Source: Pyrobaculum calidifontis JCM 11548 (GTDB lineage: Archaea; Thermoproteota; Thermoprotei; Thermoproteales; Thermoproteaceae). From it: 32,000 bases of DNA. Of the stretch, positions 1-32,000 are shown one piece after another (the first letter of the stretch is position 1; each line of letters starts with the position of its first letter). A model generated the notes under the pieces. The model saw only the letters and a list, made by a program, of their open reading frames with translations. It was not told where the DNA came from and ran no database searches. The stretch covers positions 1,770,001 through 1,802,000 of the forward strand of contig NC_009073.1 of the NCBI RefSeq assembly GCF_000015805.1. Reading direction: 5' to 3'. The position numbers and the translations under genes are program-made.

Positions 1-700
1 GAGACACAAAAAAGCGCTCCCCCACCTCCACCCTCTCTCTGCCCCAGTAGACGTAGCGCCTCCCGCCCCACTCCTCCACGTACACCACGAGAGGCGACGT
101 GGACAAGGGCTCCACGGCCTTGGCGCCTTTAAACTCTGCCCTCTCCGCGCCCAGAAACCGGCCGTCGAGAGTAATTTTCTTGAGCAGAAGCTCCATGCCC
201 TCGTCGGAGTAGTCAAAATCCGCCACGACGGCCCTATGCGGGTCTAAGACATCCACGTGGTACGACACGCCACAGGGCGCGGAAAAAACGCCGTAGGTCT
301 CTGGCTTAACCACAACCACAAACCCATCGGTACAGTAGAGAGATTTAACATCGGCGAAGGGGTAGGCGTACATGAAGTCCCACTTCCCGCTACATTCCAC
401 CTTTTCCACAATACGCCAGCCCTCTGTCTCAAAGACATAGGCATAGTCGCCTCCCACGGCTATTGCATATCTAGCCGGCTTAAACCCATCTGAGTACAAG
501 CCATAGGGCACCAACACCAGGTTAAACTCTCCTACCTCAACGCCGTCTGGCTTAAACAGCCTCGCCCCCCTCACCACCGCCGAGCCGTAGTGCACGCCCC
601 CCTCGACCCAGGGCACCTCAAGAAGAAGGCCCCCGGGCCCCTTGGCCAAGCCCTCCTTAACTACCCACAGCTCCCCCCTTGAATTTCCCACGAGCAACAT
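1..700 (-). CDS. hypothetical protein; N-terminal ~233 codons only, the gene runs off the window start
   Basis: Not in the supplied ORF track because there is no stop inside the window. Manual check: there are no tta, cta or tca triplets in the relevant frame between 2 and 700. ATG at 700-698 gives MLLVGNSRGELWVVKEGLAKGPGG..., preceded by an in-frame stop at 722-724. The start overlaps the 3' end of the upstream membrane gene by 44 nt. No recognisable domain. Confidence 0.45.
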   Translation of the reverse strand, partial: MLLVGNSRGELWVVKEGLAKGPGGLLLEVPWVEGGVHYGSAVVRGARLFKPDGVEVGEFNLVLVPYGLYSDGFKPARYAIAVGGDYAYVFETEGWRIVEKVECSGKWDFMYAYPFADVKSLYCTDGFVVVVKPETYGVFSAPCGVSYHVDVLDPHRAVVADFDYSDEGMELLLKKITLDGRFLGAERAEFKGAKAVEPLSTSPLVVYVEEWGGRRYVYWGRERVEVGERFFVS

Positions 701-1385
701 AGCCAATGGCAGTTGCCAAGGTTAAATAATGCACTGACAACTGGGCCTGCGGGCCCACTAAGAGGGAGTACATAAAGAGTCTCTCTCTTTGTAGCAAGGA
801 GAGAAACACGGCCACGGGCAGAAGCCAGGGCTGAGTAAGACCCATCCCAAAGACGAGAATCATGCCCATGTAGTAAGGCGACGCCGCCACCGCGGCCGCC
901 GTGGCCAAAGCCGCCGCCGACGCCAACTTCCAGGCGCCGTGGCGGATTCCGCTGATAAATACGCCGACGAGAGGCATAAACGCCCACGCCCACTCCAGAT
1001 ATGGCGTGACCCACAGGAGCTGAGGCGCGTACAAATTTACCACGCCCTGAGCCAAGTAGTAGGCGGCGACGACGTAGCCGGCCCTAGACCTAAAAAACAG
1101 CGCGTAAACCAGCGGGAGTATAGGCATAAGCCTAAGCCCAACGCCGATATAAGCCGCAGATAAGTCAAGCGCAGTCACTACAAGGGCAACTAGGGCGAGG
1201 GGCAGAGATCCCCACAAGCCGAGGTATGCGAATGCCAACACGTACAAGGCGATCATCGCAATATAGCCGCCCCACTGAATTGCGAGAAAGAGGGCGTGTG
1301 TAAACTGGTTCTGGGGGACAAAAATCCAGAACCTATTCAGGGTGCGGTTTAGGAGAAATTCGGAGAAGAGAAGGAAAAAGAGCAT
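657..1385 (-). CDS. polytopic integral membrane protein of unknown function, coupled to the nitrate reductase operon
   Basis: ORF 657..1427. The internal ATG at 1385 lies 4 nt after the stop (1390-1392) of the upstream heme-b subunit gene, so 1385 is the more likely start. The sequence is hydrophobic throughout (about 7-8 predicted helices by eye). Three His residues; no motif I recognise. Confidence 0.55.
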   Translation of the reverse strand: MLFFLLFSEFLLNRTLNRFWIFVPQNQFTHALFLAIQWGGYIAMIALYVLAFAYLGLWGSLPLALVALVVTALDLSAAYIGVGLRLMPILPLVYALFFRSRAGYVVAAYYLAQGVVNLYAPQLLWVTPYLEWAWAFMPLVGVFISGIRHGAWKLASAAALATAAAVAASPYYMGMILVFGMGLTQPWLLPVAVFLSLLQRERLFMYSLLVGPQAQLSVHYLTLATAIGYVARGKFKGGAVGS

Positions 1386-1389
1386 CGAA

Positions 1390-2301
1390 TTACTTCCTGC
1401 GGAACGCCAAGCCGAGCAATATTGCAATAACCGCTATTAGGACGCCGATCACCACCCACGCCCACGTCGGCGAAGTCTCCACAATCTGTGTAGCGGTGAC
1501 AGTGGTAGGCGCCGCCTGTGTAACAGTCTCAACTCTGGCAGGCGCCGCCGGTCTCTCAAGCGTGAAGCTGATCCAGCCGCTGGTGGCCTTCAGCCCGCCG
1601 CGCTCGCCCTTTCCGCCATCCCATGTGGCAAACGCCGCGCTGAAGTCGCTGGCCAGCGAGGACATCAGCGGGTGAACTGACGCAAGCGGCCTAACTATCA
1701 CCACCTGCCACCTGCCCCCAGCGTATGTGGTATATGCCTGCACTACCTGGGCATTCTGCGGCAGTAGCTCCACTGGCGAAGTGGGAGTTGCCTGTAGGCC
1801 AAGTGCCTCTCTCTGTTGCGGCGAAAGGCCGTAGCCAGCGCCCGCCACTAAGTTCTCCACGCCCACACCCGCCTTCCAGTAGATTATATTCACGGGGTTG
1901 TCCACGGTGCCCATGCATATGTAGGGCAACTGAGCCCTTGACACTGGGAACTGTATCGCCACGGCGTCTGGGAACACGTCTAATCCACCTGGCGTAGCCA
2001 CGTCCCTAGTGGAGTCTTGCCACGTCAACAGGAACGCTATATGCGTGGCATTGTACACGGCAGACACGTATACGCTACGCGTCTCCGCCGCCGCGGGCAG
2101 TGGATACGTCAACTGTTGCGACGTAAGCGGTACTTCAATAGGCGTGGGCCACACGGGCGCGGCTGGGTCAAGAGGTATATTCCCGTTCACATATTTCACA
2201 ACCACCGTCGGCGCCTGTGCCGTGATCAATATTACTCCCAGCGCCGCCAACACCACGGCGATGGCTAAGACGGCCCCGTGGAGAAGCCTACCGCCCATCA
2301 T
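1390..2301 (-). CDS. nitrate reductase heme-b gamma-like subunit (EbdC/SerC/DdhC-type domain) with C-terminal membrane anchor
   Basis: 303 aa with an N-terminal hydrophobic signal or anchor (AVLAIAVVLAALGVILI). The soluble core resembles the heme-b subunit of type II DMSO-reductase-family enzymes (segment FPDAVAIQFPV...CMG). C-terminal TM helix WAWVVIGVLIAVIAILLGLAF. The start overlaps the narH stop by 4 nt. Confidence 0.65.
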   Translation of the reverse strand: MMGGRLLHGAVLAIAVVLAALGVILITAQAPTVVVKYVNGNIPLDPAAPVWPTPIEVPLTSQQLTYPLPAAAETRSVYVSAVYNATHIAFLLTWQDSTRDVATPGGLDVFPDAVAIQFPVSRAQLPYICMGTVDNPVNIIYWKAGVGVENLVAGAGYGLSPQQREALGLQATPTSPVELLPQNAQVVQAYTTYAGGRWQVVIVRPLASVHPLMSSLASDFSAAFATWDGGKGERGGLKATSGWISFTLERPAAPARVETVTQAAPTTVTATQIVETSPTWAWVVIGVLIAVIAILLGLAFRRK

Positions 2302-3719
2302 GGCAACCCCACCACGCCTCTCTGCACTTGGGGCTGGTTTGTGTATCTCTTCGGATTCGTCGGTATGACGAACCTGTCCTCAAATCTCGCAATGGCGAAG
2401 AGCCGGTACATCTCCTCAGCGTCGGCCTCAGACAGCCCAGCCTCCTGAAGGGCCGCCTTGGCCTTCTCTGCGAGGCCAGGCTCAGCCACGTTCTTAGCCC
2501 TCTCGTAAATTCTCACGGCGAGTAGCTTCTTAAGCGCTTGTTCCACTAGCGCTGTGTCTCCCGCGGTGAACATGTTGGCAAGGTACTGGATGGGTATCCT
2601 CAGCTCAGAGACCTTCGGCATTATATCGGTGATCTTTGCACCATATGCGTTCTCATATGTGGTAACAACGGGGCTCAGCGGAGGCACGTAGAAGACCATG
2701 GGCAAGGTCCTAAACTCGGGGTGTAGCGGGAAGGCCACCTTCCACACCTTCACCATTTTGTACACAGGCGACCTCCTCGCCGCGGCAATCCAGTCGTCTG
2801 GAATCCCAGCCTCCCTCGCCGCCGCCACCACGTTGGGGTCGTAGGGATCTAGAAGCACCTCGTCTGCAAAGCGGCGGACAAGCCTCTTGGGATCCGGCTC
2901 GGCGGCTACGTCGAGCACCTTATCTGCGTCGTAGAGCAACACGCCCATGTACCTAATTTTCCCAACGCACGTCAGACTGCATACGGTGGGCTGGCCGGCC
3001 TCCACCCGGGGATAGCAGAAGATACATTTCTCAGATTTCCCAGTCTTCCAGTTGTAATACACCTTCTTATAGGGACATGCGGCCACACAGTACCTATACC
3101 CACGGCATCTAGTCTGGTCCACGAGCACTATGCCGTCCTCCTCCCTCTTATAAATCGCCTTTCTTGGACATGCGGCGAGGCACGACGGGTTTAGACAGTG
3201 GTTGCAAATCCTAGGCAGATACATCATAAACACGTCCTTAAACTGCGTATAGACCGCGCGCTCCGTCTCTGACATATTCACATCCTCCAGTATGTACTCG
3301 GTGCCCGCCAAGTCGTCGTTCCAGTTGGGGCCGTACTTCACATCGACGGGCTCGTTTGTTACTAGGGAAATAGGCCTAGCCACAGGCTGTTGCTCCGCCT
3401 GCGTCTCTGAGAATAGCACCTCGTAGTCGTAAGTCCACGGGTGATAGTAGTCGTCAAGCCCAGGCGGCTTATAGCTCTTCTTCAACTCGACTCTGAGGAC
3501 TAGCTTGCCCCCGCTCAGCGCCCAGCCGCCGTTGTACTTGTCTTGGTTCTCCCACTGCCTCGGATAGCCGGGGCCAGGCCGCGTCTCCACGTTGTTCCAC
3601 CACATGTACTCTGCGCCCTGCCTATTAGTCCATACGTTTTTACACGTGACGCTACACGTGTGGCAGCCAATGCACTTGTCCAAGTTCATTACCATCGCGA
3701 TCTGGGCGCGCACCCTCAT
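2298..3719 (-). CDS. narH: respiratory nitrate reductase beta (Fe-S) subunit
   Basis: 473 aa with four ferredoxin-like Cys groups (CIGCHTCSVTCK, CNHCLNPSCLAACP, CRGYRYCVAACP, CIFCYPR...C). 4-nt overlap with the narG stop. Confidence 0.95.
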   Translation of the reverse strand: MRVRAQIAMVMNLDKCIGCHTCSVTCKNVWTNRQGAEYMWWNNVETRPGPGYPRQWENQDKYNGGWALSGGKLVLRVELKKSYKPPGLDDYYHPWTYDYEVLFSETQAEQQPVARPISLVTNEPVDVKYGPNWNDDLAGTEYILEDVNMSETERAVYTQFKDVFMMYLPRICNHCLNPSCLAACPRKAIYKREEDGIVLVDQTRCRGYRYCVAACPYKKVYYNWKTGKSEKCIFCYPRVEAGQPTVCSLTCVGKIRYMGVLLYDADKVLDVAAEPDPKRLVRRFADEVLLDPYDPNVVAAAREAGIPDDWIAAARRSPVYKMVKVWKVAFPLHPEFRTLPMVFYVPPLSPVVTTYENAYGAKITDIMPKVSELRIPIQYLANMFTAGDTALVEQALKKLLAVRIYERAKNVAEPGLAEKAKAALQEAGLSEADAEEMYRLFAIARFEDRFVIPTNPKRYTNQPQVQRGVVGLP

Positions 3720-6700
3720 AGCCTCACCCCACTCGCCTTTCTTACTACCACAAGAGTATCCCTATTTACGCCAGTGGGGCCGTAGTAGTTAAAGGAGTAG
3801 CTTAGTTGCGCGTAGCCGCCCACCATCTTAGTGGGCTTTAAGTGAGTAATAGTAACGCTGTTGTGAATGCCAGCGCGCTTTCCAGTGGTGGGAGAAAGTG
3901 GAACATACACGTGCCTCTCCTGGGCGTGGTACATAATCGCGGTGCCCCTCGGAATCCTGGGACTCACGGCGGCCCTAGCCACAATTACGCCGTTTGCGTT
4001 GATCACCTCTATCCAGTCGTTGTCGTTTATGCCAGCCCACTTGGCGTCCTCGTCGTTGAGCCAGACCACCTGCCCACCTCTAAACAGCGTGAGCATAATG
4101 AGGTTGTCCCAGTACTCAGAGTGTATGTTCCACTTCCCATGCGGCGTCAAGAAGCGCAACACAAGCCTCCGCTCGCCCCCCACCTCCCTCCTATACTTGG
4201 CAGGGTCGTACCAGAAGTCTGACACGCTGGCAAACTTGTTAACAACGTTCACCAACACGACATCCAAAGGCCTCTTATATATGGGGAACGACTCTCCCAA
4301 CTCCCTAAACCACTCGTGGTCAATGTAGAGGTGCTGCCTTCCCGTCAAAGTGCGCCAAGGCACTAGGCGCTCCGTGTTCACAGTAAACGGCGAATACGTC
4401 CTCCCAGGCGCCTCAATGCCGTTCCACACAGGCGACGTCGTGACCCTCCTCGGCTGAGCGACGACGTCGTCAAACGTGATGCGGAGCTCCCTGGCGGGGA
4501 GGTCCTTAAGCGAGAGGCCCACCACTCTCTCCAGGTTTGACCACGCCATGTAGGCCACTTCGCCATTGGACTCCGGCGAGATGGCCAAGATGGCTTCGGC
4601 GGCCTGTTTATCTAGCTCAATGCTCGGACAGCCTCCTACATTTGCACACTGCGTCTTCACGTAGTCCGAGGTAGGCTGGGACACGCCGTTCCTCTCCCTA
4701 AGCCAGCTGTACTGTTCCACTGGCTTAAACGCCGGAATGCCCTTGGCCGATAGGCCCACTGTAACCACCAGCGGCCCCAGCGACACATACATGTCGTACA
4801 CGTCCCAATACCTCCTCCTCACCAGCGACACGTTCTGCGTAGTCTTGCCTGGTACTACATCCGCCTCGCCCTTCTTCCAGTCCTTCACTTCGCCGTATGG
4901 TTGTGCAATTTCCGCCGCCGAGTCGTGCATCAACGGCGTCATAACTACGTCAAAGGCCTCCTGCGGGAGGTACTTAGGCGCCATCTCAGAGAACTTCTTA
5001 GCCAACGCCTTGAAGATCTCCCAATCGCTCTTGGCCTCCCACGGCGGATCCACGGCGGGGGTAAACGGGTGGATAAAGGTGTGCATGTCTGTCATAGACA
5101 AGTCGTACTTCTCATACCACGTGGCCGTCGGCAGAACCACATCTGCGTACACGGGGGTCGTGGCCATGCGGAAGTCTATTGCCACAAGGAGGTCTAGCTT
5201 GCCCTCGGGAGCTGGCCTCACGTTTACCTCTTTCACAAGCTTTGTCCCCACTTCCTCAGCCGTTACGTTGTTGTCTGTGCCAAGTAGGTGCTTGAGGAAG
5301 TACTCGTGCCCCTTGGACGAGGAGCCCATGAGGTTGGCCCTCCAGACGAACAGCACCCTGGGCCAATTCTCCGGCGCGTCTGGGTCCTCTATTGCGAATT
5401 TGACCTCGCCGCTTTTAAGCATCTCGGCTACCCTCCTAGCCACGTAGGCCGACAGTTGCGCGTCGGGTACCCCCGCCTGCCTCGCCTCTTGCACCAGTCT
5501 GCTCCCAAGCTCAATGGGGTTGACGTTGAGAGTTGGGTAAAACGGCAACCAGCCCAGCCTCACCGCGACTACGTTGGCGTCCATCTCATGCATATTGCGC
5601 CACTTCTTAGCCCACGGCGCTGGGTAAATCTTGTCAGTGGTTATTGGGTCGTAGCGCCACTGGTCAGTGTGCACGTACCAGTAGCTGGGAGAGTTCTGTT
5701 GCCTAGGCGGCCTGACCCAGTCCAGGGCAAAGGCCAGCGTAGACCAGCCGATCAAAGTCCTAATCTTCTCCTGTCCCACATAGTGGGCCCACCCGCCGCC
5801 GTTTTTGCCCTGCGTTGCGCCGAGGAACACCAGCAACAGCACAGAGCGGTAAATGATGTCTGCGTGGTACCAGTGGTTTATCCCCGGCCCCACAAAGATC
5901 ATGGCCCTCCCGCCGCAAGGCGTGGCGTCGTCGCCGAAGAAGGGCGGGTCGCTCGGCTTGCCGAAGACCGGCCTCGAGTAAATTGCGGTGTTCATGAAGT
6001 CCCTCGCCACTTGTATGGCCAGCTGCCTAGACACGCCTGTGATGGCCTCCTGCCACGCCGGCGTGAAAGGCTTGGGGTCGTCGTAGCTGGCGGGGTAGTC
6101 GCCGCCGAGGTCGCCCCGCCTCACCCCCAGATGGGCCGCCAAGAGGTCGAAGACCGTGGTGACGTACCTATCGCCCACTTTAATGGCCGGGACCTCTCTG
6201 ACAAACTCCTTTGCGTCAAAGTCGACGGCGAAGAACTTGACCTTCACCTTTTCATACTTCCCAAGCTCCATCACCGAGAGCACAGGGTCGATGTCCCCCT
6301 CGCCCCTCGCCGTTATCCCCTTCAGCTGGAGATTCCACTTGCCGCTACCATCCCACCTAAACCCAATAGAGCCGTAGGGCACCGCCAGCGATCCGTCACT
6401 CTGCACCACCACAGTCTTCCACTCGGGGTTTTGGCCAACCTTGTCCTTGAGCTCTGGCACGTCTGAGGCCCTTAAGAAGCGGCCATAGGCGTAGGTCCCA
6501 TCGCCCAGCGGCTCGAGGACGACTAAGAACGGCAAATCGGTGTACCGCCTCGCGTACTCCCTCAGACACTTAATCTGCTTGTCCACGTAGTACTCCTTAA
6601 GCGCCACGTGGGCCGCCGCTAGGCCAAACGCGGCGTCTGTGCCAGGGGCCACCGGCACCCACACATCTGCAAATTTCACATGTTCGCTGTAGTCTGGGCT

Positions 6701-7594
6701 TACCACGGCCACCTTAGCCCCCCTGTACCTGGCCTGGGTGTACATCTGTGCGTCGGGGGTACGAGTCATGGGGAGGTTCGTCCCCCACACAATCATGTAC
6801 TGGGCGTGGAACCAGTCTGCGCTCTCTGGCACATCGGTTTGCTCGCCCCACATCTGGGGGCTGGCCGGCGGGAGGTCTGCATACCAGTCGTAAAAGGAGC
6901 CCATGACGCCGCCGATGAGCTCTATAAATCTGGCGCCCGCGGCGTAGCTCACAGGCGACATCGCCGGGATTGGGGTAAAGCCGTAGATCCTGTCAGGCCC
7001 ATACTTCTTAATTGTATATATCAAGGCGGCGGCAATTAGCTCCAGCGCCTCGTCCCAGCTCACCCGGCGCCAGCCCGCCTTGCCCCTCGCCCGCTGATAC
7101 GCCCGGCGGTTGTTGGGATCTTCCACAATCCTCCTCCAAGCCTCCACAGGGTCCCCAGTCTCCTGCTTAAACCTCCTATACATGTCCATCAACACCCCCC
7201 TCACGTAGGGGTACTTCACCCTAAGCGGCGAGTAGACGTACCAGGAAAAGCTCGCACCCCTTGGGCACCCCCTAGGCTCGTAGTTGGGAATGTCGGGAGA
7301 TATGTCGGGGTAGTCCGTGGCCTGAAGCTCCCACACAATCAAGCCGTCTTTGACGTAGACATTCCACGAACAAGACCCCGTACAGTTCACGCCGTGGGTA
7401 GAGCGGGCAACCTTGTCGTACTGCCACCTCCTCCTGTACATATCCTCCCACGACCTGTCGGGGTACTGGAGGCGGGCGTCTACAAACTGCGCCAGGGGCT
7501 TTAGATACTGAAGGTTCTGAGCCAGCGCCAACAAGCCCGCCGAGGCGCCCAGCGCGGCGGTAGTGGATATAAGCCGCCTACGCGTGATTTGCAT
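3716..7594 (-). CDS. narG: respiratory nitrate reductase alpha (molybdopterin) subunit with twin-arginine signal (outward-facing pNar type)
   Basis: 1292 aa. Tat signal MQITRRRLISTTAALGASAGLLALA. FS0 motif HGVNCTGSCSW (H-x3-C-x3-C) as in NarG. The size fits NarG. TATA-like CTTTAGAG (7614-7621, minus strand) lies 20-27 nt upstream of the ATG. Confidence 0.97.
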   Translation of the reverse strand: MQITRRRLISTTAALGASAGLLALAQNLQYLKPLAQFVDARLQYPDRSWEDMYRRRWQYDKVARSTHGVNCTGSCSWNVYVKDGLIVWELQATDYPDISPDIPNYEPRGCPRGASFSWYVYSPLRVKYPYVRGVLMDMYRRFKQETGDPVEAWRRIVEDPNNRRAYQRARGKAGWRRVSWDEALELIAAALIYTIKKYGPDRIYGFTPIPAMSPVSYAAGARFIELIGGVMGSFYDWYADLPPASPQMWGEQTDVPESADWFHAQYMIVWGTNLPMTRTPDAQMYTQARYRGAKVAVVSPDYSEHVKFADVWVPVAPGTDAAFGLAAAHVALKEYYVDKQIKCLREYARRYTDLPFLVVLEPLGDGTYAYGRFLRASDVPELKDKVGQNPEWKTVVVQSDGSLAVPYGSIGFRWDGSGKWNLQLKGITARGEGDIDPVLSVMELGKYEKVKVKFFAVDFDAKEFVREVPAIKVGDRYVTTVFDLLAAHLGVRRGDLGGDYPASYDDPKPFTPAWQEAITGVSRQLAIQVARDFMNTAIYSRPVFGKPSDPPFFGDDATPCGGRAMIFVGPGINHWYHADIIYRSVLLLVFLGATQGKNGGGWAHYVGQEKIRTLIGWSTLAFALDWVRPPRQQNSPSYWYVHTDQWRYDPITTDKIYPAPWAKKWRNMHEMDANVVAVRLGWLPFYPTLNVNPIELGSRLVQEARQAGVPDAQLSAYVARRVAEMLKSGEVKFAIEDPDAPENWPRVLFVWRANLMGSSSKGHEYFLKHLLGTDNNVTAEEVGTKLVKEVNVRPAPEGKLDLLVAIDFRMATTPVYADVVLPTATWYEKYDLSMTDMHTFIHPFTPAVDPPWEAKSDWEIFKALAKKFSEMAPKYLPQEAFDVVMTPLMHDSAAEIAQPYGEVKDWKKGEADVVPGKTTQNVSLVRRRYWDVYDMYVSLGPLVVTVGLSAKGIPAFKPVEQYSWLRERNGVSQPTSDYVKTQCANVGGCPSIELDKQAAEAILAISPESNGEVAYMAWSNLERVVGLSLKDLPARELRITFDDVVAQPRRVTTSPVWNGIEAPGRTYSPFTVNTERLVPWRTLTGRQHLYIDHEWFRELGESFPIYKRPLDVVLVNVVNKFASVSDFWYDPAKYRREVGGERRLVLRFLTPHGKWNIHSEYWDNLIMLTLFRGGQVVWLNDEDAKWAGINDNDWIEVINANGVIVARAAVSPRIPRGTAIMYHAQERHVYVPLSPTTGKRAGIHNSVTITHLKPTKMVGGYAQLSYSFNYYGPTGVNRDTLVVVRKASGVRL

Positions 7595-7645
7595 ATGTAC
7601 AAGGACTGGGCGGCTCTAAAGCGTTACAAGCGAGAAAGGGAAAGA

Positions 7646-7665
7646 GGAAAAATCGGGGTTTTTCC
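7646..7665 (-). terminator. inverted repeat GGAAAAA-N6-TTTTTCC; either a nor 3' hairpin followed by a U-rich tract or a narG upstream operator
   Basis: 7-bp perfect arms (7646-7652 and 7659-7665). The repeat lies 15-34 nt downstream of the nor stop (7680). On the minus strand it is followed by TCTTTCCCTTTCTC. Its centre is about 61 nt upstream of the narG ATG. Confidence 0.35.
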
Positions 7666-7679
7666 GACGAATCCCCTTT

Positions 7680-9851
7680 TTAACCCCTAAGCGCCTTGGG
7701 CAACCCCTTCACTATGTAGATTAGGAAGACGGCTATGCCCGCGGCGGCCACTATGTCGCCAATCATCCTCAGCCACACAAATGTTTGCACGTCTGGGCGC
7801 ATCCAGAAGGCGGGGGTCCCGTCTGGGGCAAAAATGGCCTTAGAGGCCCAGTAGCCCCACTGCGTCGTCGTTGTAAACTGGGCCGTTGCGAGCAACATGA
7901 GCGACAAGAGCACCTGTATGTAGAAGCCGACTGCCATGACCACCACAGCCACCCTAAGCCTCTTCAACTGTGCCGCGGAGAAGGCACCGGCGAGGGTAAA
8001 GGCCACTACCCACATAAGCATGGACGGAACGCCGTAGGCCAGCGGCATGGCCAAGTGGGCGTGGACCATGGTGGCCTGGCTGCCGTGGAGGTAGTAGTTT
8101 ATTACCGGCATATTTATGAGGCCTGCTCCAAACGCCACAACGCCGACGGCTCCGCCAAACGCCGCGACTAAGACAAAGGTCAGCAGAGTCTTCTGCAACT
8201 CTGTCTTGTACTCGCCCCTCCTCCACAGCACCAGGGCATAGGCAATGAGGAAGCCTATGGGCAAGACCTCTAAAGTGGACATGACGGCGCCTACGTACAT
8301 CCAGAGAGTGGGCTGGCCGCCCCAGTAGTAGTGGTGCGCCGTGCCTATCATGCCCGTGGCTATTTCAAGCGTCGCATCTAGCCCAGCCGCCGCCACGGCC
8401 ATCTTTGGTGGAACCATGCCCGCTATCACTAAGAGGATGAGGAGTATGGGTATCACTATGGCGGGCCAGAAGCCCTCCACGAAGGAGTGTATCAAGATCC
8501 AGCGGAAGTACTCGTCGATTGTGAAGTGAGGCCACGGCGCCACCACCGGCAGCGCCCCCACAACGGCGCCGAACGCGGTGCCGCCGAGCGCAATCGCCAG
8601 TATCTTCACCAGCGGCTGTATGGGCTCCGGCGAAGTCTTCGAAGCCCTCCACACAGCGGCCGATAGGTAGAAGAGGAGGGCCGCAATTAGGAGGAGCCAG
8701 AAGGTGCCTTGGTTAACCACGGGCCGCCCCTGTGAGCCAAAGATAAACCACCACGGGTCCGGGATTAGCTGGAGGTAAGACGCCCAGACCCCGAGCAGCA
8801 CGCCCAGAGCCGCGAAGGCCCCGGCGCCCAATATGGCCAAGGCCCTGGCCTTGGACAATTGCACGCCGAGGTAGGGCAAGACAAACAGCGCGAAGGACAC
8901 CCAAGTCACCACGATCCAGAGAATGGCCAAGTTGTAGTGCAGAGCCCTAGCCACGTTGAACGGCAACACGGAGTTAATTCCAGCAATCCCGTAGAGAGAG
9001 GTGGGCTCTGTGTACTTGTGCATTAGGTAGCCGCCCAGTAGTCCCTGTATTGAGAGCCCCAACACGGCGAGTGCCATGCCGAGGAGGGCCACCCTCTGCG
9101 CGGGGCCCGGAGGCGGGAGGTCGAGGGCGATGCGCGGCTCTCTCCAGTAGTCCAAGAACTTTATAATTATGTAACCCGCCAGCGGCATTATGGCCAGCAA
9201 CAACACGAAGAAAGTGACCCAGGTGGAGGTCGTCACGTGGATATTCGGCGACAAGATGCCAGGCATGTAGGGGAACCCATTGGTGTAGTTAGCCATGGCC
9301 ACCAACACGCCCCAGGTAAAGAAAGCAGCAATCTTCCTGACCTCATCTCTGTTGGTTATGAGGTTGGGCCTCAGCCCCACCTCCTCCGCCCTTGGCCCAA
9401 AGTACTGGGCGTAGAACTCTACCACGTCGTTGAAGGCCTTGCCGAACTCGTCGCTTACCACAAAGGTCCCAGAGGGCGACGAGGCGAAGGCGTACGGCGG
9501 CGCCTCCACCCTAGGCGTCATGAGGCGCCTCACGTCCTCGAAGGCGGCCCCCCTCAAGTTGGCAATCTTGTCCGCATATATCTTCATGGTGTAGGCCACA
9601 TAGTCAATGCCGAAGTAGCCCCCGAAGCCCAAGAAAGAGCCGTAGTCCAGTAGGCCGTACTTCTGAGCCAGCCTCTTGCCCTCAATCACGTCGTTGCCCG
9701 TGAAAAGCACAGCCCCGCTCTTAGTCACCACCTTGTCCGGGATTGGAGGCATGTTGTAGAAAGTCCACACGGCCATGGCCAAATACACCACGTACACCAG
9801 CACCGTCACTCCCAACACCAGGAGAGACCACCCGTTTCTCATGGCCCACAC
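7680..9851 (-). CDS. norB: quinol-dependent nitric oxide reductase (single-subunit qNOR, heme-copper oxidase superfamily)
   Basis: 723 aa and very hydrophobic. Heme-copper/NorB-type motif GTAHHYYWGG. The N-terminal TM plus extracytoplasmic extension is typical of qNOR. The track start at 9851 is GTG; the ATG at 9842 (MRNGWSLL...) fits the promoter spacing better. Confidence 0.9.
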   Translation of the reverse strand: MWAMRNGWSLLVLGVTVLVYVVYLAMAVWTFYNMPPIPDKVVTKSGAVLFTGNDVIEGKRLAQKYGLLDYGSFLGFGGYFGIDYVAYTMKIYADKIANLRGAAFEDVRRLMTPRVEAPPYAFASSPSGTFVVSDEFGKAFNDVVEFYAQYFGPRAEEVGLRPNLITNRDEVRKIAAFFTWGVLVAMANYTNGFPYMPGILSPNIHVTTSTWVTFFVLLLAIMPLAGYIIIKFLDYWREPRIALDLPPPGPAQRVALLGMALAVLGLSIQGLLGGYLMHKYTEPTSLYGIAGINSVLPFNVARALHYNLAILWIVVTWVSFALFVLPYLGVQLSKARALAILGAGAFAALGVLLGVWASYLQLIPDPWWFIFGSQGRPVVNQGTFWLLLIAALLFYLSAAVWRASKTSPEPIQPLVKILAIALGGTAFGAVVGALPVVAPWPHFTIDEYFRWILIHSFVEGFWPAIVIPILLILLVIAGMVPPKMAVAAAGLDATLEIATGMIGTAHHYYWGGQPTLWMYVGAVMSTLEVLPIGFLIAYALVLWRRGEYKTELQKTLLTFVLVAAFGGAVGVVAFGAGLINMPVINYYLHGSQATMVHAHLAMPLAYGVPSMLMWVVAFTLAGAFSAAQLKRLRVAVVVMAVGFYIQVLLSLMLLATAQFTTTTQWGYWASKAIFAPDGTPAFWMRPDVQTFVWLRMIGDIVAAAGIAVFLIYIVKGLPKALRG

Positions 9852-9876
9852 CTACCTTGGAAGAGAAAAGCGCAGT

Positions 9877-9893
9877 GGTTACACCCCTTAACC
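9877..9893. promoter_or_regulatory. candidate operator GGTTAC-ACCCC-TTAACC between divergent nor and narJ
   Basis: 11 of 12 match to GGTTAA-N5-TTAACC. The dyad centre at 9885 is 43 nt from the nor ATG (9842) and 39 nt from the narJ GTG (9924). It is flanked by T-rich CGCTTTTCTC (9863-9872, minus strand) and TATTTAAAAA (9899-9908, plus strand) TATA-like elements. Confidence 0.65.
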
Positions 9894-9923
9894 CCACTAT
9901 TTAAAAACTGTCCAAATAGGGCC

Positions 9924-10463
9924 GTGGACCCCGTACAAGCAATCTACATCACAATAGCGAGGGCCCTGGACCAGCCCGAGAAGGCGCTTGAGGCAAGGCG
10001 CGACGTGGAGGAACTGGCCCACGCCCTGGGGCTGGAGGAGGTGGCCCAGTTCTTCAAAGAGGCTGAGGGCATAGATGTGGAAGACCACCGCATATCTCTC
10101 TTCGAACTTGCGCCCAAGTGCCCCCCATACGCCGGGTATTACGCGCTTGGGGAAGACAGTAGGGAGAGGGGGTGGTACATGCACCAAATCCTGACCTATT
10201 ACAGAGCCTTTGGCTTCGACATGGACGTGAGGCGGGAGCTCCCGGACTACCTCCCCGCCATGTTAGAATTCCTCGCCGTGTCAAGGAACGTGGACGACCT
10301 AGGCAGAAAGCTGATGAGGAAGGACTTCTACAGGAGGTTTATAAAGCCCTGGCTAGACAAGTTTGTCCAATGTCTAGAAAAACAAAAGAGCCCCTACAGA
10401 CACCTGGCCCACGCCCTTGTAAAACTGTTAAAAGAAGATTTTGAGACTACTGAGACTACTTGA
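9924..10463 (+). CDS. narJ: nitrate reductase assembly chaperone (NarJ/TorD family)
   Basis: 179 aa. The central region ELAPKCPPYAGYYALGE...YYRAFGF...LPDYLPAMLEFLA resembles NarJ/TorD-family redox enzyme maturation proteins. GTG start with TATTTAAAAA 16-25 nt upstream. Confidence 0.8.
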   Translation: MDPVQAIYITIARALDQPEKALEARRDVEELAHALGLEEVAQFFKEAEGIDVEDHRISLFELAPKCPPYAGYYALGEDSRERGWYMHQILTYYRAFGFDMDVRRELPDYLPAMLEFLAVSRNVDDLGRKLMRKDFYRRFIKPWLDKFVQCLEKQKSPYRHLAHALVKLLKEDFETTETT

Positions 10464-10713
10464 ACTCTTCCCTCGCCAGGTAGTACAAGTACGCCATCAC
10501 TGCCACTATAGACAAGGCGAATACGCCGGTCCAAACGGCGCTCTGCAACATCCACGTCCTTTCCACTGGGTCCTCTCTTAGTGCCGTTAAATCCCTTGGG
10601 CTATTGGCAAATGTATTGTACACACCGTTAATGTATGTCAAGCCGTAGTTTAACAAGACCATTCCAATGGCCACAATAAGCGCCAATATGAGTAACGCAG
10701 TGGCCCTATTCAT
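10456..10713 (-). CDS. small membrane protein, last gene of the bc1-like operon
   Basis: ORF 10456..10764. The ATG at 10713 (MNRATALLILALIVAIG...) overlaps the upstream stop (10706-10708) in a coupled arrangement. Two hydrophobic helices. Confidence 0.5.
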   Translation of the reverse strand: MNRATALLILALIVAIGMVLLNYGLTYINGVYNTFANSPRDLTALREDPVERTWMLQSAVWTGVFALSIVAVMAYLYYLAREEFK

Positions 10714-11041
10714 GGCCCTCCCTCTTAGAAATCTCCATGTAATACTGCACGGCCATAATCCCAATTATAAACGACGCCGCGGCTAACTGGCCAGCGGCCA
10801 CACGCTGGTAGAGGACTCCCTTCTCCACCCAGGCGGGGTCGGGCGGGAAAGAGGCCGCGGAGTAGTAGGCCATAATTATGTTGGCGGTATAGGCAAAGAG
10901 TGCAAGCAGAGCAAGCACAGATATTAGCCCCACTGCGGTAGACGCGGCCCTGCTAACGTAGCCTAGCGCGAACACCAACACGGCCGCCGGCACGGCGATG
11001 CCAGCCGTCAGCCAGGCAAGGACTGTGGGCTCCATACTCAC
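10706..11041 (-). CDS. small membrane protein (3 TM), bc1-like operon
   Basis: 111 aa with three hydrophobic segments. 4-nt overlap with the cytochrome b stop. Confidence 0.55.
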   Translation of the reverse strand: MSMEPTVLAWLTAGIAVPAAVLVFALGYVSRAASTAVGLISVLALLALFAYTANIIMAYYSAASFPPDPAWVEKGVLYQRVAAGQLAAASFIIGIMAVQYYMEISKREGHE

Positions 11042-12270
11042 CCAACGGGGGTAGGAGTGCCTACGTATGGCACAGCGCTGTCAGGGGGCACCACAATCCT
11101 TGTAAACGGCGTAATCTGCTTAGGTATGTCGACTATGAAGCCCAGCACTGTGCCATAGCCAATCACGGCCATGTACAATATGGCGATCAATATCCAAACC
11201 CACCGCTCAGACACCGACACGCCGCCCCTTCTGTCGAGCAGAGGCACAACTAGCGCAAAGAGCACCAATAGGAATGGGAGACCCACAGATATGAAGGGAT
11301 CAATCATTTTCACATAGGTGTAGTACCACATGACAGGCCAAGGCGGCCGCACACCCGTCGGCACTCCTTGGCCAGGCGCCCAGGGCTCCAGCAGCGGCTG
11401 GGGGAAGAAGGCCACCAGCAACAATAGGAATGATATCTGTAGAAACACTTGGCCAACCATAAGCGCAAATCTGTGGGGGTAGAAGGGCTCTTTGTCCTCC
11501 ACCATCTTCTGCCTAAGCGCCTCGTTTTTCACTGGGGGAGGCGACACGCCGCCGTATAAAATGCCCTGGATCTTCAAGCCCAAGAGGATCAAGATCACCG
11601 CTGGCACTATGAGGATGTGTAAGACGTATACCATCTTGACCACCTCGTTTGTGGGATAGTTAGAGCCCAGTAGGGCAATTATGGTACCCCCCACGGGGAT
11701 GCCCAAGTAGTCGAAGTAGCGGAAGAGGTTAAGCCCAATCATGAGCGCCAAAATGCCGTCGAGGTGGAGCGGGAGTATATAGCCCAGCACCGCCTGGTTT
11801 ATGGTGAGGACACCCAACAAGACGCCGAGGAACCACAAGGCGCCCCCTCCCCTCCTCTTATACGCGCCTAGGACAAACTTTGCGAAGAAGTGCACAAGCG
11901 CCGCCATTATCATGAGGTAAGCCGCCCAGAGGTGGAACTGCCGCAGGATAAAGCCGAACGGGGTGAGATACACAATCTTGTACACGCTTAGATATGACCC
12001 TGTGGCGCTCACTTCGCCGCCTTCTACGCCGTAGAGCTGATCCCACTTCATTATGGCAGAGGCAGGTATCTGCCGCACATCGAGCGAGGGGGTGTACAAG
12101 AGGGCTAGGAAGAAGCCGGTGAGGGCCAGGAGGAAGAAGCTCACAGCGGCTACGTCGCCGAACCAGTAGAGCGGGTTTATGTTGGAGTAGCGGGGCACCG
12201 GGTGTTCTAAGAACTCCTTTAAGTGGAAGCGCTCCAGGATCAACTCCCAGAGCTTAACCAGCGCCCTCAT
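11038..12270 (-). CDS. cytochrome b (bc1/b6f-type quinol oxidising subunit)
   Basis: 410 aa, polytopic. Helix with His-x13-His spacing (FHLWAAYLMIMAALVHFF), typical of the bis-heme cytochrome b helix B. Immediately downstream of, and overlapping, the Rieske gene. Confidence 0.8.
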   Translation of the reverse strand: MRALVKLWELILERFHLKEFLEHPVPRYSNINPLYWFGDVAAVSFFLLALTGFFLALLYTPSLDVRQIPASAIMKWDQLYGVEGGEVSATGSYLSVYKIVYLTPFGFILRQFHLWAAYLMIMAALVHFFAKFVLGAYKRRGGGALWFLGVLLGVLTINQAVLGYILPLHLDGILALMIGLNLFRYFDYLGIPVGGTIIALLGSNYPTNEVVKMVYVLHILIVPAVILILLGLKIQGILYGGVSPPPVKNEALRQKMVEDKEPFYPHRFALMVGQVFLQISFLLLLVAFFPQPLLEPWAPGQGVPTGVRPPWPVMWYYTYVKMIDPFISVGLPFLLVLFALVVPLLDRRGGVSVSERWVWILIAILYMAVIGYGTVLGFIVDIPKQITPFTRIVVPPDSAVPYVGTPTPVG

Positions 12271-12821
12271 ATGTGCGCCACGAGGGGATACACTACTCCA
12301 TCTTTCACCGCCACCACGATAGACCTAAGCGATCTAACAGCTGGGCCGCCAGATACGTACATTTCGAGAAATCTGGCGTTGCCGCACCCCTCCGGCTTGT
12401 TGCACACGGTGAACACGCTTCCGTGACATGGACAATTAAAGCCTGTGAGATACTTACCCCCCATGACGTTGAGAGGACAGCCGAAGTGTGTACAAATTGC
12501 CACGTAGGCCGCTGGGTACTCTTTTCCGTCTGTTGCTCTGATTAATCCGAAGACGGCTGGGATAGCCATGCTGTTTACGCGTATCAGCTTAAACACGGGG
12601 CCGTTGCGCAACTCGTCCAAGGGGACGCCGAGCTCCTTCGGGCAAGAATTCACATCTTTGCATATCTCCACTTTTACGGCGCCGGTGGTCTCCGGCTTTA
12701 CGTATCCAGCCCTTCCATCAATAATTGACGCGACTAGGGGAGTCGCCAACATGCCCGCGCCCACTGCTGCCGTGGTGCCAATGAGGATCTTTATAGTGTT
12801 CCGTCTATTCTCGTCGACCAT
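12267..12821 (-). CDS. Rieske [2Fe-2S] protein with Tat signal
   Basis: 184 aa. Twin-arginine N-terminus (ENRRNTIKILIGTTAAVGAG). Rieske boxes CTHFGC and CPCHGS. Confidence 0.9.
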   Translation of the reverse strand: MVDENRRNTIKILIGTTAAVGAGMLATPLVASIIDGRAGYVKPETTGAVKVEICKDVNSCPKELGVPLDELRNGPVFKLIRVNSMAIPAVFGLIRATDGKEYPAAYVAICTHFGCPLNVMGGKYLTGFNCPCHGSVFTVCNKPEGCGNARFLEMYVSGGPAVRSLRSIVVAVKDGVVYPLVAHI

Positions 12822-12822
12822 A

Positions 12823-13401
12823 TTACTTCGAGGCGGCCATTTTCAGCATTTCTACTAGGGCTGGGACGTATTCCTTGTCCCATTGGTCGCCGTAGAGGGA
12901 CTTGTAGGCGGCTATCTGCGCAGTCATTGTTGTTGCGTCTCGTGGGGGCTGGGTGAGGAATTTGGCCAACAGCTCCGCAGCCTTGGCAGGGTCTGAGGCG
13001 GGGTTTTGAAGGCCGTTGTCCCGGTAGAATTTCCCAAGCCACTGTGTGTCAGAGAAGAGGGCCTTACTCAAGTCCGGCCCCACATTCCCCCCAGACACGC
13101 CAAGAGACTTAATCGAGTGACAAGCCACACACCCCACATCCTTGAAATAGGAAAGGCCCTTGTTGGCCAACTCGGCGTTGTAAGAAACAGACGGCCCACC
13201 CGCAGGCGGGCCCGATGTCTGAGTCTGCTGAGTCTGAGTAGCAGTCTGCGGGGGCTGTGCGGTAGCGGCTGGTGGAGGTGCTCCAAGGCCTAGTAGTGAG
13301 AATGCGGTGGCAACGGCTATTATCACCGCGCTTAGTACTATTAACAGAGAGATCCAAGGTAACCCCTTGGACGGAGGAGTTGCCAGCCGAGTTGTTAGCA
13401 T
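12823..13401 (-). CDS. membrane-anchored mono-heme cytochrome c (paralog 1)
   Basis: Single CVACH heme-binding motif. N-terminal TM anchor followed by a Pro/Thr/Gln-rich linker. The C-terminus (EYVPALVEMLKMAASK) is nearly identical to that of ORF 17741..18388. The track start 13431 lies inside a repeat arm. ATG 13401 sits 20-27 nt downstream of TTTAAAAA (13421-13428, minus strand), so I prefer 13401. Confidence 0.8.
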   Translation of the reverse strand: MLTTRLATPPSKGLPWISLLIVLSAVIIAVATAFSLLGLGAPPPAATAQPPQTATQTQQTQTSGPPAGGPSVSYNAELANKGLSYFKDVGCVACHSIKSLGVSGGNVGPDLSKALFSDTQWLGKFYRDNGLQNPASDPAKAAELLAKFLTQPPRDATTMTAQIAAYKSLYGDQWDKEYVPALVEMLKMAASK

Positions 13402-13410
13402 AAAGCACCG

Positions 13411-13493
13411 AATTGAACCGTTTTTAAACATTGTAACCGAAAAAGTTTTTGACTATTACATTTTCGCCTTTAACGTTTAAAAACGGTTCAATT
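13411..13493. repeat. perfect 19-bp inverted repeat (AATTGAACCGTTTTTAAAC / GTTTAAAAACGGTTCAATT) with 45-nt A/T-rich spacer
   Basis: Arms at 13411-13429 and 13475-13493, read directly. The right arm abuts the ccmF stop codon. The left arm contains the TATA-like box of the cytochrome c/Rieske/cytochrome b operon. Confidence 0.9.
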
Positions 13494-15649
13494 TACGCCC
13501 TATTCTGTCTCTGGTCTTTGGCCAGTAGGTAGGCTGAGAGAGCTATGACGGCGGCTGAGAGGGCGTAGAGCTCGGAGATGAGGGGGACTGGCTTCACGGC
13601 GGCTACCCAAGCCCCGTGGGCCTTGGCCAAGTAAAGCGCCACTTGAGTGAGGTTTCTAGCGCCCACAGACGCCAAAACTGCATACGCGGCGCCTGCGTTG
13701 CATTGGCTCAGCAGCTCTCTGACGTAGGCGGCCGTGGCGGCGTCCCACATGGCCCCTCCCACGGTCTCCATGGCGGGCGCGAGGACTACGTTGTAGCCGA
13801 CGAGGGGCTTGTACACATCGGCCACCCCCACCACCAGCCCGCCCACGCCCTTGAGCCAGCCCGACGCGTCGTAGCGCGCCGTAAACACGGCGTCGGCCCC
13901 GTCCACGTAGACGCGGCCGCGGAAGTCCACGCCCCTCGGTAACACGTTGTCGCCGCCACCGCACTCCAAAAATCTGCGGACGGCGCCTGGGTTGACCGAC
14001 AGCGCCTCGACGAGGTCTAGGGGGGCGGGGAAGACTACGGCGGTGCCGTTCCTCTCCACTTCCACCACGGGGACGGCGCCGACCCGGCCCAGCTCCCTCC
14101 CGCCGCTCCACACTACCACATACTTTACCCCGGCCAAGTCCACTACCGTGTAGTTCAGCCCGCTCAAGGAGAAGACGCCACCGACGGCCTTGACATAGGC
14201 CGTGTAGTTGGGCAGAGCTGGCAACGCGGCCGTGGGAGGCACCTCCACCGCGACGGAGTCGACGGCGGCCGTTACCTCCAGAGCCAGCTCGGCGGGGTAC
14301 GGCCAGCTCCACAGAGTGACGTAGCGCCCGCCTGGCTCCACCGGCGTGAGTTTGTAGTAGGCCTGGCTGTAGGAGAAGGGCCCGCTCACGGCTATAGCCG
14401 CCACCAGCGCGAAGACCACGGCGTGTAAGGCCCTGTGCGCCGCCGAGTGCTGGCTTCTGGCAGCGAAGTACACTGACGCCGCCGCGCCGCCAACCAGGAG
14501 GAAGAGGAGGAAGTTTGTGGACCACGGGCTCTCAAAGGCTGGCCTATACCACGCCGCCAGCGCGGCGGCGGCCGCTGGCCAGAGGGCGTAGATGAGGAGC
14601 GCGGAGCGTTGCCTGGAGTAGTAGAGGGAGGAGAGGGCGAGTCCGCCGTAGACGGCCAGGGCGAGCGGCGCCACAAAGAGCGACACGAAGGCGTCGCCGG
14701 AGGGTGGCTGGATGGAGGCGCCGAGCAGGGCCGAGTAGAGGGCTGGGAAGGCCACCGTTGCGTATATAAAAACGCCGGCCCCGGCCATGCCCAAGGCGGT
14801 TGCCGCCAGCGCCGGGTCCCTGGGGATGCCTTTGGAGATCTTGGCCAGTCCCCACAGCGTGAGGGCCAGCGAGGCGGCTAGGAGCACCTGGGGCGTGGGG
14901 GTGGAGCCCACGAAGCTGTGCAACGCGGAGAAGCCCCCCTGGTTTACCGCCACGGCGCCCAGGAGGACGCCCGCCGTAGCGATGCGCCCCCCGTCGTTTT
15001 TTAAGTGTAGCGCCGCCGTGGCCGTGAGCCAGACGGCCAGTAGAGCGTTTTCCACGGGGTCCCACGCCCAGTAGCCGCTCCAGCCGAAGGTCTGGTAGCT
15101 CCATACGGCCCCCAAGAAGAGCCCTAGGGATAGCGACAGCCACCCCCACTTAAAAGCCCCGTGGGACCTCGCGGCGGCCCCCGCGAGGAGGAGGCCGTAG
15201 CCCACCAGCACGGCCACGGGGTGGGGCACTGCCCACACGCTCCTCAGCAGGGGGTTTAACCCCATGCCGGAGTGGGGGTAGTAGCCGGGGATTAGCTGGG
15301 GCACTGTCTCAAAGGGCCTTTCAGCGGCGGCATATGCCAACAAGAGGGCCGCCGCGGCGTGGGCGGCCCTGCTCCGCAGACCTCCCCACACAAGCGCCGT
15401 GGCCATCACGAAGACTGCGCCGGGGATAGAGGCCAAGGCGGCGGCCGCCTTCTCAAGAGGAGGCATGCCCCGCGCCGCGTTTATGTACACGACGACTACG
15501 TCAAACCCATCCGCGAAGAATAGGGCGAAGTGGTAGAGGGCCAGGGCCGTGGTGGCCGCCGCGGCGGGGACCGCCAGCCTCCTTGAAAACGCCGCGGAGA
15601 AGTTCAAGGCGGCGGCCGCCGTGAGTAGGACTAGGTAGAGTATGTCCAT
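13493..15649 (-). CDS. ccmF: cytochrome c maturation heme lyase/handling protein CcmF
   Basis: 718 aa, polytopic. WWD-type heme-handling motif with the following conserved His (GYWAWDPVENALLAVWLTATAALH). A large extracytoplasmic C-terminal region and a final TM helix. Confidence 0.85.
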   Translation of the reverse strand: MDILYLVLLTAAAALNFSAAFSRRLAVPAAAATTALALYHFALFFADGFDVVVVYINAARGMPPLEKAAAALASIPGAVFVMATALVWGGLRSRAAHAAAALLLAYAAAERPFETVPQLIPGYYPHSGMGLNPLLRSVWAVPHPVAVLVGYGLLLAGAAARSHGAFKWGWLSLSLGLFLGAVWSYQTFGWSGYWAWDPVENALLAVWLTATAALHLKNDGGRIATAGVLLGAVAVNQGGFSALHSFVGSTPTPQVLLAASLALTLWGLAKISKGIPRDPALAATALGMAGAGVFIYATVAFPALYSALLGASIQPPSGDAFVSLFVAPLALAVYGGLALSSLYYSRQRSALLIYALWPAAAAALAAWYRPAFESPWSTNFLLFLLVGGAAASVYFAARSQHSAAHRALHAVVFALVAAIAVSGPFSYSQAYYKLTPVEPGGRYVTLWSWPYPAELALEVTAAVDSVAVEVPPTAALPALPNYTAYVKAVGGVFSLSGLNYTVVDLAGVKYVVVWSGGRELGRVGAVPVVEVERNGTAVVFPAPLDLVEALSVNPGAVRRFLECGGGDNVLPRGVDFRGRVYVDGADAVFTARYDASGWLKGVGGLVVGVADVYKPLVGYNVVLAPAMETVGGAMWDAATAAYVRELLSQCNAGAAYAVLASVGARNLTQVALYLAKAHGAWVAAVKPVPLISELYALSAAVIALSAYLLAKDQRQNRA

Positions 15650-15970
15650 TTATACGAGGAAGGCGGCGAGTGCCGCCAGGACTGCCAGCTCGGCGGCTTC
15701 AAAGAGAGAGTAGGCGCGGCCGTATGCCGCGTAGCGGCTGAGCGCGCCTGTGAAGTAGAGGGGGACGCCCGCCAAGTGGATTAACACCATTGTCCACACT
15801 AGGGGGGCCAGGGGGGTGGAGAGGGTCAAGGCCCATAGGTAGAAGGCCGCCTCGTAGAGGGCTATGCCCTTCGCGTAAAGGCCTCCGGGGTACCTGCCCC
15901 GTCTCGCGTTGTAGGCGGTCCAGGCGTGTTTGTAGAACATTGGGAGGAAGAGGGCCAGCCTATAGTCCAT
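15650..15970 (-). CDS. small membrane protein (3 TM), unknown function
   Basis: 106 aa and hydrophobic. Its stop abuts the ccmF start (15649), and its ATG overlaps the hemerythrin gene 3' end by 11 nt. Confidence 0.45.
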   Translation of the reverse strand: MDYRLALFLPMFYKHAWTAYNARRGRYPGGLYAKGIALYEAAFYLWALTLSTPLAPLVWTMVLIHLAGVPLYFTGALSRYAAYGRAYSLFEAAELAVLAALAAFLV

Positions 15971-16499
15971 ACTTTTTGGCCACTCTGTCCAACTCGGCGA
16001 TCCACCTCTCGTGGTCGTTCTCCCGCTCTATCTGTTCCACGGTCTTGGAGGAGGACGCCTCGTGGGCCGTGGACTCTATCATTGGGAAAAGGACGTTGTT
16101 CTCCTTGTCTATGTGTTGGGAGAGGTGGTCTATGTATATGCGCGCGTAGTCGGCCAAGTCCCGTAGGGCCTCCTTGTCGCCGGACTTCCACGCGTGGTAC
16201 AGCTCCTCCATGACTCTAGCCAAGTAGCGCCCCACGCCGTGTTCACACACCATGACCTGTATTGGGCCGCCGGTCAGGGGGAACCCCGCCCGGTTTGCCC
16301 CCTGGAAGAGCACGTACTCCTCCACGCCGTGGTGACACGCGTCAACGAAGCGCTGGGCGAACTGCACCAAGGTGTACACGTCGTCGGGGTCTGGGCTGGG
16401 GGAAGAGAGGGCCTTGTCTAAAACGGCGAGGGCTCTGAGGATGTGGTCGTGGTGTTCCCTGAGGACAGAAGTCACGTACTTCACTCTCACCTTGCCCAT
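15960..16499 (-). CDS. hemerythrin-like (HHE cation-binding) di-iron domain protein, NorA/RIC-like candidate
   Basis: 179 aa. His/Glu-rich helical pattern (REHHDHI..., ACHHGVEE, CEHGVGR, IDHLSQHIDKEN) typical of hemerythrin-like domains. Own TATA-like CTTATATAG (16518-16526, minus strand) 19-27 nt upstream of the ATG. Confidence 0.75.
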   Translation of the reverse strand: MGKVRVKYVTSVLREHHDHILRALAVLDKALSSPSPDPDDVYTLVQFAQRFVDACHHGVEEYVLFQGANRAGFPLTGGPIQVMVCEHGVGRYLARVMEELYHAWKSGDKEALRDLADYARIYIDHLSQHIDKENNVLFPMIESTAHEASSSKTVEQIERENDHERWIAELDRVAKKYGL

Positions 16500-16517
16500 G
16501 GACCCGCCCCGCCTCCT

Positions 16518-17240
16518 CTATATAAGCCTTGACCCCGCCTTATATGCGGCGATTAAGAGGGCAGTGAAGAGGAGGCTACTCGCCAAAATCCTCCTCCCCA
16601 TGCGCCTTATCTCGTCCACAGTGGAGACCTTCTTGTGGCGGAGGTAGTTGTCGACAAGCAGGTACGTGGGCTCTGCCAGAGCCACCGCAGTGAGGGGGTT
16701 GAGGGCGGCCACGTAGGCGGCTGAGGGTAGCCAGAGGAGGAGGGGGGCCGTCGGGTCTAGAGACCTAAAGGCCAGGCGGGACTCCACGTAGAGGGCAAAG
16801 GAGGTGAAGTACGACACGTAGGCCGCGTAGACGGCGTATTCGCCGGGGGCCGGAGGCCCCAAGAGCGCCCTCATGGGCATCACTAGGGAGGAGTAGAGGG
16901 CTAGCCCGGCCACGTAGCCTACGGGAGTCCTCACCCGGCCGCCGGCCGCGGCGAGGAGGACGGCCGCGGCTAGGGCGAGGAGGGAGGCGAGGACGGGCGC
17001 CGGCATGTTGAATAAGGCGGGGATGTAGGGCAGGGCGTTTGCAAGGAGGAGAGGCGCCGAGACGGCCCTCCGCGAGGCTTGTTCAAAAAGCGCGCTAAAG
17101 GTGGTCAAGTGCACGAAGAACGCAAAAACGGCGAGGAGCGCCCTCCACCAGTCGGAGGGGAGGCCAAGGGCCAGAGCCGCGGCGAGGTCTGTTGTCAAGA
17201 CTCCCACGATGGTCCACTCCCGGGGGATCAGCCTGGGCAT
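16518..17240 (-). CDS. integral membrane protein, unknown function
   Basis: 240 aa with about 7 hydrophobic segments. No motif I can name with confidence. Confidence 0.5.
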   Translation of the reverse strand: MPRLIPREWTIVGVLTTDLAAALALGLPSDWWRALLAVFAFFVHLTTFSALFEQASRRAVSAPLLLANALPYIPALFNMPAPVLASLLALAAAVLLAAAGGRVRTPVGYVAGLALYSSLVMPMRALLGPPAPGEYAVYAAYVSYFTSFALYVESRLAFRSLDPTAPLLLWLPSAAYVAALNPLTAVALAEPTYLLVDNYLRHKKVSTVDEIRRMGRRILASSLLFTALLIAAYKAGSRLI

Positions 17241-17262
17241 GGCCCCTTGCTGTGCCCCAGTT

Positions 17263-17709
17263 TTAAACTTCGCCGCCCCGTAGCTCCCAGCCGCGTCTCA
17301 GCGCCCTCTTCGCCAACTCCACGAGGTACTCCGCGGCGTGGACAGGAGTGAGGAAGTTTCTCCCAACCACTTTAACCAAGGCGCTTAGGTGCGTGGAGTA
17401 GTAGGGACAGCGCAGGCAGTCGTTGTCGCAGTCGTCGGGCACATAGGCGCAGTTCCCCTCTCCAACTACCACGAGAGGCCTGGCCAAGACCCTTATGTGC
17501 CCATCCACGGCCTCTATGGGTATGTAGACCCCCGGCCCGTCGAAGCCCAGCCCCCTCAGCCTATTTATCCTCCTGTACACGGCGCTTAGAGAAAGGCCTG
17601 TCACAAAGCTTATCTGCTTAGCCCCAAGACCCTTGGCGAGTAGACACAACACGGTGACATCCTCCTTCTCCAGTGAAAAAGAGGTCCGGGGGAGAAATTT
17701 AAATCTCAT
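17263..17709 (-). CDS. HTH transcription regulator with C-terminal four-cysteine cluster (CX6CX3CX2C)
   Basis: N-terminal LuxR/sigma-70 region-4-like HTH (EKEDVTVLCLLAKGLGAKQISFVTGLSLSAVYRRINRL). C-terminal CAYVPDDCDNDCLRCP. The track start (TTG 17730) is unlikely. ATG 17709 (MRFKF...) lies 22-29 nt downstream of TATATAAC (17731-17738, minus strand). Confidence 0.65.
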   Translation of the reverse strand: MRFKFLPRTSFSLEKEDVTVLCLLAKGLGAKQISFVTGLSLSAVYRRINRLRGLGFDGPGVYIPIEAVDGHIRVLARPLVVVGEGNCAYVPDDCDNDCLRCPYYSTHLSALVKVVGRNFLTPVHAAEYLVELAKRALRRGWELRGGEV

Positions 17710-17740
17710 ACTAAGTAGTAAAAAATTCAAGTTATATACG

Positions 17741-18343
17741 TCACTTTCCGGCTACTGCCATTTTGAACATTTCCACTAGTGCTGGGACATATTCGCTGGC
17801 CCACTTGTCGCCGTACTGCTTTTTGAAGGCCTCTATCTGTACACTCATGGTGGGGGCTAGCTCCTTGTCTCCCTCTGTGAGGAATTTAGCTATTAGCTGG
17901 GCAGCCTTGTTTGGATCTGCCGCCGGGTTTGTGAGGCCGTTTTTCTCAAAGTACTTCATCATGATGGGGCCGCCCGCTGTCCCCTTCTCTATTCCGACGT
18001 TGCCCAAGAGGGTTTGACTTAGGTCGGGGCCTATGTTGCCCCCCACCTCGATGCCCACGGCCTTCACCGTGTGGCAGGCGTTGCAGGCAAGCTGTTTGAA
18101 GTATTCAACGCCCTTCTTGGCCAAGTCGGCGTTGTACTGCACTTTGACAGAAGGGGCTGGCGCAGTGGTCGTGGCCGGGGTGGAGGTTTGGCCAGCTGTG
18201 ACGGTGGTGGGGGACTCGGTTATCGTTGTGGCAGTTGTCCTAGTCTCGGTGACTGTAGCCGGCGGAGGGCTGTAGGTGAACGCCAGCGCGCCGATGATTA
18301 TGCCTACGATTGCAATTATCACATATATGGCCTCCTTTGCCAT
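17741..18343 (-). CDS. membrane-anchored mono-heme cytochrome c (paralog 2)
   Basis: CNACH motif, N-terminal TM anchor and Thr-rich linker. The C-terminal domain is collinear with the 12823..13401 product. ATG 18343 (MAKEAIYVII...) is preferred over the track start 18388 from the TATA-like CTTTAACA (18361-18368, minus strand) and the box spacing. Confidence 0.8.
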   Translation of the reverse strand: MAKEAIYVIIAIVGIIIGALAFTYSPPPATVTETRTTATTITESPTTVTAGQTSTPATTTAPAPSVKVQYNADLAKKGVEYFKQLACNACHTVKAVGIEVGGNIGPDLSQTLLGNVGIEKGTAGGPIMMKYFEKNGLTNPAADPNKAAQLIAKFLTEGDKELAPTMSVQIEAFKKQYGDKWASEYVPALVEMFKMAVAGK

Positions 18344-18376
18344 GTCTCCCCATACGCGGGTGTTAAAGAGGGTTGT

Positions 18377-18393
18377 GGTTAAACACATTAACC
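18377..18393. promoter_or_regulatory. candidate operator GGTTAA-ACACA-TTAACC between divergent cytochrome c and nirS-like genes
   Basis: Perfect 6-5-6 palindrome; the arms extend to 7 bp (18376-18394). The centre at 18385 is 42 nt from the cytochrome c ATG (18343) and 43 nt from the nirS-like ATG (18428). TATA-like GAATAAATC lies at 18399-18407. Confidence 0.7.
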
Positions 18394-18427
18394 ATAATGA
18401 ATAAATCGGACGGGCGTAGTCACTGCC

Positions 18428-20053
18428 ATGTCGCAGTCCCAGGAGAAGGGTGCTGGGAGACGCGACGTGTTAAAGGCCTTTGCCGCCGCTGGCCTGGGCT
18501 TCGCTGTTGGTAGCTGGGCCCTTGCCTTGAGCCGCGGCGCGCCTGTGCAGAAGGTGGTGTACGAGAAGGCTGAGGAGGTGAGGGTGAAGCCCGTGGTTCA
18601 AGTACAGCAACAAACCGCGGCGCCGCAGGTGTCCGCGCCTCCCCACGACGCTTTTCAGAAGAGGGGGCTCGCCTACTTGAGCGCCGATTATATACAAAGC
18701 ACTCTGAGGGTGTTGGTGCCGGAGGACCAGCTCCCCAGCAAGCCCACCGCCTACAACATCAACGACTTGGACTGGATAGCCATACTGATTGAGAGCAGAT
18801 ACCACGAGCCGGGCGTGGAGATGGTGGGGGCCTACACCTTCCTCGATATGAAGAATTTTAAGGTGCTGAAGCGGGTGAAAAACGCGGGGGATAGAGTCCA
18901 CGTGGTGAGGTTCGGCCGCGAGGAGTGGCCTGAGCACAAGAGGAGGTTTGCCCTCGGGATGTCAAGGGACTGCTGGCTCTCCAAGATCGACCTCTACTCC
19001 ATGCAGGTGGTTAGGCAGATTAAAATCGGCGTTGACTGCAGAAGCGCGGCGTACGACAAGGACGGGAAGTACGTAATAGCTGGCTCCAAGGACCCGGGCC
19101 ACGTGGTAATCCTTGACGCGGAGACCTTCAAGGTGTTGAAGGTTATCCCATTCCTTGGCGTGAGCAAGTTCTTCCCCACGCCCATGATGGGCCGGCAGGG
19201 CGCCATATTGACAACCGACTTGGGCTACTGGCTAGTCAACGTAAAAGACGCCGAGATGGTGCTTGTGATAGACTACAGAGACCCCTCCTTCCCCATTGTA
19301 CACGTCTTCACGAGCTATGACACTAACAAGAAGGGGAGAAGCGTCAAAGTCCAAATCGGCGACAAGACCTACGAGACCACAGGCATTGGCAAAAGCCCCC
19401 ACGAGCTCAACAAGTTGGACAAAGTGGGGAGGTATGTGGCTGTCACAGGGCAGGAGAGTAGCACAATTACAATACTCGACGTAGAGAACTTCGAGGTTGT
19501 CAACGTTATCCCATGTGGAAAGAAGCCTCACCCAGGCCCCGGCACCCTAGTCCCCAACAAGTACTTCCTAACCAACGCCATAGCCGAGGGCAAAATCACA
19601 GTGATAAACCTACAAACGATGGACCTAGAGAAGTACATAACTTACCCGCAGGAGTTCCCCGCCGACACAGGCGGCGGCCTCTACTCCACGCCGCCGCTCC
19701 CTGATGGCACAATACCCAAGGGCTTGGCGTGGTTTGACACCACGTTTAATATAAACAAGGGCATATTCGCCGTAGATATATACATGCTTGACGTGGCGAC
19801 GCGGCCGCCGAAGCCCGCGATATTTGCCGCAAACAAGCCGGGCAAGTGGGCCATGCACCCCGGCTATACCCCAGACGGGAAGTATGTAATAAGCGCGCTG
19901 GAGCGCACCGACACGGTGTACAAGGTAGACGCCGAGACTGGGGAAATTGTCGGCACCATAAACCTGAAAAACGTAGAGCCAGTCCAGCTACTAGAGGAGC
20001 CAAGCCCAACGGGCATATTCCCAGCTTGGCGCATAAAGGCGCCCTGGTTCTAA
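18428..20053 (+). CDS. nirS: NirS-family heme-d1 beta-propeller protein (nitrite reductase d1 domain) with Tat signal and no heme-c domain
   Basis: 541 aa. Twin-arginine signal (GAGRRDVLKAFAAAGLGFAVG). Segments RVHVVR, IKIGVDCRS, KYVIAG, HVVILDAETF, VNVKDAEMVLVIDY and KKPHPGPG parallel the d1 domain of cd1 nitrite reductases as I remember them. There is no CXXCH anywhere in the ORF. Confidence 0.75.
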   Translation: MSQSQEKGAGRRDVLKAFAAAGLGFAVGSWALALSRGAPVQKVVYEKAEEVRVKPVVQVQQQTAAPQVSAPPHDAFQKRGLAYLSADYIQSTLRVLVPEDQLPSKPTAYNINDLDWIAILIESRYHEPGVEMVGAYTFLDMKNFKVLKRVKNAGDRVHVVRFGREEWPEHKRRFALGMSRDCWLSKIDLYSMQVVRQIKIGVDCRSAAYDKDGKYVIAGSKDPGHVVILDAETFKVLKVIPFLGVSKFFPTPMMGRQGAILTTDLGYWLVNVKDAEMVLVIDYRDPSFPIVHVFTSYDTNKKGRSVKVQIGDKTYETTGIGKSPHELNKLDKVGRYVAVTGQESSTITILDVENFEVVNVIPCGKKPHPGPGTLVPNKYFLTNAIAEGKITVINLQTMDLEKYITYPQEFPADTGGGLYSTPPLPDGTIPKGLAWFDTTFNINKGIFAVDIYMLDVATRPPKPAIFAANKPGKWAMHPGYTPDGKYVISALERTDTVYKVDAETGEIVGTINLKNVEPVQLLEEPSPTGIFPAWRIKAPWF

Positions 20054-20068
20054 AAGGCTTTACTTTTT

Positions 20069-20524
20069 CTAAATAAGAAGGGCCGCCTTTTCAAGCGCCT
20101 TTTTGAAGACCTTGTACACGGCCACCTTTGTCACCCCCAGCTCTTTGGCCACCTCTCCCAAGCCCCTCCCCTCTGCCACTCGGCGCAGGACAGCTCTCTG
20201 CCTCTCTGTGAGAACCAGCCTCCTGTGAGACACTGCCTCCACTTTGACGACATGTGGGTTGGCTTTCAGGAGCTTTTTCACAGCCGGTGTGGCGCCTACC
20301 ACTACGACGAGTCGCCTGTTTTCCAATTCTACGCTTTTTACATACCCCACGGAGAGGAGTTTGTAGAGTATACACTCTTCACATTTAGACACTATGTGGA
20401 CGACTCCTCTAGGCGTTGCCACAACGTGGACGAGCTTGCCGTTTTGTATCTGAAAGCCCAGGTGGGCGTAGGCGTCGGCCGGCGTCTGTGGGCACGGCTT
20501 TAAAACTACGCGAAGAAATTTCAC
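20069..20524 (-). CDS. small transcription regulator, N-terminal Cys/His domain plus C-terminal HTH (paralog R1)
   Basis: 151 aa with a GTG start. KPCP(9-12), AHLGF(20-24), VHVV(32-35), KCEEC(47-51). C-terminal LTERQRAVLRRVAEGRGLGEVAKELGVTKVAVYKVFKKALEKA resembles HTH_10/LuxR/sigma-70 region-4 type. Collinear with ORFs 21516..21974 and 24274..24705. Confidence 0.7.
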   Translation of the reverse strand: MKFLRVVLKPCPQTPADAYAHLGFQIQNGKLVHVVATPRGVVHIVSKCEECILYKLLSVGYVKSVELENRRLVVVVGATPAVKKLLKANPHVVKVEAVSHRRLVLTERQRAVLRRVAEGRGLGEVAKELGVTKVAVYKVFKKALEKAALLI

Positions 20525-20624
20525 AGTAAATAAGTGGTATCAATATTTAACTTTTTCTATGTTCTATATTTTTATTCCCTAATAGACTAATAAATAGAAG
20601 TATGGAAAAAATTGCACAATTGTC

Positions 20625-20649
20625 TTCTGGTTAACTAAATTAACCAGAA
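20625..20649. promoter_or_regulatory. candidate operator TTCTGGTTAA-CTAAA-TTAACCAGAA upstream of the heme O synthase gene
   Basis: Perfect 10-bp arms with core GGTTAA-N5-TTAACC at 20629-20645. The centre at 20637 is 43 nt upstream of the in-frame GTG at 20680. TATA-like GCTTTTAGG lies at 20651-20659. Confidence 0.7.
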
Positions 20650-20679
20650 TGCTTTTAGGCGTTGCTTCGTGTAAGTGTC

Positions 20680-21519
20680 GTGGTGAAGGCGTATCTGACT
20701 TTGTTAAAGCCGAGGGTCATTTGGCTTTTAATTTTGGCCAGCGCAGCTGGGTACGTATACGCCGCGGGGGGCGTGGATTGGGGCAAGCTGTCTTCTCTTC
20801 TCTTGGCGGCTCTCTTGGCCACGGGCGGCTCTGCCGCGTTTAACCACTACTGGGAGCGTGACATAGACGCGGCAATGCGGCGCACGTCTCGTAGGCCTCT
20901 TCCAATGGGCCTAATTAAGCCGGGCAGGGCTTTGGCCTTTTCTCTGGCGCTCTCCGCGGCCGGCGTTGCCCTGGGCTTCCTCCTGCTGGGCCCGTTGCCG
21001 GGGGCCTTCGTGGCCTTGGGCTGGTTCTTCTACGCCGTGGTGTACACCATGTGGCTTAAGAGGAGGAGCTGGCTAAACGTCTTGGCAGGGGGATTCGCCG
21101 GGAACGCGGTTTTTCTAGGCGGATATGCGCTGGGAAAGGGCCACATAGACCTCGCCGCAGTGTTAATGTCCTTTGCCGTGTATCTCTGGATCCCGGCGCA
21201 CATATGGTCTCTGGCCTACAAGTACAAAGAGGACTACAGAAGGGCTGGCGTCCCCATGCTTCCTGTCGTAATTGGCGAGCAGAAGGCTGTCGTCGTGATA
21301 TCTGTCTTGAACGTGGCAAGTGTCGCCTATATAGCACTTTTGACGTTGCTCTTTTTGCCCTCCCTCTTGTCCTTGTTGCTAGTCGCCGTGGGCGCGGGGG
21401 CGGCCGTTGCGTCGAGTATATACGCGCTGGTGAAGAGGACTGAGGGAGCCATGTGGAAGATGTATAAATCCTCGGCCCCCGTCTTGACGATATTCTTGGT
21501 CGCAGTAATGCTGGCCTAG
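20680..21519 (+). CDS. ctaB: protoheme IX farnesyltransferase (heme O synthase, UbiA family)
   Basis: Motif [21 protein letters not shown] is typical of CtaB/CyoE; the protein is polytopic. The track start is TTG 20662. GTG 20680 or 20683 ([13 protein letters not shown]...) fits the TATA and box spacing better. Confidence 0.88.
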
Positions 21520-21974
21520 ACTAGGAGGGCCACCTTTTTCAAAGCTCTCCTAATTAGCTTAAGCGCCGCCACTCTGCTTACGCCCAGCTCTTTGGCCAAG
21601 TCGCCGGCCCCCTTGCCCATTGCCAAGTGGAGGAGCGCGTCTCGCTGTTTTTCAGTGAGCACTAGGTTCTTGTAGGACACCTCCTCTACCTTTACCACTT
21701 GGGGCGAGTTTCTCAAGACCCTTTTAACAGCGCCGTTGCCAGTCACCACGATAGTGATACGCCCCTCGCCCAGCTTGACTCCGCCGAAGATGTACCCGCT
21801 TGACGCCAGTTGGTAGAAGACACACTCGTCGCATTTGGCTACTACCCTCTCCACGCCCCGAGGGGTGGCCACAAGGTGTATTACATGCCCATTGCGCATG
21901 TGAAAGCCTAGATGGGCATAGGCGTCGCGGGGGACCTTTGGGCATGTACGTAAAACAACTCTAAGAAACTGCAT
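21516..21974 (-). CDS. small transcription regulator, N-terminal Cys/His domain plus C-terminal HTH (paralog R2)
   Basis: 152 aa. [68 protein letters not shown]. Clearly homologous to R1 along its full length. 4-nt convergent overlap with ctaB. Confidence 0.7.
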
Positions 21975-22091
21975 AGTAGTAAGTAGTTTTAACTTAATAA
22001 GTCTTGTTACACTATGCTATTTTACATATAGTAACATTTTTATATTATTTATCACACATAAATACATAGAGATGCATCATCGTATTTTCAG

Positions 22092-23060
22092 TTACTGCGG
22101 CGGGTTGAGGGGGACTGGCTTCGACTTGGCTGACCGAAGCGCCGCGTAACCCGCGATCCCCACTACTAACACGGCGGCTGGCGCCGTTAGGCCGACGTTT
22201 CGAAGGGCGTATGCGGCCAGCGACGCGGCTAGTAGCTCGTACTTGTAGCTTGGCGCTTCTCTGTAGAGGATTGAGGGGAGGAAGTAGGGCACGCAGAGGG
22301 TGGACATTATGACGGCGAAGGCCATGTAGGCGAAGTGGTGCCCCAGAGGGGCCAGGGCTATGGCTACTCTAAAGAAGAGGGACCCCACGCCGTATGCGTC
22401 GCGGGGCTTGGGAGGAGCCGTTAGGGTTAGGGCAATGGAGGGGAATATGAAGGACCACAGATGCCCCCACAGTGACGCGGCCCAGGCTAGGGCGTAGAGG
22501 AGGGCCAGGGTAGCCGCCGCCTTCAGCCTAAAACGCGCCTTTGCCCTAGAGACGTCTACGCGGTAGAGAAGAGTGTAGACGGAGGCCAGTGGGAAAGATA
22601 GCGCCGCCATTAGGGGGGTGGGGGAGAGCGGGAGAAGGGCGAGGCCTGGTATGGTGATTAAGTTGGGGTAAAAGGTGGGCTTTTTTCCAAGCCCCTTGGC
22701 GTATAGGGCGATGTACACGGCGGAGAAGGGGGCGTAGGCGGCGTAGCCGTAGAGCTGGGAGGCGGCTGTGCCAAGGATGAAGAGGGCTGTGAGTAGCCAC
22801 GTGGCCCACCTAGCCGGCGCCGCGTTGATGAAGCCTGGTAGCTGGATGTACATTACGGCGAAGTAGAACGCCAGCAGGCCCGACACCATGAGGGACATAT
22901 GCCACGCCACCTGCCCCACGGCGGCGAGGAGGGCGCCCCCGGCCAAGAAAAAGGCCGAAAGAAAGAGGGCGAGCCTGGAGGCCCACACCACGTCTACCAC
23001 GGCCTTGTAAAAAGCCAAGGGCTCAGACCTCCCCACTGGCAACCAAGGCGAGAGGCCCAT
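22092..23060 (-). CDS. polytopic membrane protein, divergent NnrS-like candidate
   Basis: 322 aa, hydrophobic throughout. The segment WHMSLMVSGLLAFYFAVMYIQLPGF loosely parallels the NnrS H-x-x-x-M-x-x-G-F region. Starts 9 nt after the upstream NnrS-like gene. Confidence 0.4.
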   Translation of the reverse strand: MGLSPWLPVGRSEPLAFYKAVVDVVWASRLALFLSAFFLAGGALLAAVGQVAWHMSLMVSGLLAFYFAVMYIQLPGFINAAPARWATWLLTALFILGTAASQLYGYAAYAPFSAVYIALYAKGLGKKPTFYPNLITIPGLALLPLSPTPLMAALSFPLASVYTLLYRVDVSRAKARFRLKAAATLALLYALAWAASLWGHLWSFIFPSIALTLTAPPKPRDAYGVGSLFFRVAIALAPLGHHFAYMAFAVIMSTLCVPYFLPSILYREAPSYKYELLAASLAAYALRNVGLTAPAAVLVVGIAGYAALRSAKSKPVPLNPPQ

Positions 23061-23069
23061 TGCGGCCGC

Positions 23070-24182
23070 TTAAAGCCCTCTTAGTCTGCGTTGCATGTTT
23101 AATAGGAATGCCACGATGGCAACACCCACGGCGGGGCCTGTGAGCGCGGCCAAGGGAGGCGTCGGCCATGCGGGGTAGAGGGCCCTGAGGAGGAGCCCCA
23201 CGTTTAACAGCGCAGAAAGGACAGCCTCGGCGACTGGGAAGCCCCTGCGCCTTATTGACACAGTAACCCTCTTGACTTGGCCAGCCAGCATGTCCATAAG
23301 CACCACGTCTACTCCAAACACTATGTTAAAAATGAAGCCCAGCGCGGCGGCGTGCACCGCCACGTCGTACCAAAGCCCGGCGCCCCCTGTAGCCGTCAGA
23401 ACTATGCCGGAGAGGGCCAGCCAGAAATACGCCGTGTATATCTGGACAAGGGAGTACCGCACCTCTACCCCCCTCAAGAGGCCGGAGGAGGCCAGCGAGA
23501 GGGCTGAGGCTGTGAGAATAAGCACGCCAGCTGCCCTCGGCGCCCCGGCGGCCCATGTGAAAAACGCCGCGGCTATGAGGGCAAAGGCAACGGCGTTGCC
23601 CCACCCCCTGGCGGGCTTTTTCCCAGTCACTAGAGAGATGTCTCTGGCCATAACGGCGAAGATGGTGCCTATGGGGAATACCAATGCGGCGACCGCGGCG
23701 TTGAAAAGGCCAAGTAAGCCGAAAATCGGCACTACGGCGGACACAGCCAGCGCCGCCGCCAAGAGGTAGTTGTAGAGCACAGGCCTGAGGCCTATCCGCG
23801 AGGGCGCTAGGTAGACTTTGCCCGCGTACGCCAGGAGAATCAGCAAAGCCACGAAAGAGGAGAGGTAGGCCGCGGCAAAGGCCCCCGCCAAGGTAAAGGC
23901 CACGGTCAACCAGAGCATGGCGGCGAAAGGAGCCATGTATGCAAGGGGTGCCGCCCTGCCGCTCCACTCCAGCGAGAGCACGTGGAGAACCTCGTTCCCA
24001 ATAAGCGCTAGGAAGAAGCCGAAAATCATGAGAAGCCAGTGCCTATCCAGCCCCAGCGGAATAGGCGAAGGAAGCCCCGCCCAGCTCCACAATATGGAAA
24101 TCCCCGTGAGACCCCCCAACACCAGCGACAAAAGCCCAGACGCCATCACAGCCACAAAACGGGGAAAGAGCGTTGTCGACAT
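23070..24182 (-). CDS. NnrS-like heme/copper membrane protein candidate
   Basis: 370 aa, about 10-12 TM. DRHWLLMIFGFFLALIGNEVLHVLSLEWSGR parallels the NnrS signature as I recall it (HAHEMLFGF...NWTGR). A second conserved His sits in VAVHAAALGF. TATA-like TTTTTATGTT (24201-24210, minus strand) lies 19-28 nt upstream of the ATG. Confidence 0.5.
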   Translation of the reverse strand: MSTTLFPRFVAVMASGLLSLVLGGLTGISILWSWAGLPSPIPLGLDRHWLLMIFGFFLALIGNEVLHVLSLEWSGRAAPLAYMAPFAAMLWLTVAFTLAGAFAAAYLSSFVALLILLAYAGKVYLAPSRIGLRPVLYNYLLAAALAVSAVVPIFGLLGLFNAAVAALVFPIGTIFAVMARDISLVTGKKPARGWGNAVAFALIAAAFFTWAAGAPRAAGVLILTASALSLASSGLLRGVEVRYSLVQIYTAYFWLALSGIVLTATGGAGLWYDVAVHAAALGFIFNIVFGVDVVLMDMLAGQVKRVTVSIRRRGFPVAEAVLSALLNVGLLLRALYPAWPTPPLAALTGPAVGVAIVAFLLNMQRRLRGL

Positions 24183-24273
24183 AGAGCACTTCCCGTTGTC
24201 AACATAAAAACATGATGAACCCTAAGGCGGCCATCGCGCATCCCGATGCCAAGCCTTAAGCACTGCGAGAGGA

Positions 24274-24705
24274 TCACTCTCCCAGTAGAGCCAGTAATTT
24301 TCTCACAGCTCTCTTCACAAGCTTACTTGTAGCCGCCTTAGAAACTCCCAGCTTCTCAGCCGCGCCTTTGATAGAGCGTGAAGAAAACACACGCAAAGCC
24401 TCCACTTCCCTTTCGGTCAAGTTAAATCTGTAAGGGGCGTAACAAGGCCCATAAGCCGACTGCCCCCTCACCACTATGGCAAATATAAAATATCCATCCA
24501 CGGTAAGAATAGATTTGATATAAGACTTAGATACAAGCTTCGCGATGGAGCAGTCCTTCCTGCATACAACTTTTCTGAGCCTCCCGTTCCAAACTAGGTG
24601 AGCCAAGTCGCCGTTCTCCACTCTGAATCCAACATGTTTAAACTCATCCCCAGATTGTGCCAAAAAATGAGGGCATGGCTTATGTCTAATTATACAGATA
24701 TACAT
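24274..24705 (-). CDS. small transcription regulator, N-terminal Cys/His domain plus C-terminal HTH (paralog R3, most divergent)
   Basis: 143 aa. HKPCP, KHVGF, AHLV, CRKDC (CX3C), then LTEREVEALRVFSSRSIKGAAEKLGVSKAATSKLVKRAVRKL. Same order and spacing of features as R1 and R2. TATA-like TTTTTATAAG (24721-24730, minus strand). Confidence 0.65.
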   Translation of the reverse strand: MYICIIRHKPCPHFLAQSGDEFKHVGFRVENGDLAHLVWNGRLRKVVCRKDCSIAKLVSKSYIKSILTVDGYFIFAIVVRGQSAYGPCYAPYRFNLTEREVEALRVFSSRSIKGAAEKLGVSKAATSKLVKRAVRKLLALLGE

Positions 24706-24740
24706 GAGTCTTTTTTTTCACTTATAAAAAGCTTTTCCGC

Positions 24741-24781
24741 CTAGAACGCCACGGCGGCTCTGTACAGACTCGCCGTTCTAG
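24741..24781. repeat. GC-rich imperfect palindrome: CTAGAAC...GTTCTAG outer arms and GGCGGCTCTGTACAGACTCGCC inner dyad
   Basis: Outer arms at 24741-24747 and 24775-24781. The inner 22-nt dyad (24753-24774) has 2 mismatches and is centred on TGTACA. It lies between the R3 promoter and the nosZ box, abutting the latter. Confidence 0.6.
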
Positions 24782-24782
24782 A

Positions 24783-24799
24783 GGTTAACGAGGTTAACC
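24783..24799. promoter_or_regulatory. candidate operator GGTTAA-CGAGG-TTAACC upstream of nosZ
   Basis: Perfect 6-5-6 palindrome, which also reads as the tandem repeat GAGGTTAAC x2. The centre at 24791 is 42 nt upstream of the nosZ ATG (24833). The A/T-rich AAAAGACTTAT at 24800-24810 is the presumptive TATA. Confidence 0.7.
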
Positions 24800-24832
24800 A
24801 AAAGACTTATCCCGCACCACGTACTGTTACAT

Positions 24833-26980
24833 ATGCGAACGCCTACAAAGGTGAGGTTTGCCTCGTCGTCTCCCGGCGCCGGGGGCGGCGGGGCTAAGGA
24901 GGCGACTAAAATAAAGATTTCTAGGCGCGACGTGGTTATAGGCCTAGGGGGACTGGCCGTGGGGCTGGTGGGGGGCCTCGCCTTAAGCCAGCTCTTGGCC
25001 AAGGGGGCTGTGGCGCCGGCGCCCCCCGGCGTGTCGGCACGGGTCCAAGAATTGGCCGCGGCAAGAGGGCTGTCGCCTCAAGACGTAGAAAATGCCGTGG
25101 CCACGTATCTCCCCGGAGGGAAGTACGACGAGTTCTACATGTTCTCAAGCGGCGGCCACTCGGGGCAGGTGGCGGTCTACGGCCTTCCCTCTTTGAAGCT
25201 CTACCGCATAATAGCCGTATTCACTCCCGAGCCTTGGCAGGGCTGGGGCTACCACGATAGGAAGACCATGGAAGTTCTCTTCAGCGAGAGAGCCACCGCT
25301 GGCAGGCCGCTCAGCTGGGGCGACACCCACCACCCCGAGTTCGATAGGCAAAACGCCGAATATGTCGGCAGATGGCTGTTCATTGGCGACAAAGTGAACG
25401 GGAGAGCAGCCGCCATTTCCCTACTAGACTTTGAGACCAAGGACATTGTAAAAATCCCCAATGTACAAACTATCCACGGCGGCGCCTTCACTACTCCAAA
25501 CACGGAGTACGTCTTATACGCCACGCAGTATCCAGCGCCTTGGGAGCCGGGCAGAGGATATAAGCCAGGTGTCACCAAGGTCCCGTGGAGCCAAGTGGTA
25601 AAAGATGAAAAGTACTTCTGGGAGTACATGAGGGGTGCCCTCACGTTCCTCGCCTTTGACCGTAACACTGGGAGATTCGACTTGTCGAAAAGCTTCCAAA
25701 TAGAGGTCCCGCCCTATGTGCAAGACCTTTCCACAATATCCTGGGGCCCCGGCGACGGTTTGGCGTTTGTCAACTCCTTTGGCACAGAGGGCATGTTCGG
25801 AGAGACGCCATATGAGGCAAAGTTGTCTAAGAACGACTACGACCTGTTACACATAGTGCTGTGGAGAAAGGCTGAGGACCTCTGCTTGAGGCAAGGCCGT
25901 TGCAAGGAGATAAACGGCATAAAAGTCCTCTCCCTAGAGGACGCGATTAAGGAGGGGGTGTTGTTCTTTGTTAGAGAGCCCAAGAGTCCCCACGGCGTAG
26001 ATACATCCCCCGGCGGGCACTTTATATCTGTGGGAGGCAAACTGGCCCCCTACGCCACAGTCTACAGCACGGAGAAGATAAAGCAGGCCATTGCAGATAA
26101 GAAGTTCGAGGGGCAGGACAGATACGGAGTGCCTATATTGGACTACGGTAGCGTGGTTGCGGGACAGGTGGAGGTCTGCCTAGGCCCACTACACACAGAA
26201 TTCGACGGGAGAGGCAACGCCTACATCAGTTGCTTCGTGGAAAATGTAGTAACAAAATTCACCCTAGGCTCGCCCGAGTACAGAGGCGATAAGCCGTTCA
26301 CAGTGGTAGACAAAGTGCAGATACACTACAACGTGGGCCACATATGTGTGCCAGAGTCTAATTCGCCTAATCCAGCTGGGAAGTATCTAGTGGCGTTGAA
26401 CAAGTGGTCAATAGACAGATTCTTCCCAGTGGGGCCGCTTAAGCCTCAGAACTTCCAGCTAATAGATATATCTGGTGATAAGATGAGGCTACTCGCAGAG
26501 GTGCCCGTGGGCTGGGGCGAGCCGCACTACGCCAAGGCTATACGGGCTGAGAAGATAAAGCCGCTTGACGTATATCCAGTGGGCACGGACCCCCACGTCA
26601 TGAAAGATGGCCAGTTCCAGTTGAGCTCCAATGCGGTGACTGAAATAGGCAAGGAGCGGGTGCAGAGGTATCAGCTACCAGACGGGAGGTGGGTCACTGA
26701 GGTTTGGGGCACGGTGATTAGGTCGACTATAAGGCCTAACATTATTGTGGCAAAGAAGGGCGACATAGTGCGCCTCCACTTAACCAACATAGAGAAGAGC
26801 GTAGATGCCACACATGGCCTTGCCATTGCTGAGTACAATGTGGCGGCCTCGCTGGAGCCCGGCGAATATGCCGAGATAGAGTTTGTGGCAGATATACCCG
26901 GCGTATTTGCCTTCTACTGCTACGAGTTCTGCTCACCGCTCCACTTAGAAATGGTGGGATGGCTGGTAGTAGAGGAGTAA
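24833..26980 (+). CDS. nosZ: nitrous oxide reductase with Tat signal
   Basis: 715 aa. Twin-arginine motif ISRRDVVIGLGGLAVGLVGG. CuZ-region motifs GDTHHPEF, LFIGDKVNGRAA and PNVQTIHG. C-terminal CuA motif HG...CYEFCSPLHLEM (C-x3-C-x3-H-x2-M). Confidence 0.95.
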   Translation: MRTPTKVRFASSSPGAGGGGAKEATKIKISRRDVVIGLGGLAVGLVGGLALSQLLAKGAVAPAPPGVSARVQELAAARGLSPQDVENAVATYLPGGKYDEFYMFSSGGHSGQVAVYGLPSLKLYRIIAVFTPEPWQGWGYHDRKTMEVLFSERATAGRPLSWGDTHHPEFDRQNAEYVGRWLFIGDKVNGRAAAISLLDFETKDIVKIPNVQTIHGGAFTTPNTEYVLYATQYPAPWEPGRGYKPGVTKVPWSQVVKDEKYFWEYMRGALTFLAFDRNTGRFDLSKSFQIEVPPYVQDLSTISWGPGDGLAFVNSFGTEGMFGETPYEAKLSKNDYDLLHIVLWRKAEDLCLRQGRCKEINGIKVLSLEDAIKEGVLFFVREPKSPHGVDTSPGGHFISVGGKLAPYATVYSTEKIKQAIADKKFEGQDRYGVPILDYGSVVAGQVEVCLGPLHTEFDGRGNAYISCFVENVVTKFTLGSPEYRGDKPFTVVDKVQIHYNVGHICVPESNSPNPAGKYLVALNKWSIDRFFPVGPLKPQNFQLIDISGDKMRLLAEVPVGWGEPHYAKAIRAEKIKPLDVYPVGTDPHVMKDGQFQLSSNAVTEIGKERVQRYQLPDGRWVTEVWGTVIRSTIRPNIIVAKKGDIVRLHLTNIEKSVDATHGLAIAEYNVAASLEPGEYAEIEFVADIPGVFAFYCYEFCSPLHLEMVGWLVVEE

Positions 26981-27441
26981 GTCGCCGGGCATTTCTCATG
27001 GCACTCGGGGCCTCTCTTTTGGTGGCTGGGGGTGCGGCATATTTGCTGACAAGGCCTAGGCAGAGCGGTGTGCCAGACGTGAGACTCGGCGTGGATAAAT
27101 GCGCCTACTGTGGCATGGTTATTGTAGATAGGAGGTTCGCCGCGGTCTACAACGAGGACGGAAAGTGGGTCTACTTCGACGACGTGATATGCCTCCTCCT
27201 CTACCTAAAGGCTGTGGACAAGCTAGGCGATGTGGGGAAGGCGTATGTCCACGACTATTCCACAGGAAGACTTATAAGGGCGGGCGAGGCCTATTATGTT
27301 GTGAACAAGAGAATTCCCACCCCCATGGGCTCTGGCATCGCCGCCTTTGAGAATAGGGAGGAGGCCGCAAAGTTTGGGCAAGTGTATACGATAGATGAGC
27401 TTGTGGGCAAGTTAGAGGAAATAGCGCCGTTGGGGACATGA
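26959..27441 (+). CDS. nosL: NosL copper chaperone-like protein with Tat-type signal
   Basis: 160 aa. SRRAFLMALGASLLVAGG signal. NosL-type CAYCGM motif followed by ...YFDDVICLL. Overlaps the nosZ 3' end by 22 nt. Confidence 0.8.
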   Translation: MAGSRGVSRRAFLMALGASLLVAGGAAYLLTRPRQSGVPDVRLGVDKCAYCGMVIVDRRFAAVYNEDGKWVYFDDVICLLLYLKAVDKLGDVGKAYVHDYSTGRLIRAGEAYYVVNKRIPTPMGSGIAAFENREEAAKFGQVYTIDELVGKLEEIAPLGT

Positions 27442-27992
27442 AGGTCAGAATTTTGACGCTGGTGGGCCTCGTCTTAATATTGGCAAGCTACGCCTTCCCC
27501 TTCTGGTCCACTTATCTCTCTTCGCCGATCTTCGGCTATACGCGCCAGGTCTACATAAAGGTAATGCTCGCAGGATACGTGGACTACACGCCGCCAGATG
27601 CGTTGATGCAGTTAAATATTGCGCACCACTACGTGGGTCTGCCGCCTCTTGAGCCAGAGAAGATGATTGAGCTTAAGTTAATTCCCCTGCTCCCCGCGGG
27701 GCTGGCCGCGGTGTATATCTTGTATATGTTGGGAAAAATTAGGCTGAGGTGGGTCGCCCTAATCACGTACCTAGCCCTAATTGGCGGCGTCGCCTATTTC
27801 CAATACTGGCTGTACAATCTAGGCCACAGCATACAGCCCGGAGCCCCTATAAAGGTAGAGCCGTTTACTCCAATCGTTATGGGTACTTACCAAATTGCCA
27901 ACTTCACCGCGTTTAACATCTTAGACGTGGGCTTCTGGCTTCTTGCGGCGGCGCCTATATTTGCATACCTGGGGGAGAGGTTTAAAATTTGA
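27438..27992 (+). CDS. four-TM membrane protein inside the nos cluster, unknown function (position comparable to nosB of atypical nos clusters)
   Basis: 184 aa with four hydrophobic helices. ATGA overlap with the nosL stop and TGATG overlap with the nosD start indicate translational coupling. Confidence 0.55.
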   Translation: MKVRILTLVGLVLILASYAFPFWSTYLSSPIFGYTRQVYIKVMLAGYVDYTPPDALMQLNIAHHYVGLPPLEPEKMIELKLIPLLPAGLAAVYILYMLGKIRLRWVALITYLALIGGVAYFQYWLYNLGHSIQPGAPIKVEPFTPIVMGTYQIANFTAFNILDVGFWLLAAAPIFAYLGERFKI

Positions 27993-29260
27993 TGTTTTTT
28001 CTCTTCCTCTTGGCGGCCCTCGTCTTTGTCCAAGCCAACCCTTTTGAGGCTACCTCGCCGGGCTCCTTAATCGTCCTAAATGGGACATTCGTTGGCAACT
28101 TCGTAATCGACAAACCTGTCACATTAGTCGGAGGAGTGTTCGACGGCGGTGGCAATGGTACAGTGCTTAAGATCGTTGCGAGCGGGGTGAGAATTAAAGG
28201 CGTGGTAGTGAGAAATTGTGGTAGAAGTGGGCTTGACTCTGGTATTTGGATTGAAAACGCCAGAGATGTAGTAATCGAGGATGTGACAGTGGAGGAGTGC
28301 CTCTACCCAATAATGATATATAACTCGTCGAATGTAAAAATTGTGAATAGCCGTATTGCAAGTTTTAGAAGCGTCCCAGTGGCCCGTTTTGAGCAAGGCG
28401 GGGTTGTGGTTTTACACGAGCTTACGCAGTATTTTAGGGGCCACGGGGTATATGTGTGGTACTCTTGGAATGTCACAGTGGCCAAGTCCTATTTTACGCA
28501 TACTCTGGACGGAGTTTACTGTGATCATGCATATGGGCTAAGGGTTGTCGATAACGTGTTTTTCAACGGGAGCCGCTACGGGGTACATCTCATGTACTGC
28601 GCCGGAGTTGTAATAGCCAACAACACCGTAAGCCAGTATGTCGTCGGCTTTATACCCATGTACAGCGAGAGGGTGGAGATAGTGGGAAACCAAGTCTTCG
28701 ACGTGAGAGCCATTGGAGGAGCCGCCGTGGTGGTCTTTGAATCCAACAACGTCACGGTGCGAAACAACATCTTTGCGCGAAACTACATAGCCGTAGACTT
28801 CTATAGGTCTCCCTTTACCCCAGGTAGCTTCGTCGAGGTGGTGGACAACGTAATTGCCTACAACAACATTGGCGTTAGGCTAGACCCCATATCGTCGCCT
28901 ACGATTTATGGCAACTACTTTGTAGAAAATGTGAGAGATGTTCTTCCGCTTTTTAACAACAAGGCGCGGCTTTACAACGCCACCGCCAAGAGGGGCAACT
29001 TCTGGGGCACTTCCACCAGCCGCTACGTGGCTGTGCAGCGGGTCTTTGACCAAATTCTCTCAGAGCACCCCCAGATGGAGATCCTCGCGCTATCCCCCGC
29101 CTATGGCCTCATGGAGTATGTGCTAGGCGTGGCTTACCCAGGCGGCGGCGTATTGGAAGATAAATACCCCATACCGCCTCCCGGCACCCCCCACGGCCTC
29201 TACCTGCTCTACTTGGCCCTCGCTTCAGTGCTCTTAGCCTATGTCTGGCGTCGCAGTTAG
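27992..29260 (+). CDS. nosD: NosD, periplasmic parallel beta-helix protein required for NosZ maturation
   Basis: About 422 aa with an N-terminal signal. Repetitive beta-helix pattern (V.I.N..I.....GI...). C-terminal TM helix. Position is upstream of nosF and nosY. The track start is TTG 27989; ATG 27992 is preferred. Confidence 0.82.
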   Translation: MFFLFLLAALVFVQANPFEATSPGSLIVLNGTFVGNFVIDKPVTLVGGVFDGGGNGTVLKIVASGVRIKGVVVRNCGRSGLDSGIWIENARDVVIEDVTVEECLYPIMIYNSSNVKIVNSRIASFRSVPVARFEQGGVVVLHELTQYFRGHGVYVWYSWNVTVAKSYFTHTLDGVYCDHAYGLRVVDNVFFNGSRYGVHLMYCAGVVIANNTVSQYVVGFIPMYSERVEIVGNQVFDVRAIGGAAVVVFESNNVTVRNNIFARNYIAVDFYRSPFTPGSFVEVVDNVIAYNNIGVRLDPISSPTIYGNYFVENVRDVLPLFNNKARLYNATAKRGNFWGTSTSRYVAVQRVFDQILSEHPQMEILALSPAYGLMEYVLGVAYPGGGVLEDKYPIPPPGTPHGLYLLYLALASVLLAYVWRRS

Positions 29261-29870
29261 AACAAACTCCTTATCCTACGCCGTGGGTGATGTAGTGATT
29301 TTAAAAAATGTAAGTCTCGAAGTGGACCGGGGGGCCTTTGTAGTAATCACAGGGCCAAATGGCTCTGGGAAAACCACGTTTTTCCGCTGTCTTTTACGCA
29401 TACTCCCCTGTAGAGGCGATGTGGAGATAGAGGGGGCAGATCCTGCGATCAACCCGGCAGTGAAGCGGCGGATTGGGTATGTGCCCCAGCTTTTGACTTT
29501 TCCTAAGCTAAAGGTGAGAGAAGTCGTCGAGCTACACCTACGGCTGACGAACGCTGAGGCGAATTGGGTAGAGGTGTTAGAAATGGTGAGCCTTGCGGAG
29601 TTGTGGAATAGGGAGGTACAACGGCTTTCAGGGGGCGAGAGGCAGAGGTTGGCCCTGGCGCTGGCCTTAAGCCACAGCCCTTCAATACTCGTATTAGACG
29701 AGCCTTTCAGCAACTTAGACAAGACGTGGAGGGCGTGGGCTGTGGAACAACTGAGAAGGCTCAAAGGCGGTGTCACAGTCCTTATCGCAGTACATGGCGG
29801 TGACGAAGTGGCGGAGCTGGCAGACGCCGTCGTGGAAATGGAGGGAGGTGAGGTGAAGAGGATATGGTGA
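29241..29870 (+). CDS. nosF: NosF ABC transporter ATPase
   Basis: Walker A GPNGSGKTT, ABC signature LSGGERQR, Walker B ILVLDEP. 209 aa. Confidence 0.9.
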   Translation: MSGVAVRTNSLSYAVGDVVILKNVSLEVDRGAFVVITGPNGSGKTTFFRCLLRILPCRGDVEIEGADPAINPAVKRRIGYVPQLLTFPKLKVREVVELHLRLTNAEANWVEVLEMVSLAELWNREVQRLSGGERQRLALALALSHSPSILVLDEPFSNLDKTWRAWAVEQLRRLKGGVTVLIAVHGGDEVAELADAVVEMEGGEVKRIW

Positions 29871-30649
29871 TTTTACTCTACACGCTTCGGCAGTGGCTCT
29901 GGCACAGATGGGTGGTGGCTTATGCCGTGGCGCTCGCCTCAGTCTCCATATTTGTCATGTACGGCGCCTTTGTGGGACTGGCGTGGATTCAACCTGAGCT
30001 CTACGGCAGAGTGGCCTTGGCGGTGGTCAACGCCTCAATTTTCCTTGTCTCCCTAACCTCGCTCCTCTTGGGCCTCTTAGTATACCAAGATGATCAAGAG
30101 GGCATGTTAGAGTGGTTTTTGGCCAGGCCTGTGAGCAAGCGCTCTTATCTACTACAGCGGTGGCTAGGCCTCTCCATTTCCACCGCAATGGCGACCCTCG
30201 CCGCCTACTTAGCCTCTTTCATTGTAGTATACGCCGTCTTCGCCGTGTCGCTCCCCCAGCTGTTAATCCTAGGCCTCTCCCTAACCTCGCTCTCTATCTC
30301 CCTCCTATCGCTTGGCTTCTCCGTCTCTCTCTACTTCTCAGACAAAGCCGCCGCCATGGGGGCAGGCTTTCTAATATGGCTATACCTCACCTACGTCCAC
30401 GACCTAGTGTTAATGGTCATAGGCCCCTCTCTCGCCCCTGGAGAGCTCTTTGTGGCATATGTTATAAACCCCATAGGCGCCGCAAGATTCTTAGCCATGT
30501 ACACCATCGACAGCTCCCTCTCCTTTCTCAACCCCATCACAGCAGTCGAGGTGAAACTTTCTCTCGGCGACTTGGTCTTAGTTTTACCCGCCGCGGCTTT
30601 GGCGGCCCCAGCGGCCATATTTATAGTCCTCGCGGTGAGGCAGAGGTAA
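29864..30649 (+). CDS. nosY: NosY ABC-2 type permease
   Basis: 261 aa with 6 hydrophobic segments. ATGGTGA overlap with the nosF stop. Confidence 0.78.
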   Translation: MVILLYTLRQWLWHRWVVAYAVALASVSIFVMYGAFVGLAWIQPELYGRVALAVVNASIFLVSLTSLLLGLLVYQDDQEGMLEWFLARPVSKRSYLLQRWLGLSISTAMATLAAYLASFIVVYAVFAVSLPQLLILGLSLTSLSISLLSLGFSVSLYFSDKAAAMGAGFLIWLYLTYVHDLVLMVIGPSLAPGELFVAYVINPIGAARFLAMYTIDSSLSFLNPITAVEVKLSLGDLVLVLPAAALAAPAAIFIVLAVRQR

Positions 30650-30677
30650 AGTTTTTAACAGATATATCGGGCGGCCT

Positions 30678-31835
30678 ATGGCCAAGCTGGCCCTCTTCGT
30701 GGCGGTGGCCCTCCACATGGTGGGCTTCGGCGCTGTGATCCCAGTCATGCCCACCTTGGTCAAGTCTCTGGGTGGAGATGCTGTGGTGCAGGGGCTTTTG
30801 ACCTCCGTATTTACCCTCGCCCAGCTCGCCTCTGCGCCTCTGTGGGGCTGGGTGTCCGACAGAGTGGGCAGGCGGGTCATCATCGCCGCCGGCCTCGGCC
30901 TAGCGGCCCTGGGTCACGCCGGCCTCTACCTCGCGAGAGACCTCCCCACAGCCTTCGTGGCAAGGGCCATCGCCGGCCTCGGCGGAGGGACGCTTCCAGC
31001 AATACAAGCCGCCGTGTTGGAGCTCAGCCGCCCAGAGGAGAGGGCCGCCTCCATGGCCCTATTCGGCATGGCCTTCGGCGTGGGGTTCGTCCTAGGGCCA
31101 CTAATTGGGGGCGTGGTGGCCGTTCTATCTCCACGGGGCCCATTCCTCACGGCGGCCCTCCTCTCAGCCACGGCTGCGCTGTGGACAGCCGCTGTTTATA
31201 GGTCCCCAGCAAGTCCGCCGGTGCCCAAGGCAGGTGGGGGCGGCGGCGAAGTGGTGGTGCTGGTCGCCGCGGCGTTTTTCCTCATGAATATGTCGTTTAG
31301 CCAGTTCGAGTCCATCGTGTCCTACTACGGGAGCGACTTGGGCCTAACGCCGGCTTACATAGGCCTCATGATGGCCTTCGCGGGAGTAGCCGCGGGCGGC
31401 GCGCAGTGGGCTGTGAGGAGGCTGGAGAGGGGAGGCTCCGTTGGCAGAGGCATATCCGTGGGGCTGGCCGCCATGGCGAGCGGCCTGCTGGCCGTGGCTG
31501 TGCCAGCTGTCCCAGCCCTCTTCGTAGGCGTGGCTGTGGCGTCTGCTGGGCAGATCATAGCCTCTGCCTTTATCTCCAAGGCTGTGGCAGAGGGGGCAGA
31601 GAAGGTGGGCCTAGCCTTTGGGGTCATGCAGACTGCGGGGTCGCTGGGGAGGCTCGTGGGCCCCGCGGCTGGGGGCTACTTGTACAAGGCGTTGAGCCCC
31701 TCGGCGCCCTTCCTCGCCGCCGCGGCGCTGGCTGTCTTAACTCTGGCCCTCTTCGCGTATGGCGTACGTAATTCCCCGGTTGGGACACGCCTTGGCGGCT
31801 CTCTTCACGTTTTCCAAGAGGCTCATCGGCACTAG
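30678..31835 (+). CDS. major facilitator superfamily transporter, substrate unknown
   Basis: 385 aa, about 12 TM. MFS motif A GWVSDRVGRRVII. TATA-like TTTTTAACA at 30652-30660, 18-26 nt upstream of the ATG. Confidence 0.85.
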   Translation: MAKLALFVAVALHMVGFGAVIPVMPTLVKSLGGDAVVQGLLTSVFTLAQLASAPLWGWVSDRVGRRVIIAAGLGLAALGHAGLYLARDLPTAFVARAIAGLGGGTLPAIQAAVLELSRPEERAASMALFGMAFGVGFVLGPLIGGVVAVLSPRGPFLTAALLSATAALWTAAVYRSPASPPVPKAGGGGGEVVVLVAAAFFLMNMSFSQFESIVSYYGSDLGLTPAYIGLMMAFAGVAAGGAQWAVRRLERGGSVGRGISVGLAAMASGLLAVAVPAVPALFVGVAVASAGQIIASAFISKAVAEGAEKVGLAFGVMQTAGSLGRLVGPAAGGYLYKALSPSAPFLAAAALAVLTLALFAYGVRNSPVGTRLGGSLHVFQEAHRH

Positions 31836-31967
31836 CCCCCTCTCTAAGTCTCCGTCTACTCTAAACTCTGGCCTAACGGCGCTGTACCCGCCCTCAAGGG
31901 CGAAGACGGGCCCAACACACAAGCCGCAGCCCGTGCAAAGCCACCTGTCCACTCTCACAATAATCAT
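31737..31967 (-). CDS. small single-cluster ferredoxin
   Basis: 76 aa with CTGCGLC...ACP, the pattern of small [4Fe-4S]/[3Fe-4S] ferredoxins. TTTAAAAG at 31987-31994 lies 20-27 nt upstream of the ATG. Confidence 0.65.
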   Translation of the reverse strand: MIIVRVDRWLCTGCGLCVGPVFALEGGYSAVRPEFRVDGDLERGLVPMSLLENVKRAAKACPNRGITYAIREEGQS

Positions 31968-32000
31968 GTTTGCGTGTGGACGTTGCTTTAAAAGAGTTAT

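Follow-up and report, generated by a model that had tools for sequence, protein, structure and literature searches.

Several upstream activating sites are known in archaea, among them the Bat/bop UAS of Halobacterium and the sites of Ptr2 in Methanocaldococcus and TFB-RF1 in Pyrococcus. They lie directly upstream of BRE/TATA in weak core promoters, and activation is thought to proceed through recruitment of TBP/TFB. We know of none among these systems that concerns denitrification in Crenarchaeota. NarO of Haloferax volcanii is said to be a regulator with a cysteine-motif N-domain and an HTH.

In Haloferax mediterranei the semi-palindrome CGAAYATDKTYG is common to the nirK, nor and nosZ promoters, while nar differs; mutagenesis of the motif lowered nos and nor promoter activity, and a NarO homologue was reported absent even in this species (PMC10062603). 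The bacterial counterparts are the CRP/FNR-family boxes (FNR/DNR/NnrR/FixK2; TTGA-N6-TCAA). In the nosR promoter of B. diazoefficiens the box is centred some 40.5 bp ahead of the TSS, and deletion of the box abolishes expression (PMC5582078).

The stretch of Pyrobaculum calidifontis DNA analysed here (the window, 32,000 nt) carries a 6-5-6 palindrome, GGTTAA-N5-TTAACC, that we regard as functionally analogous to the DNR/NnrR/FixK boxes of bacteria and to the denitrification semi-palindrome of haloarchaea. Like the bacterial boxes it is two-fold symmetric, is predicted to bind a dimeric sensor-regulator and is common to nir, nor and nos promoters, with nar handled separately in both cases; its axis lies 42–44 nt ahead of the start codons of genes that are presumably leaderless, to be compared with the nosR distance from the TSS. 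It differs from them in sequence and in working with TBP/TFB/BRE/TATA machinery rather than sigma-70. Domain searches detected no CRP/FNR-family protein in the island, and the resemblance is one of function, due to convergence and not to homology. The H. mediterranei site is instead a 12-bp contiguous semi-palindrome, 66–79 nt upstream of the ATG, in a euryarchaeal rather than a crenarchaeal lineage. In its predicted place just ahead of BRE/TATA in a weak core promoter, the box resembles the Bat/bop, Ptr2 and TFB-RF1 sites, whose sequences and factors (Lrp-type, PAS/GAF-HTH_10 and others) are unrelated to it.

Frequency and conservation of the box

The window contains three exact copies of the box, where 0.01 are expected, and one copy with a single mismatch; none of 100 shuffles held three or more.

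9877–9893, no strand: box 1, GGTTACaccccTTAACC, one mismatch, midpoint of the divergent promoter of nor and narJ
18377–18393, no strand: box 2, GGTTAAacacaTTAACC, exact, midpoint of the symmetric, bidirectional promoter of cytochrome c and nirS
20629–20645, no strand: box 3, GGTTAActaaaTTAACC, exact, upstream of heme O synthase
24783–24799, no strand: box 4, GGTTAAcgaggTTAACC, exact, upstream of nosZ

The arms of box 2 extend to TGGTTAA/TTAACCA (18376–18394) and those of box 3 reach 10 bp (20625–20649). The only further match at up to two mismatches is a single 2-mismatch site at 4237, inside narG. All four boxes fall in intergenic DNA, which makes up just 925 bp of the 31 kb annotated (3% of the island). 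Their predicted target genes are the following.

7680–9842, minus strand: qNor, quinol nitric-oxide reductase (Pfam COX1 and NorB_cytochrome_c-like; 100% identical to the P. calidifontis protein)
13493–18343, minus strand: target operon (Pfam, NCBIfam; intergene spacing 18–31 nt) of a c-type cytochrome (17741–18343), orf148, orf240, a hemerythrin/YtfE-like protein, orf106 and a cytochrome c assembly protein
18428–20053, plus strand: nirS, cytochrome cd1 nitrite reductase (Pfam Cytochrom_D1)
20680–21519, plus strand: heme O synthase, a target in this species (NCBIfam TIGR01473, 238.7 bits; cutoff 210.3)
24833–30649, plus strand: nosZ-nosL-orf184-nosD-nosF-nosY, target operon (Pfam)

Transcription of the 13493–18343 operon may continue into the Rieske/cytochrome b genes (10706–13431).

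We scanned 203 kb of Thermoproteaceae DNA, from 14 loci centred on denitrification genes, and found 6 exact and 10 one-mismatch boxes; Markov simulations gave 0 and 0.57. Allowing one mismatch, the box was 28-fold above the Markov background, and all 16 copies shared one promoter position, with none in coding DNA. A preliminary description of the window had reported the four copies with their arm extensions, held the 6-5-6 palindrome to be confined to promoters and put its chance expectation far below one; coordinates and sequences were all reproduced, and the other two claims agree with these counts.

The box is conserved in the orthologous promoters of nirS (7 genomes), nosZ (6) and nor (5), including a Thermoproteus MAG, with 0–2 mismatches and unchanged distance to the start codon amid diverged flanks. 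The nirS/cytochrome c box is kept in relatives L001–L005 and L017 (NirS 80–88% identical), the nosZ box in L012, L013, L014, L015 and L018 (NosZ 64–89%), and the nor box in L016, L017, L018 and L019 (qNor 56–83%). That the copies arose by chance, or are remnants of a repeated or mobile element, has next to no probability. Its sole support is the higher frequency of AT-rich palindromes in intergenic DNA; against it stand the expectation of 0.01 per window and the footprint, in which position is conserved across genera despite the diverged flanks, and all that the sites have in common is 17 bp, ANAA and TATA, with no longer repeat unit.

The preliminary description had proposed a regulon operator, at fixed phasing within leaderless promoters, and a phylogenetic footprint as its check. 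Enrichment and the footprint, across other Pyrobaculum and one Thermoproteus, uphold this for nirS, nosZ and nor; two other genes fared less well. Membership of narJ is doubtful: the spacing of 39 nt here falls to 34 nt in L018, the TATA is a canonical one, and a P. aerophilum-like locus has narJ paired with narG and no box between them. Outside P. calidifontis, the heme O synthase box was found only in a near-identical relative (L021, too close to be informative), and it was absent from the ubiA promoter of L004; in P. oguniense the heme O synthase gene is directly downstream of nirS. Heme O-type cofactors have reportedly been found in the NOR of P. aerophilum, which would explain a heme O synthase in the regulon.

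A second inverted repeat, specific to nosZ, was noted at 24741–24781 (no strand). It reads CTAGAACG-N25-CGTTCTAG, stops 1 nt short of box 4 and is kept in L012 and L013.

Promoter anatomy and predicted mode of action

Distances from dyad centre to start codon are 43 nt for nor, 39 for narJ, 42 for cytochrome c, 43 for nirS, 43 for the GTG (20680) of heme O synthase and 42 for nosZ, in exact accord with the preliminary description for all six genes. The start codons were the same in independent gene calls on identical metagenome contigs, and of 20 promoter readings, 17 placed the dyad 42–44 nt away from the start codon. Alignment refined the motif to GGTTAAY-N3-RTTAACC, followed by a BRE-like A-N-A-A and then a weak TATA; in the position matrix, A occupied +3 and +4 after the box in 18/18 and 16/18 sites.

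24800–24813, plus strand: BRE-like A-N-A-A and weak TATA (aaaaGACTTATCcc) of the nosZ promoter, from the alignment of 20 promoter readings
18394–18407, plus side: equivalent elements of nirS
20646–20659, plus side: equivalent elements of ubiA
9894–9907, plus side: equivalent elements of narJ
18363–18376, minus strand: equivalent elements of cytochrome c
9863–9876, minus strand: equivalent elements of nor

Two of the copies in the window (cytochrome c/nirS and nor/narJ) are centres of bidirectional promoters, and box 2 has TATA-like elements 7–14 nt away on both sides. The A/T run in the TATA zone had a median of 6 in box promoters and 9 in box-less promoters of the same loci (Mann-Whitney p = 0.002), a crude measure, with strong TATA boxes on the narJ and Thermoproteus R sides. 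Judged from TATA-to-start-codon distances, the promoters are probably leaderless. No phased box was found upstream of narG, bc1-like (orf202), R1, R2, R3, orf370 or MFS, where the best matches had 3–4 mismatches, the ubiA and nosZ boxes themselves aside; the earlier statement that the narG, bc1-like, MFS and regulator promoters lack the box was thus correct.

A palindrome could also work through nucleic-acid structure, as a DNA cruciform, RNA hairpin or terminator, with no protein bound, which we consider highly improbable here. The 20625–20649 copy does have a terminator-like score, and its ssDNA folding energy at 37 °C is -8.3 kcal/mol. Set against this, box 1 folds no better than shuffles (z -0.46), the remaining boxes get no further than -4.8 to -5.5 kcal/mol at 37 °C, and the hyperthermophile P. 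calidifontis grows at close to 90 °C. The TATA boxes lie downstream of the palindromes, and no Rfam match was obtained. The half-sites are conserved while every natural mismatch breaks pairing: 12 of the 18 aligned sites are imperfect, and since mismatches are never compensated on the other arm, a protein site is indicated rather than a hairpin. Inner positions of the box favour Y...R across these sites, yet are not complementary.

From the observed motif, enrichment, conservation, spacing, promoter anatomy and gene linkage we infer, with a probability of roughly 0.55, that the box is the activating operator of a Thermoproteaceae denitrification regulon and is bound by a dimer of R1/R2 type (described below). 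A homodimeric helix-turn-helix regulator would sit on the two half-sites, GGTTAAY and RTTAACC, whose centres are 11 bp, or one helical turn, apart. The promoter-proximal half-site adjoins the BRE-like A-N-A-A and weak TATA, which on probably leaderless promoters places the dyad at about -43. The bound factor would most likely help to recruit TFB/TBP and so activate. Because the site is symmetric, one dimer could serve two divergent promoters (cytochrome c/nirS; nor and its divergent partner). The predicted outcome is a joint switch-on of nirS, the cytochrome c operon, nor and nosZ, plus heme O synthase in P. calidifontis, with narG under separate control. The regulon prediction is solid and testable, and calls for no new kind of biology. 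Literature other than Cozen et al. 2009 yielded no published description of the box.

The same geometry would permit the opposite sign. The proximal half-site ends 0–1 nt before the BRE-like ANAA and extends to where the expected BRE begins on its upstream side, which makes occlusion geometrically possible and steric interference with TFB conceivable: in aerobic or non-inducing conditions a dimer at about -51 to -35 would keep TFB off the BRE, and a signal would release it. Many characterised archaeal regulators are repressors, as are bacterial NsrR-type NO sensors. We nevertheless think a repressor operator unlikely. In archaea a repressor usually sits over TATA/BRE or over the start site rather than on the DNA upstream, whereas the box leaves ANAA and TATA uncovered in 18/18 aligned sites. 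Rigid helical phasing with the TATA, the weak TATA boxes and the single central site for two divergent promoters all fit activation better.

Candidate regulators

Four genes in the window are candidates for the binding factor.

20069–20524, minus strand: R1, candidate box-binding regulator (Cys3His N-domain and GerE/NarL-type HTH)
21516–21974, minus strand: R2, R1 paralogue (54% identity), above the Pfam HTH_10 threshold
24274–24705, minus strand: R3, divergent paralogue (35% identity), encoded divergently from nosZ
17263–17709, minus strand: orf148, alternative candidate (N-terminal HTH-like segment; C-terminal C-X7-C-X3-C-X2-C)

Matches of the R family to GerE (E 2e-5) and to the NarL DNA-binding domain (E 2.4e-5) fall in the C-terminal 45 residues, and fold matches to LuxR-type DesR, RcsB, TraR and SdiA span that segment too. 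Such domains bind palindromes or inverted repeats as dimers, as at the 7-2-7 site of NarL. The R proteins share this HTH with LuxR/GerE/NarL-type regulators, but are archaeal and have no receiver or autoinducer domain. Their beta-rich N-terminal domain, which had no PDB match at E ≤ 0.001, conserves C11, H33, C48 and C51 and might sense NO or low oxygen through a metal or Fe-S centre. This motif, C-X21-H-X14-C-X2-C, differs from that of NarO (C-Xn-C-X-C-X7-C), while the HTH_10 score of R2 connects it to the haloarchaeal Bat-type HTH. At E < 1e-10, 35 representatives were found among 1.84 billion, which marks the family as small. R1 and the other regulator genes have canonical TATA boxes.

The box may be a genuine operator whose binder is not R1, R2 or R3 but orf148 or a global regulator encoded outside the island, a reading we hold possible though doubtful. 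Homologues of orf148 lie within the cytochrome c/nirS operon in L002–L005 and beside narJ in L017, and its cysteine motif is a further point in its favour. R-type genes also adjoin nor in Pyrodictium and Caldivirga, where there is no such box, so that the link between R and box is an association within Thermoproteaceae only. On the other side, family profile searches gave no significant HTH match for orf148, whereas the R proteins have the GerE/NarL-type domain, and no orf148 homologue was found within 10 kb of the Thermoproteus nor module, which has both box and R gene.

An R1/R2-type protein is the likeliest candidate for the box-binding factor, judging by domain content and gene neighbourhood. 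R-family genes stand beside the gene clusters in every sufficiently long Pyrobaculum locus, and R3-type genes adjoin nosZ in L012, L013 and L015. In Pyrodictium delaneyi an R gene is divergent from nor. In the Thermoproteus MAG a single bidirectional promoter with the box at its centre serves nor and an R gene, and these two are the only denitrification-related genes called in the 10 kb around nor.

The box in the window and its predicted target genes

A pattern search of the window gave exact copies of the 17-bp palindrome GGTTAA-N5-TTAACC (the box) at 18377, 20629 and 24783, three against 0.01 expected, bearing out the claim of the preliminary description that chance would supply far less than one. 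A one-mismatch copy starts at 9877; when up to two mismatches are allowed, narG contains the sole further site. Box sequences, arm extensions and start codons all stood on reading the four regions. Recomputed distances from dyad centre to start codon reproduced those first described: 43 nt for nor, 39 for narJ, 42 for cytochrome c, 43 for nirS, 43 for the heme O synthase GTG at 20680, and 42 for nosZ. The start codons also agree with gene calls on identical metagenome contigs. Coding sequence takes up 97% of the island, with just 925 bp of intergenic DNA between 657 and 31835; all four boxes fall there.

Boxes in the window
9877-9893, nor/narJ
18377-18393, cytochrome c/nirS
20629-20645, heme O synthase
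24783-24799, nosZ

Pfam and NCBIfam scans found a complete denitrification set in the island.

Gene content of the island
EB_dh, narH and narG; qNor; narJ
Rieske protein and cytochrome b
cytochrome c assembly protein and a hemerythrin (weakly YtfE/DnrN-like)
c-type cytochrome and nirS; heme O synthase; MFS transporter
24833-30649, Sec-type nosZ with nosL/D/F/Y
20069-20524, R1, small paralogous regulator
21516-21974, R2, small paralogous regulator
24274-24705, R3, small paralogous regulator
17263-17709, minus strand, orf148, candidate regulator

The window qNor matches the Pyrobaculum calidifontis protein at 100% identity, and hot-spring metagenomes include identical contigs. Scanning metagenomes with NosZ and with the R protein of a Thermoproteus MAG gave no matches. 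Sec-type nosZ with nosL/D/F/Y was also seen in several P. calidifontis relatives; outside Pyrobaculum, a Caldiarchaeum subterraneum protein and Thaumarchaeota-labelled MAGs are among the nearest NosZ relatives.

Conservation and proposed regulon membership

Enrichment was measured in non-redundant Thermoproteaceae loci that centre on denitrification genes and total 203,101 bp, with first-order Markov simulations as background. Exact copies numbered 6 (0 simulated) and one-mismatch copies 10 (0.57 simulated), while two-mismatch matches were at background, 7 against 6.2, with four of the seven within coding DNA. Every copy with at most one mismatch was intergenic and at a canonical promoter site, in keeping with the confinement to promoters first described for the window alone.

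The footprint on orthologous promoters proposed in the preliminary description left the box kept and its flanks diverged. In Pyrobaculum and Thermoproteus the box was kept at nirS in seven genomes, at nosZ in six and at nor in five, and outside the box, a short A-rich element and TATA, the flanks could not be aligned. In five further Pyrobaculum genomes, P. oguniense TE7 among them, the nirS box keeps its position with 0-1 mismatch (NirS identity 80-88%), and a P. aerophilum-like contig likewise has it at its nirS operon. For NosZ relatives at 89, 76, 65 and 64% identity, the box had 0, 1, 1 and 2 mismatches respectively; the 64% relative shows the canonical spacing of 43 nt if its start is the ATG at 1081, a start that fits the N-terminus of the 89% relative. 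An exact copy precedes nosZ in the MAG L018. At nor promoters there were two mismatches in P. ferrireducens, two in the P. aerophilum-like contig, and one each in L018 and the Thermoproteus MAG, whose qNor is 56% identical to that of the window. The phasing, at first taken as fixed, held at 42-44 nt from dyad to start in 17 of 20 promoter readings, but narJ (39), one nor (47) and Thermoproteus nor (45) depart from it. This strong footprint supports the proposed role of the box as the putative operator of a denitrification regulon.

The box was not found in the nor promoters of Caldivirga or Pyrodictium, and its range does not extend beyond Thermoproteaceae. An exact box inside a Caldivirga coding gene was dismissed as background, that genome being AT-richer.

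Membership was consistent for nirS with its divergent cytochrome c operon, for nor and for nosZ. In P. calidifontis and a nearly identical relative, heme O synthase is preceded by a box of its own; in another MAG its promoter is AT-rich without a box. The gene nonetheless sits inside the denitrification cluster of every Pyrobaculum examined, at positions which indicate that the regulon link is real but its wiring species-specific.

Positions of heme O synthase
window 20680-21519, with its own box
L005 (P. oguniense) 11621-12448, directly 3' of nirS
L016 (P. ferrireducens) about 9090-9917, directly 5' of nor

Pyrobaculum NOR reportedly carries heme O-type cofactors, with which the presence of this gene in denitrification clusters is consistent. 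In P. ferrireducens, nosL-like and nosZ genes 3' of nor (L016 12250-18464) have no box of their own, and so transcription from the nor box promoter may cover them as well.

The narJ promoter had been counted as a member. It does have the box at 39 nt in the window, but its membership is doubtful: narJ has a canonical TATA, and the distance in L018 is 34 nt. On the P. aerophilum-like contig narJ is paired with narG, without a box. The narG promoter had been described as box-less, as proved true in all three genomes examined. Between nor and narG, on the minus strand of the window at 7643-7679, we noted a GGGG...CCCC hairpin with a T-run after it (aaaaaggggattcgtcggaaaaaccccgattttt). Such a terminator-like element would separate box-driven nor from the box-less narG promoter.

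Promoter anatomy and proposed mode of action

A position matrix built on 18 independent sites refined the motif to GGTTAAY-N3-RTTAACC. Directly 3' of the box comes A-N-A-A, with A at +3 in 18 of 18 sites and at +4 in 16, followed at +7 to +14 by a TATA-like element that frequently reads GCTTAT or GCTTTT. This order would fit the geometry of a UAS adjoining BRE/TATA, with TSS, BRE and TATA predicted here from sequence. To the left of the box, A-N-A-A occurs only where a divergent gene is also served, indicating that it is directional like a BRE and lies outside the symmetric site. The cytochrome c/nirS promoter of P. calidifontis and its orthologues is symmetric, TATA-BRE-box-BRE-TATA, and nor and its divergent partner are likewise centred on one common box.

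Readings of the box as a hairpin, a terminator or a known RNA were dismissed. Predicted hairpins are weak (-1.8 to -8.3 kcal/mol at 37 C), no match was found in Rfam, and natural mismatches among the 18 sites always break the palindrome and are never compensated. The inner Y/R preference is not complementary within single sites. The box is most probably a double-stranded protein-binding site. Its half-site centres lie 11 bp apart, as expected for a helix-turn-helix dimer on one helix face, and it abuts the presumed BRE on the upstream side. A/T runs in the TATA zone, a crude measure, had a median of 6 in box promoters against 9 in box-less promoters of the same loci (p=0.002), an indirect sign of possible factor-dependent stimulation. 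The regulator genes themselves have a canonical TATA and no phased box. Repression through occlusion of the BRE is the main rival to activation; the position of the box upstream of the presumed BRE, the shorter A/T runs and the half-site spacing together favour a putative activator that would recruit TFB/TBP.

Candidate factors and relation to known systems

A word-based homology search with R1 gave one close relative only, and the R family was collected by exhaustive profile search. It is small: of 1.84 billion cluster representatives, 35 matched at E<1e-10. Residues C11 and C51 are invariant, and H33 and C48 nearly so; such a Cys3His set would suit a sensor with an Fe-S or another metal centre. 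A profile of 28 members matched GerE (E 2.1e-5) and NarL (2.4e-5) at the C-terminus, and fold matches agreed, predicting a GerE-like helix-turn-helix in R1, R2 and R3. R2 scored 25.8 bits to Pfam HTH_10 (cutoff 23.1), with R1 and R3 just under the cutoff. An AlphaFold model, made from a three-sequence alignment (pLDDT 79.6), has a beta-rich N-domain, for which no significant PDB match was found, and a LuxR-type helical C-domain.

R genes accompany denitrification clusters in every Pyrobaculum locus long enough to show them. Within 10 kb of nor in the Thermoproteus MAG, the sole denitrification-related genes called were nor and an R gene.

R genes divergent from nor outside Pyrobaculum
L019 (Thermoproteus MAG) 9454-9915, sharing a bidirectional promoter centred on the box
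L022 (Pyrodictium delaneyi, CP013011) 9268-9777, across a 223-bp spacer without the box

The R family looks like a crenarchaeal nor-linked regulator whose operator would differ by lineage, and this linkage suggests NO as the signal. Two genes upstream of nor in Caldivirga encode a hemerythrin and an HTH_10 protein of 207 aa, the latter a distant relative of the R family (hhalign probability 96.9%). The nor promoter of Caldivirga maquilingensis (CP000852), downstream of these two genes, has another perfect palindrome, ATTATCTAA-N4-TTAGATAAT (L020 9936-9957), about 54 nt before the ATG.

Besides the box, we noted at nosZ promoters another inverted repeat that is conserved, CTAGAAC(G)-N25-27-(C)GTTCTAG; it stops 1-2 nt 5' of the box.

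CTAGAAC inverted repeats at nosZ
window 24741-24781
L012 238-278
L013 173-213
L015 921-962

L015 has a related TTAGAACGG...CCGTTCCA farther upstream. The repeat is absent from L018 and from the nosZ locus L014. An R3-type paralogue is encoded beside nosZ in 4/4 loci with the repeat, which may therefore be R3-specific (N2O- or copper-related?).

Among the functionally closest systems are the bacterial CRP/FNR-type boxes of nir, nor and nos promoters; at nosR, expression needs a FixK2 box that lies 40.5 bp upstream of the TSS (PMC5582078). The Pyrobaculum sites, GGTTAA-N5-TTAACC, depart from the TTGA-N6-TCAA consensus of the FNR/DNR/NnrR/FixK type, and scans of 30 island ORFs detected neither a cNMP-binding nor a CRP-type HTH domain. 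A second close system, from haloarchaea, comprises the semi-palindrome CGAAYATDKTYG and, in Haloferax volcanii, NarO. CGAAYATDKTYG is common to nirK, nor and nosZ promoters and is not functional at nar (PMC10062603); it was not found in the promoter sequences read in the window and in orthologous loci. The R-family cysteine pattern (C11, H33, C48, C51) is unlike the C-Xn-C-X-C-X7-C reported for NarO, the comparison being with the description of NarO. Since the sequences differ, the island encodes no CRP/FNR protein and the NarO cysteine pattern differs, the box belongs to neither family. It adds a new example to a well-known type of element and does not open a new category of system.

Regulation of crenarchaeal denitrification is essentially uncharacterised. 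The searchable literature, queried also with motif strings, held no description of the box; Cozen et al. 2009, whose abstract is said to mention a predicted NO-responsive regulator in P. aerophilum, lies outside that coverage, and priority is uncertain. For Pyrobaculum, the reviews consulted cover enzymes only, and the only experimentally supported archaeal denitrification cis-element found was the haloarchaeal one (PMC10062603). The regulon and sensor hypothesis for crenarchaeal denitrification is well-founded. It offers a precise, conserved predicted operator, a target set (nirS, the cytochrome c operon, nor, nosZ and heme O synthase, with narG excluded) and a short list of candidate sensors. 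The sensing of NO or anoxia in a hyperthermophilic archaeon, and its coupling to the TBP/TFB promoter, become testable, and the compact symmetric promoter would make a neat model of archaeal bidirectional activation.

Mode of action, factor and signal are all inferred. In the furthest-reaching reading, with roughly one chance in three of being right, the R family would form an uncharacterised crenarchaeal class of gas or redox sensor. The Cys3His N-domain would hold an Fe-S or metal centre reacting with NO (or O2), and the GerE-type helix-turn-helix would bind GGTTAAY-N3-RTTAACC as a dimer beside the BRE and recruit TFB, an independent archaeal counterpart of bacterial class II DNR/NnrR activation. 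R1 and R2 would serve the common box, and R3 the nosZ-specific CTAGAAC repeat. Alternatively, the factor could be orf148 or a regulator encoded elsewhere. The orf148 protein has an HTH-like N-terminus and a C-terminal C-X7-C-X3-C-X2-C, and several Pyrobaculum genomes keep its gene within the operon linked to cytochrome c/nirS; searches of Pfam, NCBIfam and PDB returned no relatives. Alongside the R proteins, orf148 may be a second Fe-S-type regulator. The 200-aa c-type cytochrome (17741-18343), which heads a box-driven operon, and orf202 (12823-13431), which heads the bc1-like genes, are paralogues, with about 51% identity over 130 residues (tblastn).

Follow-up and report, generated by a model that had tools for sequence, protein, structure and literature searches.

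The only described archaeal denitrification regulator, NarO of Haloferax volcanii, has been called an oxygen sensor and is of the HTH_10/bacterio-opsin-activator type with no PAS or GAF domain (PMC11218638); NarO and DmsR of Halobacterium are both HTH_10 regulators of anaerobic respiration (PMC11218638, PMC10062603). Like R1, R2 and R3, the three putative regulators described here, both are one-component proteins in which an HTH_10-type domain forms the C-terminus and PAS and GAF domains are missing, and both are encoded beside respiratory reductase genes. They belong to the Halobacteria, whereas R1–R3 belong to the Thermoproteota, are without the GYFDxPR-type insertion and, in the case of R1 and R3, fall short of the Pfam cut-off. 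NarO, in the 2016 work of Hattori et al., reportedly has a Cys-rich N-terminus. The N-terminal domain of the R proteins has no detectable similarity to two haloarchaeal HTH_10 proteins, the alignment covering the HTH only, and the Pyrobaculum box bears no relation to the haloarchaeal promoter motif CGAAYATDKTYG. What can be confirmed of the likeness to NarO is the family type, HTH_10.

A functional analogy links R1–R3 to FnrP/NNR/NarR of Paracoccus denitrificans and ANR/DNR of Pseudomonas, where several paralogs likewise lie in or near denitrification clusters. CRP/FNR paralogs are dimeric HTH proteins that share one palindrome near -41.5/-42 at nar, nir, nor and nos promoters and respond to O2 via an Fe-S cluster, NO, nitrate or nitrite. 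R1–R3 differ from these systems in fold, in box sequence and in transcription machinery, which is archaeal TBP/TFB working with leaderless mRNAs; Pfam and NCBIfam searches of R1–R3 at E<=1 detected neither a cNMP-binding nor an HTH_Crp domain, and no CRP/FNR protein appears among the top 50 Foldseek matches. NsrR and IscR, small dimers of the Rrf2 family, hold an NO/O2-reactive Fe-S cluster through three Cys plus His/Asp, and NsrR controls NO-detoxifying genes. The ligand inventory of R1–R3, at most three Cys and one His as read from sequence, would be compatible with such a site; the HTH, however, is C-terminal in R1–R3 and N-terminal in NsrR/IscR, the Cys spacing differs, and Pfam and NCBIfam searches gave no Rrf2 match. 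SurR (Pyrococcus) and MsvR (methanogens) switch DNA binding through CxxC/Cys motifs, and such a thiol switch would be an alternative chemistry for the C-x2-C of the R family, although the SurR/MsvR domains (wHTH/ArsR-type, V4R) are unrelated to R1–R3 and no sequence or fold match was seen. Domain order, an N-terminal α/β sensor followed by a LuxR-type HTH, is shared with SdiA, RhlR and TraR.

Three paralogs in a denitrification island

The window, a 32,000-nucleotide stretch of the genome of the hot-spring archaeon Pyrobaculum calidifontis JCM 11548, contains three collinear ORFs, R1–R3, which we confirmed at the positions given in the initial annotation (Table 1). They are true paralogs: R1 and R2 are 54% identical (E=3e-60, BLASTP), and R1 and R3 are 30% identical over a span covering both domains (E=5e-16, BLASTP). 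Their sequences are identical to deposited P. calidifontis proteins, and the starts of the three genes are therefore those of the public annotation, in which they carry no more than the labels "LuxR family" or "bacterio-opsin activator HTH". All motifs quoted for the trio are present, namely KPCP/RTCP/KPCP, AHLGF/AHLGF/KHVGF, VHVV/IHLV/AHLV, KCEEC/KCDEC/CRKDC and LTE(R/K). In R3, C-x3-C replaces C-x2-C and the end of the N-domain is shortened, as seen in the motif table; a neighbor-joining tree places R3 in a separate ancient clade.

Table 1. Coordinates of the R genes, ORF4 and palindromic elements in the window
Feature	Coordinates	Strand	Description
R1	20069..20524	minus	151 aa; clade A; ORF call, exact match to ABO09338.1/WP_011850596.1
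R1, N-terminal putative sensor domain	20225-20524		aa 1-100
R1, HTH	20072-20215		aa ~104-150
R2	21516..21974	minus	152 aa; clade A; ORF call, exact match to ABO09340.1
R3	24274..24705	minus	143 aa; clade B side; ORF call, exact match to ABO09343.1
ORF4	17263..17730	minus	155 aa; N-terminal HTH, C-terminal C-x6-C-x3-C-x2-C-P; different small putative regulator
Degenerate box GGTTACACCCCTTAACC	9877..9893	no strand	qNOR norB ATG 34 nt left; narJ-like GTG 30 nt right
Box GGTTAAACACATTAACC	18377..18393	no strand	middle of 84-nt divergent promoter; nirS ATG 34 nt right; cytochrome c-like gene ATG (18343) 33 nt left
Box GGTTAACTAAATTAACC	20629..20645	no strand	34 nt before ctaB/UbiA GTG (20680)
Imperfect 41-nt palindrome CTAGAACG...TCTGTACAGA...CGTTCTAG	24741..24781	no strand	between R3 promoter and nosZ box
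Box GGTTAACGAGGTTAACC	24783..24799	no strand	33 nt before nosZ ATG (24833)

The described neighbors, nirS, ctaB/UbiA, two membrane proteins and nosZ, were all recovered, and membership of the denitrification island is supported. The "NnrS-like" label is less secure, resting only on a sub-threshold match of a 52%-identical homolog (24.6 bits vs a cut-off of 28). The upstream gaps measure 137 nt for R1 (GC 26%), 117 nt for R2 (GC 24%) and 127 nt for R3 (GC 46%), compared with a window average of 58% GC. They had been called unusually long and A/T-rich; R1 and R2 are clearly A/T-rich and R3 mildly so, and the lengths rank among the longer gaps in the window without being extreme. Each gene had also been said to adjoin a promoter or gene of the island. 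R1 begins 104 nt from a box and R3 77 nt from one; R2 has none, its A/T-rich promoter region having been checked at -51..-35. No R gene carries a box at a promoter-proximal position, so the statement about promoters is true only as neighborhood.

Domain architecture and conserved residues

In the predicted structure of R1 (AF2, pLDDT 94.4), a three-helix HTH is preceded by seven strands and two helices, and the N-domain of ~100 residues modeled alone reaches a pLDDT of 93.3. This domain matched no Pfam or NCBIfam family, and a Foldseek search of the isolated domain against solved structures returned no relative (best E=0.12, TM<=0.35). With the full-length model, SdiA, RhlR and TraR are the top Foldseek matches, although weak and HTH-driven (TM ~0.3, rmsd ~13 Å). 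The models point to a new ~100-residue α/β domain in an uncharacterized family.

Conservation was counted over 86 distinct family members. Cys11 (84/84) and Cys51 (86/86) are invariant, and His33 and Gly23 are each present in 84/86. A third Cys (Cys47/48), located where helix 1 begins and forming C-x2-C or C-x3-C, is found in 79/86. Pro12 occurs in just 20/86, and position 21 is His in 41/86 and Tyr in 42/86. The proposal of three conserved Cys and two conserved His thus survives across relatives for Cys11, Cys51, His33 and, mostly, the third Cys, but not for His21. The strand register need not bring His33 next to Cys48.

The C-terminal HTH had been assigned to the HTH_10/LuxR/sigma-70 region-4 kind, an assignment backed by Pfam scores. 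Against HTH_10 (PF04967, gathering cut-off 23.1), R2 passes with 25.8 bits, while R1 and R3 score 21.3 and 21.2. R1 scores 20.8 bits on GerE (PF00196), below the cut-off of 23.5, and R1 and R3 score 21.5 and 19.3 bits on Sigma70_r4 (PF04545), neither reaching its cut-off of 24.1. Among the relatives, only P0038 passes GerE, at 26.6 bits. Distant members with the same N-domain (P0057, P0061, P0069, P0074 and P0101) reach 33-43 bits on HTH_10, which makes the whole family HTH_10-related. The GYF(D/E)xPR-type segment between helices 1 and 2 of HTH_10 is absent from R1–R3 and most relatives, being confined to the P0061/P0069/P0074/P0057/P0101 clade. Judged by these profiles, the window proteins are predicted to share the structural class of LuxR/GerE and sigma-70 region 4, yet do not qualify as members of either.

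A 17-bp palindrome and the loci of the family

GGTTAA-N5-TTAACC occurs exactly at 18377, 20629 and 24783 and with one mismatch at 9877; with up to two mismatches, five copies are observed in the window vs 0.78 expected, and 0/100 shuffles reach five. The arms of the ctaB box continue to TTCTGGTTAA/TTAACCAGAA, and the ctaB start (279 aa) is consistent with the relative contig L001. The divergent nirS/cytochrome c arrangement recurs in L009, L016, L026 and L053, and boxes better than the degenerate norB copy precede qNOR by 34-35 nt in L029, L038, L046 and L016. The distance from box edge to start codon is 33-35 nt in most of the Pyrobaculum-type cases listed, a figure that leaves out the L023 box with its one outer-base mismatch; deviations are the window narJ-like gene, at 30 nt, and nirS of L016, for which a further ATG lies at 16 nt. 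The TATA elements of the target genes look weak (CTTAT-type).

In the general form GGYT-N9-ARCC, a post hoc generalization, the palindrome is found eight times vs 1.27 expected in 118 kb of non-redundant loci, with 0/500 shuffles reaching eight. Palindromes of this format lie beside R-family genes in eight or more separate sequence lineages, including Infirmifilum lucidum. Outside Pyrobaculum-type genomes, their sequences differ and the start-codon spacing ranges from 21 to 118 nt (L012, L003 and L014); L019 has no clean box. Over a few lineages, the recognition helix appears to track the half-site, SKVAV(Y/H)K pairing with GGTTAAC and SRQAAQK (P0038, P0039) with GGYTGCAC-A-GTGCAACC.

Clustered at 50% identity, full-length members of the family form about 40 groups in a set of 1.84 billion representatives. 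The family was seen here only in Thermoproteota (Pyrobaculum, Infirmifilum and thermal-metagenome lineages), nearly always beside qNOR, nirS, narG or nosZ. It is not spread equally over unrelated contexts: nirS, qNOR or narG lies within 8 kb in about 24/33 informative metagenomic loci, which are phylogenetically clustered, many coming from the same few species. The R gene is adjoined by a divergent qNOR in L012 and the L029 type, by a COX1 protein and cytochrome c in L003 and L019 (the L003 COX1 being 28% identical to the window qNOR, E=1e-25), and by nirS, narGH or complete islands in L009, L010, L016, L023, L026, L041 and L053. An exception is P0082, which adjoins a non-Nar molybdopterin oxidoreductase. 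Many Pyrobaculum-type loci retain the two ancient clades as a tail-to-tail pair. Infirmifilum lucidum (L063) combines an R gene with a perfect GGTTAACGCCGTTAACC box, and none of the 24 island proteins of the window, ORF4 included, has a homolog in its 20-kb locus. L029-type loci hold qNOR, box and R gene, with no ORF4 within 8 kb. Across the loci compared, the R proteins appear to be the common denominator of those bearing the box. The suggestion that R1–R3 read the palindrome gains from this comparison; family and box co-occur across lineages, and R1–R3 are the most likely candidate readers, as predicted from the comparative data.

Proposed mechanism and alternatives

We infer that the R proteins bind DNA, dimerize and activate rather than repress, in response to a signal received through a cofactor. 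They would be one-component transcription factors formed by the N-domain and the C-terminal HTH, with dimers binding GGTTAA-N5-TTAACC before norB/narJ, nirS/cytochrome c, ctaB and nosZ. Pyrobaculum mRNAs are largely leaderless, so a spacing of 33-34 nt would center the box at about -42, immediately upstream of BRE/TATA. From such a position, activators in archaea typically work by recruiting TFB or TBP. At the divergent nirS/cytochrome c promoter, a single symmetric dimer could serve both arms. Through its Cys/His site, the N-domain may make DNA binding or activation depend on oxygen, nitric oxide or the redox state; candidates for that site are an Fe-S cluster, some other metal and a thiol/disulfide switch. 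We consider it fairly probable that R1–R3 are dimeric activators at the box upstream of BRE/TATA, gated by a Cys/His-based redox/NO/O2 sensor.

Whether the box belongs to R1–R3 depends partly on ORF4, a putative companion or rival reader that is conserved in most full islands and co-transcribed there from a box promoter. R1–R3 could regulate the island while the box is read by ORF4 or an unlinked factor, in which case R1–R3 would act at the A/T-rich regions or at the 24741-24781 palindrome. The missing promoter-proximal boxes at R1–R3 and the second, different palindrome in the R3-nosZ spacer fit this arrangement, which we nevertheless judge improbable: ORF4 is absent while box and R gene are kept in the L029 type, L046/48 and L063 Infirmifilum, and in the minimal loci L003, L012, L014 and L017 distant R genes still adjoin 17-bp palindromes of the same format. 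If R1–R3 are the readers, they might instead repress, occluding BRE/TFB access under oxic conditions and releasing the box upon an anaerobic or NO signal. With its edge at about -35, the box borders on the BRE, and a bound protein could conceivably get in the way of TFB; repression nonetheless seems rather unlikely, as the box overlaps neither the TATA box nor the start site, the weak TATA elements have the look of activator-dependent promoters, and a spacing fixed at 34 nt to either side points to contact with the initiation complex. Archaeal regulators upstream of the BRE are, moreover, typically activators, as with Ptr2, TFB-RF1 and SurR at activated promoters.

The chemistry of the N-domain is similarly contested. 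Only two Cys are invariant, the third being lost in 7/86 and displaced by a single residue in R3-clade members, and the spacing matches no Fe-S-type motif. Pyrobaculum proteins are rich in intracellular disulfides, so the invariant pair may be structural. The Cys/His residues could then form a Zn site, or a disulfide of the sort typical of cytosolic proteins in Thermoproteales, in an N-domain that merely dimerizes or binds a small ligand, with no redox/NO chemistry, an alternative we hold to be quite plausible, if on balance doubtful. It sits less well with the tight link of the family to NO-making or NO-consuming genes, which in bacteria are nearly always under NO/O2 sensors. The C-x2-C at a helix N-terminus with a distant Cys and His is, furthermore, a common metal/redox-site layout, and conservation of His33 and Gly23 equals that of the cysteines. 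A heme sensor with the Cys-Pro motif as ligand and His as second axial ligand, as the initial annotation allowed, draws on the C-P at residues 11-12, His21 and His33 common to R1–R3; this reading fails on the family-wide counts of Pro12 and His21 and is very improbable.

Returning to gated activation by R1–R3, the three paralogs, drawn from two ancient clades, probably feed different signals into one shared set of boxes, by analogy with FnrP, NNR and NarR in Paracoccus. More tentatively, and less likely than not, the N-domain may be an unrecognized sensor fold in which the Cys pair, His33 and an optional third Cys hold an NO/O2-reactive Fe-S or redox site. The R1/R2 and R3 clades would then be the crenarchaeal counterpart of FNR/DNR/NNR, activating leaderless promoters from about -42 via TFB/TBP. 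R1–R3 are the best candidates yet for the switches of denitrification in Thermoproteota and, if this last reading is true, would constitute its first regulators there, with the first defined operator.

R1-R3 and their N-terminal domain

R1, R2 and R3, three small putative regulators of the window, are collinear paralogs, with 54% identity between R1 and R2 (E=3e-60) and 30% between R1 and R3 over both domains (E=5e-16). All three ORFs and all the sequence motifs quoted for them in the initial annotation were recovered. An exact-sequence look-up matched them to the Pyrobaculum calidifontis proteins ABO09338.1, ABO09340.1 and ABO09343.1, respectively, with generic public labels only ("bacterio-opsin activator, HTH domain protein", "LuxR family transcriptional regulator" or "helix-turn-helix domain-containing protein"). 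No fourth family member is encoded elsewhere in the window. Known profiles match just the C-terminal ~45 residues. For HTH_10, R2 clears the cut-off (25.8 bits, cut-off 23.1), and R1 (21.3) and R3 (21.2) fall below it; Sigma70_r4 and GerE matches were sub-threshold, and NCBIfam returned weak HTH-containing models and nothing else. The most distant relatives score 33-43 bits with HTH_10 and carry its GYFxYPR segment, which is lost in R1-R3.

AlphaFold2, run with the family alignment, models the full protein with confidence (pLDDT 94.4, and 93.3 when the N-domain is taken by itself); in the model, seven strands and two helices precede the three-helix HTH. The N-domain, comprising the ~100 residues before the HTH, matches no Pfam family and, by Foldseek, no solved structure, and could therefore represent a new gas or redox sensor module; hhalign/HMM comparison with two haloarchaeal HTH_10 proteins aligned the HTH alone.

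Among 86 distinct family sequences, Cys11 (84/84) and Cys51 (86/86) are invariant, His33 and Gly23 are each retained in 84/86, and a cysteine at 47/48 is found in 79/86, mostly as C-x2-C, with C-x3-C in the R3 clade. Position 21 is His in 41/86 and Tyr in 42, and Pro12 occurs in 20/86. Based on these counts, the module of three Cys and two His proposed earlier contracts to a family core of two Cys (11, 51), one His (33) and a frequent third Cys. The Cys-Pro heme motif does not characterise the family, and a heme CP-motif sensor was rejected because the proline lacks conservation. At the N-domain site, the cysteines could hold an Fe-S cluster or another metal, act as a thiol/disulfide switch, or be purely structural.

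The denitrification island and family distribution

The window carries a complete denitrification island. It opens with narGH, an EB_dh-type subunit and qNOR, and continues through a narJ-like gene, a Rieske/cytochrome b pair, a protein of cytochrome c assembly, hemerythrin, a cytochrome c-like gene and nirS. R1, ctaB and R2 come next, ahead of two membrane proteins and R3. The last section holds nosZ, nosL and nosD and then two genes read as nosF/nosY-like, one for an ABC ATPase and one for an ABC-2 membrane protein. NCBIfam gave nothing informative on the island neighbours. The label "NnrS-like" derives from a 52%-identical homolog in locus L009, which scores 24.6 bits on NnrS, below the cut-off of 28; the two window membrane proteins between R3 and R2 themselves have no Pfam match. 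R1 and nirS converge across a 15-nt gap, and the convergent R2 and ctaB overlap by 4 nt at their stop codons. These ends leave no room for a terminator, so that transcription could run on into the facing gene in antisense.

The family became visible only with an exhaustive HMMER search across 1.84 billion cluster representatives, which returned about 40 full-length relatives. Word-indexed protein searches gave 1-13 matches only, a genome-contig scan with a six-sequence alignment gave three Pyrobaculum MAG loci only, and neither a profile scan of genome contigs with the three-paralog alignment nor a metagenome scan with the clade-C alignment gave a match. Named hosts are Pyrobaculum spp. and Infirmifilum lucidum (Thermofilaceae), and the remaining members reside on metagenomic contigs of 41-68% GC.

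Outside the window, an NnrS-like gene, R, a tetrapyrrole methylase and nirS occur together in L009, a Pyrobaculum MAG; narGH lies downstream of R in L010, R and qNOR are divergent in L012, and a COX1 protein and cytochrome c adjoin R in L003 and L019, the L003 COX1 sharing 28% identity with the window qNOR (E=1e-25). L016 holds a full island in which two R genes stand tail to tail, and one member, in L006, adjoins another molybdopterin oxidoreductase. The L016 narG appears as an N-terminal piece of 345 aa and, after it, a 486-aa ORF in which a narG fragment is fused to the EB_dh subunit; the cause is a deletion or else an artefact of assembly. A further 42 loci came from a metagenome scan, and they are not independent, since a few species supplied many of them: nirS, qNOR or narG lies within 8 kb in 24/42, accessory island genes only are present in 9/42, and island homologs are absent from 9/42 (8 short contigs; L030, 6.4 kb). 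In the family tree, R1 and R2 belong to clade A and R3 falls on the side of clade B, the two ancient subgroups of the family; many scanned loci carry a conserved tail-to-tail pair of one clade-A (P0010-like) and one clade-B (P0022-like) gene.

The palindromic box and its spacing

The box, GGTTAA-N5-TTAACC, occurs three times exactly and once with one mismatch in the window, where matches at ≤2 mismatches number 5 versus 0.78 expected. Other lineages have similar 17-bp palindromes beside genes of the family or beside the neighbours of these genes. A generalised pattern (≥6/8 pairs), derived post hoc, is found 8 times in 118 kb of non-redundant loci versus 1.27 expected, with 0/500 shuffles reaching 8. 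In the Infirmifilum locus L063, none of the 24 window island proteins, including ORF4, has a homolog, and R, a perfect box and a conserved membrane-protein pair are retained. R is thus the common denominator of the box, and recognition-helix motifs track the half-site in a few lineages.

Features of the window and of R-family loci outside it
Feature	Locus	Position	Strand	Sequence or setting
R1	window	20069-20524	-	
R2	window	21516-21974	-	
R3	window	24274-24705	-	
ORF4, 155 aa	window	17263-17730	-	weak N-terminal HTH, C-terminal C-x6-C-x3-C-x2-C-P
Two membrane proteins between R3 and R2	window	22092-24182	-	
R1/nirS ends	window	20053-20069		
R2/ctaB ends	window	21516-21519		
Exact box	window	18377; 20629; 24783		
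Box, one mismatch	window	9877		
Imperfect 41-nt palindrome	window	24741-24781		arms CTAGAACG...CGTTCTAG around perfect 10-mer TCTGTACAGA
Box	L009			GGTTAACCACGTTTACC; nirS/cyt c
Box	L016			GGCTAACCTGGTTAGCC; nirS/cyt c
Box	L016			GGTTAACCACATAAACC; qNOR
Box	L029/L038			GGTTAA(C/T)CGGATTAACC; qNOR / R
Box variants	L026, L053			nirS/cyt c
Box variant	L054			hemerythrin
Box variant	L046			qNOR
Similar 17-bp palindrome	L012			GGCTACCCGGTGTAGCC; qNOR / R
Similar 17-bp palindrome	L003			GGTTGCACAGTGCAACC; adjoins R
Similar 17-bp palindrome	L014			GGCTGCACAGTGCAACC; adjoins R
Similar 17-bp palindrome	L017			GGTAAACAGTGTTTACA; adjoins R
Box	L063 (Infirmifilum lucidum)			GGTTAACGCCGTTAACC; adjoins R
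Membrane-protein pair	L063	10635-12571		
Membrane-protein pair	L017	600-2533		
Membrane-protein pair	L016	5989-7946		
Membrane-protein pair	L010/L026			between R' and narG
Split narG	L016 (GCA_053492815.1)	3429-5931		
GGTTGCTGGCCGCAACC	several Pyrobaculum loci	L041 11022; L057 1482; L025 3048; L030 5228		narG twin-arginine signal coding region
Clade-A/clade-B tail-to-tail pair	L023, L025-L028, L030, L041, L046-L048, L050, L053	e.g. L041 7962-8933		Pyrobaculum-type genomes

In Pyrobaculum-type loci, the box edge lies 33-35 nt, mostly 34, from the start codon (the L023 site being left out of this set). At nirS/cyt c promoters, both flanks keep the 33-35 nt spacing, and the two start codons stand 84-85 nt apart. 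Exceptions are the window narJ-like gene, which starts 30 nt from the box, and L016 nirS, with an additional ATG at 16 nt. Pyrobaculum mRNAs are largely leaderless, so this spacing positions the box centre near -42, directly 5' of an AAAA...CTTAT-type BRE/TATA. R1, R2 and R3 have no promoter-proximal box; hence, box-mediated autoregulation is probably absent in P. calidifontis. In other Pyrobaculum loci (L025, L027, L028 and L041), a clade-B gene is accompanied by a box-like element of 16 nt (GGCTAAT-N3-ATTACC type), ending 34 nt 5' of the ATG in L041, which hints at a regulatory cascade.

Reading the box as merely two back-to-back BREs was rejected, since full palindromes are also present at unidirectional promoters (nosZ, ctaB, L029 qNOR, L054 hemerythrin and the L063 membrane module). 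At narG starts, the GGTTGCTGGCCGCAACC palindromes were rejected as operators because they lie inside the Tat-signal coding sequence; this element resembles the L003/L014 operator candidate, is absent from the window narG and is probably a coding coincidence.

The 41-nt palindrome is located between the nosZ box and the R3 TATA, at about -35 to -75 of R3. ORF4, another small putative regulator and a candidate second Fe-S regulator, belongs to an apparent operon (cyt c-ORF4-membrane-hemerythrin) that the nirS/cyt c box would drive. ORF4 is kept in most full Pyrobaculum islands and absent from minimal qNOR/R loci and Infirmifilum. A pair of polytopic membrane proteins (~190 and ~450 aa), absent from the window, follows or faces R-family genes, Infirmifilum lucidum included. 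The pair has no Pfam match, its His-rich motifs include AHWHML and GHAHG, and in L063 and L017 a 17-bp palindrome stands 5' of it, ending 34-36 nt before the start.

A candidate crenarchaeal denitrification switch

The model with the best support places a dimeric HTH_10-type factor directly upstream of the BRE, the usual site of archaeal activators. An R protein dimer would occupy the box just 5' of the BRE under the control of its Cys/His N-domain, and one activator dimer could serve two divergent promoters from a central palindrome. The signal would probably be NO, O2 or redox state, as the family accompanies NO-producing and NO-consuming enzymes. The closest functional analogy is FnrP/NNR/NarR, a paralog set reading one box near -41.5.

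No characterisation of R-family genes was found in the searchable literature. Working from expression data, Cozen et al. 2009 reportedly predicted "a nitric oxide-responsive transcriptional regulator" in P. aerophilum; if that regulator belongs to the R family, the functional idea is partly not new. In the literature covered, one archaeal denitrification regulator is described, haloarchaeal NarO (PMC11218638). In family type, the R proteins resemble haloarchaeal NarO and DmsR, with an HTH_10-type domain, no PAS or GAF domain and respiratory genes as neighbours.

The R family is a concrete candidate for denitrification control in hyperthermophilic Crenarchaeota, with a precise candidate operator of 17 bp, whose edge lies 33-35 nt from leaderless start codons, and a candidate regulon of nor, nir, nos, ctaB and accessory genes. 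This combination of family, operator and regulon makes a crenarchaeal denitrification switch directly testable, and the fixed two-sided spacing around a central palindrome provides a clean model for how one archaeal activator dimer might act on two divergent promoters.

Follow-up and report, generated by a model that had tools for sequence, protein, structure and literature searches.

Results

The denitrification island and its heme O synthase gene

The window analyzed here, a 32,000-nt stretch of the Pyrobaculum calidifontis JCM 11548 genome (one contig of 2,009,313 bp with 57% G+C), is a denitrification island. Read in order, its genes are narG, narH, an EB_dh-type subunit, the quinol nitric oxide reductase (qNOR), narJ and a Rieske/cytochrome b complex; these are followed by a cytochrome c assembly protein, a hemerythrin and a membrane cytochrome c gene that is divergent from nirS (18428-20053). 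Next come HTH10_a, ctaB, HTH10_b, two polytopic membrane proteins and HTH10_c, and then nosZ (24833-26980), nosL, nosD, nosF, nosY and an MFS transporter (Table 1). An earlier note on this DNA had called the ORF between nirS and the nos genes a CtaB/CyoE-type heme O synthase, and both the identity and the position are confirmed. Its product, here ctaB_den, matches TIGR01473 with 238.7 bits (cut-off 210.3) over residues 3-278 of 279 and the UbiA model PF01040 at 1.8e-54, and it has both Asp-rich prenyl-diphosphate motifs typical of UbiA superfamily proteins, NHYWERDID (residue 54) and DYRRAGVPM (residue 184). Judged by family membership, ctaB_den is a full heme O synthase.

Table 1. Features of the window that bear on the ctaB promoter (positions are those of the window; a dot marks features given without a strand).
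Feature	Position	Strand	Remarks
qNOR (quinol nitric oxide reductase)	7680..9842	-	proposed heme O consumer
Box 5' of qNOR	9877..9893	.	1 mismatch
Box common to the divergent nirS and membrane cytochrome c promoters	18373..18397	.	
HTH10_a, 151 aa	20069..20524	-	divergent from ctaB; Cys C11, C48, C51; C-terminal HTH
ctaB box	20625..20649	.	core GGTTAA-N5-TTAACC at 20629-20645, 0 mismatches; same sequence in close relative
TATA-like element GCTTTTAGG	20651..20659	+	-29 to -21 relative to GTG 20680; weak
Non-coding spacer, TATA-like element to start	20660..20679	+	includes false start TTG 20662
ctaB_den, heme O synthase, 279 aa	20680..21519	+	GTG 20680; TIGR01473, PF01040
HTH10_b	21516..21974	-	convergent with ctaB; 53% identical to HTH10_a
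orf22092, 322-aa polytopic membrane protein	22092..23060	-	Pyrobaculum-only
HTH10_c	24274..24705	-	third, more distant paralog; divergent from nosZ
Box 5' of nosZ	24783..24799	.	exact core

A rare core shared by the boxes of the island

The palindrome reported upstream of ctaB is present exactly as it had been described: it reads TTCTGGTTAA-CTAAA-TTAACCAGAA, with perfect 10-bp arms around a 5-bp spacer and its centre at 20637. On its own such a palindrome is unremarkable, as perfect 10-bp-arm palindromes with spacers of 3-8 nt occur 23 times genome-wide and 17 times in shuffled sequence. The excess over chance is in the core that the boxes have in common. The exact GGTTAA-N5-TTAACC occurs only three times in 2,009,313 bp, versus ~0.06 expected from the half-site counts, and it is this core that counts. 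The three copies start at window positions 18377, 20629 and 24783 (5' of nirS, ctaB and nosZ), all inside 6.4 kb, and at up to two mismatches the window holds five matches to the core versus 0.78 expected.

We derived a position weight matrix (PWM) from 24 box sites and scored the sites leave-one-out. An intact promoter-proximal TTAACC is present in 23/24 sites, in contrast to a degenerate distal half, and there is little information outside the 6-7 bp core. None of the other copies matches the ctaB box in the length of its perfect arms (10 bp; runner-up 7), but by its leave-one-out score of 31.5 bits the ctaB box ranks only sixth of the 24; the earlier claim that it is the strongest copy is therefore true of its symmetry and not of its match to the motif. 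We also considered that the palindrome might be a terminator or an RNA element and rejected both, since neither strand has a gene end close by and Rfam has no match in 20000-21000.

A full-text literature search found no description of this box in Pyrobaculum, with the proviso that the 2009 work of Cozen et al. may already have the regulator or motif. Outside the window, the only other good box-like site of the genome lies at genome positions 959599-959615 (AGTTAATGAGGTTAACC, 1 mismatch). Exactly 43 nt from its centre is the ATG of a 190-aa membrane ORF without a Pfam match, which is followed by a 454-aa ORF; this is a possible further member of the regulon.

Geometry of the box promoters

The boxes are found at a nearly fixed distance from the start codons that they precede. 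The centre lies 43 nt upstream of the nirS ATG 18428 and 42 nt upstream of the cytochrome c ATG 18343, 42 nt upstream of the nosZ ATG 24833, 43 nt upstream of qNOR if its start is ATG 9842, and 43 nt upstream of the ctaB GTG 20680. Across 13 genomes, namely this one, seven others of Pyrobaculum and five of the sister genus, the centre-to-start distance is 41-46 nt (mode 43) at nirS, cytochrome c, qNOR, nosZ, narG and one further gene, a rule followed by five promoters of the present genome and by 23 of the relatives in the two genera. Every box promoter has a short T-rich TATA-like element between the box and the start, at ~-30 to -21, which fits leaderless transcripts. The ctaB promoter satisfies this geometry, with its distance of 43 nt, GCTTTTAGG at -29 to -21 and an intact proximal TTAACC. 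The alignment of distances and core bears out the proposal that the ctaB box shares its sequence and geometry with those of nirS, qNOR and nosZ, and the spacing to GTG 20680 and the placement of the TATA-like element are both as the note had them. On these sequence features we regard the ctaB box as real and as a genuine representative of a conserved class of promoters.

Two observations concern the neighboring respiratory genes. The start of qNOR is likely ATG 9842 and not GTG 9851, as the former has the standard 43-nt distance and the relatives begin M-K-N-G-W there. Further, narG follows qNOR after 85 nt (window 7595-7679) and has no box of its own, whereas the relative G014 has an exact box 41 nt 5' of narG; nar control may hence differ between species.

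Start codon and core promoter of ctaB

The annotated start of ctaB, TTG 20662, is too far upstream, as had been suspected from the spacing. We rejected it because it would put the box centre at a distance of only 25 nt and the start codon immediately behind the TATA-like element, and because a close relative has CGG in its place. The latter is known from a metagenome contig of 150.9 kb on which the gene order is unchanged (HTH10_a 93% and orf22092 95% identical). Its intergenic region as a whole is 97% identical. Of the 18 nt across 20662-20679, however, five differ in this relative, including the change from TTG to CGG, while the box and GCTTTTAGG are unchanged, and for this reason we take 20662-20679 to be non-coding. 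The oxidase-linked paralog described below begins MVKPYL at the equivalent of GTG 20680, the ctaB of the close relative is called as 279 aa, which amounts to a start at 20680, and the other Pyrobaculum orthologs begin one codon later, at the equivalent of 20683. By these comparisons the start of ctaB is GTG 20680, with GTG 20683 possible, and the annotation is to be moved.

The TATA-like element of ctaB is weak: its best 8-mer has 6/8 A/T, and the box promoters average 6.8. The 17 ctaB orthologs and paralog of the genus without a box average 7.8, with 8/8 in 15/17.

A second heme O synthase among the oxidase genes

The earlier note had proposed a search for another ctaB next to oxidase genes, and there is one. 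At genome positions 1810855-1811688, 20 kb away, a second ctaB that is 62% identical to ctaB_den lies between two heme-copper oxidase operons, one of COX2/COX1 (560-aa) with SCO1 and cytochrome c, the other of COX2 and a fused COX1-COX3, with PCuAC nearby. Its promoter has a strong TATA box and no palindrome. The two copies score equally against TIGR01473, and in the paralog the first Asp-rich motif is near-identical and the second identical to that of ctaB_den.

In a protein tree, the island ctaB groups within the clade of the genus, with the oxidase-linked copy placed just outside (support 90/90 and 94/87; both branches are long). The island copy keeps orf22092 as a neighbor and, in two relatives, also an HTH10 neighbor; because of these conserved neighbors it appears to be the syntenic ortholog of the ctaB that other species have in single copy. 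As a side observation, no COX15/CtaA heme A synthase (PF02628) is found in the genome at E≤0.01, though the fused COX1-COX3 oxidase is there; the same model also misses the Sulfolobus acidocaldarius control, and a divergent archaeal enzyme may escape it.

ctaB and the denitrification genes in relatives

The box is not conserved upstream of ctaB orthologs, an outcome that the earlier note had listed among those that would speak against its reading. None of 26 relatives has a box of its own 5' of ctaB (within 200 bp, at up to three mismatches); the ctaB box is kept only in the 93-95% identical close relative, where its conservation weighs little, the region being 97% identical overall. Nevertheless, in three relatives ctaB follows immediately on a nirS or cytochrome c gene driven by a box: in G002 and G006 the order is box, nirS and, after ~33 nt, ctaB, and in G001 it is box, cytochrome c and, after ~96 nt, ctaB. 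In G003 the order is ctaB, box, qNOR, and G016 has the gene order of the window with a ctaB that lacks the box and has a strong TATA box in place. G001 (2,222,430 bp) also has two copies, the first being the one behind the cytochrome c gene next to nirS and the second adjoining an aa3-type oxidase. As these are 97% identical, versus the 62% of the old split in the present genome, the duplication in G001 would be recent or the copies would have been held alike by gene conversion.

The linkage of ctaB with nirS has, at the same time, to be read with the oxidase genes in view. In G002, G006 and G016 only a few kb separate ctaB from the oxidase cluster, which is on the opposite side from nirS, and in the single-copy species ctaB is at the junction of the oxidase and nirS clusters. 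The ctaB-nirS linkage in these species is therefore ambiguous as a sign of a role in denitrification. Outside Pyrobaculum, ctaB is within 10 kb of qNOR in none of 22 loci.

Candidate regulators of the box

The three HTH10 paralogs share conserved cysteines at ~11, 48 and 51 and a C-terminal HTH, and score 25.8 (HTH10_b), 21.3 (HTH10_a) and 21.2 bits (HTH10_c) against the Pfam HTH_10 model (cut-off 23.1). No CRP/FNR domain was detected in the island ORFs scanned. A word-based homolog search with HTH10_a returned a single near-identical protein.

Among 29 genomes of the family, 12 have both HTH10 and qNOR, two qNOR alone, three HTH10 alone and 11 neither, with one more having a weak HTH10 match only (4.9e-7), counts that come from related genomes and not from independent samples. 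In the sister genus, HTH10 and qNOR are oriented divergently and the box stands in the gap, at 43-44 nt from the ATG of qNOR. The same divergent pair is seen outside Thermoproteales, in five Aeropyrum, Acidilobaceae, Desulfurococcales and Pyrodictiaceae MAG loci (L079, L082-L085): all have GGTTAA/TTAACC half-sites between HTH10 and qNOR, arranged as an N5 box (at most one mismatch) in three and N6-spaced in two, with the box 75-100 nt from the qNOR ATG. It is this joint inheritance of HTH10, box and qNOR across several Thermoprotei orders that makes the HTH10 proteins the candidate binders, and HTH10_a and HTH10_b, perhaps also HTH10_c, probably recognize the box. A fourth small regulator-like protein is encoded at window 17263-17730 on the minus strand, with an N-terminal HTH and a C-terminal cysteine cluster (C-x7-C-x3-C-x2-C); it is kept beside the HTH10 genes in several Pyrobaculum genomes and was not seen beside qNOR outside the genus.

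The membrane protein neighbors

The most conserved neighbor of ctaB is orf22092, which accompanies it in 12/18 ctaB loci of the other 16 genomes of the genus. The AlphaFold model of orf22092 is of high stated confidence (pLDDT 93, pTM 0.91), and a fold search with it gave no significant PDB match; the only sizeable TM-score is to NorB of cNOR, 4xyd_A (TM 0.57, query-normalized; probability 0.85; E=1.3). His54 and His242 are invariant. Two identities were considered and rejected: NnrS for the neighboring membrane proteins, as PF05940 has no match in the genome even at E≤1, and heme A synthase for orf22092, given the lack of any COX15 match in the genome and of a significant PDB match.

Discussion

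A proposed mechanism for the ctaB promoter

Based on the above observations, we propose that the box is the transcription factor site of a denitrification/NO regulon, that it drives a leaderless ctaB mRNA via HTH10 activators, and that the heme O so made most plausibly goes to qNOR, a reading to which we give a probability of about 0.65. Briefly, the small Cys-rich HTH10 proteins would bind the box directly upstream of the weak TATA-like element, with the promoter-proximal TTAACC at ~-40 to -35, and would activate transcription when oxygen is absent or NO is present, the mRNA starting at or next to GTG 20680. Two features favor a role in activation, namely the weakness of the core promoters and the location of the box 5' of the TATA-like element. 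By this means ctaB_den would be wired to the same switch as nirS, qNOR and nosZ, whereas the copy in the oxidase cluster has a constitutive-looking promoter. Hence, ctaB_den would supply a prenylated heme at the time of synthesis of the denitrification enzymes, of which qNOR is the most plausible recipient.

The last step draws on another species of the genus. The P. aerophilum qNOR, which is 80% identical to the qNOR of the island, is reported to carry the O-type hemes Op1/Op2, in work of de Vries and colleagues in 2003 that is confined to P. aerophilum; Lubben and Morand reportedly dealt with hemes Op1/Op2 in 1994. If so, denitrification would have a biochemical reason to need a heme O synthase. 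Our literature search did not find the heme O content of qNOR restated. To our knowledge, the work on the P. aerophilum enzyme did not address which ctaB gene or promoter supplies the heme; that species has two ctaB copies, 97% identical, both of them without a box of their own. That heme O would be supplied to qNOR is plausible.

Alternatives to the proposed mechanism

In one alternative the box is functional, but the heme O would be destined for an O2-scavenging heme-copper oxidase or another membrane hemoprotein (e.g., orf22092/orf23070) expressed during denitrification and not for qNOR, a possibility that gains something from orf22092, whose pairing with ctaB persists in genomes that have neither qNOR nor the HTH10 regulator, and from one relative in which a ba3-type oxidase operon adjoins the nosZ box. 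Yet no other gene is found with the box as consistently as qNOR when genera and orders are compared, and with the O-type hemes reported for the P. aerophilum enzyme we consider these other destinations rather unlikely, if still worth keeping in mind.

The box could also be the operator of a repressor, with HTH10 blocking TFB/TBP at the BRE/TATA under oxic conditions and being released on reaction with NO or on reduction of a Cys-bound cofactor. Fe-S regulators of the NsrR type work by such occlusion, and the proximal half-site (-40 to -35) abuts the expected position of the BRE. However, the box is wholly upstream of the TATA-like element, as is typical of archaeal activator sites, and the TATA elements of the box promoters are weaker than those of the box-free ctaB promoters, as expected of promoters that need help. 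We accordingly view repression as an unlikely mode of action.

More improbable still is that the box serves mainly in the autoregulation of HTH10_a, with ctaB affected incidentally. It does lie in a 155-nt intergenic region common to the two genes, and divergent regulator-target pairs with a box recur in other Thermoprotei, but its centre is 113 nt from the HTH10_a start as against 41-46 nt at every other box, and HTH10_a has its own A/T-rich element nearer its start. Finally, that the palindrome is a chance feature or a functionless remnant, as the near-chance rate of such palindromes genome-wide and the lack of conservation at the four additional arm positions might suggest, we dismiss as barely credible, the exact 12-base core being found at only two other genome sites, both in the same island and at the same start-codon distance.

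Returning to activation by HTH10 proteins as the preferred reading, one may ask how the two ctaB genes came to differ in their promoters. A doubtful scenario, which we offer tentatively, is that after a second ctaB was gained the strong TATA box of the syntenic ancestral copy was lost and this copy passed to the control of the NO/denitrification regulator, leaving the extra copy to serve the oxidases. If this split is true, heme O supply would be regulated on its own in archaeal denitrification and might limit it, and the two enzymes might make different prenylated hemes (e.g., Op1 versus Op2/As precursors) for qNOR and the oxidases.

Comparison with known systems

The arrangement recalls the bacterial FNR/DNR/NnrR boxes (TTGAT-N4-ATCAA), in which a palindrome likewise stands at a fixed distance (~-41.5; here -43) before nir, nor and nos, coupled to an O2- or NO-sensing regulator, and in which cofactor-supply genes are sometimes included. 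It differs in having a 6-5-6 GGTTAA/TTAACC site, archaeal TATA/BRE promoters and leaderless mRNAs, and in that the candidate regulator is a Cys-rich protein of 150 aa with a C-terminal HTH_10/LuxR-like HTH, not a CRP/FNR protein. An archaeal precedent is NarO of Haloferax volcanii, reportedly shown by Hattori and colleagues in 2016 to regulate denitrification, with conserved N-terminal cysteines and a C-terminal HTH_10-type domain. The HTH10 proteins resemble it in having N-terminal cysteines and a C-terminal HTH and in the location of the gene among denitrification genes, but they are much smaller and from a different phylum, and only one of the three paralogs is above the HTH_10 cut-off. Nor was sequence similarity detected: a tblastn search of HTH10_a against plasmids gave no haloarchaeal match at E≤1.

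For the provision of a modified heme to a nitric oxide reductase, the closest parallel is eNOR, which has the prenylated heme As in both heme sites and many of whose operons carry ctaA (Murali et al. 2024, PMC11214002). Both cases would pair a NOR having a prenylated heme with a heme-modifying gene in the NOR cluster. The gene of eNOR, though, is an O2-dependent heme A synthase of aerobic denitrifiers, while here it is a heme O synthase and the enzyme would be qNOR; and the coupling is by operon there, by a common promoter box here. Heme O, which is made without O2, would be a reasonable anaerobic equivalent of the heme As of eNOR. We see the proposed control of ctaB_den as a sensible extension of known biology and not as a new kind of system.

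Implications

In conclusion, the gene arrangement and promoter class suggest that ctaB_den probably provides anaerobic respiration with modified heme as the need arises. Should the promoter act in the way proposed, it would be genetic evidence that archaeal denitrification needs heme O; such a need would fit the report of O-type hemes in a Pyrobaculum qNOR and would parallel the heme As of eNOR. That the genome has two paralogs, only one of which has the box, offers a clean experimental handle. The wider value goes beyond ctaB and lies in the box together with the Cys-rich HTH regulator, which accompany qNOR across several Thermoprotei orders. An NO-responsive regulator was reportedly predicted in P. 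aerophilum by Cozen and colleagues in 2009. The box and HTH10, for which we have so far found no experimental characterization, would be the crenarchaeal counterpart of the bacterial DNR/NnrR systems.
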